A DNA stretch of 64,000 bases from Macrostomum lignano (Eukaryota), in contig NIVC01001037.1 of the NCBI GenBank assembly GCA_002269645.1, forward strand, positions 186,001 through 250,000, given 5' to 3'. Shown here piece after piece: positions 1 through 64,000 of the stretch. How positions within the stretch are numbered: the first letter of the stretch is position 1; the number at the start of each line of letters is the position of its first letter. Under the pieces are notes generated by a model. The model made no database searches. It saw only the letters and a list, made by a program, of their open reading frames with translations, and had not been told where the DNA came from. Made by a program: the position numbers and the translations under genes.

Positions 1-531
1 TTCAGCAGCTTCCTGGCGGATCAGGACGCCCGGCACCATCGAATCACGCCTCTCTACCCTCCGGCAAACGGCGCAACGGAGCGGTGCAACTAGGGGCTAA
101 ACAAGGCCATTCGCGCGGCGGTCCTCGAAGGTCGGCACTGGACGCTGGCCTTGGAGGAATACCTGGCAGCGTACAGGCGCACTCCACACTGCACCACAGG
201 CGTCGCAGCAGACCACGCCATCCGTCCGGGCGACCGCGTTCTGAGGCGTCTGCAATCCCGGCAGAAGACCGACGCCTTCTATGAGTCAGTACCATAAACT
301 GTGGCCGAGGTCCAGGGCGACTCCCTGCTCATGCAGCGCGACGACGTCGTCTGCCGCAGGCATGCCACGCAGGTCAAGCGGCTGTCCGAGCAGTCTAAGC
401 AGTCCGATGAGAAGCCGCTCTTGCCGCCTGGCCTCCCTGAGCCCATGGAGCCGATCGCCGCCCGGCCGCATCCCCGGCAAGCAAAGGACCCGGAGAGGAA
501 CTACAAAGAGCCCGACCTGCGCAGAAGCTGA
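1..531 (+). mobile_element. Ty3/gypsy (K02A2.6-like) LTR-retrotransposon integrase C-terminal remnant, inactivated
   Basis: Frame 1 reads FSSFLADQDARHHRITPLYPPANGATERCN*GLNKAIRAAVLEGRHWTLALEEYLAAYRRTPHCTTG. This matches the integrase core end (TPxYP.ANG..ER.N...K..L...L..YR.TPH.TTG). It has an in-frame TAG at 91-93 and later frameshifts. The element continues off the left edge. Confidence 0.8.
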
Positions 532-666
532 TCGACTTGATTTACTGACTGTCTCTTAAATGGACTGCATATGCACGAACTGTTAGTCACTTTTTATGGT
601 TCCCTTTGTGTTTTCCCCGTTACTTTTAATCCACTCGAGGAGGATGTCGACGCCCATCCACCCATC

Positions 667-880
667 CACATACCTCAAGACAGGTAGACAACCATCCACA
701 TACCTCAAGACAATTAGAAACCCATCCAAATACCTCAAGACAGGTAGACAACCACCCACATACCTCAAGACAGGTAGACAACCATCCACATACCTCAGGA
801 CAGGTAGACAACCATTCCAATGCCCCAAATACCTCAGGACAGGTAGACAAACACACTCCAATGCTCCACGTACCTTAAGA
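667..880. repeat. 30-bp minisatellite (CACATACCTCAAGACAGGTAGACAACCATC)
   Basis: Degenerate tandem copies are directly visible. Confidence 0.85.
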
Positions 881-1182
881 CAGGCAGACACCCTCTCATA
901 TACCCTAGACGTAAAGACACTCATTGCACTACCTGAGTACAAAGCGTCTTCAACATCAGGTGCGGCTTGTGGTGCGCGGCGCCGACACTTCGGTCTTTGT
1001 TGCTTCCGACGCGATGAGACCATCGTTCTCACATTAACTGCAGCTGAAATCGCACAGGACAGAGGCTCGAATCTGTGCAGCGTGAGTAACGCTGGGATCC
1101 AGTTCATATTTATTAGCGAGACAAAGAACCCCAACCAATTAGCCAATAAGCCAGAGTTTCTAATTTCGGAGCCACACCCACA

Positions 1183-2062
1183 TTTTGGAGCTGATTGCAT
1201 CCCAATATGGAGCTGATTGCACCCCCACAATGGAGCTGATTGCACCCCAATATGGAGCTGATTGCACCCCACATTATCGAGCTGATTGCACCCACACAAT
1301 GAAGCTGATTGCAACCCATATTATGGAGCTGATTGCACCCCACATTATGGAGCTGATTGCACCCCAATATGGAGCTGATTGCACCCCACATTATGGAGCT
1401 GATTGCACCCCACATTATGGAGCTGATTGCACCCATACTAAGGAGCTGATTGCACCCCAATATGGAGCTGATTGCAACCCATATTTTGGAGATGATTGCA
1501 CCCCACATTATGGAGCTGATTGCACCCCACATTATGGAGCTGATTGCAACCCATATTTTGGAGATGATTGCACCCCACATTATGGAGCTGATTGCACCCC
1601 AATATGGAGCTGATTGCAACCCATATTTTGGAGACGATTGCACCCCACATTATGGAGCTGATTGCACCCACACTATGGAGCTGATTGCACCCCACATTAT
1701 GGAGCTGATTGCACCCACACTATGGAGCTGATTGCACCCCACATTATGGAGCTGATTGCACCCACACTATGGAGCTGATTGCACCACACAATTGAGCTGA
1801 TTGCACCCATACTAAGGAGCTGATTGCACCCATACTAAGGAGCTGATTGCACCCCAATATGGAGCTGATTGCAACCCATATTTTGGAGATGATTGCACTC
1901 CACATTATGGAGCTGATTGCACCCCACATTATGGAGCTGATTGCAACCCATATTTTGGAGATGATTGCACCCCACATTATGGAGCTGATTGCACCCCACT
2001 ATGGAGCTGATTGCACCCCCACAATGGAGCTGATTGCACCCCACATTATGGAGCTGATTGAA
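1183..2062. repeat. ~22-25-bp minisatellite (core ATGGAGCTGATTGCACCCC...)
   Basis: Dozens of tandem copies with a constant core and variable spacer (cacatt, aat, cacact, atattttggagat). Confidence 0.95.
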
Positions 2063-2520
2063 CCATTTTGCACTATTGCGACACTGAATGATTGTCTCGA
2101 GCTTCTCTGCGTCACTGACACCAAGTTTGACAGCGCCGTTAGCCCTCTGACGGTCCTGCACGCGCACAAAAAAGCTGAACTGCACAAGCCAGCGAGCTGC
2201 TTAGCAAACTGTAAACGTTTAAGTCTTTCCTTCAAAACTGTACGCTTAAAAGGGCTGTTTCGCATTCACTAAACAGCCGTCGAGCGTTGCTGCAGCCCGA
2301 CAGGCAACCCCCTCTCCACTCTGCTCGGGCGAGCGAGAGAAAACTGCAAAACAGACGCAGGTGGGCGAGAGGCAGGGCTGGCCGGGCCTTGGCAACCAGA
2401 ACAGAAAAGGCAGAGCTGAAAAAATTCTAAGTTGCTTCTTGCGCTTCATCCAGATGAGTGTCGGCTTTTATCCGAATTCGAGCTTTTAGACAGCACACAG
2501 ATTAACAGCTCGGTCCAAGG

Positions 2521-8113
<5,593 letters not shown>

Positions 8114-8649
8114 CCAGCAAATGCTGACGTTGCTCCGCCCAACAGTCGGGTGGATGTGCTCATTGGCGGCTGCAACGACGATGCCACCTGCCGTGACAGC
8201 GGCCGAGTGCGGCTGCGGCTGCCGCGGTTGCAGACGATGAGGTCAGGCCGCTAGCATGCGGTTGTGCGTATGCAGTCACTGCTGCCCATAAGCTGTTGAA
8301 TGTGATGGTTCAACTTTATTCGGGCTGGTTTATGTAGTTTTGACAGGTTATTAGTCATATAGTGCTCATGCTTTACGATATACAGAGAGATTGTCATTGA
8401 TTAAATTTTACTAAAAAAATAACACACAAAGCAACATTGTACTCGTATTTAATGCGACGGGTTTCGGTCTGCCTTTACCATTTTCAAAAAGTTTATACTA
8501 ATAACAGTGGCTATCCAAAGGTATTATCAAAACTGGAAAAGTGGCTGAAAAAGTTCCTGGAATGGAGATAAGAAGATCAAAGAGACCAGTAAATTCTGAT
8601 GTTATTCTGCCGTTAGTTATTCTGCCATTCGTTTGTGTTGCGTCTTAGC

Positions 8650-9170
8650 AGTTGAAGAAGAAGAAGAAGAAAAACAACAAACAAACCTCACGCCGGCAAC
8701 AAGTGGCCTCAGATGGGGTGTCAGAGCGCACGCCTTTGGGTCGCACTCCTAAAAAGTCAGCTCCCCAAGTCAGAGGCGGAGTAGGGGCTCGCGCATCGCA
8801 CATAAGAAGCTCGGGGTACGCTCGTAGCGCGTCGTTCGCCCCCTGGTCTTGTCTCCGCTGCGCCGCCGTCCACAATAGCAGGTCGTGTAACGGCTTGCGG
8901 CAGCGACTCTCCGATCGGATGACGCGGCCAGCGAGCCTGAGTCGCCTTCTTGCGCAGCAGGTCAGAATGCCGCGTTATGAGGGCCCCACTGTAGAGCACG
9001 ACGAGCCCGGGCCGCAGCGCACACCGAACGCAGAGCGCAGCATCGCAGAGTGCGTTGTGTCCAGCTACTTCTCCAGAGCATCCGTCAGGGTCCAGGTCTC
9101 AGGGTTGTGGAGCAAAACAGCCTTGAAGACAGTAGGGATCTTCTACTGTGGATGCTGGTTTATCTATTCT
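8650..9170 (-). mobile_element. 5'-truncated RTE-clade non-LTR retrotransposon 3' end
   Basis: The minus strand reads VLLHNPETWTLTDALEK*LDNTHSAMLRSAF..RRLRLAGRVIRS..PLHDLLLW..YPELLMCD, matching the RTE RT C-terminal consensus (LLYGSETWTLT..LE.RLD...RRLR.AGH..R...LLLW). It ends in a (TTC)n tail at about 8650-8670. Confidence 0.75.
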
Positions 9171-10130
9171 CTTGTCTTCTGATCTCTGACTGCCCCTGAT
9201 TTCCCGTTTCGTCCTTTCAACCACCCTCGTATGTTACCTCGTATGGTGGTGTGACAATTTCCATTTATTTCTTTTGCAATTTAAAGCCTGCACTAATTAA
9301 TTACTATGTTGATTTGAGTTTTCATTTTCCAGCATTGATAAAGCGAAGTACGAGCGTAAAGTCCCACATTACAAATTCGAGCGTATACTCAATAACAGTC
9401 AATAGTTCCTCACTGCGAGTTACACAACTTATGGCATGCTAAAGTTTATTGTCACACTGGTAGGGCCTTCGCTTGTGTGTGTAAAGGTAAAAAGTCCAAT
9501 TTACAGACATGATTGCTAATTTTTTGCGGCAAATGATGAATGCTGGATGATGGCGAGCTGTTGGAATGCTCAAAGTCGGTGAACCCCATCGAGCCTGTCT
9601 GGGACTTCTCAAGCGCAGCATACGAGAAATAGTCCACTGAAGAAAGGTGTGCAGCTGCTCCAGACCATTGCAGATGCTTGACAGAACCTTCGTCAGGACT
9701 TTCTGTGCCGCCTCATCAGGTGAGGATCCCGTGTAGAGTCGTGTCAAAGCTCTTATTTAGGAGTTGAGTTGCGAAAAACGTGAGGAAAATGAAGAAAGTC
9801 CCTTATCGTTTGATTAATTGCGACAGATTTCTGACGTCACAGACAAGTGCGAGATTATTTAGCTTTTGTATTTGTTATTTGTATTAGAAACTGTTCATTA
9901 TCAAGAAAAGCTAGATGGATGACAAGGGTGTTAATGAATCGATAAAAAACTGAACAAATATCACAAAAAATCATTTATTTTTCACTAAAGATCGCCTAAA
10001 TTAAATTGCCCTTCAATTGGGTTTGAAACCAGTTTAACAATAACGTACATGTACAAAGCAGTTTTGTTTGAATGAGTTGATTTAATAGTAGTGCCTGCCT
10101 ACAGCCCTAATGCAGATCCATGCAGTCGGA

Positions 10131-12027
10131 TTAGTATCCGGGCGTGCGCCAGATGCAGAAGATGTACTTTCCCAGGCGGAAAATGAACGAATAGCCCGGC
10201 TCGTGCGAGTACCAGCACCAGAACTGGCCGTTGATGATCACCACGTGCCACAGGCGCTCCATCTTGGCGTCGCACTGCTGTTTGATGTACTTGGCCATGT
10301 CCTGGCGGTTTGAAATGTTGATTTTTATTATATTAATTGTGAAGTTAAACGGTAGGGGGGGGGGCGCAACCTAGTTGTCTAGCGCGGCGCTCTGATGTGC
10401 CAGCGGCCTAGACTCGATTCCAAGTGCAGTCGCATTAGTTTGGGGCTAAATTTGAATCTCGGCTTTGCTCTGCTCGTGCATAAAACGCCCTTGAGGGCCA
10501 AACCTCAAGGCACAGTGAAGTGTACATGCCTAACAATAACGGGGTTGTAGTCTAGTGGTGAGAGCATTGGATTCACGACTTGAAAGTCAGGGGTTCGATT
10601 TCCAATTCCACTGGAACATTTATGTCCTTGAGCAAGACACTAACTCTGCACTGGTTCAATTCACCCCAGCTGTAAAATGAGTACCAGCATTAGCTGGGGC
10701 AATTGTGGATGGTTGTGGCGACCCCCCAGTCCCTGGACTGAACAGCCGTACGCAGACTTCAGATGCGCCGCGCAATGGCTGCGGCTGAGCTGTCGGTTGC
10801 ACATCTGGCCCAGCTGGGGCAGGTGCAATCAATTATTATTATTATTATTACTATCGTTAAATAAAGTTAGGGCTGCTGTACACTCCTGTGTGTGTGTACC
10901 TGTGCGTATGACTGCGTACGCATCTGGGCGCTTGTGTGCCTGCTCAGGGGAGGGGAGTAATGCCTTTCACCGGTTGTGTGACAATGTCGCTTAAAGTTCA
11001 CCAGGGTGCAACCAGCCTCCGGACTCTGAAAACAATGATTAACGCTAAGCAGCTTTTGATTATAATTGCTGCTCACCTTCTCCATGCTGTTGAGCCGTTG
11101 TCCGTCGCGTACAATCTCGATGATTCGCAGCTGCAGCTCCAGGGTCATATCGGAGGAGATCACCGTGATGTCGCTTGGCAGGCTTCCAGAGCGCATTTTG
11201 GCGATGTAATCTGCCTTGACCTTCTTGGCCTCGAGGCCCAGGGTCTGGCAGTACTCATCCAGGGTGATGGTGCCGGAATTGTCCGAGTCAAACAGCTTCA
11301 GCCATTTCTGCAATTTTTTGAAGCAGCCATGGAAATTGTTCCGAGTGGTGGCGATATACAATTAAAGTTAGCAATTTTGCTCATTGCACCATCTTCCCTT
11401 GAATACATGTAGTTATTAATAATACTGTTCGTCAAGATTCGTCCCATGATGGGGTGTTTTTGGCTATGAAAACTGTGTTGAAATTGACTCTCCATAAGAA
11501 ATCGGATTGAAAGATTAGAAGCTGCAACTGAAAGCTGCTAGTCTGTAAAATCTGCGAATACTTGTTTAAAAGCAAAACATTGATTTTAAACCAGAGGTGT
11601 CAAGTTAAATTGGGGAGAGGCCTCTCACGCCACGATCCCTGGTCCGATTACGTGTGCAACCAAATTCATTTGGGGCTTTTGCACGAAAATTGGCTGTCGT
11701 TGGGTTGTCGTACGATTCACACCCATGAATTCCAGCCCTTAAGACACAGTGACCATGTACATGTACAATAGACAAGGATGGTGTACACCCTGTGTGAGTG
11801 TGTGTATGAGTGCATGCTTGCGTACAGGCGCTGGTTCTGTGACGATATTCACTGTCTGAACCCGGGTGTTAATTCAGCCCCAAAAATGCTTCACAAACGC
11901 ATCTCACCCGAACGAAAGCTTCATCATAGTTGTTTTGGCGCATGTAGCGAGTGAGCTGAGCACTGGTGATCTCGCCCTTGCCCTCAGTGTCGATGGCGAA
12001 GTAGGCGTCGATGAAGGCGTCAGTCAT
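10131..12027 (-). CDS. Tegument allergen-like (TAL) protein: two EF-hands plus C-terminal dynein light chain-like domain, 173 aa
   Basis: Exons 12027-11908 (MTDAFIDAYFAIDTEGKGEITSAQLTRYMRQNNYDEAFVR), 11307-11077 (KWLKLFDSDNSGTITLDEYCQTLG...SSDMTLELQLRIIEIVRDGQRLNSMEK) and 10301-10131 (DMAKYIKQQCDAKMERLWHVVIINGQFWCWYSHEPGYSFIFRLGKYIFCIWRTPGY*). All junctions are phase 0 GT-AG. EF loops are DTEGKGEITSAQL and DSDNSGTITLDEY; the DLC signature is A.YIK..D....WHV.I..G.F...H. Confidence 0.92.
10541..10850 (+). mobile_element. tRNA-derived SINE (full length) in TAL intron 2
   Basis: A tRNA-like head with A/B boxes (TAGTCTAGTGG; GGTTCGATT), a CORE-like body (GTCCTTGAGCAAGACACT..CAGCTGTAAAATGAGTACC) and an (ATT)n tail. 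Homologous copies lie at 35226-35395, 43674-43790 and 44258-44563. Confidence 0.8.
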
Positions 12028-13767
12028 GGTGACGGCTCCTGCTGTGGTGTCCCTAAAAATTGATGCTGTAAAAATCGGAAGCGTTAGGCGAAATTGCGAA
12101 GCAATTTCTACATGCAAGAATTCAAATAATAAATATTTGAGCTTACCGAAACACAAATATTTCTGCTCAGAATTGGAGGGGCGTTCGCTTCCTAGTTTCT
12201 ATCGCGCGTGGCCGCCTTCTTAGTCAGAGCGGGCCGCCTGTTATAGAGAATCTCGGGTCACTCCCAGCGTCTGAAAATGCTGCCGTTGCAAGGAATGAAA
12301 GTAGAGAGAGGAGTGAGTGAATGGCTCTGAGGCATGCAGACTCATTTGAGAACAAGCGCAGTGCATGCTCACGGCCTGAGAAAGGGTGAGAGGGTGAGCA
12401 CTCAATTACCTCAGCCTAGCCAAAGGGCTTCTAGTAGTTCAGATTCGGTCGCAGAGTCGCTCGCAATGCACAGAGTTAGGACTGGGGCTCGCTCGAACAA
12501 TAGCAGAAAGGCAGTGGAACAGACTGAGACAGATGGAGAGGGGGAGGTTGGTTGCTAGCTTTTGATGGCATCCAAATAGAATAGTGGCTCGCAGCATAAG
12601 CTTTTGCACCGAAGAAAAACGTAATCTACGGGCCATAAAACCATTTTAAGCTTACAGCATGCAGACTCATGGAAATATGCGACAGTGGATTTTACAATCA
12701 TTTTTATAGATAGATGATACTCGGAGGTTCAATGGGTTCTTTAACAGCATAGGCTAATTCTTGAGAGACTGGCTGAAGATGTCCAACAGTTGAAATTTGT
12801 CCACTGTAGGGGGTTGATCAGCAAAACTAGAGAAATTCACATCAGGATGTACATAGTCCCCTGGTGCCCACCTGTTGAAAGTCCAGAAGCTCCGCCTGGG
12901 TGAAAGCCAGTGGCAACGAAGTCACAGCTGGTGCAGACACATGCGGTCTATACGTGATGATGAAATTTAAAGGCTTGGCAAGACTGCACTGAGGCGCAGT
13001 GCTGATCAGCGCACAGAGTTGTATTGAATACACTAGCTTTATGGGAAAAATCCGATCTTCTGGAAGAATCGTTGAATAATTCGACAGTCTAGAGAGCTAT
13101 CGACTTGATTCTTGCTAAGAAAGTTTACTGGTGTTCTTGAACTTCCTGTGCCTGCGTTGCTTCTTTCCGGTGTAACAGAAAAAAATGTCATGAGAGGATA
13201 TCCCCCCTTTTGTAGTTCTTCTGTTAAGTTGATATTTACCTGCAATAAACCATAGGGTCTTCCTAAGAGTTCTCTCTACTCAAATTTACTGCGCATGCGA
13301 CGAGCTTTTTCCTTTTGCTGTCTTTGCGGCCCAATTAACAGAATTACCAGATTATCAGAATGTCACTCCGCCTCCAAGGACTCTGGCATTTGCCTCTTAT
13401 CTTACATAGCGCAATGCCTTCGGCGACATCGTCTCACACAGCCAGCGCTGAGGCAGTTCTGCCGACTCCGCTGACTCCTGAGCACAAATTGTACAAGCGC
13501 CAGTGAGCACAAGCCCCAAATGAATGTGGCCAGAAATCGAACCGGTGTCATCTCTCATCCGATGTCATAAGCCAGCCCAACTAGCACACGTCGATCCTTT
13601 CTGAGCCTTTTTATTGTCAGGACAACTTGACCGATTTTTTAAAGTGAGCATTGAGTCTTCTGATTGCTTGAGCTCGTTGCCACCTAAAACTATAGAGAGA
13701 AAAGGGATTACGAGCGATTACTCTGATCTCCAGGATGTTTGACTCCAAAAAGTTGACATCAGATAGA

Positions 13768-13961
13768 GGGCCGTATGCAGAAAGCTCTGTCTAGGGTAGT
13801 CCGGTCTTGAAAAGCTAGTCAGGACTTGGATTTGGTATGCAGAAACACAAAGTTAGACCGGTCTACTATAGACAGAACTAGGGTAGCTGGACCATAGACT
13901 ATAGACTGAACTACCCAAGTCCGGACTAGCTAGTCTGGACTAGGCTTTCTGCATACGGCCC
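13768..13961. mobile_element. MITE with GGGCCGTATGCAGAAAGC terminal inverted repeats (PIF/Harbinger-like ends)
   Basis: TIRs at both ends. A second copy in opposite orientation lies at 15310-15494. The element is absent from the matching position of duplication copy B (about 20150). Confidence 0.8.
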
Positions 13962-14372
13962 ATATAACCCTACAATAAGAATTTAGAAAACCTAAAGGCT
14001 GAACTACGTAAACAAAACAGAAAAGTATTGAAATAAATAATTGCTACTAGCAGTAGTTAGGTAAAGGTGCAGGGAGAAAGGTTCAGAAAGTCTGTCTTAG
14101 TGGGTGCCCACGTCTCTAGGTGGGCGCCTCTACCCCTGTCACCTTAGGCCGGTAGATGCCACGTCCAAGAGGTGGCAAAAGTTGAGCTCCTGCATGCGTT
14201 AAACTTGGTTGCCTCTTTCAATTAGTTTTTGATCGGGAGCGGAATTTTTGTGGGGGGGGATTGTGTGCCTCCTGGCCTCCCTCTGCCTGCCCCCCACACT
14301 GGTTGGATGCAGCCAAATCCAATGAATTTTTGCGATTAGTACTACTGTAAGTACTACTACCTTTGTTTATTC

Positions 14373-15136
14373 GGAGTGGATTTCATGAAGCCACTTGTCA
14401 GACAAATCGACAAGTGACAAGTGACAATTTGTCAAGCGCTATCCTGGCCACTTGTAAAAATAGACTACGCTTTTGTCGCCAAACAATCACTGGGATTCTG
14501 TGGAGCACATGGCATTTGAATGAAATTTGACCAGTGGTCCATGCACTTGTCAAGTGTGCATTCAAGCTTCACTATCAGTTTTGCGAGCGATCAGCGGGAT
14601 GTTTAGCGATATTGAGGATGAGGACGATTGGTTGTTTCAACAAGAAGGGCCGGTGCAGCGAATCTTCAAAGAAAGAATCAATTTTCACCCTCGTGGACTG
14701 GACTTTTCGGAAAGATTTCGCCTCTCCGCAGAACAAGTGGAGAGTCTGCTGGAGTCAGTTGGTCCCGTGTTAACATTTGACTCGTTAAGAAAAGGTGCCT
14801 TGACCGCAAAGGAAGGCGTCTTTGTCATTCATTTAAAATAGGGAAAAATGTGTCAGATGACGAGATTAAAGATGCAGAAAAGCCTGTTCACTCAAACTAA
14901 AAATAGATCTTAATTCGACAGTCTATGGGCCAAACCGAAGAGATCGGCTAACAAACTAAGCGATAGTATCTACGCATTTTGGCCCATAGACATGAGTTTC
15001 GAGCCAGTACTTTCGAGAATTGCCAATCATTTTGTAAAAGCTTTATGAAACCGAAGTAACTACAATTTGTCACTTGTCATTTGTCGCTTGTCAAATTGTC
15101 ACTTGTCACTTGTAGTTTTCTCATGAAATCTACCCC
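14373..15136 (+). mobile_element. Internally deleted PIF/Harbinger-type DNA transposon
   Basis: Imperfect TIRs GG(A/G)GT(G/A)GATTTCATGA with subterminal GACAAGT repeats at both ends. The internal frame reads MFSDIEDEDD..VQRIFKERINF..DFSERFRLSAEQVESLLESVGPVL..LRKGALTAKE, resembling the N-terminus of HARBI1-type transposases. Confidence 0.7.
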
Positions 15137-15309
15137 GGAGTGGGTAGACGAATTCAGTGCTTGTGAATAACAGAGGCTCTATCCAAACAGACCCAGTTAA
15201 AACTTCAGTCAGCTACCGTAAACTTTCGCTAATTACATATACGTAGCTCGTATTTCAGATTATCGATTAAAAAGCATGGAAAATTATGACCTTTGTTCAT
15301 CGACTCTAT

Positions 15310-15494
15310 CGGCCGTATGCAGAAAGCTTAGTCCAGTCCGGACTTGGGTAGTTCAGTCTATAGTCTATGGTCTAGCTACCTTAGTTCTGTCTATAGTAGA
15401 CCGGTCTAACTTTGTGTTTCTGCATACCAAATCCAAGTCCAGACTAGCTTCTCAAGACCGGACTACCCTAGACAGAGCTTTCTGCATACTGCCC
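15310..15494. mobile_element. Second copy (inverted) of the GGGCCGTATGCAGAAAGC MITE
   Basis: Reverse complement of 13768-13961 with few differences. Confidence 0.8.
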
Positions 15495-15867
15495 TATACG
15501 GGCCTACGGTGCGTGCTTACTCTCTTTTGAAATATTAAATTCAATCGAATTTCTTTGATATGCTATCGATCTGCATGAAATGCATTGCTCCAGCTGGTAA
15601 TAAATCATTAGTTCGACCGACCGCAGATTAAATTCGATTGCGTGCTGTCAAATAAGAGCGCAGTACCTTGAACTTAATTCATTAAGTATGCACCTGTTGT
15701 GACTGTAGCTCGGTTAAATTTGATTGCGTGCCTTCGAATGACAGCACATTACTTGATATTATTTCATTAAGCATGCAAGCATTGGGAGACCAGATCAATT
15801 AAATTTCATTGCTTGCCTTCGAATAAGAGCAAATCACCCGGGACTACGAGCGCACATCATCGAACAT

Positions 15868-16832
15868 TTGACTTACTTGATTTGACTTAGCTGCAGGGCG
15901 GTCCAAAGACGCAACAGGGAGGCGAGCGTCGTCCACTCCGCTAATCCCTGAAGAGCCTGCATAGGCTAGGGCGCGGGGCCGGTCAGGGAGGTCTGCCAGT
16001 CCTGTCTGCAGCGTTGTCTTCGGTGGGGAAGACGGAGGCTCGTTTAGTTGCCCGGAGGAACCGGATGAGCCGTGGGATGTTCTCGGGCCGGCAGGCGTCG
16101 TCCAGGGACGGGTTGGGCCCGAGCTGTAGTGGAGCCAGTCTCGGTTGAGGACTGGGCAGTAGCAGAGGAAGTGCTTGGTGCCTTCGTTCTCGAGGTTGCA
16201 GAGGGGGCAGAGTTCACTCCGGCGGATGCCTCGGAGGAACAGTGCCTGGCAAAGCAACCGTGACCCGTGAAGGTCATCGTTAGAGCGCAGATATATTTTC
16301 GATTTTGGTTCACAAAGATTTTCCGCAACTTGAGGGACGGGTTGGGCACTGCCGCCCGGGATTGGCGGCAGTCAGTAATACCGTCCCATCTGCGTAGGTG
16401 CAGGATATCCGCCCAGTCGTTAATCTGACGTTTAATGACCGCGGCGGGGGATGGGGGCCATAGGCACGGGGCCAAGGAGCCAGCTGGAACTGCCCGTCTT
16501 AGCGAGGGAGTCAGCGAGCTCGTTACCTTTGAAACCGGCGTGTCCTGGGATCCACGTGAGCTGGACGGTGTTCTCCGAGCCAGCTTGTTGAGCTGCCCGA
16601 TACAGTCACGGACTGTTCGGGAGTTCGTAATGGTGTGACACAGGGCCTGCAAGGCAGCCTGGCTGTCAGAGTGGAAGAAGATTCTTCTGCCTTTGAAGTA
16701 CGTGCGGGGCTCAGCAGCACAGGAGCTGATGGCGAGGACTTCGTTTTGGAAGACACTGGAGAGTCTACCGGTGTGTTGGGTGTGAGTTGCGATCACGCGG
16801 CTGTTGATAAGGATGCAGCCACCAAAGCCGGA
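15868..16832 (-). mobile_element. 5'-truncated RNase H-containing non-LTR retrotransposon (I/R1/Loa-like group) with 12-bp target-site duplication
   Basis: RNase H motifs (SVFQNEVLAI..IFFHSDSQAALQAL..WIPGHAGFKGNELAD across a frameshift) and a C-terminal CCHC knuckle (CPLCNLENEGTKHFLCYCP). The direct repeat ATCATCGAACAT flanks it at 15856-15867 and 16833-16844. Confidence 0.85.
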
Positions 16833-16942
16833 ATCATCGAACATGCATCCATTGGGAACATATGCACTTGTAGATATAATTCGATCACATGTCCTCGAAT
16901 GAGAGCATATTATAGATACCCGAGATTAACACATCTTTGCTA

Positions 16943-17291
16943 CGCCTTTTTACTTTCTTGATTTTGAAAAATCTTCACTCAATATTGACGTCTTTGCATT
17001 CAATTTCGACAGTCTGTGGTATCGCTTGTTGAAATGTTCAAACTATAGACGGCGAGACAGAGGCACTGTTTTGTACCCCAGTGTCAAAATTGAATGCACA
17101 CTGTCAAAATTGCTAGCAAATTGTTAATAAAGGTTGGAGTTTGTCATTTTCGGTTGAAAATCGTCATGATTGCATTTGATTTTGTCAAAATAGTTTGAAC
17201 ATTTCAACAAGCGATACCACAGACTGTCAAAATTGAAAGCAAAGATGTCAATATTGAGTGCAGATTTTTCAAAATAGAAAGTAAAAAGGCG
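16943..17291. mobile_element. MITE with ~105-bp terminal inverted repeats flanked by TA (Tc1/mariner-like)
   Basis: TA|CGCCTTTTTACTTT...AAAGTAAAAAGGCG|TA. The long arms are reverse complements. Absent at the matching site of copy B (about 22590). Confidence 0.8.
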
Positions 17292-17899
17292 TACATGTAA
17301 TTAAACGCCATGTATGATTGAATCGTAGCTTTCTGTTTTAGGTTACTAAAAGGCTAGCTACTGTGGTTCAGTAGCCGGGTCTACGCTAATATTTACATTT
17401 TTCTATAAAGTTGGAAGTAAAAAGATTTGCGATTCCTATTTTACGAAACGAAAGTTAAATATTGGAGAAATGAAAAGAGTAGCAAGGGGTAATATTGTAA
17501 ATCATTTTAAACAATTAAAACAAATTTAATCGAATAAATTTAAAACAATAAAACAAATATTCGGTGGTTTAAAGAATATGCATAGAATATGTATGTTTGA
17601 AAAGAGAATTCGAGTTTGGTAATGAAAACAAATAAGCAAGATTAAAATCACAGTTCTGATTATTATAAAGAAATACAAGACTGAATTAGCAAGTTGGGAG
17701 GAGAACACCCACCAGTTAGTTTCCAATGGCATTTCTGAGTCTAGTGGTCACAGGGACTCTGTTACTGTTAGTCTTTTAGATCAAGGTCAATGTTATAGAC
17801 CCCTGCAGTGAGAGAAATTTTGTACCACCTTTTGCCCAGATTCTAAATTCTCTCTCCTTGAACCTGTGCATTTTGGTGACTTAATGGAGGTAACTACGC

Positions 17900-18590
17900 T
17901 CGTAGTTTTTGTGCAGGAGGGCGCATCAAAGGATAGCCTGGTTTTGAAGAACCTGGTGTTTTTGGAGTAGCGTGTCCGAAGCGTTGATAAGCTAGAATAG
18001 GTGCACCGTAGGTCATACCACCCTCAACGTAGGACCTGTAGATAAGCCTGGGTGCAAGCTGGGTGATCCTATAGTGTTCCTGGCGATCCTTCTCATGACG
18101 TAGAGCTTGGCCGTCGTGATGCCGGCAGTCTTGGAAATATGTTGTTTGATGTTGGGTTCCTTATCTAGAGTGACACCTAAGAAGGCAGCGGAGTCAAAGT
18201 ATTGAATTTCGTACTGGCTAAGTTCAAGGGTCGGCTTTTCGGGGCCCGTGAAGTGATTACCTTCAAACTTAAAGAAAGAAACAGCCTTTCTTTTGGTTGG
18301 ATTGATAGTGATGCCAGCCAATTTTCAAGATAGCAAAGTAGCTGTTGAGCCTTTTAGCAGACATGCTGGACTTTCTGGCAAGCCCAGACAACAAGGTCGT
18401 CCGCTAATTGGCTCATCCTGACCCGGTTGTCTAGCGGCCAAAGCCCTCGCTGAGAGCCCCACCCACCTGGATTCGAATCTCCTTACCTTCGAGGTAACTG
18501 GAGACGATCCTGACCAAGTTGTGTGGAACATCGCATTCAAGGAACCTATGCCTGAGATAGTCATGCCAGACTCCGTCGAAACGCACCCTT
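17900..18590 (-). mobile_element. Decayed non-LTR retrotransposon reverse transcriptase fragment
   Basis: Across frames: FDGVWHDYLRHRFLECDVPHNLVRIVSSYLEGKEIRIQVGG (RT domains 3-4), ADDLVVW (YADD region) and AFLGVTLDKEPNIKQHI..TYGAPI (thumb). Confidence 0.75.
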
Positions 18591-19052
18591 TTCTTTCTTT
18601 CGCGTCAGAGCTCTTACGCTAATTTGCATTTCGAGTTGGAAGAATTAAACGAGTTGAATTAAATGACGAATGCACCCTTGTCTCGAGCTGCTTTCTAGTT
18701 TTAAACAAACCTGCGATCTGTCCTAACCGAACTACTACTGTTTCATGGTCTAAAACTACTAACAGTAATACATGTAACATTTGTAAAACAGTGTTGCTCT
18801 ATAAATCCCTTACTACGATTAAAAAATATACCCTTACTACGACATTAGTTTTTATACGACAATTGGTGATTGAATGGTGTTGTGAAGCGACAATAAAAAA
18901 GACAAAAAATAGCTTTTTCAAGCCAATTGCCTTTTGGACTAATAATTTGCGAGTAAATTTTACCGCAAAGTTGAATAGTTTATTGACCGCTTTGACTTAA
19001 AATATTTTCAGTGTGTTTGACGTCAAAGCAGCTGCACTGCCAATCTATGCAG

Positions 19053-19493
19053 TCAGCCTCCGAGCCCGAAGCAGGAGAGAGGATGGTAAATCGAAGAACA
19101 AAACCGCTTCTTCATCTGGAGCTGTTTGAACACCTGGACATCGTCCATCGGCTTCTCGCTGGCTGGAGGATTCTGTTGGGCAAAAATGTCGGATTTATGG
19201 GAAAGTCTGTTTTTGCAGTAGAAAGCATGGTAGGATAGCCATTCCATTTCGGAGTTTTACAGTCAAGAAAATTCGAAATTGAAATAAGAAATTTTCGGAC
19301 GATCTGGTTCAAAGCGGTTCGGATGGACATATACAGATGTTGAAAGAGCAGTGTCAAAAAAGAACAGTTTTAGTATTCTTACATGTCGCTCAACAGTTTC
19401 AGAACCCGGATCCTTGGAGTCAGAGATTCGAACTCCTTCGCCGGTCATCAGAGCCGACATACAGAAGACAACAATGCAATTTTGGATATTCAT
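19053..19493 (-). CDS. Putative secreted peptide (neuropeptide) precursor, 76 aa, copy A
   Basis: Exon 1 19493-19383 (CAT|GTAAGA) and exon 2 19172-19053 (CCAACAG|AAT) join in phase 0 to give MNIQNCIVVFCMSALMTGEGVRISDSKDPGSETVERH-NPPASEKPMDDVQVFKQLQMKKRFCSSIYHPLSCFGLGG*. It has a hydrophobic N-terminus, an acidic propeptide, a KKR site and a 2-Cys C-terminal peptide. The frame is conserved in the paralog at 23049. Confidence 0.7.
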
Positions 19494-20584
19494 AACTGTG
19501 TCAGCTGAGCAGATGAGCGTGTTGAATTTAATAGCCTGGGCTATGGACGCAGTAGACAGTTATATGCGCTCAGATGCTTGCACGATTCTTGAGCTGACAG
19601 ACCCAGTTCGGCCAATTTTATTCGGATGAAGCTGCATGGGTTGTGCTGAACGGCTAGCCAATCGCCGTTAGCAGGACCGAGGATTGAACGCTCTGGCCTT
19701 TGTTTTTTGGGGCGGCGATCTGCGAGCTGTTGGCTGAGCTTATGCCAGAAAAAAATGTCGGGAGAGGAATTCCCCCCTTTTGTAGTTCTACTGTTCAGTT
19801 GATATTTACCTGCTATACACCATAGGGTCTTCCTAAGAGTTCTCTCTACTCAAATTTACTGCACATGCGACGAGCTTCTTCCTTTTGCTTTCTTTGCGGC
19901 TCAATTGACAGAATTACCAGATTATCAGAATGTCACTCCGCTGACTCCTGGGCACATACAACGCGTCAGACATGTGCACACTGTGCTCGATCCTTCTGAG
20001 CATTCTAATTGTCAGGAGATCTTGACCGATTCGTTTAACTGAGCATCGAGTCTTCTGATCGGCCGAACTCGTTGCCACACAAACCTATTTATCGAAAAGA
20101 GATTTTATTGTTCTCTGTGATTTTAGACCCCAAAACAGTTGACGACAGATAGAACCGTACAGTCGAATTGTAGAGAACCCAAAAGATAAATAAAGTAATC
20201 AAGTATAAAATCCAGAAAAAATGCCTACTAGCAGCGATTTGTAAACGTGCAGAGGCGGAAGTGAAAAAGGCAGTCTTACTCGCATGTTTCAATTGACAGC
20301 ATTCCAGACCTTCAGCATATGTACGAATGTTTTACTCCAAGATTTTTATGCTTTCATTAGAACTTTAAGACAGCAACAAAACTCAGCAAAGCACGCAGTT
20401 GCAAAACTCTTAAATTTTAAAGCCTCACAGGGTGCGCCCCAAGGTTTGCAGCGGCTCGTTTTGCATCGGAAATCATATTCAGTGGGTCATGCATGCACTC
20501 GTAGTGTAATGGATCAGGATATACTTTGCTTATAAGCATTTAGATTCGGTCGCACTGCGTTTCAGGTTTTGCAGTGTAAAGCCG

Positions 20585-20958
20585 TCTTCAACCAGCAGCC
20601 AGTGTTCAACCAGCAGCCAGTGTTCAACCAGCAGCCAGTGTTCAACCAGCAGCCAGTGTTCAACCAGCAGCCAGTGTTCAACCAGCAGCCAGTGTTCAAC
20701 CAGCAGCCAGTGTTCAACCAGCAGCCAGTGTTCAACCAGCAGCCAGTGTTCAACCAGCAGCCAGTGTTCAACCAGCAGCCAGTGTTCAACCAGCAGCCAG
20801 TGTTCAACCAGCAGCCAGTGTTCAACCAGCAGCCAGTGTTCAACCAGCAGCCAGTGTTCAACCAGCAGCCAGTGTTCAACCAGCAGCCAGTGTTCAACCA
20901 GCAGCCAGTGTTCAACCAGCAGCCAGTGTTCAACCAGCAGCCAGTGTTCAACCAGCAG
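20585..20958. repeat. Perfect 18-bp minisatellite (GTTCAACCAGCAGCCAGT, about 21 copies)
   Basis: Identical tandem units are directly visible. Confidence 0.97.
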
Positions 20959-20995
20959 TGTGCACAAGAATTTTAATTGGAGCGGGCGCCAATGC

Positions 20996-21848
20996 TTGGT
21001 GTCTCTTGGTGAGCGCCCCTGTCTCTTGGTGAGCGCCCCTGTCTCTTGGTGCGCGCATCTGTCTCTTGGTGAGCGCCCCTGTCTCTTGGTGCGCGCATCT
21101 GTCTCTTGGTGAGCGCCCCTGTCTCTTGGTGCGCGCATCTGTCTCTTGGTGAGCGCCCCTGTCTCTTGGTGAGCGCCCCTGTCTCTTGGTGCGCGCATCT
21201 GTCTCGTGGTGAGCGCCCCTGTCTCTTGGTGAGCGCCCCTGTCTCTTGGTGCGCGCATCTGTCTCTTGGTGAGCGCCCCTGTCTCTTGGTGAGCGCCCCT
21301 GTCTCTTGGTGCGCGCATCTGTCTCGTGGTGAGCGCCCCTGTCTCTTGGTGCGCGCATCTGTCTCTTGGTGAGCGCCCCTGTCTCTTGGTGCGCGCATCT
21401 GTCTCTTGGTGAGCGCCCCTGTCTCTTGGTGAGCGCCCCTGTCTCTTGGTGCGCGCATCTGTCTCTTGGTGAGCGCCCCTGTCTCTTGGTGAGCGCCCCT
21501 GTCTCTTGGTGCGCGCATCTGTCTCTTGGTGAGCGCCCCTGTCTCTTGGTGAGCGCCCCTGTCTCTTGGTGCGCGCATCTGTCTCTTGGTGAGCGCCCCT
21601 GTCTCTTGGTGAGCGCCCCTGTCTCTTGGTGAGCGCCCCTGTCTCTTGGTGCGCGCATCTGTCTCTTGGTGAGCGCCCCTGTCTCTTGGTGAGCGCCCCT
21701 GTCTCTTGGTGCGCGCATCTGTCTCTTGGTGAGCGCCCCTGTCTCTTGGTGCGCGCATCTGTCTCTTGGTGAGCGCCCCTGTCTCTTGGTGAGCGCCCCT
21801 GTCTCTTGGTGCGCGCATCTGTCTCGTGGTGAGCGCCCCTGTCTCGTG
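20996..21848. repeat. 20-bp minisatellite with two variants (GTCTCTTGGTGAGCGCCCCT / GTCTCTTGGTGCGCGCATCT), mostly an AAB 60-bp higher-order pattern
   Basis: Direct inspection; about 43 units. Confidence 0.97.
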
Positions 21849-23048
21849 TCTTTAGTTTTAACCCTTTAGTCTCTTGTTAGCGCCCCTAACCCTGTCTCAG
21901 ACAAGGACCAATATAGAAACACTTCGCGATAGTTCTAGTCTAGCAGTCCTTACTCCTAGACTGGCAGATGCCATGCACAAGAGGTGGGCAGAGGTTGAGC
22001 TCCTGTCATCCGTCGAAGTTGGTTGCCTCCTTCATTTGATTTTTGGAGGAGCGCTATGTTTATAGTGGTGACTGGTTTGGAGCCGAATCCAAGGTAGCTC
22101 GTACTTTTGCGATTAGTGCTACTAATAGTAGGTGTTGCAGATTAACCAAAGAAGTAGAATATTCCATATATAGTTTCGACGCTCGTAAAAACATTCAAAT
22201 GAAAGAGAGCTAGTTAAGTCAGCTTTATTGCCTTTAATGCTTCGGTGGATGCAAATTATCTCGTATTTTCTTTTGAAATCTGAAATTCAATCAAATTTCT
22301 TTGATATGCTATCGCTCTGCATGGAATACATTGCTCCAGCTGGAGTAATTATTAATTATCAGTTAAATTCGATTGCGAGGACACAGTACCTTCAGCTTAA
22401 TTCCTTAAGTGTGCACCTATTGGGACTGTAGCTTGATTAAATTTCGAATGAGAATGAAAGCATCTTGCCTGGGACCATGAGCGCACATCGGCGAATATGC
22501 ATCAACTGGGACCGTGTGCACTTGTTAATTAAATTCGATCGCATGTATTCGAATGAGAGCATATTATAACGATCTGAGATTAACACATCTTTGCTGATTG
22601 AACGCCATGCATAATTGAGTAGCTTTCTGGTCTGGGCTATACTAGTTCAGCCAATGAGGTCTGGGTAAATTAGCTAATACTTCTTGGCTACTGGTTATTT
22701 GGTAGAGTTGCATGCCACCTGAGTTGTGTCCTTAATTCTAATTTATAAAAAATAAAATAATGAGCACGAACTCTAATTTATTTGAAAATTTCTTGGCAAT
22801 GAAGAAGACAGTATCCAAGACAGTTCTACGATTAAGTGAGTTCGATCGTTCGTTCGTTCGTTCGTTCGATAGGTTCAGAGCTTTAAGTCCTTAATAAAGA
22901 CAACAAAAAAACTGCTTTTTCAGGCCAATTGCCTTTTGAATATTAATTTTGCGAGTAGATTGAAACGCGAAATTGACTCGTATATTGAGCGATTTAACTT
23001 AATATATTGTCAGTGTTCAAAGTCAGCTGCACTGGCAATCTTCTGCAG

Positions 23049-23480
23049 TCAGCCTCCGAGCCCGAAGCAGGAGAGCGGATGGTAATCCGAACAAAACTTT
23101 TTCTTCACCTGGAACTCCTTGAACACCGGGCCATCATCGGACGCCGGCTTCTCGCTGGTTGGAGGATTCTATATGGTGTGCAACGGGAATGTGGAATATG
23201 TTCGTTAGCCATTTCATTCCGAGTTGTTCAGTCAAAAAAGATTCGAAATTTGAATATGAAATCTTGATCTGGTGGTTTGGTTTGGAAGTGGTTTGGATAC
23301 ATGTAGATGTGAAAGAGCAATGTGATAAAAACATTTTAATAGGCTTATTTTTACATGTACGCTCGTACCTTAACAGTTTCAGAACCCGGATCACTGGAGT
23401 CAGAGATTCGAAATCCTTCGCAGGTAATCAGAGCCGACATACAGAAGAGAACAATGCAAATTCGGATATTCAGAATTGTG
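23049..23480 (-). CDS. Putative secreted peptide precursor, copy B (start codon appears mutated ATG to CTG; possibly pseudogenising)
   Basis: Exon 1 reads (L)NIRICIVLFCMSALITCEGFRISDSSDPGSETVK|GTACGA. Exon 2 at 23168-23049 reads NPPTSEKPASDDGPVFKEFQVKKKFCSDYHPLSCFGLGG*. The indels relative to copy A are multiples of 3 nt. Confidence 0.55.
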
Positions 23481-25631
23481 TCACCTGAACAGATGAGCCT
23501 TGTCGAATTTAATGGCAGCGGTATATGGACGCAGAAAACAATATGCGCTCAGACTCTTGCGCTGAGTAATCCAGTTCGGTCAGTTTTCTTCAGATGAAGC
23601 TGGATTGTGCTGATTAGCTAGCCAATCGCCGTTAGCGGACCCGAGGATTGAACGCCTCTGCGGCCTTTGTTTTTTGGGGTGGGTGATCCGCGAGCCGTGG
23701 CTGAGCTGCAGTGTCTTGGGCGGGGGTGGACGGGGGGCGTTTGGGCCTTTTGGGCCCAATTCGTAGTCTTGACTCGGATAGTCAGATCACAAACTGACAG
23801 ATGCCAGACTCTGGGAGAGCAGGCGTGCTGTTGGCATTCTGGAAGATGGTATGTTAACTAGGTGTCGGTTTTTGAACTTGAACCGTTCGATCAGAAATTT
23901 TCACGTGAACGGTACATGTGCTGTGGCTAATAAATTGCTCAAGGCAAAAGCAATAAATATTCGAAAAACATGCTTTCTGTAAGTGAATCAGACTTTTTAC
24001 TTAAAATGCATTTCAAGTATGCTATATAAAAAACTGACTGGCTGAATTCTGATTCTGATAAAGATTGCATCACACCCAGGCTTTTAATTTACCGTCACTT
24101 TACGTATAACAAGTATTACGTGTATATAAAAATGTATAAAAAAGTATCAATTTAACCACAACGTTCAACATAAACATTAGAACGGTCCTGCCATCGACAT
24201 CAACTCTATACCAACAAAAACAAAATAACGTAAAAATACTGCACCAGCATAGTTCAAAGCCAAAGTGGTCTACACTGTTAAAATGCGCGCGTAGACGCAG
24301 ATATGCGCAGAATTATCATCTCGCAATGGGCAAAGAAGTCAGCTAGAAGCAGGTTGAACTAGCGCGCGCTGCCAGCTGGCCGCCCGGTGCAGCACTGCAG
24401 CAGGACTAGGAACAGCAACATCCGCAGTGCAGGCTCTCAGGTGCAGCTATAGCGCTGTTCCGCTCTCGGCCGGATGACGTAATTGCATGGCCATGCATCA
24501 TAGTCAATTTTCTGGAAAAAAATAATTTCTCTTACAATACGGGCTGTTAGGCCTAATTCAATGAAATGCATGTACGAATGTCAGTATGACCAATTATAAT
24601 GCATTTTTGGACGCATCGCTTGCTCTGCTCTCATCGATCGAAGCTGGTACTGTATTATTTTGGAATCGATACAATGCAAACAGCGTCTATAGGCATCCGG
24701 CAAGGATACATTGGTCCTTTGTCTTTGGTATCTGATAGATATGCCATTCTTATATTAAGAACTGAAATTGTTGTAAGATATGATGAATTGTTGGATACAT
24801 GTCAATTATACAGGAACACGGTACTATGTTAAATTAAGTGAAAACTTAAACAAATGATGCCTCACATTGGCATTGGGAAGTACCATAGACTGCGCTATAT
24901 ACGATTTGTTAATCTAATTGATTAAGAGCTTGATGTTTTCTGCTTTATTAAAGATATATTGTAGTATTTTTTCAGTATTATTCAACTTTTAAGTTGTCGC
25001 AAAAGCAGCAAATTTCGCTTTCAGTACTCGTATTCTTAGATAATATCATGGCAATGGCCATCACTTTCTCCATCCTTGCAAGTATCTTAAGTAGGGCGTA
25101 CTGACTTAGAAATACAGGTTGAAAAATTTTAAGAGTCAGTGCGAAATTATTTATGTAGGAATATAATTGGATAGAATCGTTACAGGTGTTTTTATAATAT
25201 AAGCTGTAAGCTCTTAGTCTCAGTCTCGGATTAGGAATTCCAACTTTATTTTGGACTATAAATAAATATTGCATTTTCAGATCAAACTTATTACAAATGA
25301 ATTATATTTTTGAAAAAAATTAAAAAGCATAATTCATGCACTGCATATATAGATGACACATTTTGGATAACCAATTATCACACATTGTGACTGAGCTAGT
25401 TTTTTTATCAGCTATAGGCCTATACTAGGCCTGTGTATCACTGTGCACCAATTTGTGCAGACTTTTTATTTATGCATGCTAGAATTTTCTGCCATAATGT
25501 ATCTGTCCAAATGTGGCTAGCCTAAATGATATATGTATGCTTATTTAATATTTATTATTTTGCTTTTACATTGTCATTTATTGGTCATTAATAACATTCA
25601 TTTCTAAGCAATCTTAGAAAATATCCCGGGT

Positions 25632-26250
25632 GCCAGTTGTTTCATCTGCTGACAGTTTGTCTGCTAAGCAGACAAAAAGTTTTCTTTTTCTAAAACTGTT
25701 TGTCTACTGGGAAATTGGGGGGTAGGGCCGTGGGATGTGGAATAGGGCTGGGGAGCTGCCCAACCCGCAACTTCTTCATTCATTAACATTGTTAAACTGC
25801 AGTAGGGACGGTTGGTCTCTTCAAATCAAAATGAATATCTTCAAAATATGTCATCTGTGCATTATAGTGCCTACTAGAAATTTTGTCAATTTGAATAATT
25901 TTGAATAACTACTATTTGCCAATAATATTCTATCTTTATCAAATTCTATGTAACTAATTTAGCAGTTTCCTTCTATTGTTTTAAGTTAAGCTTTCTTATT
26001 TTAGGTGATTGTAAAATAGTTTGTTAAAATGATGAAAGACCGGGCTATATACAGTGCTTTATAGGCTAACAATGTTAATGGATAGAGGCAGCTCCCCTAG
26101 TCCCTCAGCTCCCCAGCTCCTTACCCCTACTCCTCATCCCGACCCCATTTCCTAGTAGACAAACAGTTTTAGAAGGAATTTTTAGTATATAGAAGGGTGT
26201 TTCGTCTACTCAGCAGACAAACTGTCGGCAGACAAATGAACTGGAAACCA
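25632..26250. mobile_element. Foldback/MITE-like element with ~100-bp imperfect terminal inverted repeats
   Basis: CCAGTT..GACAGTTTGTCTGCT..CTAAAACTGTTTGTCTACT at about 25632-25720 is the reverse complement of about 26145-26250. Confidence 0.55.
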
Positions 26251-26715
26251 ATATCCCTGCCCTAAAAAGCCTAAACTTTTATACAATAAAGCCTTGATGA
26301 ATTTCAAAAAATTATATCTGATAAAATCAATAACTTAAAATGCTTTTTGAAATACAAAATTAAGATGTCAAAGATACTAGTATTATCAATTTAATAGGAT
26401 AATATTCCCAAGATGCTATTTTTGGGGGAAATTCTTATATGCAACAAGGTCTTAGACTCCTAGGTAGTATAGTATTGACTACATGACATGCATCAAGGAG
26501 TTGATAATATTTTTTGGCACTCTTTTTGCTATAGTGCACTGTGCAGTATTATAATTTCTTTGGTATGCTACTATTATTAAAGTTGGACTTCTTCAAGTTT
26601 ATGTTGATAAAATAGTTTCAATTTGGATAGGATCATAATTTTGTCTCTATAGAGGTTTTTGATGGTGCTGATTTCAAATTTGAGCTCGATTTTTAGGTAG
26701 CTTTAACCCAATTAG

Positions 26716-28805
26716 TATCAAGTGAGAATAATATATATGTATTAATTGATATGCTCCGAAAAGATGTATGAACAAACAAGCGTATCTGCATGTGTTTAAT
26801 TTGTTTATAAGTGTTTTAACCAATCTATTTTAATTTCCCAATGAGTCAGATACATGCGCCCAAGACATCCTGTCATTGACCAAATATTGTGTACCATGTA
26901 GGCTACATTAGAACCTTTTATCTAGTTAGCAAATAGCAACTTAAGATTATAGAATTGACTTTCTTCTTAATTATTATTTACGCCTTTTTCAATTTCACTA
27001 TATGTATATGCCAGCTCTGGCTTGGCTTAATTTTCTTTGCCTTTAAATTTTTCACAAAGTTAGAGCACAAGTTTAAACAAAGTATAATACAGTTTAACTA
27101 GAAAGTTTAACAATATGTACAGTAAGATATTAAAGATGTTAATTATTAAACTAATTATTACTAAACTTAATTATCATAAAAATAGTATTGATAGTTGTAA
27201 GTCTGCTTTGTTACCAAAGTAACTATTACCAAAGTGGCTATTACCAAAAAAGCTGTTACCAAAGTGGATTGTATTTAGAGTATTTAGAATTTTTTGGGTT
27301 TTAACCATATGATAATGTGATATTTTTAATTATTGAAGTAAGTATTTTATAACATAATTAAAATATTCATTGTTTTTAATCATAAAAGGTAAAAATAAAA
27401 AAATTAGGTCACTATATATAAAATTGTTTTTAAAATTGGTATCTTTATATTATTTAATTATTTAAAAGTTTCAAATACTTTCTAAAATCATAGACCTATG
27501 CGTATTATAATTGCCTTCTAGTCTACTGGTCTATTAGGGTGCAATGAAAGTGCAAGTGCAAAGATTGAGCGGGTTGTAACGTGGCAGTTTTTAAAAAAAC
27601 ACACACAGTGAAGTGGCATTGTCTATGCATTATAACTAAATTGAAAAATTATAATCCACAAACATAAAAAACATTTGCATATTAATTTGTAGATATTAAT
27701 ATTCATCTTTAATTGGCCTAATGAAGTTCTAGCACATGTGCCATAAAATTAAAAGTCAAGTGGATACACTTTCAAAAATGTATTTGTAGAAACTTTTTCT
27801 CACCGAACCTCATTAAGAGAATAGGGAATCAAGTAAATCGTCATTGCATCAACCGTACAGGTAACTTTCTACACTTTTTTTTGCATTTTTGTAATTTTGG
27901 GTGCCCCATAAGTCTCTACCGCAAGTTTCAGAAAAATCGAAAAATCGGAAGTATTTTATCAACATAAACTTGAAGAAGCCCCTAAAGTTATACACAATGT
28001 TGCATGAGAATTTTTGGTAACAGTCCACTTTGCTAATAGCCATTTTGGTAACAGCCACTTCAGTATCAAGTGAGAATAATATATATGTATTAATTGATAT
28101 GCTCCAAAAGGATGTATGAACAAACAAGCGTATCTGCATGTGTTTAATTTGTTTATAAGTGTTTTAACCAATCTATTTTAATTTCCCAATGAGTCAGATA
28201 CATGCGCCCAAGACATCCTGTCATTGACCAAATATTGTGTACCATGTAGGCTACATTAGAACCTTTCATCTAGTTAGCAAATAGCAACTTAGATTACAGA
28301 ATTGACTTTCTTCTTAATTATTATTTACGCCTTTTTCAATTTCACTATATGTATATGCCAGCTCTAGCTTGGCTTAATTTTCTTTGCCTTTAAATTTTTC
28401 ACAAAGTTAGAGTGCAAGTTTAAACAAAGTATAATACAGTTTAACTAGAAAGTTTAACAATATGTACAGTAAGATATTAAAGATGTTAATTATTAAACTA
28501 ATTATTGCTAAACTTAATTATCATAAAAAGAGTGTTGATAGTTGTAAGTCTGATTTGTTATTAAAGTGGATTGTATTTAGATTTTTTTGGAATTTTTGGG
28601 TTTTTAACCATATGATAATGTGATATTTTTAATTATTGAAGTAAGTATTTTATAACATAATTAAAATATTCATTGTTTTTAATCATAAAAGGTAAAAATA
28701 AAAAAATTAGGTCACTATATATAAAATTGTTTTTAAAATTGGTATCTTTTATATTATTTTATTATTTAAAAGTTTCAAATACTTTCTAAAATCATAGACC
28801 TATGC
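26716..28805. repeat. ~790-bp AT-rich direct repeat pair (26716-27500 and 28063-28805)
   Basis: Both copies start GTATCAAGTGAGAATAATATATATG and end CTAAAATCATAGACCTATGC, and they are nearly identical. Confidence 0.85.
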
Positions 28806-30287
28806 ATATTAGGTCACTTATATATTTGTTTTGTAAATCTACTTTATATTATTTTAGTTTAATAGCAAATACTTTTCTAAAATCATAGACCTATGCATTT
28901 ATAATTGGTTCTAGTCTACTTCCATTAGTAATAGCCTATTTAGTTGATGTTGGGCATTTAACCCTTTTGGTGCATGTAGGGCATTTATGTTTTGGGCAAA
29001 AATATTTTTGTGTGTATAGTGTAACTTAAACTGGGTATAAGAGCATTTTATAAAAAACATGTATAAATATATATATTAAATAATTAATTAGGCAATATCT
29101 TTAAAATAAACAGCAATAAGCATTAGATTTTAGATATATAATATATTTGTTGCTATTGCTATTTATTGCTATTTAGAAAACATTGTCAAGAATGAAAATC
29201 AAATTTTTCTTTCTACCTGCAATAGAAGCCTGCAGCTATTATTGAGCTTTCATTTATTGACATCTTTACTATTTTCTTTCTATTATTTATAGAAAAATTT
29301 AAAATTAATATTTAAGTTTATTTTTATGCAAAATTTATAATATTAAAGAAATGACTATAAGTGAAAAAAACCATACAGAATGCAAAATTTTTTTTATTTA
29401 TTATTGATTGCTATCAATAGGCTAACAGCAATATTATTTTATCACTTAAAAGAAAAATCAAGTAAATATTATAAATACTTTACTTAGTCTTTCAAAAAAT
29501 TGCTTTTGTCTTGGCTCTATCAGCGATAGAGCCAAGATTATATTTATATTTAATCTCAGTATGTTTGCAATTAACTAAACATGTGGTATTCCTTATTTTA
29601 GCGAAAAATATTTTAACTATTGAGATCTCAGTTAAGAGTCAATAAAACCTGTTATTCCTTATTTTAAGATAATAAAAACCTAAAACATAGCTAAGCATAT
29701 AAGATAATGAGAAAACATTGAAAAACATAAAAAGAGTAAAAACTTACATAAGTGATTAAAAAGAAAAAGGAAAATATTTATACAATATACAAAGCAAATT
29801 GATGTTGGAAAAATGCTCTATAGATATAGCTATCATATTTTTGTATATAATTTGGCTAGGAAACATTCTGGAAGGTTGCACATGTTTCTGTTTTAAACAG
29901 TATAATTCAAGTTAGTATCTCTTAATAAAAAATGATCAGTCTATTGTTTAGAAAAGAACATTTTTTAAAACTTTAAAACCAAACTATGCAATACCTGTCA
30001 ATTGAGCCCATTTTTGTTACTAATCAACATTTGTTTTTCCATTTCTTTCTATCTGTTTTTCATGTGCCATTTGACAAAGTTGAAGGCCAGTTATTTCCCA
30101 ACAGGTATTAGTTTGCATTTACTGCTTAAGCCACCTTGTTTAATCACTTTCTAATTTGCTGCACCTGCAATCAGCAAGCCAACCCTAAAAAGTTTTCATT
30201 TGTTAAATTGGCTTCAATAAAACTTTGCCATCAGAGCCTATTTCTGTTCACTGTCTGGCTTGCCCAGCTTGGAGCAGACAGCACGCA

Positions 30288-33200
30288 ATGGCTTCAGGCA
30301 CTCCCATGGAGGTGTCAGTTAGAAATGCCCGCAATGTGCTGATAAAAATTGTCAAAAAAGACCGCCGCCTTCCGCAGCCCGATGAAATGGCTGAACTAAT
30401 CAGCATTGACTGCGACTTAGAAATGAAATACCAGCCAATAAGTGTATCTGTACTGCTGCAAAATGTACGGGGCAAGCTTAGCAATGTACGGTCTGCGTGC
30501 ACCCTGCTGCGCAATAAAATGAAGCAGCTGCTGCTGCCGCGGGAGGACCGCAGCACCGATTGGTCAGTTATGAAAGCCAGCTATCTTCGCTCGTTGCCTA
30601 ACGCCGCCAAACTCCTTGAAACTATTGGCTTTGTTCTTTGCGGCGAAAATTTTATTGCTAATGAGGATCGCATCACATTGCAATCTGTTGTCGACTTTCT
30701 GGTAGATGTGTCCATGGTAACCGAGGAATTGTCCTTGTATCTTAGCGGACAGCATCCGCGAATGGACGTTATTAAATCCTATACATCCGCTGCAGGACAG
30801 CTTGAACAGCGGCAGCAACAGACCCACATAACAACAAACCCGCTGCTGATTGTGCAGGAGAGTGAACTGCCTGCTCAGAAGGAACCCTCAGGTATTCAGC
30901 GCAGAACAGCCACTCTTCCATCATTGCCATCGCCTCCGCTTTCAACTCCCCGTGTCGCTGTATCCTCGGCTGCAACTGAGTCAACAGGACAGAAGCCTCT
31001 GCAATCTGCTCAGCAATTTGAAGATCTGAGCCAGCAGCCAACCCAGAAACCAAGACCTCTTCCGATTCCTTCCTCATCTGCGCCGGCTCAGCTACTCTGC
31101 GACCTATGCGGTGATGAGCCTGTTGCATTGGTCTGCAGCAACGAAGCCTGTCCTAGGCGGCACCTGTGCCTTGGCTGCGACCAGCGCTGGCACGGTCATC
31201 CTAGTCGGCGCGGGCACGAGCGCGAAGGTGCCGATACTGTTGAGCTCAGGCGCAAGATTCCATCGAGTATGACAGCTTCGGCTATAGCCACGCTTCCTAG
31301 GCCCAGAACAGCCTTGGAGCCTGCAGCGTCCGGAATAAAACCGCGCTTGGTAGTGGCGTCTGGCGGCAAAAATTCTGTTAGCTACGTGTCCCAGTTGGGC
31401 TTAGCAGCTTCAAACTTCGACTCAGAGCAACAACAACAGTCAAAAGGGAAAGATCAATCTGAGGTTCAATCTGATGATGTAAAAATACCGAACGAACGTG
31501 AAGAACAACGGACTGATGCACCAGCAATCAAAAAGCAAGAGACTGAAAGTTCAGAAAGTCAAGAAAGAGAGGAGAAGCAAAGAAGACAGGAAGAACAAGA
31601 GAGGCAAGAGCGTATGGAGCAGCAGAGAAAGCAGGAGGATCTAGAGAAAGAGCGTGAACAGCAGAGAAGACAGGAAGAACAAGAAAGGCAAGAGCAAGAA
31701 GAACAGCAAAGAAAGCAGGAGGATCTAGAAAGACAAGAGAAACAGCAAAAGCAGGAGCGAGAGGAGCGAGAAAGAGAAGAACAAGTGAAGCGTATAGCGC
31801 AAGAGTCTGACAGCCCAATGGATCAAGACTTCGAGCCAAGTCAGCCTGATCAGACTAATCAACAGTCCAATGCTCTGCAGCAGATGCTTCAATTCGAGGC
31901 AATGGACATCGCAGACAGCATGTACTCTAGTAGAGGTGGAAGCCTCGGAAAACCTGACTGGGACTCGAACGGTTTTGCTACAATGCCCACACGCAAAGCT
32001 GCACCTAAATTTGTTGATGATAGTAACCAAGATGACTGTTCAAACGAGATCTACCGGCCACCCACACAACAAGCGCACCAGAGCCTTACTCAAACTCTTG
32101 AATCCAATTCTCACGGCCGCAGCCACAACCTGGAGCGCCATCGCGAGGGTCTAAGTCAAATTTCACGAGTTGAAGCTAGCCTGGACTTGCGACAGGAAGA
32201 GCTGCTAACTTACATGCAAATGCTCGAAGTGCGCCCGCATTCAGATCAGGCTCCCGCTGTACCAACGTCAGCCGCTTTTCCGTCTCCGTCTCCGCCACTG
32301 ACTCCACTGCCGCAACACCCTTTGCCCGAAGCGCCAATTCTCGAAGCTGAAACTACAGAAGCTCGAATTGCGAGTGAGGAAGACAGCGACCAGGGCAGGT
32401 GTGATGAATTTCATACACCTAGAGCTTCGCCTCCGCCTCTTCCTTCAGCACAGATCGCGTCTTTAACTGATCCAACCGGTCCAGAACACGAGATGGCTGA
32501 TTCAAGCTGGACCTGTCCTATCTGTACTGTCAACATCCCTCGCAGCGACCTGAAGATTATTGAAAATAGCAATCGTGCTGTTTGCCCCGTGTGCAGCATG
32601 TCTTCCGAGCTTGACACTTACAACCAAGTGGAACGCACTGATGCTGGGACGAGCCAATCGGCTACAGCTTCTTCCTCCAGTTGGGAGTGTCAAGTTTGCA
32701 CTTTTGTCAACAGCGACACTGACTGCTGTCAGATCTGCGAGAACCGTCAATCATCGTCTTCTTCATCTGCCGCCGTACCGTCGGCACCCCTAGAGCAGTC
32801 AGAATCTGAAGCTTCGGCCATCGCTGATAGAAACGCCCGCCTGCTCGATACAATTCGTCGCGCCGACAGCGGCGACGGCGACAATCAAATTGCGGACTCT
32901 CGCGTGATTATCGCCGCCTTGGCCGCGGCTGGCGACCGGGACATTCCGGATGCCCAACTGATCGACTGGGTTCGCCAGGAGTGGCCCCGCCGAGTCGATC
33001 GCGTCCGCTTGGAAGCCACGCGTCGCTACCTCGCCAATCGGCCGGACCTGAAGCCGCATGCTCTGGAAGAGCTGGCTTTCTCGCAACACGAAGTGTCCGA
33101 AGCCATGGCCGACTGTCCGCACCTGTCCGAGGCCGACTGCCTGCCGGTGGTGCTGGACCAATGCTCCAGGCGCCGCGAACGCGCGGTGCAGGAGTTGGCG

Positions 33201-35836
33201 CAGCTCTACCCGAACCTGAGCTGCCGGGATCATCACGCAGCCGTGGCCAGAGCCGATGGCAGTCTTGAAAAGGCACTCGACCAGCTCAACGGATTAGTGC
33301 TGGACAGTTACCTTGGCGACCTGTCACTGGCTGGCGACGGCCCCGATGCGGACGCTGCTGCTTGCGTCTCATTCGACGGCAGCCAGTTCTCGCTGCACAC
33401 CCTCATGGTGGACCACGGACTGCGCAGCGAGTCCATCGCCAGGCGCCTCACTAAGCTGCACAATCACGAGGACTTCGGCCACCATCAGTTGGAGGATCTG
33501 GTGGAAGCTGTTAAGGCCACAGACTGTATGCTGGATGAGGAGAATTGGCTGGAAGAAGTCAGCAGCTACATGAACAAGCAGTGCCCGATCTGCACCGAGA
33601 AGTATCCGCGGCACCAATTCCTGGCCATGGTGAACTGCGGCTGCGAGCTGTGCCAGGAGTGCTTCTATGGCTTCGTCACTACCAATATGAAGGACATGCA
33701 CGTGACTCACCTGAACTGCCCGGTGTGCCGCTATCCCAAGGCTAACGATGTTGAGGCATTGCAGTTGCACTTTCAGCACATGCTGGCTCAGATTGCTCAC
33801 TTCCAGCATCCGGCTTTGCGATTCGAACCGGATGATGTAAACCGTCTGCAGGTGAGTTTGCTAATTAAAGAGTTGCTAGTAAATCAGAAGTAGCTACTAG
33901 TAAATCAGATATAGCTACTAGTAAACCAGAAGTAGCTACTAGTAAATCAGAAGTAGCTACTAGTAAATCATAAGTAGCTACTAGTAAATCAGAAGTAGCT
34001 ACTAGTAAATCAGAAGTAGCTACCAGTAAATCAGATATAGCTACTAGTAAATCAGAATAGCTACTAGTAAATCAAAGTAGCTATAGTAAATCTAGCTACT
34101 AGTAAACCAGAAGTAGCTACTAGTAAATCAGAAGTAGCTACTAGTAAATCAAAAATAGCTACTAGTAAATCAGAAGTAGCTGCTAGTAAATCAGAAGTAG
34201 CCACTAGTAAATCAGAGTAGCTACTAGTAAATCAGAAGTAGCTACTAGTAAATCAGAAGTAGCTACTAGTAAATCAGAAGTAGCTACTAGTAAATCAGAA
34301 GTAGCTACTAGTAAATCAGAAGTAGCTGCTAGTAAATCAGAAGTAGCTACTAGTAAATCAGAAGTAGCTACTAGTAAATCATAAGTAGCTACTAGTAAAT
34401 CAGAAGTAGCTACTAGTAAATCAGAAGTAGCTGCTAGTAAATCAGAAGTAGCTACCAGTAAATCAGATATAGCTACTAGTAAATCAGAAGTAGCTACTAG
34501 TAAATCAAAAATAGCTACTAGTAAATCAGAAGTAGCTGCTAGTAAGTCAGAAGTAGCCACTAGTAAATCAGAAGTAGCTACTAGTAAACCAGAGTAGCAG
34601 AAGATGACAGCTCAAAAGCGAAATAATGTTCAGGAAAAACTAAACGCTACTGCTTATAGTACTACTAAGTAGCGAGTAGTGTGCATTTATTTTCAACATG
34701 AAACCCACAACCCGCACTTGAACAACCCAGGACCGCCTGTTCGACTGGCAGACGATGCGCAACCCCGACTTCGTCTGGTGCAGCCACTGCGGCACCGGCT
34801 TCGAGCTGGATGCCGAGGCCGGCCAGAACCGGTTCACCTGTCCCCGGTGCCGCCGGGACACCTGCAGGGAGTGCCGCAAGCCGTGGGAGAAGCAGCACAA
34901 AGGACTCAGCTGCGAAGACTTCGAACGCTGGAAGCAGGAGAATGATCCGGAGTTCCAGACCAGAGGCGTCGCCTTCTACCTGCAGCAGCACGGCATCGAG
35001 TGCCCGGCCTGCCACTTCAAGTACGCCTTGGCTGGCGGCGGCTGCCTGCACTTTGTGTGCCGAATGTGCCGGGCGAATTTCTGCTCGGGCTGCGGCAATC
35101 TGTTCCAGCATACGGACAGCCAGGGCCTGGCGTGCCGTCATCCGCGTAGCTGCCTCTACCATCTGAGAGATTTCGATATTGACAGGTGAGAAAAATTCCT
35201 ATTGTATCTATTGTATGTTTATATGGCCCCAATTGGGCCAGGTGTGCAACCGACAGCTCAGCCGCAGCTATTGTTGCGCGGCGCATCTGAAGGCTGCGTA
35301 CGGCTGTTCAGTCGCCATACACCCTCAATTACCCCAGCTAATGCTGGCACCCGTTTTACAGCTGGGTGAACTGAAGCAATGCACTGAGTTATATAGCACT
35401 CATGAATCTGGAACTAGACTACTTATATGAGTAGTCAGTACTAGAAATCAGTCTATACGATCCTGTTTACTCGCATCGGCCTCGCAGGCTACAGCAGCTG
35501 CTTCGCATGCACAAAGTCGAATTTCGCTCTTTCGTACCCGACGACGAAGAGTTCGACGAGTGCAAAGTGATGGAGCAGAAGGAGACAGCCGACGGCCTGG
35601 TTGATGAGGCCTGCAGCAGGCGGGTGCACCCCGGCCGGGCCAACCTGTGCGACAAGCACTACTCAGAGTACCTGGTGACGCTTATCAATAGGAACCGGCT
35701 GGATCCGGTTGAGATCATGACGTCTGACGAGCTCGTGGCCGTGTGTAGGCGGCACGGTCTCCAGGTGGCCTTGGGGTCAGAAGAGGTCAACGTGGCGGAA
35801 CTGAAAAAAGCGATCCTGGCTCAGTGCCCGCTCTAA
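30288..35836 (+). CDS. RNF31: HOIP/RNF31-like linear (M1) ubiquitin RBR E3 ligase: PUB - B-box - charged helix - 2 NZF - UBA - RING1 - IBR - RING2 - LDD, about 1455 aa
   Basis: Exons 30288-33851, 34731-35185 and 35488-35836. PUB-like N-terminus (LLLPRE..DWSVMKA..AAKLLETIGF); B-box CDLCGDEP..CLGCDQRWHGHPSRRGHER; NZF WECQVCTFVN; UBA ..RRRERAVQELAQL..DGSLEKALDQL; RING1 QCPIC..CGCELCQECF..NCPVC; IBR RNPDFVWCSHC..KPWEKQHKGLSCEDFERWK; RING2 IECPACHFKYALAGGGCLHFVC (catalytic Cys, TGC 35043-35045); LDD HPRSCLYHLRDF..CKVMEQKE..LCDKHYSEYLVTLIN. Confidence 0.93.
33870..34597. repeat. 21-bp minisatellite (CTACTAGTAAATCAGAAGTAG) in HOIP intron 1
   Basis: Tandem array starting about 20 nt after the donor. 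Confidence 0.96.
35226..35395 (-). mobile_element. Partial copy of the tRNA-derived SINE in HOIP intron 2
   Basis: Reverse complement of the 3' half of 10541-10850. Confidence 0.75.
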
Positions 35837-36011
35837 GTCTGGGTGCGACAGCGTTTTTTATGACAGCAACTTGCTATCAGTTTGTTTAACAACAGTTTTT
35901 CTGTGCACCCCCGTCTTAAAAGTCCTTCGTTTCGTTTCATTATTTCTGATAAAGTTGACGTTTAGCATCCATAAATTTCCACTCGTGACAGCAGCCACTA
36001 TTAAACAAGGA

Positions 36012-39000
36012 TTGCCACTAGTATCCACGACCAGCCACCATTATCCACGAACAGCCACTAGTATCCACGACCAGCCACTAGTATCCACGAATAGCCACTA
36101 GTATCCACGAATAGCCACTAGTATCCACGAATAGCCACTAATATCCACGAATAGCCACTAGTAACCAGAAATAGCCACTAGTATCCACGACCAGCCACTA
36201 GTATCCACGAATAGCCACTAGTATCCACGAATAGCCACTAGTATCCACGAATAGCCACTAGTAACCAGAAATAGCCACTAGTATCCACGACCAGCCACCA
36301 TTATCCACGACCAGCCACTAGTATCCACGAATAGCCACTAGTATCCACGAATAGCCACTAGTAACCAGAAATAGCCACTAGTATCCACGACCAGCCACCA
36401 TTATCCACGACCAGCCACTAGTATCCACGAATAGCCACTAGTATCCACGAATAGCCACTAGTAACCAGAAATAGCCACTAGTATCCACGAACAGCCACCA
36501 TTATCCACGACCAGCCACTAGTATCCACGAATAGCCACTAGTATCCACGAATAGCCACTAGTAACCAGAAATAGCCACTAGTATCCACGACCAGCCACCA
36601 TTATCCACGACCAGCCACTAGTATCCACGAATAGCCACTAGTATCCACGAATAGCCACTAGTAACCAGAAATAGCCACTAGTATCCACGACCAGCCACTA
36701 GTATCCACAAACCAGCCACTAGTATCCACGAACCAGCCACTAGTATCCACGACCAGCCACTAGTATCCACGAATAGCCACTAGTATCCACGAATAGCCAC
36801 TAGTAACCAGAAATAGCCACTAGTATCCACGAACAGCCACCATTATCCACGACCAGCCACTAGTATCCACGAATAGCCACTAGTATCCACGAATAGCCAC
36901 TAGTAACCAGAAATAGCCACTAGTATCCACGACCAGCCACTAGTATCCACAAACCCGCCACTAGTATCCACGAACCAGCCACTAGTATCCACGACCAGCC
37001 ACTAGTATCCACGAATAGCCACTAGTATCCACGAATAGCCACTAGTAACCAGAAATAGCCACTAGTATCCACGAACAGCCACCATTATCCACGACCAGCC
37101 ACTAGTATCCACGAATAGCCACTAGTAACCAGAAATAGCCACTAGTATCCACGACCAGCCACTAGTATCCACAAACCCGCCACTAGTATCCACGAACCAG
37201 CCACTAGTATCCACGAATAGCCACTAGTAACCAGAAATAGCCACTAGTATCCACGACCAGCCACTAGTATCCACAAACCCGCCACTAGTATCCACGAACC
37301 AGCCACTAGTATCCACGAACCAGCCACTAGTATCCACGACCAGCCACTAGTATCCACGAATAGCCACTAGTATCCACGAATAGCCACTAGTAACCAGAAA
37401 TAGCCACTAGTATCCACGAACAGCCACCATTATCCACGACCAGCCACTAGTATCCACGAATAGCCACTAGTATCCACGAATAGCCACTAGTAACCAGAAA
37501 TAGCCACTAGTATCCACGACCAGCCACCATTATCCACGACCAGCCACTAGTATCCACGAATAGCCACTAGTATCCACGACCAGCCACTAGTATCCACGAA
37601 TAGCCACTAGTATCCACGAATAGCCACTAGTAACCAGAAATAGCCACTAGTATCCACGACCAGCCACTAGTATCCACAAACCCGCCACTAGTATCCACGA
37701 ACCAGCCACTAGTATCCACGACCAGCCACTAGTATCCACGAATAGCCACTAGTATCCACGAATAGCCACTAGTAACCAGAAATAGCCACTAGTATCCACG
37801 AACAGCCACCATTATCCACGACCAGCCACTAGTATCCACGAATAGCCACTAGTATCCACGAATAGCCACTAGTAACCAGAAATAGCCACTAGTATCCACG
37901 ACCAGCCACCATTATCCACGACCAGCCACTAGTATCCACGAATAGCCACTAGTATCCACGAATAGCCACTAGTAACCAGAAATAGCCACTAGTATCCACG
38001 ACCAGCCACTAGTATCCACAACCCGCCACTAGTATCCACGAACCAGCCACTAGTATCCACGACCAGCCACTAGTATCCACGAATAGCCACTAGTATCCAC
38101 GAATAGCCACTAGTAACCAGAAATTGCCACTAGTATCCACGACCAGCCACCATTATCCACGACCAGCCACTAGTATCCACGAATAGCCACTAGTATCCAC
38201 GAATAGCCACTAGTAACCAGAAATAGCCACTAGTATCCACGAACAGCCACCATTATCCACGACCAGCCACTAGTATCCACGAATAGCCACTAGTATCCAC
38301 GAATAGCCACTAGTAACCAGAAATAGCCACTAGTATCCACGACCAGCCACCATTATCCACGACCAGCCACTAGTATCCACGAATAGCCACTAGTATCCAC
38401 GACCAGCCACTAGTATCCACGAATAGCCACTAGTATCCACGAATAGCCACTAGTAACCAGAAATAGCCACTAGTATCCACGACCAGCCACTAGTATCCAC
38501 AAACCCGCCACTAGTATCCACGAACCAGCCACTAGTATCCACGACCAGCCACTAGTATCCACGAATAGCCACTAGTATCCACGAATAGCCACTAGTAACC
38601 AGAAATAGCCACTAGTATCCACGAACAGCCACCATTATCCACGACCAGCCACTAGTATCCACGAATAGCCACTAGTATCCACGAATAGCCACTAGTAACC
38701 AGAAATAGCCACTAGTATCCACGACCAGCCACCATTATCCACGACCAGCCACTAGTATCCACGAATAGCCACTAGTATCCACGAATAGCCACTAGTAACC
38801 AGAAATAGCCACTAGTATCCACGACCAGCCACTAGTATCCACAAACCCGCCACTAGTATCCACGAACCAGCCACTAGTATCCACGACCAGCCACTAGTAT
38901 CCACGAATAGCTACTAGTATCCACGAATAGCCACTAGTAACCAGAAATAGCCACTAGTATCCACGAACAGCCACCATTATCCACGACCAGCCACTAGTAT

Positions 39001-39735
39001 CCACGAACAGCCACCATTATCCACGACCAGCCACTAGTATCCACGAATAGCCACTAGTATCCACGAATAGCCACTAGTATCCACGAATAGCCACTAGTAA
39101 CCAGAAATAGCCACTAGTATCCACGACCAGCCACCATTATCCACGACCAGCCACTAGTATCCACGAATAGCCACTAGTATCCACGAATAGCCACTAGTAA
39201 CCAGAAATAGCCACTAGTATCCACGACCAGCCACTAGTATCCACAAACCAGCCACTAGTATCCACGAATAGCCACTAGTAACCAGAAATAGCCACTAGTA
39301 ACCAGAAATAGCCACTAGTATCCACGAAAAGCCACTAGTAACCAGAAATAGCCACTAGTAAACAGAAATAGCCACTAGTAACCAGAAATAGCCACTAGTA
39401 AACAGAAATAGCCACTAGTAACCAGAAATAGCCACTAGTAAACAGAAATAGCCACTAGTAACCAGAAATAGCCACTAGTAAACAGAAATAGCCACTAGTA
39501 ACCAGAAATAGCCACTAGTAAACAGAAATAGCCACTAGTATCCACGAAAAGCCACTAGTAACCAGAAAAAGCCACTAGTAACCAGAAATAGCCACTAGTA
39601 AACAGAAATAGCCACTAGTAACCAGAAATAGCCACTAGTAAACAGAAATAGCCACTAGTATCCACGAAAAGCCACTAGTAACCAGAAAAAGCCACTAGTA
39701 TTCACGAACAGCCACTAATATATACGAACAGCCTC
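36012..39735. repeat. ~3.7-kb 20-bp minisatellite (GCCACTAGTATCCACGAATA and variants) with higher-order structure
   Basis: Variant units TATCCACGAATAGCCACTAG, TAACCAGAAATAGCCACTAG and TATCCACGACCAGCCACCAT recur in ordered blocks. Confidence 0.97.
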
Positions 39736-40429
39736 TCTACGAAAAGTTACAAAAACCAATGAGATGCATACAAGCGCAATTCTTGAACATTCCCATATTC
39801 GACTCATCTTTCCATATCTCGATGAATAGCTTCACGAGTCTAATAAATGCTGCTACTCATTTTAATTAATTTTTTTTATATAAGTATTTGAATATCTCCA
39901 TTTTATTGACCAGAATGCACTTTGGTTATAAATCTATGACTCATATTCCTCTGATCTACAGCGCCACATGCGACAGGACCCAGCTAGCTGGCTTTTTCAG
40001 AGTCATTTCGAAAACTCGCTTCATAAAACAAATTTTAGAATCATATTTTTTCAAAGTCTTCAACTGTTATAAAATCAATTAACACTTGAATTTACTCTTT
40101 CGTGATTGATCGCTTTGTAATATGTACTGCATTGAATTTATTTTCCATCAGAGACTTCAATTATCTTTCATAAATACAAAGTATGGAGTTCTTTGAATTA
40201 TTGCGGTAAAGAATTGTCTCTGCCTACATATTTTCTGTTTTATTATTAATAAATGTATATTTGTTACTCCAGACTAATCTGACGCTTTCATTTAGTCAGT
40301 TTCGACTTTAAATTGCCTTTAAACGTCTTTAAATTCATTGCATGCTATATGGTTATTTAGAACTTATAGATCCTAGCTATATCAAATATCATATTTAGGG
40401 CATGTTCGATAGATTCCTTTTGAATGGAG

Positions 40430-40820
40430 CATTTCACCTGGAGGTTCCTTCAGAAAGAGACATTTCATCTGGTAGATTCCTTTTAACTAAGACATTTCAC
40501 CAGGTAGATTCCTTTTGAATATGACATTTCACCTGGTAGGTTCCTTTCAATGGGACATTTCACCTGGTAGATTCCTTTTAAATGGATATTTCACCTGGTA
40601 GATTCATTTGGAATGGATATTTCACCTGGTAGATTCATTTTAAATGGGATATTTCACCTGGTAGATTCATTTGGAATGGATATTTCACCTGGTAGATTCA
40701 TTTTGAATGGGATATTTCACCTGGTAGATTCCTTTGGAATGGATATTTCACCTGGTAGATTCATTTTGAATGGGATATTTCACCTGGTAGATTCCTTTTG
40801 AATGGGACATTTCACCTGGC
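40430..40820. repeat. ~30-31-bp minisatellite (GATATTTCACCTGGTAGATTCATTT..AATG)
   Basis: Tandem copies ending just upstream of the 40847 ATG. Confidence 0.9.
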
Positions 40821-40846
40821 AGATAATTTTTGTCTCTCATCTGTGC

Positions 40847-42946
40847 ATGGCTTACAGTCTGTCCGCTCAGAGTCAAGCGGCTGCAGCCTCAATGCAGCCG
40901 CACCAGCAGCCAAATCTCCGTGAGGTTGAGATGTGCAGCTTCTGCGGCGACAATCCTGTGCAGCGGATCTGCTCAGAGCCCAGCTGCAGTCGCAATCGCC
41001 TGTGCAAAGACTGCAGCGTACTGTGGCACGGCCATCCGAATAGGAAAGATCATCGAGTTCATGACGTTAACGATGACAAAAATAGCTCGCATTATAACAT
41101 GCCTCCGCAAACACGGATTATCCAGCACAGGGCCAAGACTTCTGAAAGTTCTATCCAGCGGCACAAGTCCTGTTTGCCGCAGGAACGTCAATCTTCAACC
41201 ATGCAGCGAACCTCCAGTGGCGCTCAATATGACACCCTTGCAGCACGAGCGCAAACCGCTGCTGAGGCTCCGGCTGCTATTGGCGGTGGTGTGGAGTGGC
41301 AGTGCGAGCACTGTACTTTTATGAACAGTTCTGCGAGACAAGCTATTGACTCGACTCAACACCTACTTTGCGAAGTCTGTTACAAAACAACTGATCGTCG
41401 AGCTGTTGCTACTCAGAAGGCGCCAATGTCTTTTGATAGCCAGCGTCCAGTTCAAGCTCCGCAGCAATGCCAGCAGCCTGATGTTGTTTTAAAACAACCG
41501 CAGTCTGTGGACAGCGCACTGGCAAGGGAGAACAAGCGCCCAGTGTATTCTTCAACTACTGTGAGAGATTCGAATGGATTTGATCCGATGTCACAGCAGC
41601 AGTCTCAGACAAACTATTCAAGGCAACATGAAGCCAACGGACAGTCAGTTAATCAAGATGTCCTTCAACCACAATATGCGCAGCAACAACAGACCCAATC
41701 TAGCAGTTTAAGCTCTGCTCCAAAAACCTCGTACGAGCAGTCTCGTGACCAAAAACACGAACCTTCACCCGATTCAGCTACAGATAATCCACCACTGCAG
41801 GCCGTTGGCGGGGAACCGCAGGTCCAGCATCGTCTGAGACAGGAAACATTCCAGCAGATTCGCAACATGAATGCTCCTGATACAGAGAAGGAGCTTTTGC
41901 TAAGACTTGTCCAGGATCCAAAGTTCTGTAAATTTCGGCTAGACGATTTGGTGAAGGCTGTTCAGTCTGGCGGTGATCTCGCTTACGAAGACGAGTTCAT
42001 GCTTGCCTACCTATGCAGCAAATGCCAGAAGTGTGAAAAACCCGAGCCTCGTCACTACCAAGTGTGCATGGCTCAGTGCTCTTGTCAACTGTGCTTTGAT
42101 TGCTTTAGAAAGTTTGTGTTGGAGTGCATCAACCCTGCTAATATCAGCCCAAGTCGATTTTCTTGTCCTGGCTGTCAACAGCCCAAGCCAGACGATGTGG
42201 AGCACTTTGCTACTCACATCAACTTTCTGAGCTTGCAGCTTGAGCAGATCGGAGAGACTTGCAGCTGGGCTAGTGAAGTTGTGATTACTGAATTTGAAAG
42301 AACTTCAGACGAATGCTGCCGTGAGTTGTCTATAAAGATAAGTAAATTTTCTGACACGCTGTCTTCCACTCAACCAGCTTATGAAAGGCTAAACGCGAAA
42401 GGATTTTACTGTCCAGAATGCCAATGTTTTTTTCCGAGTTCGAAATCCACTGCGAATCATATTGCATGCTACAGCTGCAAGCATTCATTCTGTCCTTGCT
42501 GCAACACCGCAAGTTCTGTAATGATGTCTAGCCATGAGAAGCAGTGCTTCTTTAAGGCTAAGAATGTCAGCATTTCCGTGCTACAGTTTATATTGAAAGA
42601 GTCCAACATTCCTTTCGACAAGATCGCGAGGCGCAGGCGGAACAAAAGCTCATCCGAAAGAGGCGGAAGAAAGACCGTTGATGAGGAGTGGCGATGCAGA
42701 GCGATCGACTTTAAACATGGAGGTTCCGGTAGCGGTGGCTTTTACCAGTGCGAAAGTCGAGTCTACAAGAAGGTTTGCGTCTGTGAGCGGCACTACAAGG
42801 AGTACCTGTTGGACTTGATCAACGAGAACAAGATCGTTATAGAAGACGTATGTTCGTCGTTCTCGGCCTTTAAAATAAACTGGGTTAAAAGGGGTCCGGG
42901 TCGATCTTTGGTGAATTTCTTTAAAAAACATTTTCCCATGGAGTAG
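40847..42946 (+). CDS. HOIP-derived paralog 2 (pseudo-ligase): B-box - NZF - RING1 - RING2 (catalytic Cys to Ala) - LDD, no IBR, single exon
   Basis: Continuous ORF. B-box CSFCGDNP..LCKDCSVLWHGHPNRKDHR; NZF WQCEHCTFMN..CEVC; RING1 KCQKC..CSCQLCFDCF..SCPGC; RING2 CPECQCFFPSSKSTANHIACYSC; LDD-like SHEKQCFF..LQFILKE..WRCRAIDFK..VCERHYKEYLLDLINENKI. The start ATG choice is uncertain. Confidence 0.82.
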   Translation: MAYSLSAQSQAAAASMQPHQQPNLREVEMCSFCGDNPVQRICSEPSCSRNRLCKDCSVLWHGHPNRKDHRVHDVNDDKNSSHYNMPPQTRIIQHRAKTSESSIQRHKSCLPQERQSSTMQRTSSGAQYDTLAARAQTAAEAPAAIGGGVEWQCEHCTFMNSSARQAIDSTQHLLCEVCYKTTDRRAVATQKAPMSFDSQRPVQAPQQCQQPDVVLKQPQSVDSALARENKRPVYSSTTVRDSNGFDPMSQQQSQTNYSRQHEANGQSVNQDVLQPQYAQQQQTQSSSLSSAPKTSYEQSRDQKHEPSPDSATDNPPLQAVGGEPQVQHRLRQETFQQIRNMNAPDTEKELLLRLVQDPKFCKFRLDDLVKAVQSGGDLAYEDEFMLAYLCSKCQKCEKPEPRHYQVCMAQCSCQLCFDCFRKFVLECINPANISPSRFSCPGCQQPKPDDVEHFATHINFLSLQLEQIGETCSWASEVVITEFERTSDECCRELSIKISKFSDTLSSTQPAYERLNAKGFYCPECQCFFPSSKSTANHIACYSCKHSFCPCCNTASSVMMSSHEKQCFFKAKNVSISVLQFILKESNIPFDKIARRRRNKSSSERGGRKTVDEEWRCRAIDFKHGGSGSGGFYQCESRVYKKVCVCERHYKEYLLDLINENKIVIEDVCSSFSAFKINWVKRGPGRSLVNFFKKHFPME

Positions 42947-44257
42947 TGGTTTCATCTGTTTTTATTGTGTAAGAGATGAAGCTAATTTCCACATCTGCTG
43001 TGTAGTTTGTACAAAACGAAGCTACATGTGGACTAAGCTTTTTTCGTCTGTTCCATTTTCGTGTTGTTTTAATAAGCTGTAAGGTTCATTGATTTTTGTA
43101 TGAATTTCTCTCGCCACATTCCCTACTTCATAATCGGTTAATTGTACTCCTAAATTTTTACTCGAAAATAGTTTAAGAAGCGTTTGGTTGATCTCGCCGT
43201 TTAAAGTGCTTCAAAGACTTGTAAACAGTATATTAACTTTCAGTTAAAGTTTTGTCAAAATGAGATAAAGAGTGCGTCATTCAATTACATAATTGTCCAT
43301 CCAGTATCCAACTTATTTTTTATTGTTTACTCAATTATTATAAATACCGCTTCGTAGAACCACTCGTACACATTGGCTACTATTTATGCATAACTAAGAT
43401 GAAAGGTTCGGAGGCTGCTTCTGCTGCTATTGAATGCTATATACTGTTTAACTTCTGTAAGTATATTGATAATTTAAAAAAAAAGGTAACTTCTGTTAAA
43501 TATATGGGTTTAGGAGTTATTAACCATGTACAGTAGAAAAATCTGTAGCAACACCAGTCTCTCAATTATTTGAGAGTGCCCATTGGTCAAAATAAGTTGA
43601 AGCTCATATTATAATCCTCTCATCCCCTCCGGAGACAAGATTTATATACTTTTTATCTATGTATACCTATCTAGGGTGTTGTAGCCTAGTGGTTGTAGCC
43701 TAGAGCATCGAACTGTGTGAACATGGTTATCTGTCCCAATTGGGGCAGGTGTAATCAATTATTATTAGTAATAATATTGTATAATATTATAGCTGCCTAG
43801 CATGGGTCCTTGAGATCGGACCCTGAGCCTCGGTACATAAATTTCGCTATCTCAATATTCTGCGTTCCGCTTGTGTGTACTTTTGTGTACTATTATTAAA
43901 AAATTCAAACTCCTGAAATTAGAAATGCAGGATTGATACGAGTTATTATATTTTGTCGGTAGGTTTTTCCTCTCTTGCCCCTGTGGTTTTGTTGTTAATA
44001 GACAATTTTGCTGCTTGGCTATTTTTGCGCATGTACGAGAGTATTCACCCCCAAACCTCCTTCTTCAACTGTCTTTCCATCGTAGAAACATCCATGTATT
44101 CAATGCTTTCTATAATATTGTAATTACACAGTAGCTATGCGGACTAAGGTCTTTATTTTTATTCAGAGTTTAAATCAATCAAGTTGTTTTCATTTATTTA
44201 ACTGCTGGTATTTCAAATAGTTTCTAATAGGTTAGTCAAATAGTTTCTTTGTCAGTA

Positions 44258-44563
44258 TTAATAGTAATAATATTAATTGATTACTTGATTACACCTACCC
44301 CAATTGGGCCAGATGTGCACCCAACAGCTCAGCCGCAGCTATTGCGCGACGCATCTGAAGGCTGCATACGGCTGTTCAGTCCAAAGACTGGGGGGTCGCC
44401 ACACACCCTCAATTACCCCAGCTAATGCTGGCACCCATTTTACAGCTGGGTGAACTGAAGCAATGCCGATTTAAGTATTTTGCTCAAGGACATAAATAGT
44501 TGAAACCGAACCCCCGACCTTCAAGTCGTGAGTCTGACGCTCTAGCCACTAGGCTCCAACCCC
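44258..44563 (-). mobile_element. Full-length tRNA-derived SINE
   Basis: Reverse complement of the 10541 element, including the tRNA-like head and AT-rich tail. Confidence 0.8.
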
Positions 44564-44745
44564 TCTGTATTAAAAATGGTAGTAAAGTATAGTCAGAGTT
44601 GTATGTGTAAGACATAGGGAATTAGGCCAGCAAATATAGATGTCACTTATTTTTTTCGATTTATGAAACGCGTCGAATTTCAAATCAAATCAAAACTGTT
44701 TTCCTCATCTGTGGCGATAAACGCAATTCGCACTGTTAGTTAGCC

Positions 44746-47226
44746 ATGGCAACAAGCGCAGTTGCTGGTATCGGCGAGGTTGAAATGTGCAAATTCTGCG
44801 GCGACGAGCCTGTCGCTCGCGTCTGCACAGCTCCGGCCTGCGCGCGCAAGCAGCTGTGCGTCAACTGCGACGAGATCTGGCACGGCCACCCGAGCAGACG
44901 CGAACATCAGCGGCAGGAGGTTGATGTTTTATTGCGAGAAAACGGCCGCAGTGACCAGCCGTTGACGCAACCGCAGCAGCAAGGTTATCCTTGGTCGTGT
45001 CCGCACTGCACATTTCAAAATGTCAGCGCAGTTCAATGGAAGCCAGAAGATCGGCTGATGTGCGAAGTGTGCAGCAAGACCAGCGTTGGCAGGGAATTGG
45101 TAGAAGCTGGACCAGCTCAGACAAGCAACAGCAATACAACCAAGACTAAGAAGTCGAGTAAAAAGTCTTCATCACCAAGCACGGAGATTGCTTGTCCTAC
45201 TTGCACCTTTGTCAATACTGCGAAGGGAGCAAAAAGATGCGAAATTTGCAACTCTCAGCTGCCATCGCCTTCGAAAAAGCGTGAAAATCCAGCAGCTGCT
45301 TCACCTAATGCGGAGAATAGTATTGGATTAAATGACTTGAGTCCTCAAGAAAGACAGAGGCAGTTTCAAGCTCAAGCTGCAATTGGCAGACAGAATGCTG
45401 GGCGTTCGAATCAGGGAGATCAGCAGCCGCCCAGCCAATCAGACAGCGAATCTCATAGAAAGCAGGCGCATGCTTCAGCGGTGGAAGACCGCGTAGAACA
45501 AAAGCGCCAGCGAACTCAGCCGCCGTCTGAAAATCGTGCTGCAGCTGTGGAAACCTCGGCGAATTCTCTAAGAAAAGAGACGCGGGCGTTTTCCAGGTCC
45601 GACGTGGTACCGGCCGGCATCGCTACAGAGTCCAAACAGCTTGAAGATGCTGAGTATCCACTCTATCAGCAGCAGTTGGAGGAAAAGGAATTGCAGGTAC
45701 AACTGGCTGAACTGCTGGCAGTCCAGGAGGCAGAAAAAAGGCAGTTTACTCAGGCTCAGCTGCAGGAAAGAGAGCAGCTAATACAGGAACTGCAGACGCG
45801 GCTAAAAGAAGAGCAGGAGCAGAGACTTCGTACAGAGAGGCGTTTTAAGAAAGAGGCCACGGAAAGACAGCGGCTGGAGTTGGCAATGCTGGAGCAGCAG
45901 CGGCTGGAGAGAGAAAAAAGAGAAGAACTCGAAAGGCAAGCGAGAATCAAAGATGAGAACAGGAGGCAGAGAGAAGGTGAAGAAATGCGACAACGGAAGA
46001 GAAGAGAAGAGGCGGAACGAAAGAAAAAAGAGAAGGAAGAGGCTGAGCGGTTTAGAAAGGAGAGAGAAGAGGCTGAGCGGTTGAGACAGCAGAGAGAAGA
46101 GGCTGAGCGGTTGAGAAAGGAGAGAGAAGAGGCTGACCGGTTGAGACAGCAGAGAGAAGAGGCTGACCGGTTGAGACAGCAGAGAGAAGAGGCTGAGTGG
46201 TTGAAACAGCAGAGAGAAGAGGCTGACCGGTTGAGACAGCAGAGAGAAGAGGCCGACCGGTTGAGAAAGGAGAGAGAAGAGGCTGAGCGGTGGAGAAAGG
46301 AGAGAGAAGAGGCTGAGCGGTTGAGAAAGGAGACAGAAGAGGCGCAGCGACTGTGGAAGAGAGAAGAGGCTGAGCGACAACGAAGAAACCAATCTCTGCG
46401 GAACGCGTCGGCAGCCGTAGGGCGATGGGAAAGGGCAGAGGAAGAGCGGCTGCGCCAAGACCAAGAGGCTGAAGCCATGCAGAATGACCTTCAGCTGATC
46501 AGAAAGACGAGGCTGCAAAGAGGTAAACAGGTGCCGCTGGATGAAAATCCCAGAAAATATCAAGGTGACGAAGCGAGGCAGAGAAGGGCAGATGATACGA
46601 CTTGGCAGATGGAAGCGGTTACTCATGCCAGCGGTCTGCAGTTTGGGGCCGATGCGATCTCATTTCCATCCCGTGCTAGATCATCGGCAACAGTTTCATC
46701 GAGGCGAGTTGAGGATTCTGAGTCTGTTGATGCTGCTGAAAAGTTGCTTAATGGGATATATGGTCCTGAAACATCAGTAAATGACCTTCACAAAGTAAAT
46801 ACGTCTGATGAATCTGATGAGTTTGATGAGCCAAAAAAATCGTCTACTCGAGTTACTGGCAGAATGAAAGCTCAAAAGGCTGAGACGAAACTGCAATGCG
46901 CTCACTGCGGCAAGTACAGAGCCATTACGGGCCCTATTAAACCTGTTGGTTTTCAGTGCTTTAATTGCTACAAGCACACTTGCAAGATGTGCGGCCGGCC
47001 TTGGGAAGATGTGCATACAGGCAGAAAGTGCAAAGAACTTGACAGTCTTCCAGGAGTAGCCCCTTCTCCAAAGCGTGGCTCTGTGAGCCGACCTGGGAGT
47101 GCACAGATTCAGGTCATGCGGTGCACGAGATGTCGTGTCCATGTGGATACAAATTTGAAAAGAGACTCATCGAATGTTATGTGTCGCAATTGTGGAAATA
47201 TTTTGCATCTTCCGAGACCCTACTGA
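44746..47226 (+). CDS. HOIP-derived paralog 3: B-box - 2 NZF - E/R/K-rich helix - IBR - truncated RING2-like zinc ribbon, 826 aa, single exon
   Basis: B-box CKFCGDEP..LCVNCDEIWHGHPSRREHQR; NZFs WSCPHCTFQN..CEVC and CPTCTFVN..CEIC; EEAERLRQQR repeats; IBR-like LQCAHC..FQCFNCYKHTCKMCGRPWEDVHTGRKCKEL; final CTRC-x16-CRNC without the GCxH catalytic motif. Confidence 0.85.
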   Translation: MATSAVAGIGEVEMCKFCGDEPVARVCTAPACARKQLCVNCDEIWHGHPSRREHQRQEVDVLLRENGRSDQPLTQPQQQGYPWSCPHCTFQNVSAVQWKPEDRLMCEVCSKTSVGRELVEAGPAQTSNSNTTKTKKSSKKSSSPSTEIACPTCTFVNTAKGAKRCEICNSQLPSPSKKRENPAAASPNAENSIGLNDLSPQERQRQFQAQAAIGRQNAGRSNQGDQQPPSQSDSESHRKQAHASAVEDRVEQKRQRTQPPSENRAAAVETSANSLRKETRAFSRSDVVPAGIATESKQLEDAEYPLYQQQLEEKELQVQLAELLAVQEAEKRQFTQAQLQEREQLIQELQTRLKEEQEQRLRTERRFKKEATERQRLELAMLEQQRLEREKREELERQARIKDENRRQREGEEMRQRKRREEAERKKKEKEEAERFRKEREEAERLRQQREEAERLRKEREEADRLRQQREEADRLRQQREEAEWLKQQREEADRLRQQREEADRLRKEREEAERWRKEREEAERLRKETEEAQRLWKREEAERQRRNQSLRNASAAVGRWERAEEERLRQDQEAEAMQNDLQLIRKTRLQRGKQVPLDENPRKYQGDEARQRRADDTTWQMEAVTHASGLQFGADAISFPSRARSSATVSSRRVEDSESVDAAEKLLNGIYGPETSVNDLHKVNTSDESDEFDEPKKSSTRVTGRMKAQKAETKLQCAHCGKYRAITGPIKPVGFQCFNCYKHTCKMCGRPWEDVHTGRKCKELDSLPGVAPSPKRGSVSRPGSAQIQVMRCTRCRVHVDTNLKRDSSNVMCRNCGNILHLPRPY

Positions 47227-48440
47227 GTTTTTTATGCATGTTGTCGATCGGTACAAAGCGATGGTCTATAGCTGCAGAAAGTTAAGATTGGTTATTGCTA
47301 GCTCGTGCTAACTGTACTCGATAAATTTTCGACCATATTCCTAATAGAAAACACTCCTATGATTTGAATTATTCTAGTTACTTCTCTTAATTTCAAACCC
47401 TGTCCTCTATGTGATAAAAAGAAATTCAAAATTAATTTAATATTGGTAGTTTTTACGGCGTACGAAGTCATCTGATGGCCTTTATTGTTTTTTGTTTTTC
47501 TGCCCACAATGTTTATGTTTTTATCCACTCAAGTGCCGTGAATTCATAAAAATGACTGAAAACGTATATTTAGGGCTGTGAGTATGAAAAAAATATATCA
47601 ATGTAGTTTTATATTAACGACAAGTATTAGTATAAAGCCATTAGTTATAGATTCATGATCCAGTTTGACAGTCCACTGTAGTTCAAGTATCGCAGTATCT
47701 CGAATTCTATTTCTGTACTGTCAGTATCCTTTTAGTGTAAATTAGTCATGAATGGCCTCGGATTTTTCATTTTTTCGTTATAACAAAATGTACTAAGCGT
47801 TTGCGTGTATTCCAGAACGGCAGAAGCCTTCGTCCTACAGTAGTACACGTCGACTTTTGATTTTGTACTTTCTGTTTTTTTTCAGACCAAAATATATCAA
47901 TTTTTGTAACGTTATTTTTATCACTATGGTGCTAATAATGCTTTGGTGTTTGTTTTTATTTTTAGTAATACAGGACTAGCAATCCGCCCTCCCCCCAATG
48001 GGAGGCAAAAACTAAAGCAATAAGGTTTTGACCTTGTACAGTCATTATTGTTAGTTTCTTGAGGAAAATGGTGTTTTAGCATCCCCTGTGAGCTTTGGCA
48101 TCAAAACCTCCCTTTAAGCCATGGCTTAACTTAAACCCTTCTCCCCTATGATGCTTGGCCTACCAACAACTTCCGATTGAGCCTTGACATCTCATCAATT
48201 CCTCACTAAGAGCCACAGAATTTCTACAACTCCCCCGTGCGCTTTGACAATTCAGCAGTTTTTAATTGAAAAGTTACCCAGAAAATTCTAATCGAAAGAG
48301 TAACTACTGACGTACTTAAACGAGTTGTTTTTTGTCTAAATGACTAAGGCTGCTTGCGTCACCCCTCAAAGCAGTCACAGTGAGCTAGTGGTCAATACAG
48401 CTGAACACATACAGCAAACCTTTTCGAACATAAATTCCAG

Positions 48441-49232
48441 ATGTCGCTGTTTGACGTTCGCTCGATTGCGTGGACCTGCGCCGGCTGTAGTCTTAGAAAC
48501 GAGCTTCGATTTCATTGGTTCTCCACAGCTGCACCAAAAGATGGTGAAGCTGACTGTGCTAAGCTTGAGAAGCTCCATCAGGCCAGCTCTGAGTTTCCTT
48601 CCTGCCTGACCTCGCTCGAGTGCGGCCAGTGCGGCTGCCTCGCTGCCAGCTGCGTTTCGCCGCGAGGAGTTTTCGGCGCCTCATCATCGTCTAACAAAGG
48701 AGAGCTCCGTCTTGAGCCGCGGCATAGGTTGGCCTGCCTACAGAGGCGGGCTCGAGTTCAGCTTGAGCAGCTGCGGAAACTGACTGACCAGCTGAGCTCT
48801 GTTGAAGCTGCGGTAGCCGCAACCGAACTGGCTGATCAAGCTGCAGGTAGAGAGGCTGAAAAATTGGCTGAAACTGCCTCATCTTCCAGAGCTGCCAGCA
48901 GCCGCCGCGGTTCCAGCTGGTCCGAGCGGCTGTTCGGCTCCCTGGCCGGTCTGGCCCGGCACAACAGACGGCAGTCGTCACTGTCTGCAGCAACTACTGA
49001 CAGTAGCAAAGACGTTGACGCTTTCGAGCGTTGGAGGTCTGGAGTTCGAGCCCAGCTGGCCGCCGAAGCCGAAGCCGCCAGGCAGCGTCGAGCAGCCGAG
49101 ACGCCGGAGCAGCGGCGCAAACGAGCCCAGCGTCGGCGAGATCGACGTCTCCGACGCCGGCTGAAGGAGGCCGAAGCCGAAGTCGAAGAGCGTCGGCGTC
49201 GGGAGGCCGAGACAGCGTTTTCATCTGGTTAA
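48441..49232 (+). CDS. HOIP-family-derived NZF plus coiled-coil protein (paralog 4a), 263 aa
   Basis: ATG directly after TTCCAG. WTCAGCSLRN...LECGQC (split NZF) is followed by SPRGV and a helix (LEQLRKLTDQL) homologous to the 49361 and 50498 exons. The exon structure is uncertain. Confidence 0.55.
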   Translation: MSLFDVRSIAWTCAGCSLRNELRFHWFSTAAPKDGEADCAKLEKLHQASSEFPSCLTSLECGQCGCLAASCVSPRGVFGASSSSNKGELRLEPRHRLACLQRRARVQLEQLRKLTDQLSSVEAAVAATELADQAAGREAEKLAETASSSRAASSRRGSSWSERLFGSLAGLARHNRRQSSLSAATTDSSKDVDAFERWRSGVRAQLAAEAEAARQRRAAETPEQRRKRAQRRRDRRLRRRLKEAEAEVEERRRREAETAFSSG

Positions 49233-49360
49233 CTGGCCACAAAGGCAATTAAAAGATTGTTAAGCTTTGGCATCAAAACCCCCTTGAGTTTTCGTACCGA
49301 ACAAATACTCATGTAACTTGGTCAAGATACTCTTTGTAATTTCAAATTGTTTAACTCCAG

Positions 49361-49885
49361 GTGCACCTTCCGGACCGCAACCAGCTGCTGTGGAACTGTC
49401 CGCACTGCACCTTCACCAACGATGAGGTGCTCAGCGACAGCTCCAAGCAGCAGCAGCTGCGCTGCGCTGTCTGCCAGGCCGACTGCGCCGCCGACGTCAG
49501 CATCCGCGGCGTCTGGCTGACCTCTCAGCGAGCCACCGAAGCTCTGATTGGCGAGGCGAAACTCGCCGACGAGCTGCAGTCGATCGTCCGCGATCATGAG
49601 GTGCGCATCGCCGAGCTGACGCAACGGCTGGAGGCCGCACAGCGTCGACTGTCGTCAGCTGCTCCGGCGCGGCCCAACCTGCTGCTGCACCGAAGCCAGT
49701 CTGAAACGGCCGCCGCCGCTGCCCAGCCTCCGTTGCTAAGCAACCGTGGCGGACTGCGTCGCTCCAGCGCACCAACCGGAGCCTCGCAGCGTCGCTGCAG
49801 TGGCAGCGCAGCAAACGGCAAAGCTGACCGGTCGGCTCTGGTCTACGAGCAGCTGGTTGATAGTGATGAAGAAGATTCAAATTAA
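49361..49885 (+). CDS. NZF plus coiled-coil exon/ORF (paralog 4b); start or upstream exon unresolved
   Basis: After the acceptor CTCCAG it reads VHLPDRNQLLWNCPHCTFTNDEV..LRCAVC..SIRGVWLTSQR..VRIAELTQRL. This is homologous to exon 2 of paralog 5. No in-frame ATG was found. Confidence 0.55.
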   Translation: MHLPDRNQLLWNCPHCTFTNDEVLSDSSKQQQLRCAVCQADCAADVSIRGVWLTSQRATEALIGEAKLADELQSIVRDHEVRIAELTQRLEAAQRRLSSAAPARPNLLLHRSQSETAAAAAQPPLLSNRGGLRRSSAPTGASQRRCSGSAANGKADRSALVYEQLVDSDEEDSN

Positions 49886-50263
49886 TTTTGCTGCATAACA
49901 TGTGCTAGCAATACCAATGTCCGCTAATTCCATGAGGAACTGGCTATTGCGATATTCTCGCTTTTTACCCACAGTTTTTTAAATTGTGTTCAAAAGCCAA
50001 TAGGCGGCTGTCTGTTTTACATTTTTAATTATGCGATTAACCAGTTCAGTATTTAATTATTTTTTCTGACAGTATTTGATACAGACTGCTACAGTTTACA
50101 ATAAATATTGATTGCCAATTATAATTTATCAAAAAGTTGCGTTAAGACTTTATTCTTCATTCATAATCAATTTCGGTTCTCGGCCTGCTAGGCTATCATT
50201 TTTGTGCTCAAGGCAAGATTGGCAGCATTTTTCTCAATCAAATATTTCACCCGTTCCAGCGGC

Positions 50264-52543
50264 ATGTCAGCGGACAGCCCGCCCCAGCTGTGCAGCCGTT
50301 GCAACAGCCGGCCCGCAGTGCTCGCCTGCGCTGAGTGCCCCGGTCAGCTGCTGTGCGACACCTGCGACACCGACTGGCACCAGCAGACTGAGGAGCGGCG
50401 GCTGCATCGCAGATCGGTGAGCAGCTCGTGCTGGGCTGAGTGAATATTGTCACTGATCTGAGTTTATATTTAATGAGTAGCATCGCACAATTTTCAGATT
50501 CACCTGGCTGGCGCTGCTATCGTGTCCTGGACGTGCAGGCACTGCCTATTTTCGGAAAACCAGCATGTTTTGACCAACTCGGATTCGCAGTACTTGGTGT
50601 GCTTAGTGTGCGAGACCGAGAGCGCAGAGTTTTTCCGCGTTGACGGCATCGTGTGCTCTGACAGAGTAGCGGATCAGATCAGACAGGACTCAGGGAGAAT
50701 TGCTGAGCTGACTGATCAGCTTGGCCAGTTAAAGCTGCAGCTCGAGGCTCAGGAGGCTGAGTTACAAACATCTGCGGTTCAAAGCAGAGAACTGCACGTT
50801 CAGCTGCAGGAAAGAGAGCAGCAAATACAGGAGCTGCAGAGGCGGCTAAGAGAAGAGCAGGAGCAGAGACTTCGTACAGAGAGGCGTTTCGAGAAAGAGG
50901 CCACGGAAAGGCAGCGGCTGGAAAGAGAAAAAAGAGAAGAACTCGAAAGACAAGCGAGAATCAAGGATGAGAACAGGAGGCAGAGGGAAGCTGAAGAAAT
51001 GCGACAGCGGAAGAGAACAGAAGAGGCAGAACGAAATAAAATAGAGACAAAAGCGGCTGAGCGATTGGAAAATCGTGTCGCAGCAGCGGAAGCCTCGGCA
51101 AATTCTCCAAGTAGAGAGACGCGAGCGTCTTCGAGGTCCGACATGGTACCGGCCGGCACCGCTACAGAGTCCAAACAGCTTGAAGATGCTGAGTATCCAC
51201 TCTATCAGCAGCAGCTGGAGGAAAAGGAGTTGCAGGTACAACTGGCTGAATTGCTGGCAGTCCAGGAGGCAGAAAAAAGACAGTTAACTCAGGCTCAGCT
51301 GCAGGAAAGAGAGCAGCTAATACAGGAGCTGCAGACGCGGCTAAAAGAAGAGCAGGAGCAGAGACTTCGTACAGAGAGGCGTTTCGAGAAAGAGGCCACG
51401 GAAAGGCAGCGGCTGGAAAGAGAAAAAAGAGAAGAACTCGAAAGACAAGCGAGAATTAAGGATGAGAACAGGAGGCAGAGAGAAGGTGAAGAAATGCGAC
51501 AGCGGAAGAGAACAGAAGAGGCAGAACGAAAGAAAATAGAGACAAACGCGGCTGAGCGATTGGAAAATCGTGTCGCAGCAGCGGAAGCCTCGGCAAATTC
51601 TCCAAGAAGAGAGACGCCAGCGTCTTCGAGGTCCGATATGGTATCGGCCGACATCGCTACAGCGTCCAAGCAGCTTGAAGATGCTGAGTATCCACTCTAT
51701 CAGCAGCAGATTGAGGAAAAGGAGTTGCAAGTACAACTGGCTGAACTGCTGGCAGTCCAGGAGGCAGAAAAAAGGCAGTTTACTCAGGCTCAGCTGCAGG
51801 AAAGAGAGCAGCTAATACAGGAACTGCAGACGCGGCTAAAAGAAGAGCAGGAGCAGAGACTTCGTACAGAGAGGCGTTTCAAGAAAGAGGCCATGGAAAG
51901 GCAGCGGCTTGAGTTGGCAATGCTGGAGCAGCAGCGGCTGGAGAGAGAAAAAAGAGAAGAACTCGAAAAGCAAGCGAGAATCGAGGATGATAAGAGGAGG
52001 CAGAGAGAAGGTGAAGAAATGCGACAACGGAAGAGAAGAGAAGAGGCGGAACGAAAGAAAAAAGAGAAGGAAGAGGCTGAGCGGTTGAGACAGCAGAGAG
52101 AAGAGGCTGAGCGGTTGAGACAGCAGAGAGAAGAGGCTGAGCGGTTGAGACAGCAGAGAGAAGAGACTGAGCGGTTGAGACAGCAGAGAGAAGAGGCTGA
52201 TCGGTGGAGAAAGGAGAGAGAAGAGGCTGACCGGTTGAGACAGCAGAGAGAAGAGACTGAGCGGTTGAGACAGCAGAGAGAAGAGGCTGATCGGTGGAGA
52301 AAGGAGAGAGAAGAGCCAAAAAAATCGTCTACTCGAGTTACTGGCAGAATGAAAGCTCAAAAGGCTGGGACGAAACCGCAATGCGCTCACTGCGGCAAGT
52401 ACAGAGCCATTACGGGCCCTATTGAACCTGTTGGTTTTCAGTGCTTTAACTGCTACAAGCACACTTGCAAGATGTGCGGCCGGCCTTGGGAAGATGTGCA
52501 TGATGGAAGAAAGTGCAAAGAACTTGACAGTCTTCCGAAGTAG
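50264..52543 (+). CDS. HOIP-derived paralog 5: B-box - NZF - triplicated E/R/K-rich module - IBR
   Basis: Exon 1 50264-50416 (LCSRCNSRPAVLACAECPGQLLCDTCDTDWH, donor GTGAGC) and exon 2 50498-52543 (WTCRHCLFSEN..CLVC; QCAHC..RPWEDVHDGRKC). The C-terminal DNA is nearly identical to paralog 3. Confidence 0.8.
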
Positions 52544-53248
52544 CCCCTTCTCCAAAGCGTGGCTCTGTGAGCCGACCTGGGAGTGCACAGATTCAGCTCG
52601 TTTACTGCCCGGGATGTCGTTGCAATGTGGATACAAATCTGCAAAGAGACTCATCGAATGTTATTTGTCGCAATTGTGGAACTGTTTTGCATCGTCCGAG
52701 ACCCTACTGAGATTTTGTTCTTTTGCAAGTTTGGTGCAAAGATTGGGCGACGGCCACAAACAATAATAGTTTTTTGCCTGAGACGTAAGCGGCGCGTCAA
52801 AAAATTGAATCAATTGAAGAAATTTTTTCATTGGATATGTACATTGTACGTGCTTTTTAAACAGATTTATCTTTTTCAGATTGAATTTTTTGCTGTCAGA
52901 TCCAAATATACTTCTATTATGTCTTCTATTTTTTAACAGTATATAATTCCCTTTTTGAATTTTATTTTTGATTTTTTAAACTTTTTCATTAACCTCATGA
53001 AACGGTTTCTTACGCTTGTTTAACATCGCAAAGCCGCTGTTATTCCAGTTTTTTGCAGAAAAGATATAAATACCATTTTTTGTTTGGTTTATTCATTTTA
53101 TAGTATTTGTCTTGCTCACAAGTAGTTCAAACGCAGACCAAGGCCAAAAGAATAGAACAGAGCTCAGCCAGAAGGATCAAATAGAGCCCCACCTTCCAGT
53201 GAATAATCTGGTATCTTATCTCTGGTATAATTCCCACTTTCAGCCGCA

Positions 53249-54178
53249 ATGAAGAAGAAGGTGCTGCTCATGGGCAAGTCTGGTTCCGGCAAGACCAGCA
53301 TGCGCTCCATCATCTTTGCCAATTTCATCGCTCGCGACACTCGCCGCCTCGGCGCCACCATCGATGTCGAGCACTCGCACGTGCGTTTCCTTGGCAACCT
53401 GGTGCTGAACCTGTGGGACTGCGGCGGCCAGGAGGCCTTCATGGAGAACTACTTCGCCAGCCAGCGGGAGAACATCTTCCGCAGCGTCGAGGTCATGATC
53501 TACGTGTTCGATGTTGAGAGCCGCGAGTTCGAGAAGGACCTGCACTACTACCAGACCTGTCTGGAGGCCATCATGCAGAACAGTCCTCAGGCTCAGATAT
53601 TCTGCCTCATCCACAAGATGGACCTGGTGCCCGAGGAGCAGCGCGAGCAGCTGTACTCGCAGCGCTCCGAAGAGCTGCGCACCCTCAGCAAGCCGCTGCA
53701 GTGCCGCTGCTACGCCACTAGCATCTGGGACGAGACGCTCTACAAGGCCTGGTCCAGCATCGTCTACGCGCTCATCCCCAATGTCCGCCTGCTCGAGGAG
53801 AATCTCCGGCAGTTTGGCGACATCATCGACGCCGACGAGGTGCTGCTGTTCGAGCGGGCCACCTTCCTGGTAATCTCGCACTGCCAGCAGAAGCAGCACC
53901 GCGATCCGCACAGGTTCGAGAAGATCAGCAACATCATCAAGCAGTTCAAGCTGAGCTGCTCCAAGGTGGCCGCCGCGTTCCAGAGCATGCACGTGCAGAA
54001 CAGGGCGTTCGGCGCCTTCATCGACCAGTTCACCGCCAACACCTACGTCATGGTGGTTGTCTCCGACACGCACGTGTGCCCGGCGCTCACCATGCTGAAC
54101 ATCCGCAACGCCAGGAAGCACTTTGAGCGGCTCGAGCGGCCTGAGGACCGGCCGTCCGCACTGGGCCGCCCGCTGTAG
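53249..54178 (+). CDS. RRAGA: Rag GTPase A/B (TORC1 amino-acid sensing), 309 aa, intronless
   Basis: [61 protein letters not shown] ... [21 protein letters not shown] is the characteristic RagA/B/Gtr1 sequence. Confidence 0.97.
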
Positions 54179-54297
54179 GCGGCTGTGTCTGCGTGGGGGT
54201 CTTAGGGACTGCTGTATTAGATGTATATTTTTAAACTTTCTGGGCTTCTTTTGGCCACTTTCAACTCCTTAATACTCCTTTCCAAATCTTCAGCTTG

Positions 54298-55036
54298 AGC
54301 AGCCAGCCTCCCAGATCCTCAGTTGCTGGGCCAGCCTCCCAGATCCTCAGTTGCTAGGCCAGCCTCCCAGATCCTCAGTTGCTGGGCCAGCCTTCCAGAT
54401 CCTCAGTTGCTGGGCCAGCCTTCCAGATCCTCAGTTGCTGGGCCAGCCTCCCAGATCCTCAGTTGCTGGGCCAGCCTCCCAGATGCTCAGTTGCTGGGCC
54501 AGCCTCCCAGATCCTCAGTTGCTAGGCCAGCCTCCCAGATCCTCAGTTGCTGGGCCAGCCTCCCAGATCCTCAGTTGCTGGGCCAGCCTTCCAGATCCTC
54601 AGTTGCTGGGCCAGCCTTCCAGATCCTCAGTTGCTGGGCCAGCCTCCCAGATCCTCAGTTGCTGGGCCAGCCTCCCAGATCCTCAGTTGCTGAGCCAGCC
54701 TCTCAGATCCTCAGTTGCTGGGCCAGCCTTTCAGATCCTCAGTTGCTGGGCCAGCCTCTCAGATCCTCAGTTGCTGGGCCAGCCTCTCAGATCCTCAGTT
54801 GCTGGGCCAGCCTCCCAGATCCTCAGTTGCTGGGCCAGCCTCCCAGATTCTCAGTTGCTGAGCCAGCCTCTCAGATCCTCAGTTGCTGGGCCAGCCTCCC
54901 AGATCCTCAGTTGCTGGGCCAGCCTTTCAGATCCTCAGTTGCTGAGCCAGCCTCTCAGATCCTCAGTTGCTGGGCCAGCCTCCCAGATCCTCAGTTGCTG
55001 GGCCAGCCTCTCAGATCCTCAGTTGCTGGGCCAGCG
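54298..55036. repeat. 28-bp minisatellite (GCCAGCCTCCCAGATCCTCAGTTGCTGG)
   Basis: Tandem array starting about 120 nt after the RagA stop codon. Confidence 0.96.
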
Positions 55037-55599
55037 TGGTTAATCAATTTTGAGTCTTGAATTTCATTGCAAGATTATTAACGTTTCATTGTATCTACTG
55101 TCAGTAATGGAGTAAGCTAATTTGGTAGTTTTTTGTTACTATTTTTCGCACTATTGTCCCCAGAAGTTGGTGCAATTTGACGAAAAAAATCAAGCTCTTA
55201 TTGCACTTCAAATGTATATCAATGACGTCACTACTTGCTATGTCAATCCGCTCGTATTCAGGACATTGCTTCAAATTTATTAACGTTGCTGTATTGTAGA
55301 TCTGCAATTATTTTCCCCTGTAGAATCTGTACGCACAGACAGTGAAGCATTATGCCCTGATTCTCTATTGATTTCACTATCCTATGAGTATGTAATAAAC
55401 ATCGCCATGCGTCATATATTGATAGGCTTTCGAATGTGAAGTTTGTATTGAAATTATTTTGTTTACATTTAGCTAAATACGCCGCTATACTGGATGTAGC
55501 AGTTCCTCGTTCCTGCGGTATCCGATTTATGAGATCGTCCATCTGATCAAGTCTCAATCCGATATAGTGATGTCCTTAAACCCTTATTATTTCGACCCA

Positions 55600-56163
55600 G
55601 AGACAACCTTAACCGCACTTATTCCGCCCCCAGGACTTACCCTTAACCACCCTTATTCCGCCCCAGGACTTACCCTTAACCACCCTTATTCCGCCCCCAG
55701 AGACTTACCTTAACCACCCTTATTCCGCCCCCAGAGACTTACCTTAACCACCCTTATTCCGCCCCCAGAGACTTACCTTAACCACCCTTATTCCGCCCCC
55801 AGAGACTTACCTTAACCGCCCTCATTCCGCCCCCAGAGACTTAACCTTAACCGCCCTTATTCCGCCCCCAGAGACTTACCTTAACGCCCTTATTCCGCGC
55901 CCAGAGACTTACCTTAACCGCCCTTATTCCGCGCCCAGAGACTTACCTTAACCGCCCTCATTCCGCCCCCAGAGACTTACCTTAACCGCCCTCATTCCGC
56001 CCCCAGAGACTTACCTTAACCGCCCTTATTCCGCCCCCAGGACTTACCCTTAACCACCCTTATTCCGCCCCCAGGACTTACCTTAACCACCCTTATTCCG
56101 CCCCCAGGACTTACCCTTAACCGCCCTTATTCCGCCCCCAGAACTTACCCTTAACCGCCCTTA
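55600..56163. repeat. ~33-34-bp minisatellite (CTTATTCCGCCCCCAGAGACTTACCTTAACCGCC)
   Basis: Tandem array upstream of the Ariadne ATG. Confidence 0.93.
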
Positions 56164-56364
56164 TCAGTTCCTTTTCCATTTTTTGTTAAAATTCAGACTT
56201 CAGTTACTAGAAGTAGCCAGTAGCAATTTTGTCGCGCATATTTAAATCCAATAATTCATGATTGCCAAGCACAAGTATTGCTAAAAACTTGCTTCAGTGG
56301 ATCATCTCTGCATTTGCCTTTGCAACAAAGACTTGATTCCGACTCAAGCAGCTGCTAGATCAAA

Positions 56365-59300
56365 ATGGCGCACCGACTCGCCCAAGACGGCGCCGCCGCT
56401 CGCCTTGGCGGCGACCAGTTCGACTCGACAGCCGAGGAGTTCTACGACGCCGACGACGGGGAAGAGGAAGAGGAGGAAGAGGAAGAGGAGGGAGACGATA
56501 GCGAGGGCGACGAGGATCTGCCAATGAGCGAGGATGTCCGCCAGCTCCGGCGGGACAACGGCGCCAACGATCATTTCGAATTGTTGAGCCCAGACAGCGT
56601 GCACGAAGAGATGCACCGAATAGTGCAGGTGAGCTGCTGTCTGCTTTGTCAGAGGCTCACTTTTCACTGCTCACCTGAAAGGGTCACACTTCACTGCTCA
56701 CCTGAAAGGATCACACTTCACTGCTCACCTGAAAGGATCACACTTCACTGTTCACTGAAAGGATCACACTTCACTGTTCATCTGAAAGGGTCACACTTCA
56801 CTGCTCACTGAAAGAATCACACTTCACTGTTCATCTGAAAGGGTCACACTTCACTGTTCACTGAAAGAATCACACTTCACTGCTCACCTGAAAGAATCAC
56901 ACTTCACTGTTCACCTGAAAGGGTCACACTTCCCTGTTCACTGAAAGGATCACACTTCACTGCTCACCTGAAAGGATCACACTTCACTGCTCACTGAAAG
57001 GATCACACTTCACTGCTCACCTGAAAGGATCACACTTCACTGCTCACCTGAAAGGATCACACTTCACTGCTCACCTGAAAGGATCACACTTCACTGTTCA
57101 CTGAAAGGATCACACTTCACTGTTCATCTGAAAGGGTCACACTTCACTGCTCACTGAAAGAATCACACTTCACTGTTCATCTGAAAGGGTCACACTTCAC
57201 TGTTCACTGAAAGAATCACACTTCACTGCTCACCTGAAAGAATCACACTTCACTGTTCACCTGAAAGGGTCACACTTCCCTGTTCACTGAAAGGATCACA
57301 CTTCACTGCTCACCTGAAAGGATCACACTTCACTGCTCACCTGAAAGGATCACACTTCACTGCTCACCTGAAAGGGTCACACTTCACTGCTCACCTGAAA
57401 GGGTCACACTTCACTGCTCACCTGAAAGGATCACACTTCACTGCTCACCTGAAAGGATCACACTTCACTGTTCACTGAAAGGGTCACACTTCACTGCTCA
57501 CCTGAAAGGGTCACACTTCACTGCTCACCTGAAAGGGTCACACTTCACTGCTCACCTGAAAGGATCACACTTCACTGTTCACTGAAAGGGTCACACTTCA
57601 CTGCTCACCTGAAAGGGTCACACTTCACTGCTCACCTGAAAGGGTCACACTTCACTGCTCACCTGAAAGGATCACACTTCACTGCTCACCTGAAAGGGTC
57701 ACACTTCACTGCTCACCTGAAAGGATCACACTTCACTGTTCACTGAAAGGGTCACACTTCACTGCTCACCTGAAAGGGTCACACTTCACTGCTCACTGAA
57801 AGGGTCACACTTCACTGCTCACCTGAAAGGGTCACACTTCACTGCTCACCTGAAATGATCACACTTCACTGCTCACCTGAAAGGATCACACTTCACTGCT
57901 CACCTGAAAGGGTCACACTTCACTGTTCACTGAAAGGATAACACTTCACTGCTCACCTGAAAGGGTCACACTTCACTGCTCACTGAAAGGATAACACTTC
58001 ACTGCTCACTGAAAGGGTCACACTTCACTGCTCACCTGAAAGGGTCACACTTCACTGCTCACCTGAAAGGATCACACTTCACTGCTCACCTGAAAGGATC
58101 ACACTTCACTGCTCACCTGAAAGGATAACACTTCACTGCTCACCTGAAAGGATCACACTTCACTGCTCACCTGAAAGGGTCACACTTCACTGCTCACCTG
58201 AAAGGATCACACTTCACTGCTCACCTGAAAGGGTCACACTTCACTGCTCACCTGAAAGGGTCACACTTCACTGCTCACCTGAAATGATCACACTTCACTG
58301 CTCACCTGAAAGGGTCACACTTCACTGCTCACCTGAAAGGGTCACACTTCACTGCTCACCTGAAAGGATCACACTTCACTGCTCACCTGAAAGGGTCACA
58401 CTTCACTGCTCACCTGAAAGGATCACACTTCACTGCTCACTGAAAGGATCACACTTCACTGCTCACCTGAAAGGGTCACACTTCACTGCTCACCTGAAAG
58501 GGTCACACTTCACTGCTCACCTGAAAGGGTCACACTTCACTGCTCACCTGAAAGGATCACACTTCACTGCTCACCTGAAAGGGTCACACTTCACTGCTCA
58601 CCTGAAAGGATCACACTTCACTGCTCACCTGAAGGGATCACACTTCACTGCTCACCTGAAAGGGTCACACTTCACTGCTCACCTGAAAGGATCACACTTC
58701 ACTGCTCACCTGAAAGGGTCACACTTCACTGCTCACCTGAAAGGGTCACACTTCACTGCTCACCTGAAATGATCACACTTCACTGCTCACCTGAAAGGGT
58801 CACACTTCACTGCTCACCTGAAAGGGTCACACTTCACTGCTCACCTGAAAGGATCACACTTCACTGCTCACCTGAAAGGGTCACACTTCACTGCTCACCT
58901 GAAAGGATCACACTTCACTGCTCACTGAAAGGATAACACTTCACTGTTCACTGAAAGGGTCACACTTCACTGCTCACCTGAAAGGGTCACACTTCACTGC
59001 TCACCTGAAAGGATCACACTTCACTGCTCACCTGAAAGGATCACACTTCACTGCTCACCTGAAAGGATCACACTTCACTGTTCACTGAAAGAATCACACT
59101 TCACTGCTCACCTGAAAGGATCACACTTCACTGCTCACTGAAAGGATCACACTTCACTGCTCACCTGAAAGGGTCACACTTCACTGCTCACCTGAAAGGA
59201 TCACACTTCACTGTTCACTGAAAGAATCACACTTCACTGCTCACCTGAAAGGGTCACACTTCACTGCTCACCTGAAAGGGTCACACTTCACTGCTCACCT

Positions 59301-62300
59301 GAAAGGGTCACACTTCACTGCTCACCTGAAAGGATCACACTTCACTGCTCACCTGAAAGGGTCACACTTCACTGCTCACCTGAAAGGGTCACACTTCCCT
59401 GTTCACTGAGAAGATCAAATTTCACTGAGCACTGAAAGGATTACTGTGAGTGGTCGCAGTTAACTAAAGCACGGTAGTCACAGTTCACTGAGACACTGAA
59501 GAGAGGCTCACAGCTCACTGAGACACGGGAGAGAAGCTCACAGCTCACTGAGACACGGGAGAGAGGCTCATAGCTCACTGAGACACGGGAGAGAGGCTCA
59601 CAGCTCACTGAGACACGGGAGAGAGGCTCACAGCTCACTGAGACACTGGAGAGAGGCTCACAGCTCACTGAAACACTGGAGAGAGGCTCACAGCTCACTG
59701 AGACATTGGAGAGAGGCTTACAGCTCACTGAGACACTGGAGAGAGGCTCACAGCTCACTGAGACACTGGAGAGAGGCTCACAGCTCACTGAGACACTGGA
59801 GAGAGGCTTACAGCTCACTGAGACACTGGAGAGAGGCTCACAGCTCACTGAGACACTGGAGAGAGGCTCACAGCTCACTGAGACACTGGAGAGAGGCTCA
59901 CAGCTCACTGAGACACTGGAGAGAGGCTCACAGCTCACTGAGACACTGGAGAGAGGCTCACAGCTCACTGAGACACTGGAGAGAAGCTCACAGCTCACTG
60001 AAACACTGGAGAGAGGCTCACAGCTCACTGAGACATTGGAGAGAGGCTTACAGCTCACTGAGACACTGGAGAGAGGCTCACAGCTCACTGAGACACTGGA
60101 GAGAGGCTCACAGCTCACTGAGACACTGGAGAGAGGCTCACAGCTCACTGAGACACTGGAGAGAGGCTCACAGCTCACTGAGACACTGGAGAGAAGCTCA
60201 CAGCTCACTGAAACACTGGAGAGAGGCTCACAGCTCACTGAGACATTGGAGAGAGGCTTACAGCTCACTGAGACACTGGAGAGAGGCTCACAGCTCACTG
60301 AGACACTGGAGAGAGGCTCACAGCTCACTGAGACACTGGAGAGAGGCTCACAGCTCACTGAGACACGGGAGAGAGGCTCACAGCTCACTGAGACACGGGA
60401 GAGAGGCTCACAGCTCACTGAGACACTGGAGAGAGGCTCACAGCTCACATATAAGTGGATTGCTATCACAGTCTATACAGGCAGCCTTATCTAAACAGGA
60501 GGTCTGCCAGATTGTCCAGCTACCCAGCAGGGTACTGCGCCTTCTGCTCAGCAAATACCGCTGGGACAAAGACCTGCTGTTGGAGCGATTCTACGAGCGC
60601 GAGCCGGAGGACTTCCTGGCCAGGCACAACATCCCGGCCAGTCAGTGGCGGATCGTCGCTGCCGCTCCCGCCGAGTCCGGCTCCCGCGGCACCGCAGGCG
60701 GCAGTGGCACACAGGTTAGTGTGATTTGAGGTTCTGTGATGGAGCTCTGTGTGTGAGAGCTTCTTTGCGGGGGAGAGCGGTATTGAAGAGGATATCAAAA
60801 GCATGGCTGTTATGTGGATGTAGACAAACTGAAAGTTTAATACTGGTTGTTAGCTAATATACCGAAAATTAGATAGGTTGGTGGGCAGGTTGAGAGGTAG
60901 GTAGAATAGTAGACAGGTTGAGTGATAAATAGCACGGAATACAGGTTGAGAGGTAGATAGAATGATATACAGGCTCTAGTCAGCAGATAGAATGGTAGAT
61001 GAGGTGAGAAGTAGATACAATGGTAGACAGATTGAGAGATAAATAGAATGGTAGACAGGTTGAGAGGTAGCTAGAATGGTATACAGGTTGAAAAGTAGAT
61101 AGAATGGTAGATAGGTAGATCGCAGCGCGGCACCTCAACGGCAAGCGCAGAGCTCCCCATCAGCTGCATCTCCTCCTTCCCTCCTCCCGCAGACGGTAAT
61201 CTGTGAGATCTGCTGCCAGAGCCGGCCCTATAGCGGCATGGTCGGCAGCGGCTGCGCCCACGTGTTCTGCGTGGACTGCTACCGCTCCTATGTCGCTCAG
61301 CGGATGCTCCAGGCCGGCCAGTTCGAGGGCCTGCAGTGCCCCGCGTTCGATTGCCGCGCCCTACTTGACGACCAGCTGGTGCTGCGCCTGCTTGAGGGCT
61401 CCCCGAAGCTGCGCGGCCAGTTCCAGAAGGCGCTGGTCACCAACTTTGTCACCTGCAACCGCCGGCTGGCCTTCTGCCCCGGGGCCGACTGCGAGTGCGT
61501 TGTGCGCCTGCTTGACGACGCCGTGCGCGCCTGCCGAGTCACCTGCCGCTGCGGCAAGACCTTCTGCTTCGCCTGCGCTCAGGTGAGACTACGAAATCCG
61601 CTCCCGACCCTAGATCCGCTCCCGACCCTAGATCCGCCCCCGACCCTAGATCTTCCCGCCCCGATCCTAGATCTTCCCCCGATCCTATATATTCCCGCCC
61701 CGACCCTATATCTTCCCGCCCCGACCCTAGATCTTCCCCCGACCCTAGAGCTTCCCCTTGACCCTAGATCTTCCCCCTGACCCTAGAGCTTCCCCTGACC
61801 CTAAATCTTCCCCCGACCCTAGATCTTCCCCCCGACCCTAGATCTTCCCCGGAACCTAGAGCTTCCCCCGACCCTAGAGCTTCCCCTTGACCCTAGATCT
61901 TCCCCCTGACCCTAGATCTTCCCCCTGACCCTAGATCTTACCGCCCCGACCCTAGATCTTACCGCCCCGACCCTAGATCTTACCGCCCCGACCCTAGATC
62001 TTCCCCGGACCCTAGATCTTCCCCCGACCCTAGAGCTTCCCCCTGACCCTAGATCTTCCCCCCGACCCTAGATCTTACCGCCCCGACCCTAGATCTTCCC
62101 CGGACCTTAGATCTTCCCCCTGACCCTAGATCCGCCCCACCTTAGATCTGCTCCGGCCTTAGATTCACCCAAAACCTAATTACGCCCCACAACAAATCCG
62201 CTCCCACTAAAAAAATGTCCCACACTGAATCCGCCCCCGAACTTGATCCGCCCCAGCCTTCGTGTAGATCCGCCCAATCCTGGATTCTTCCATCTCTAAA

Positions 62301-64000
62301 CCTGCTGCGCAGTCCCCGCTAGCCCACAATCCGGCCAGCCCACCGTCAGCGATTCCCCTACTCGCTCACCTAACCACCATTTCGCCCGTTCGCTGCCTCC
62401 TCCAACAGGACTGGCACGAGCCCATCAGCTGCTCCATGCTGCGCCGCTGGCAGCAGAAGAACGCAGGCGAATCGATGAGCACGCAGTGGTTCATGGCCAA
62501 CACCAAGGAGTGCCCGAAATGCCACGCAACAATAGAAAAGAACGGCGGCTGCAATCACATGAAATGCCGCAATGCCACCTGCAATCACGAATTCTGCTGG
62601 GTCTGCATGGACGACTGGCAGCCGCACGGCAAAGAGTGGTACAACTGCAATCGGTGAGACTTTAGTAAACTACTGTTAGTAGCCATAACCTAAAATCAGC
62701 GCCCCCTCATTGGAGAACCAACAAATAATGGAATACATTTTTTAATAAACTAAATGTAGCTTTTCACCTCAGCCTTGACATCTCAAAAATTTCCCAATAA
62801 GCCTTGATATCTAAGAAATTCCCATATGAGTCTTGATATCTAAGAAATTCCCATATGAGTCTTGATATCTCAGCAATTCCCCGTGAACATTGATATTTTA
62901 GCAATTCCCCTCCTATGAGCCTTGATATTTTAGCAATTCCCCTGCTATGAGCATTGATATCTCAGCAATTCCCCTCTCATGAGCCTTGATATCTCAGCAA
63001 TTCCCCTCCTATGAGCCTTGATATCTCAGCAATTCCCCTCCTATGAGCCTTGATATCTCAGCAATTCCCCTCCTATGAGCCTTGATATCTCAGCAATTCC
63101 CCTCCTATGAGCCTTGATATCTCAGCAATTCCCCTCCTATGAGCCTTGATATCTCAGCAATTCCCCTCCTATGAGCCTTGATATCTTAGCAATTCCCCTC
63201 CTATGAGCCTTGATATCTCAGCAATTCCCCTCCTATGAGCCTTGATATCTCAGCAATTCCCCCGTGAGCCTTGATATCTCAGCAATTCCCCCGTGAGCCT
63301 TGATATCTCAGCAATTCCCCCGTGAGCCTTGATATTTTAGCAATTCCCCCGTGAGCCTTGATATTTTAGCAATTCCCCCGTGAGCCTTGATATCTCAGCA
63401 ATTCCCCCGTGAGCCTTGATATTTTAGCAATTCCCCCGTGAGCCTTGATATCTCAGAAATTCCCCCGTGAGCCTTTATATTTTAGCAATTCCCCCGTGAG
63501 CCTTGATATCTCAGCAATTCCCCTCCGTGAGCCTTGATATCTCAGCGATTCCCCCGTGAGCCTTGATATCTCAGCAATTCCCATATGAGCCTTGATATCT
63601 CAGCAATTCCCCTCCTATGAGCCTTGATATCTCAGCAATTCCCCTCCTATGAGCCTTGATATCTCAGCAATTCCCCCGTGAGCCTTGATATCTCAGCAAT
63701 TCCCCCGTGAGCCTTGATATCTCAGCAATTCCTCCCTCCTTAGTTTTTAAGACATTTGAATATTAAACTTAATTTAATTGGCATTGGAAATTATGGGAAA
63801 TTTTGAGTAAGGTTGTATCTGCCGATATGTATCGATAATGCACATAATAGCCAGCTGTCTCCCTGCTGTTTCAATCTTGTGAACCCTGTATAACTCTTTC
63901 TCAGCTTCGACGAAGAGCGAGCGGAGCGCGTCCGCCGGCAGCAGGCGCTGTCCCGCAACTACCTGTCCCGCTACCTGCACTACTACGACCTGTACATGAA
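56365..64000 (+). CDS. ARIH1: Ariadne (ARIH1/ARI-1 type) RBR E3 ligase, 3' end beyond the window
   Basis: Exons 56365-56628 (acidic N-terminus), 60499-60714 (UBA-like [33 protein letters not shown]), 61193-61582 (RING1 [21 protein letters not shown]; [21 protein letters not shown]), 62409-62653 (RING2 [27 protein letters not shown]) and 63905 onward (Ariadne domain start [12 protein letters not shown]). Phases are consistent. Confidence 0.92.
56660..59430. repeat. 27-bp minisatellite (CTCACCTGAAAGGGTCACACTTCACTG) in Ariadne intron 1
   Basis: About 100 tandem units with 26/27-bp variants. Confidence 0.97.
59478..60448. repeat. 30-bp minisatellite (CAGCTCACTGAGACACTGGAGAGAGGCTCA) in Ariadne intron 1
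   Basis: About 32 tandem units. Confidence 0.97.
60870..61118. repeat. Degenerate ~30-bp tandem repeat (GTAGATAGAATGGTAGACAGGTTGAGAG) in Ariadne intron 2
   Basis: Several diverged copies. Confidence 0.7.
61590..62150. repeat. ~18-21-bp minisatellite (CCGACCCTAGATCTTCCC) in Ariadne intron 3
   Basis: Tandem array starting about 10 nt after the donor. Confidence 0.93.
62770..63735. repeat. ~29-32-bp minisatellite (GAGCCTTGATATCTCAGCAATTCCCC..) in Ariadne intron 4
   Basis: Tandem array with two variant blocks. Confidence 0.95.

What the first reader, a model, noticed from the sequence alone, without database searches (positions are those of the whole stretch)
30288..52710. Tandem array of HOIP-derived, catalytically dead paralogs beside the active ligase: a candidate decoy/regulator system for linear ubiquitin signalling
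Seen: directly downstream of intact HOIP, on the same strand, lie 4-5 genes sharing HOIP's unusual B-box (C..CGD.P...C..C...WHGHP.R..H.R in paralogs 2 and 3) and NZF fingers, each keeping a different piece of the RBR. Paralog 2 has RING1+RING2*+LDD without IBR, paralogs 3 and 5 have IBR plus a RING2 stub without RING1, and 4a/4b have NZF+coiled coil only. None has PUB, UBA or the catalytic Cys. Most ORFs are long and open with Zn ligands conserved, arguing for selection. Inference: a lineage-specific family of pseudo-E3s or ubiquitin-binding adaptors that tune, scaffold or act as decoys for LUBAC, analogous to cFLIP or CARD-only proteins. I know of no described HOIP expansion of this form.
Basis: partly seen in the sequence, partly recalled or inferred. 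Interest (0 to 1): 0.85.

Follow-up and report, generated by a model that had tools for sequence, protein, structure and literature searches.

The report
Tandem HOIP-derived pseudo-ligase genes, flatworm
In the flatworm Macrostomum lignano, the gene for the linear-ubiquitin ligase HOIP is followed by a row of truncated copies of itself that have lost the catalytic cysteine; at least two of them are transcribed and kept intact by selection, and they belong to a larger, apparently undescribed expansion of what I understand to be a usually single-copy gene.

Summary
The window is Macrostomum lignano contig NIVC01001037.1. An intact three-exon HOIP (30288-35836, 1455 aa, catalytic Cys codon 35043-45) is followed on the + strand by four kinds of paralog:
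- P2: B-box, NZF, RING1, no IBR, RING2 with Cys->Ala, LDD.
- P3: B-box, two NZFs, an E/R-rich helix, IBR and a C4 remnant.
- 4a and 4b: small ORFs.
- P5: like P3.

- P5 has its own B-box exon and an intron.
- P5's C-terminal remnant is out of frame in this copy (1-bp deletion).
- 4a's "NZF" is only a motif match.

The B-box and IBR are HOIP-type. P2 and P3 have RNA-derived GenBank models; in a sister contig HOIP, P2 and P3 share one transcription-unit name. Both stay open in three diverged genomic copies, with dN/dS 0.3-0.5 (HOIP 0.16) and every Cys conserved. Selection on 4a, 4b and P5 is not demonstrable.

A second cluster on another contig holds at least nine more HOIP-like ORFs. Four keep the catalytic Cys, and one is a dead P2-type gene that groups with P2 (100% bootstrap).

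The best reading is a lineage-specific HOIP family containing old, maintained pseudo-E3s. The proposed decoy or regulator role is untested.

The parts
30288..33851 (+). HOIP exon 1: PUB-like N-terminus, HOIP-type B-box (aa 271-313), E/Q-rich stretch, NZF1 (aa 741-769), NZF2 (aa 799-817), UBA region, RING1 (aa 1099-1147)
   Evidence: ORF. Donor CAG|GTGAGT at 33851/2. RING1 matches RNF31 structures at 5.6e-9. The model equals GenBank P0072.
34731..35185 (+). HOIP exon 2: IBR and RING2, with the catalytic Cys codon at 35043-35045
   Evidence: Pfam IBR and IBR_1. Splice sites read directly. Translation AGGGCLHFVC.
35488..35836 (+). HOIP exon 3: linear-chain determining domain (LDD) and stop codon
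   Evidence: Pfam PF18091 at 4e-26 and 2.4e-28.
36014..39733 (.). 20-bp satellite, about 185 copies, filling the HOIP-P2 spacer; also present in the sister contigs
   Evidence: GC skew of -0.4.
40802..42946 (+). P2, a single-exon pseudo-HOIP: B-box 40934-41062, NZF 41297-41380, RING1 42023-42175, no IBR, RING2-like 42410-42502 with Ala at the catalytic position (42452-42454), LDD about 42533-42832. The true start is uncertain (Met1 or Met16; the GenBank model is 5'-partial from 40850).
   Evidence: dN/dS 0.31-0.51, with all 42 Cys conserved.
44746..47226 (+). P3: B-box 44788-44907, long-loop NZF 44992-45072, canonical NZF 45193-45249, E/R-rich helix 45661-46395 (10-aa repeats 46036-46377), IBR 46897-47031, C4 remnant 47122-47193
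   Evidence: dN/dS 0.44, with all 25 Cys conserved.
48441..49232 (+). 4a: 263-aa ORF with a WxCxxC...CxxC motif (48471-48632) and a helical R/A/E-rich tail. The ATG directly follows TTCCAG. Its relation to HOIP is not established.
   Evidence: dN/dS 0.44-0.70, mostly not significant. No gene model.
49361..49885 (+). 4b: 174-codon ORF that starts at the acceptor CTCCAG|GTG, 128 bp after the 4a stop, and contains no Met. It has a HOIP-family long-loop NZF (49391-49474) and a short helix.
   Evidence: The acceptor motif and the SL ending in ATG are from PMC8629364.
50264..50416 (+). P5 exon 1: ATG and a divergent B-box (MSADSPPQLCSRC...WHQQTEERRLHRRS), with donor GTGAGC at 50417
   Evidence: Conserved in both sister copies. 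Pfam ANCHR-like B-box 4.8e-6.
50498..52543 (+). P5 exon 2: NZF 50528-50611, a 495-bp unit repeated 2.2 times plus 10-aa repeats (E/R-rich helix), IBR 52382-52516, and a premature stop caused by a 1-bp deletion at about 52537
52540..52710 (+). Out-of-frame continuation of P5 that still encodes the C4 remnant (…YCPGCRCNVDTNLQRDSSNVICRNCGTVLHRPRPY*) and ends at the same stop position as P3
   Evidence: This remnant is in frame in both P5 copies of the sister contig.

Best explanation
The locus is one of two clusters of a lineage-specific, tandemly duplicated HOIP (RNF31/LUBEL) gene family in Macrostomum lignano.

Shown:
- A complete, catalytically competent HOIP is followed by genes built from pieces of HOIP that all lack the RING2 catalytic cysteine.
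- P2 is a near full-length 'dead' HOIP: B-box, NZF, RING1, RING2 with Cys->Ala, and LDD, without the IBR.
- P3 and P5 are proteins with B-box, NZF, an E/R-rich helix, IBR and a C4 remnant.
- P2 and P3 are old duplicates. They are transcribed, and in the sister contig they carry the same transcription-unit name as HOIP. They are maintained by purifying selection.
- The distal 4a-4b-P5 module varies in copy number, exchanges sequence with P3 by gene conversion, and is partly decaying.

Inferred:
- The proteins cannot make ubiquitin thioesters and so act non-catalytically.
- P2 has a strongly constrained RING1 and retains RING2-LDD. It most likely still engages an E2~Ub and/or acceptor ubiquitin, and so competes with or scaffolds HOIP-type ligases.
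- P3, P5 and 4b keep the NZF Thr-Phe ubiquitin-contact motif (Leu-Phe in P5). They most likely act as ubiquitin-chain-binding adaptors, with the long charged helix as a spacer.
- 4a, 4b and P5 look like SL trans-spliced cistrons.
For: HOIP origin:
- Pairwise B-box, RING1, LDD and IBR similarities.
- Solved-structure matches to RNF31 only.
- Pfam LDD in P2 above the curated cut-off.
- An exhaustive phmmer search of 1.84 billion proteins with P3 aa 1-186. Every long hit outside M. lignano that carries the B-box is a HOIP/RNF31 with RBR-LDD, or a crinoid multi-B-box protein.
- A shared CxxxxC insertion in the M. lignano B-boxes.

Loss of catalysis:
- Alignment to human HOIP RING2.

Real genomic feature:
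- The same gene order in contigs NIVC01001037 (the window), NIVC01001484 and NIVC01001573, at 90-96% DNA identity.

Transcription:
- The GenBank annotation of this assembly is built only from RNA-seq and transcriptome data (PMC5730564).
- It contains models for HOIP, P2 and a P3/P5 gene in the window.
- In the sister contig the three are named Mlig012393 g1, g2 and g3.

Selection:
- P2 dN/dS 0.31-0.51, p 0.0004-0.009. Its RING1 is at 0.08-0.14, and all 42 of its Cys are conserved.
- P3 dN/dS 0.44, p<1e-4, with all 25 Cys conserved.
- HOIP 0.16.

Age:
- P2 groups with a second dead P2-type gene in the other cluster at 100% bootstrap. Both share the 'SKS' motif in place of 'GGC'.

Trans-splicing signals:
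- TTCCAG|ATG (4a), CTCCAG|GTG (4b) and TTCCAG (P5), against the published motif [T/C]TNCAG.
- The SL ends in ATG, and typical operon spacing is about 100 bp.
- Neither 4a nor 4b contains a GT[AG]AG donor.
Against: - No experiment or read-level data was available here. Expression rests on the existence of RNA-derived models, not on measured levels.
- The third model (44746-52543, 760 aa) fuses the P3 start with the P5 end. It may be a mapping artefact, so separate P3 and P5 transcripts are not proven.
- dN/dS of 0.3-0.5 is relaxed compared with HOIP.
- For 4a, 4b and the P5 N-terminus it is not significantly below 1.
- P5 is frameshifted in this window, and P3 is frameshifted in an A7 run in the third contig.
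- Gene conversion between P3 and P5 (dS = 0 for the C-terminus) complicates the rate estimates.
- Ubiquitin binding, E2 binding and any contact with HOIP are inferred from motifs only. The Drosophila LUBEL NZF binds ubiquitin chains poorly (PMC5090701).
- Both structure predictions were too poor to use.
Confidence: 0.6

Rival explanations
1. The paralogs are functionless by-products of rampant tandem duplication in a recently polyploid, repeat-rich genome. They are transcribed only by read-through from HOIP and are on their way to becoming pseudogenes.
For: - P5 is frameshifted in the window, and P3 is frameshifted in contig NIVC01001573.
- The copy number of the 4a-4b-P5 module differs between contigs, and one copy has a mariner insertion.
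- dN/dS for 4a, 4b and the P5 N-terminus is not significantly below 1. The IBR-remnant of one P5 copy gives 1.7.
- 4a and 4b have no gene model.
- The assembly is highly redundant (PMC5730564).
Against: - P2 and P3 share only 23-57% amino-acid identity with HOIP in the shared domains, yet keep ORFs of 714 and 826 codons in three copies (two for P3).
- Every Cys is conserved, and dN/dS is significantly below 1.
- The P2 type exists in both clusters, so it predates their split.
- Indels between copies are in frame, apart from the isolated 1-bp events. Those could be long-read assembly errors (my inference).
Confidence: 0.15
2. The paralogs are functional but independent of HOIP and M1-ubiquitin. 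They would be neofunctionalised zinc-finger and ubiquitin-binding proteins used in other pathways. P2 might even work as an E3 through RING1 alone, or through a non-Cys mechanism.
For: - RING1 is the most constrained part of P2 (dN/dS 0.08-0.14).
- P3 and P5 have Ser residues where the catalytic Cys would lie.
- Truncated HOIP-like proteins without an RBR occur independently in crinoids, spiders and an eel.
- The LUBEL authors suggest that short LUBEL isoforms lacking the RBR act as ubiquitin-independent adaptors (PMC5090701).
Against: - P2 keeps the HOIP-specific LDD and lies next to HOIP. HOIP, P2 and P3 share a transcription-unit name in the sister contig, which suggests co-regulation.
- From my own knowledge, RBR RING1 domains do not activate E2~Ub for direct transfer.
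- Nothing here tests either view.
Confidence: 0.2
3. The ORFs are not separate genes. They would be alternative 3' exons or isoforms of one long HOIP transcription unit, comparable to the RBR-less isoforms of Drosophila LUBEL.
For: - All lie on the same strand.
- The transcription-unit prefix is shared (Mlig012393 g1-g3).
- One annotated model spans P3 to P5.
- Three of seven LUBEL polypeptides lack the RBR (PMC5090701).
Against: - HOIP ends with its own stop codon after a complete LDD.
- P2, P3, 4a and P5 begin with their own ATG, and P2, P3 and P5 with their own B-box. The published pipeline cut the unit into separate genes on trans-splice and poly(A) evidence.
- 4a and 4b contain no consensus donor sites that could join them to downstream exons.
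- The P3-P5 fusion joins 87-93% identical repeats, so it may be a mapping artefact.
Confidence: 0.05

Closest known systems
HOIP / RNF31 (mammals) and LUBEL (Drosophila), the M1-linked ubiquitin chain ligase
   Same: The upstream gene is an orthologue-grade HOIP: PUB-like N-terminus, B-box, NZFs, UBA region, RING1-IBR-RING2 with the catalytic Cys, and LDD. The paralogs reuse its B-box, NZF, RING1, IBR, RING2 and LDD modules. B-box and NZF are described as HOIP/LUBEL domains in PMC5090701.
   Different: From my own knowledge HOIP is single-copy in most animals. Here there are at least five ORFs with an intact catalytic motif and several without one, in two clusters. The paralogs lack PUB, UBA and the catalytic Cys, and each lacks either the IBR or RING1.
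RBR-less short isoforms of Drosophila LUBEL
   Same: These are non-catalytic products carrying the N-terminal B-box/NZF part of the linear-ubiquitin ligase. Their authors proposed them to be adaptors (PMC5090701).
   Different: In the fly they are splice or termination isoforms of one gene. Here they are separate duplicated genes with their own start and stop codons and added modules (E/R-rich helix, IBR, dead RING2-LDD).
Pseudo-E3s such as BARD1 and TRAF2
   Same: These proteins keep an E3 fold but lack activity, and act structurally or as regulators in active complexes (PMC13061254). P2 fits the sequence definition.
   Different: Those are RING-type proteins with demonstrated partners. I found no description of a natural RBR/HOIP pseudo-ligase, and no partner is known here.
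cFLIP beside caspase-8/-10 (a tandem catalytically dead decoy paralog)
   Same: From my own knowledge, this is a tandem duplicate of a signalling enzyme that lost its catalytic Cys and regulates the parent enzyme.
   Different: The resemblance is in genomic logic only. The fold and chemistry are unrelated, and heteromerisation with the parent enzyme is not shown here.
Lineage-specific expansion of the ARI1 RBR family in Caenorhabditis
   Same: An RBR ligase subfamily that has expanded strongly and recently in one invertebrate lineage (PMC6288150, abstract).
   Different: It is a different RBR subfamily. Nothing I saw (abstract only) describes a tandem series of domain-deleted, Cys-less members.
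Uncharacterised truncated HOIP-like proteins in other animals (crinoid multi-B-box proteins XP_071957743 and XP_033122818; spider 'lubel-like' 502 aa; eel 'RNF31-like' 321 aa)
   Same: They carry HOIP-type B-boxes, with or without NZF and a UBA-like region, but no RBR-LDD. Shedding the catalytic half of HOIP therefore seems to recur.
   Different: They have different architectures and arose independently. All are predictions without any study, and some may be partial models.

Membership tests
RBR E3 ubiquitin ligases | RING1 domain with its eight zinc ligands | tested here: met
   Met for HOIP and P2: RNF31 RING1 matches at 5.6e-9 and 2e-4 to 4e-3, with the ligands aligned. P3, 4a, 4b and P5 have no RING1.
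RBR E3 ubiquitin ligases | IBR domain between RING1 and RING2 | tested here: not met
   P2 has about 78 residues without zinc ligands between RING1 and RING2. HOIP, P3 and P5 do have an IBR (Pfam; RNF31 IBR 2CT7 at 0.0036), but P3 and P5 lack RING1. No paralog therefore has the full triad.
RBR E3 ubiquitin ligases | RING2 with the catalytic cysteine (human HOIP Cys885) | tested here: not met
   HOIP has GGGCLHF. P2 has STANHIA, with Ala at the position. P3 and P5 have no Cys between or before their CxxC pairs in either possible alignment. The paralogs are therefore not filed as active RBR ligases.
HOIP / RNF31 / LUBEL family | Linear-chain determining domain (Pfam PF18091) | tested here: met
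   HOIP 98.5 bits; P2 26.9 bits against a cut-off of 23. P2 also aligns to the RNF31 RING2-LDD structures over about 150 residues. P3, 4a, 4b and P5 have no LDD.
HOIP / RNF31 / LUBEL family | HOIP-type B-box (CxxCG...CxxC...CxxCDxxWHxHPxRxxHxR) | tested here: met
   Present in HOIP, P2, P3 and, in divergent form, P5. The exhaustive search retrieves HOIP/RNF31/LUBEL-like proteins for every named or long B-box hit. Absent from 4a and 4b.
HOIP / RNF31 / LUBEL family | Npl4-type zinc finger(s) | tested here: met
   P2, P3 (two), 4b and P5 have mutually similar long-loop NZFs like HOIP NZF1. The Thr-Phe motif is kept in P2, P3 and 4b. 4a is inconclusive: motif only, no significant similarity.
HOIP / RNF31 / LUBEL family | PUB domain and HOIP UBA pair | tested here: not met
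   No paralog matches the PUB-like or UBA region of the M. lignano HOIP. In HOIP itself the PUB is supported only by similarity to mollusc HOIP N-termini and to HOIP-B, not by Pfam.
HOIP / RNF31 / LUBEL family | Synthesis of Met1-linked ubiquitin chains | not testable with these tools
   A biochemical assay is needed. For the paralogs it is predicted to be absent.
Pseudoenzyme / decoy paralog of a signalling enzyme | Catalytic residue lost while the fold-defining residues are kept under purifying selection | tested here: met
   P2 dN/dS 0.31-0.51 and P3 0.44, with all Cys conserved in three copies (two for P3's C-terminus). The P2 type is shared by both clusters. Inconclusive for 4a, 4b and P5.
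Pseudoenzyme / decoy paralog of a signalling enzyme | Binds the parent enzyme, its substrate or its cofactors and changes its output | not testable with these tools
   No interaction or activity data. Both structure predictions failed (pLDDT 39 and 49).
SL trans-spliced operon (M. lignano) | [T/C]TNCAG acceptor at the 5' end of the downstream cistron, and a short same-strand intergenic distance | tested here: met
   4a has TTCCAG|ATG. 4b has CTCCAG|GTG, 128 bp after the 4a stop, in frame with the SL-terminal ATG. P5 has TTCCAG 4 nt before its ATG. The criteria are from PMC8629364. The HOIP-P2 and P2-P3 spacers are long and repeat-filled.
SL trans-spliced operon (M. lignano) | RNA-seq reads carrying the spliced leader at that site | not testable with these tools
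   No read data was available. The only indirect evidence is the shared transcription-unit name of HOIP, P2 and P3 in the sister contig.

The most novel reading that the evidence does not exclude
P2-type 'dead HOIP' is an ancient, selected pseudo-RBR. It would be co-transcribed with its parent ligase, would still dock E2~Ub on RING1 and acceptor ubiquitin on RING2-LDD, and would thereby throttle or template Met1-chain synthesis. The B-box/NZF/helix/IBR proteins would read the chains. Together they would form a self-contained writer, pseudo-writer and reader module for linear ubiquitin that has diversified in Macrostomum, possibly under immune or stress selection. This would be the first natural RBR pseudoenzyme regulator.
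Probability: 0.2. Interest if true: 0.7.

Novelty: new variant of a known kind. Interest (0 to 1): 0.45.

Why it matters
Linear (Met1) ubiquitination is made by one dedicated ligase, HOIP. It is studied almost entirely in mammals and flies, where, to my knowledge, the gene is single-copy.

This flatworm has two clusters holding at least five apparently active HOIP-like genes. It also has old, conserved, catalytically dead derivatives, transcribed next to the parent gene. That gives a natural series of domain-deletion 'mutants' that evolution has kept.

If P2 or P3 modulate HOIP, they would be the first pseudo-RBR regulators, and would show which HOIP surfaces can work without catalysis. M. lignano has transgenesis (PMC5730564) and, to my knowledge, RNAi, so this can be tested directly.

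If they do nothing, the locus is still a clear example of birth-and-death evolution and gene conversion in a hidden polyploid. The proteins are already in GenBank as 'hypothetical proteins', and no paper found here discusses them.

Tried and rejected
- **Word-index homologue searches.** Searches with P2, with the non-repetitive parts of P3, and with HOIP returned only M. lignano proteins. They gave no cross-species orthologues. Only the exhaustive search reached other phyla.
- **Structure prediction.** AlphaFold2 was run on P2 aa 366-714 and on the P3 C-terminus, each with a 5-sequence alignment. Mean pLDDT was 38.9 and 49.0. The models were unusable, so no fold search was run.
- **Literature.** There were no hits for RNF31 + Macrostomum, for any of the Mlig gene identifiers, or in the supplements of two M. 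lignano papers. HOIP + flatworm gave two irrelevant papers.
- **Assembly or haplotype artefact.** Rejected. The paralogs differ deeply from each other and from HOIP, and the same gene order recurs in three contigs.
- **4a, 4b and P5 as cis-spliced exons of one gene.** 4a and 4b contain no GT[AG]AG donor, and both end in stop codons. P5 has its own ATG/B-box exon.
- **P2 as a retrocopy.** Considered because P2 has no introns where HOIP has two. This is not decisive: P2 lies in tandem with HOIP, and HOIP-B in the other cluster is also intronless.
- **Homology of the P3/P5 'RING2 stub'.** Two alignments to HOIP RING2 are possible, with CTRC matching either Cys871/874 or Cys890/893. I therefore call it a C4 remnant at the RING2 position.
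- **The extreme dN/dS of the last 22 codons of P2.** This comes from an indel-shifted tail, not from selection.

Full report
**Origin of the window**

The P2 ORF is 96% identical to a Macrostomum lignano protein. Locus L005 of GenBank assembly GCA_002269645.1 (Mlig_3_7), contig NIVC01001037.1, is base-for-base identical to window 30850-52946. The window is therefore a free-living flatworm sequence. It is rich in satellites and microsatellites.

**The parent gene**

- A 1222-codon ORF (30225-33893) and two shorter ORFs encode the whole HOIP architecture.
- Reading the junctions gives three exons: 30288-33851 (donor CAG|GTGAGT), 34731-35185 and 35488-35836.
- The 1455-aa product is identical to the RNA-derived GenBank protein BOX15_Mlig022946g1.
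- Pfam finds LDD (2.4e-28), RING2/IBR_1 and IBR.
- RING1 matches RNF31 structures.
- The catalytic motif GGGCLHF is intact.

**The paralogs**

P2 (40802-42946):
- It matches human RNF31 RING1 and RING2-LDD structures, and passes the Pfam LDD cut-off.
- It has a HOIP-type B-box and a long-loop NZF.
- It has no IBR ligands between RING1 and RING2.
- It has Ala where human Cys885 lies.

P3 (44746-47226):
- It has a B-box 57% identical to HOIP's (3.6e-17) and two NZFs.
- It has about 11 copies of a 10-residue E/R-rich repeat.
- Its IBR has a single significant solved-structure hit, the RNF31 IBR.
- It ends in a CxxC-x16-CxxC remnant without a catalytic Cys.

P5:
- It is 87-93% identical to P3 in the repeat and IBR DNA.
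- It starts with its own exon, ATG plus a divergent B-box (50264-50416). An 81-nt intron follows. This structure is conserved in both sister copies and recognised by Pfam.
- A 1-bp deletion at about 52537 truncates P5 in this window. The downstream frame still reads the remnant to the ancestral stop at 52710.

4a and 4b:
- 4b has a family-type NZF.
- The 4a motif has no significant relative.

**Gene structure of the distal part**

- 4b has no Met and begins exactly at CTCCAG|GTG, 128 bp after the 4a stop.
- The 4a ATG follows TTCCAG. The P5 ATG lies 4 nt after TTCCAG.
- The published M. lignano trans-splice acceptor motif is [T/C]TNCAG. The spliced leader ends in ATG, and operon spacing peaks near 100 bp (PMC8629364).
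- Joining the leader to 4b gives an in-frame ATG-GTG-CAC.
- Neither 4a nor 4b contains a consensus donor.
- I infer that they are trans-spliced cistrons, if they are genes at all. This is not shown.

**Is the array real?**

- Two further contigs of the same assembly carry the same order at 90-96% identity: NIVC01001484.1 (L001/L002) and NIVC01001573.1 (L006).
- This fits the known redundancy and hidden polyploidy of the sequenced line (PMC5730564; PMC10468722, abstract).
- In NIVC01001484 the 4a-4b-P5 module is present twice, one copy with a mariner insertion. Both P5 copies there (986 and 694 aa before adding exon 1) are intact to the final HLPRPY*.
- The array therefore varies in copy number. 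It is not a collapsed-haplotype artefact.

**Expression**

- The GenBank annotation of Mlig_3_7 was built only from RNA-seq and a de novo transcriptome. Transcription units were cut into genes at trans-splice and poly(A) sites (PMC5730564).
- It contains HOIP, P2 (5'-partial) and a 760-aa model running from the P3 ATG to the P5 stop in the window.
- In the sister contig HOIP, P2 and P3 are named Mlig012393 g1, g2 and g3, which is one transcription-unit name.
- The P3-P5 fusion, and its counterpart P0002, join near-identical repeats. They may be mapping artefacts.
- 4a and 4b have no model.
- No expression levels or read data were available, and the gene identifiers appear in no searchable paper or supplement.

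**Selection**

Nei-Gojobori comparisons between the copies gave the following:

| Gene or region | dN/dS | Notes |
|---|---|---|
| HOIP | 0.16 | dS 0.015 |
| P2 | 0.31-0.51 | p 0.0004-0.009; all 42 Cys unchanged |
| P2 RING1 | 0.08-0.14 | |
| P2 RING2-LDD | 0.5 | |
| P3 | 0.44 | p<1e-4; all 25 Cys unchanged |
| P3 IBR-remnant | 0.33 | dS 0.32 |
| 4a, 4b, P5 N-terminus | 0.2-1.7 | mostly not significant |

- The window P3 C-terminus is nearly identical to a P5 copy of the sister contig (dS 0), but diverged from its positional counterpart. This indicates gene conversion.
- Random assembly errors would push these ratios towards 1. The constraint on P2 and P3 is therefore, if anything, underestimated (inference).

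**Where the modules come from**

- An exhaustive phmmer search of 1.84 billion representative proteins with P3 aa 1-186 gave 46 hits.
- Every long B-box hit outside M. lignano is either a HOIP/RNF31 with RBR-LDD or a crinoid protein. The HOIPs come from starfish, hemichordate, abalone, scallop and clam. The crinoid proteins have 7-9 tandem HOIP-type B-boxes and no RBR.
- The shorter named B-box hits are RNF31-like or lubel-like; two weak NZF-only hits are fungal proteins.
- The B-box is a recognised HOIP/LUBEL domain (PMC5090701).
- M. lignano members share a two-residue insertion (CxxxxC) in the B-box. P5 lacks it.

**A second cluster**

The same search revealed more M. lignano relatives on contig NIVC01000762.1. 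Within the roughly 50 kb that I examined (L004 and L003), at least nine same-strand HOIP-like ORFs occur:
- An intronless full-length HOIP-B (P0070).
- Three shorter RBR-LDD genes. With HOIP-B, that makes four ORFs that keep GGC[LM]H.
- A 1011-aa P2-like gene with 'SKSGVPVF' at the catalytic site.
- A P3-like gene with B-box and NZFs (P0007).
- B-box-only and RING1-only ORFs.

A neighbour-joining tree of the RING1-to-LDD region puts HOIP-A, HOIP-B, the 533-aa RBR-LDD gene and the two dead genes in one clade (100% bootstrap). HOIP-A, HOIP-B and the 533-aa gene group together at 93%. The two dead genes group together at 100%. Long-branch attraction cannot be excluded. Even so, the shared 'SKS' motif and shared architecture suggest that the Cys was lost once, before the clusters separated.

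**How it most likely works**

Shown:
- The genes derive from HOIP.
- The catalytic Cys is lost.
- P2 and P3 have RNA-based models.
- P2 and P3 are under purifying selection, and the P2 type is old.

Inferred:
- P2 can still dock an E2~Ub (constrained RING1) and perhaps acceptor ubiquitin (LDD). It would so compete with, or scaffold, the active HOIP-like ligases.
- P3, P5 and 4b bind ubiquitin chains through NZF and IBR, with a long charged helix as a spacer.
- Co-transcription with HOIP would couple their dosage.

The pseudo-E3 concept is established for RING proteins (PMC13061254). I found no report of an RBR or HOIP pseudo-ligase, or of a HOIP expansion.

**Verdict**

It is open for 4a, 4b and P5.
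- The decoy or regulator mechanism is untested.
It is a comparative-genomics lead in a tractable model rather than a demonstrated new system.

Noticed in passing
L004 9989-23565 and L003 158-17174 (contig NIVC01000762.1): A second cluster of at least nine HOIP-like ORFs on one strand. It includes an intronless full-length HOIP-B, three shorter RBR-LDD genes that keep the catalytic Cys, a dead P2-like gene and a P3-like gene. About 22 kb between the two loci was not seen.
   Followed up: partly
window 61238-61780 (+), perhaps with 56365-56811 (+): Another RBR-type gene fragment (Pfam IBR 6.8e-8, with a RING-like N-terminal part) lies a few kb downstream of RagA. It is preceded by an ORF with a long acidic stretch. 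It may be an Ariadne-like ligase.
   Followed up: no
window 53249-54178 (+): An intronless RagA/Gtr1 GTPase (309 aa, Pfam 2.5e-98). It marks the distal end of the array in both contigs where that end was seen (window and NIVC01001484).
   Followed up: partly
window 36014-39733; 33876-34598; 40410-40824: Three tandem repeats. A 20-bp satellite (about 185 copies, strong GC skew) fills the HOIP-P2 spacer. A 21-bp repeat (about 35 copies) sits in HOIP intron 1. A 32-bp repeat (about 13 copies) runs into the first codons of the P2 ORF, so the P2 start codon is uncertain.
   Followed up: partly
window 46897-47226 versus L002 19600-19939: The IBR-remnant of the window's P3 is almost identical to that of a P5 copy in the sister contig (dS = 0), but is diverged from its positional counterpart P3 (dS about 0.3). 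This indicates gene conversion or unequal crossing-over within the array.
   Followed up: partly
L002 3314-4504: Mariner/Tc1-like transposase ORFs are inserted between 4a and 4b of the sister locus.
   Followed up: no
proteins P0006, P0008, P0049 and P0011 (not in the window): Crinoid proteins with 7-9 tandem HOIP-type B-boxes and a UBA-like C-terminus but no RBR. Also spider 'lubel-like' (502 aa) and eel 'RNF31-like' (321 aa) truncated HOIP-like predictions. Non-catalytic HOIP derivatives may have arisen repeatedly.
   Followed up: partly
window 600-5200, 20530-21818, 54323-55060, 58284-60494; 24000-30000: Long microsatellite and minisatellite arrays that produce spurious repetitive ORFs on both strands, and an AT-rich block (GC 0.24-0.36) just upstream of HOIP.
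   Followed up: no
window 10867-11361 (-) and 16044-16844 (-): An EF-hand-containing ORF, and an ORF without a Pfam hit that I read by eye as resembling a retroelement RNase H/RT fragment, both upstream of the array.
   Followed up: no
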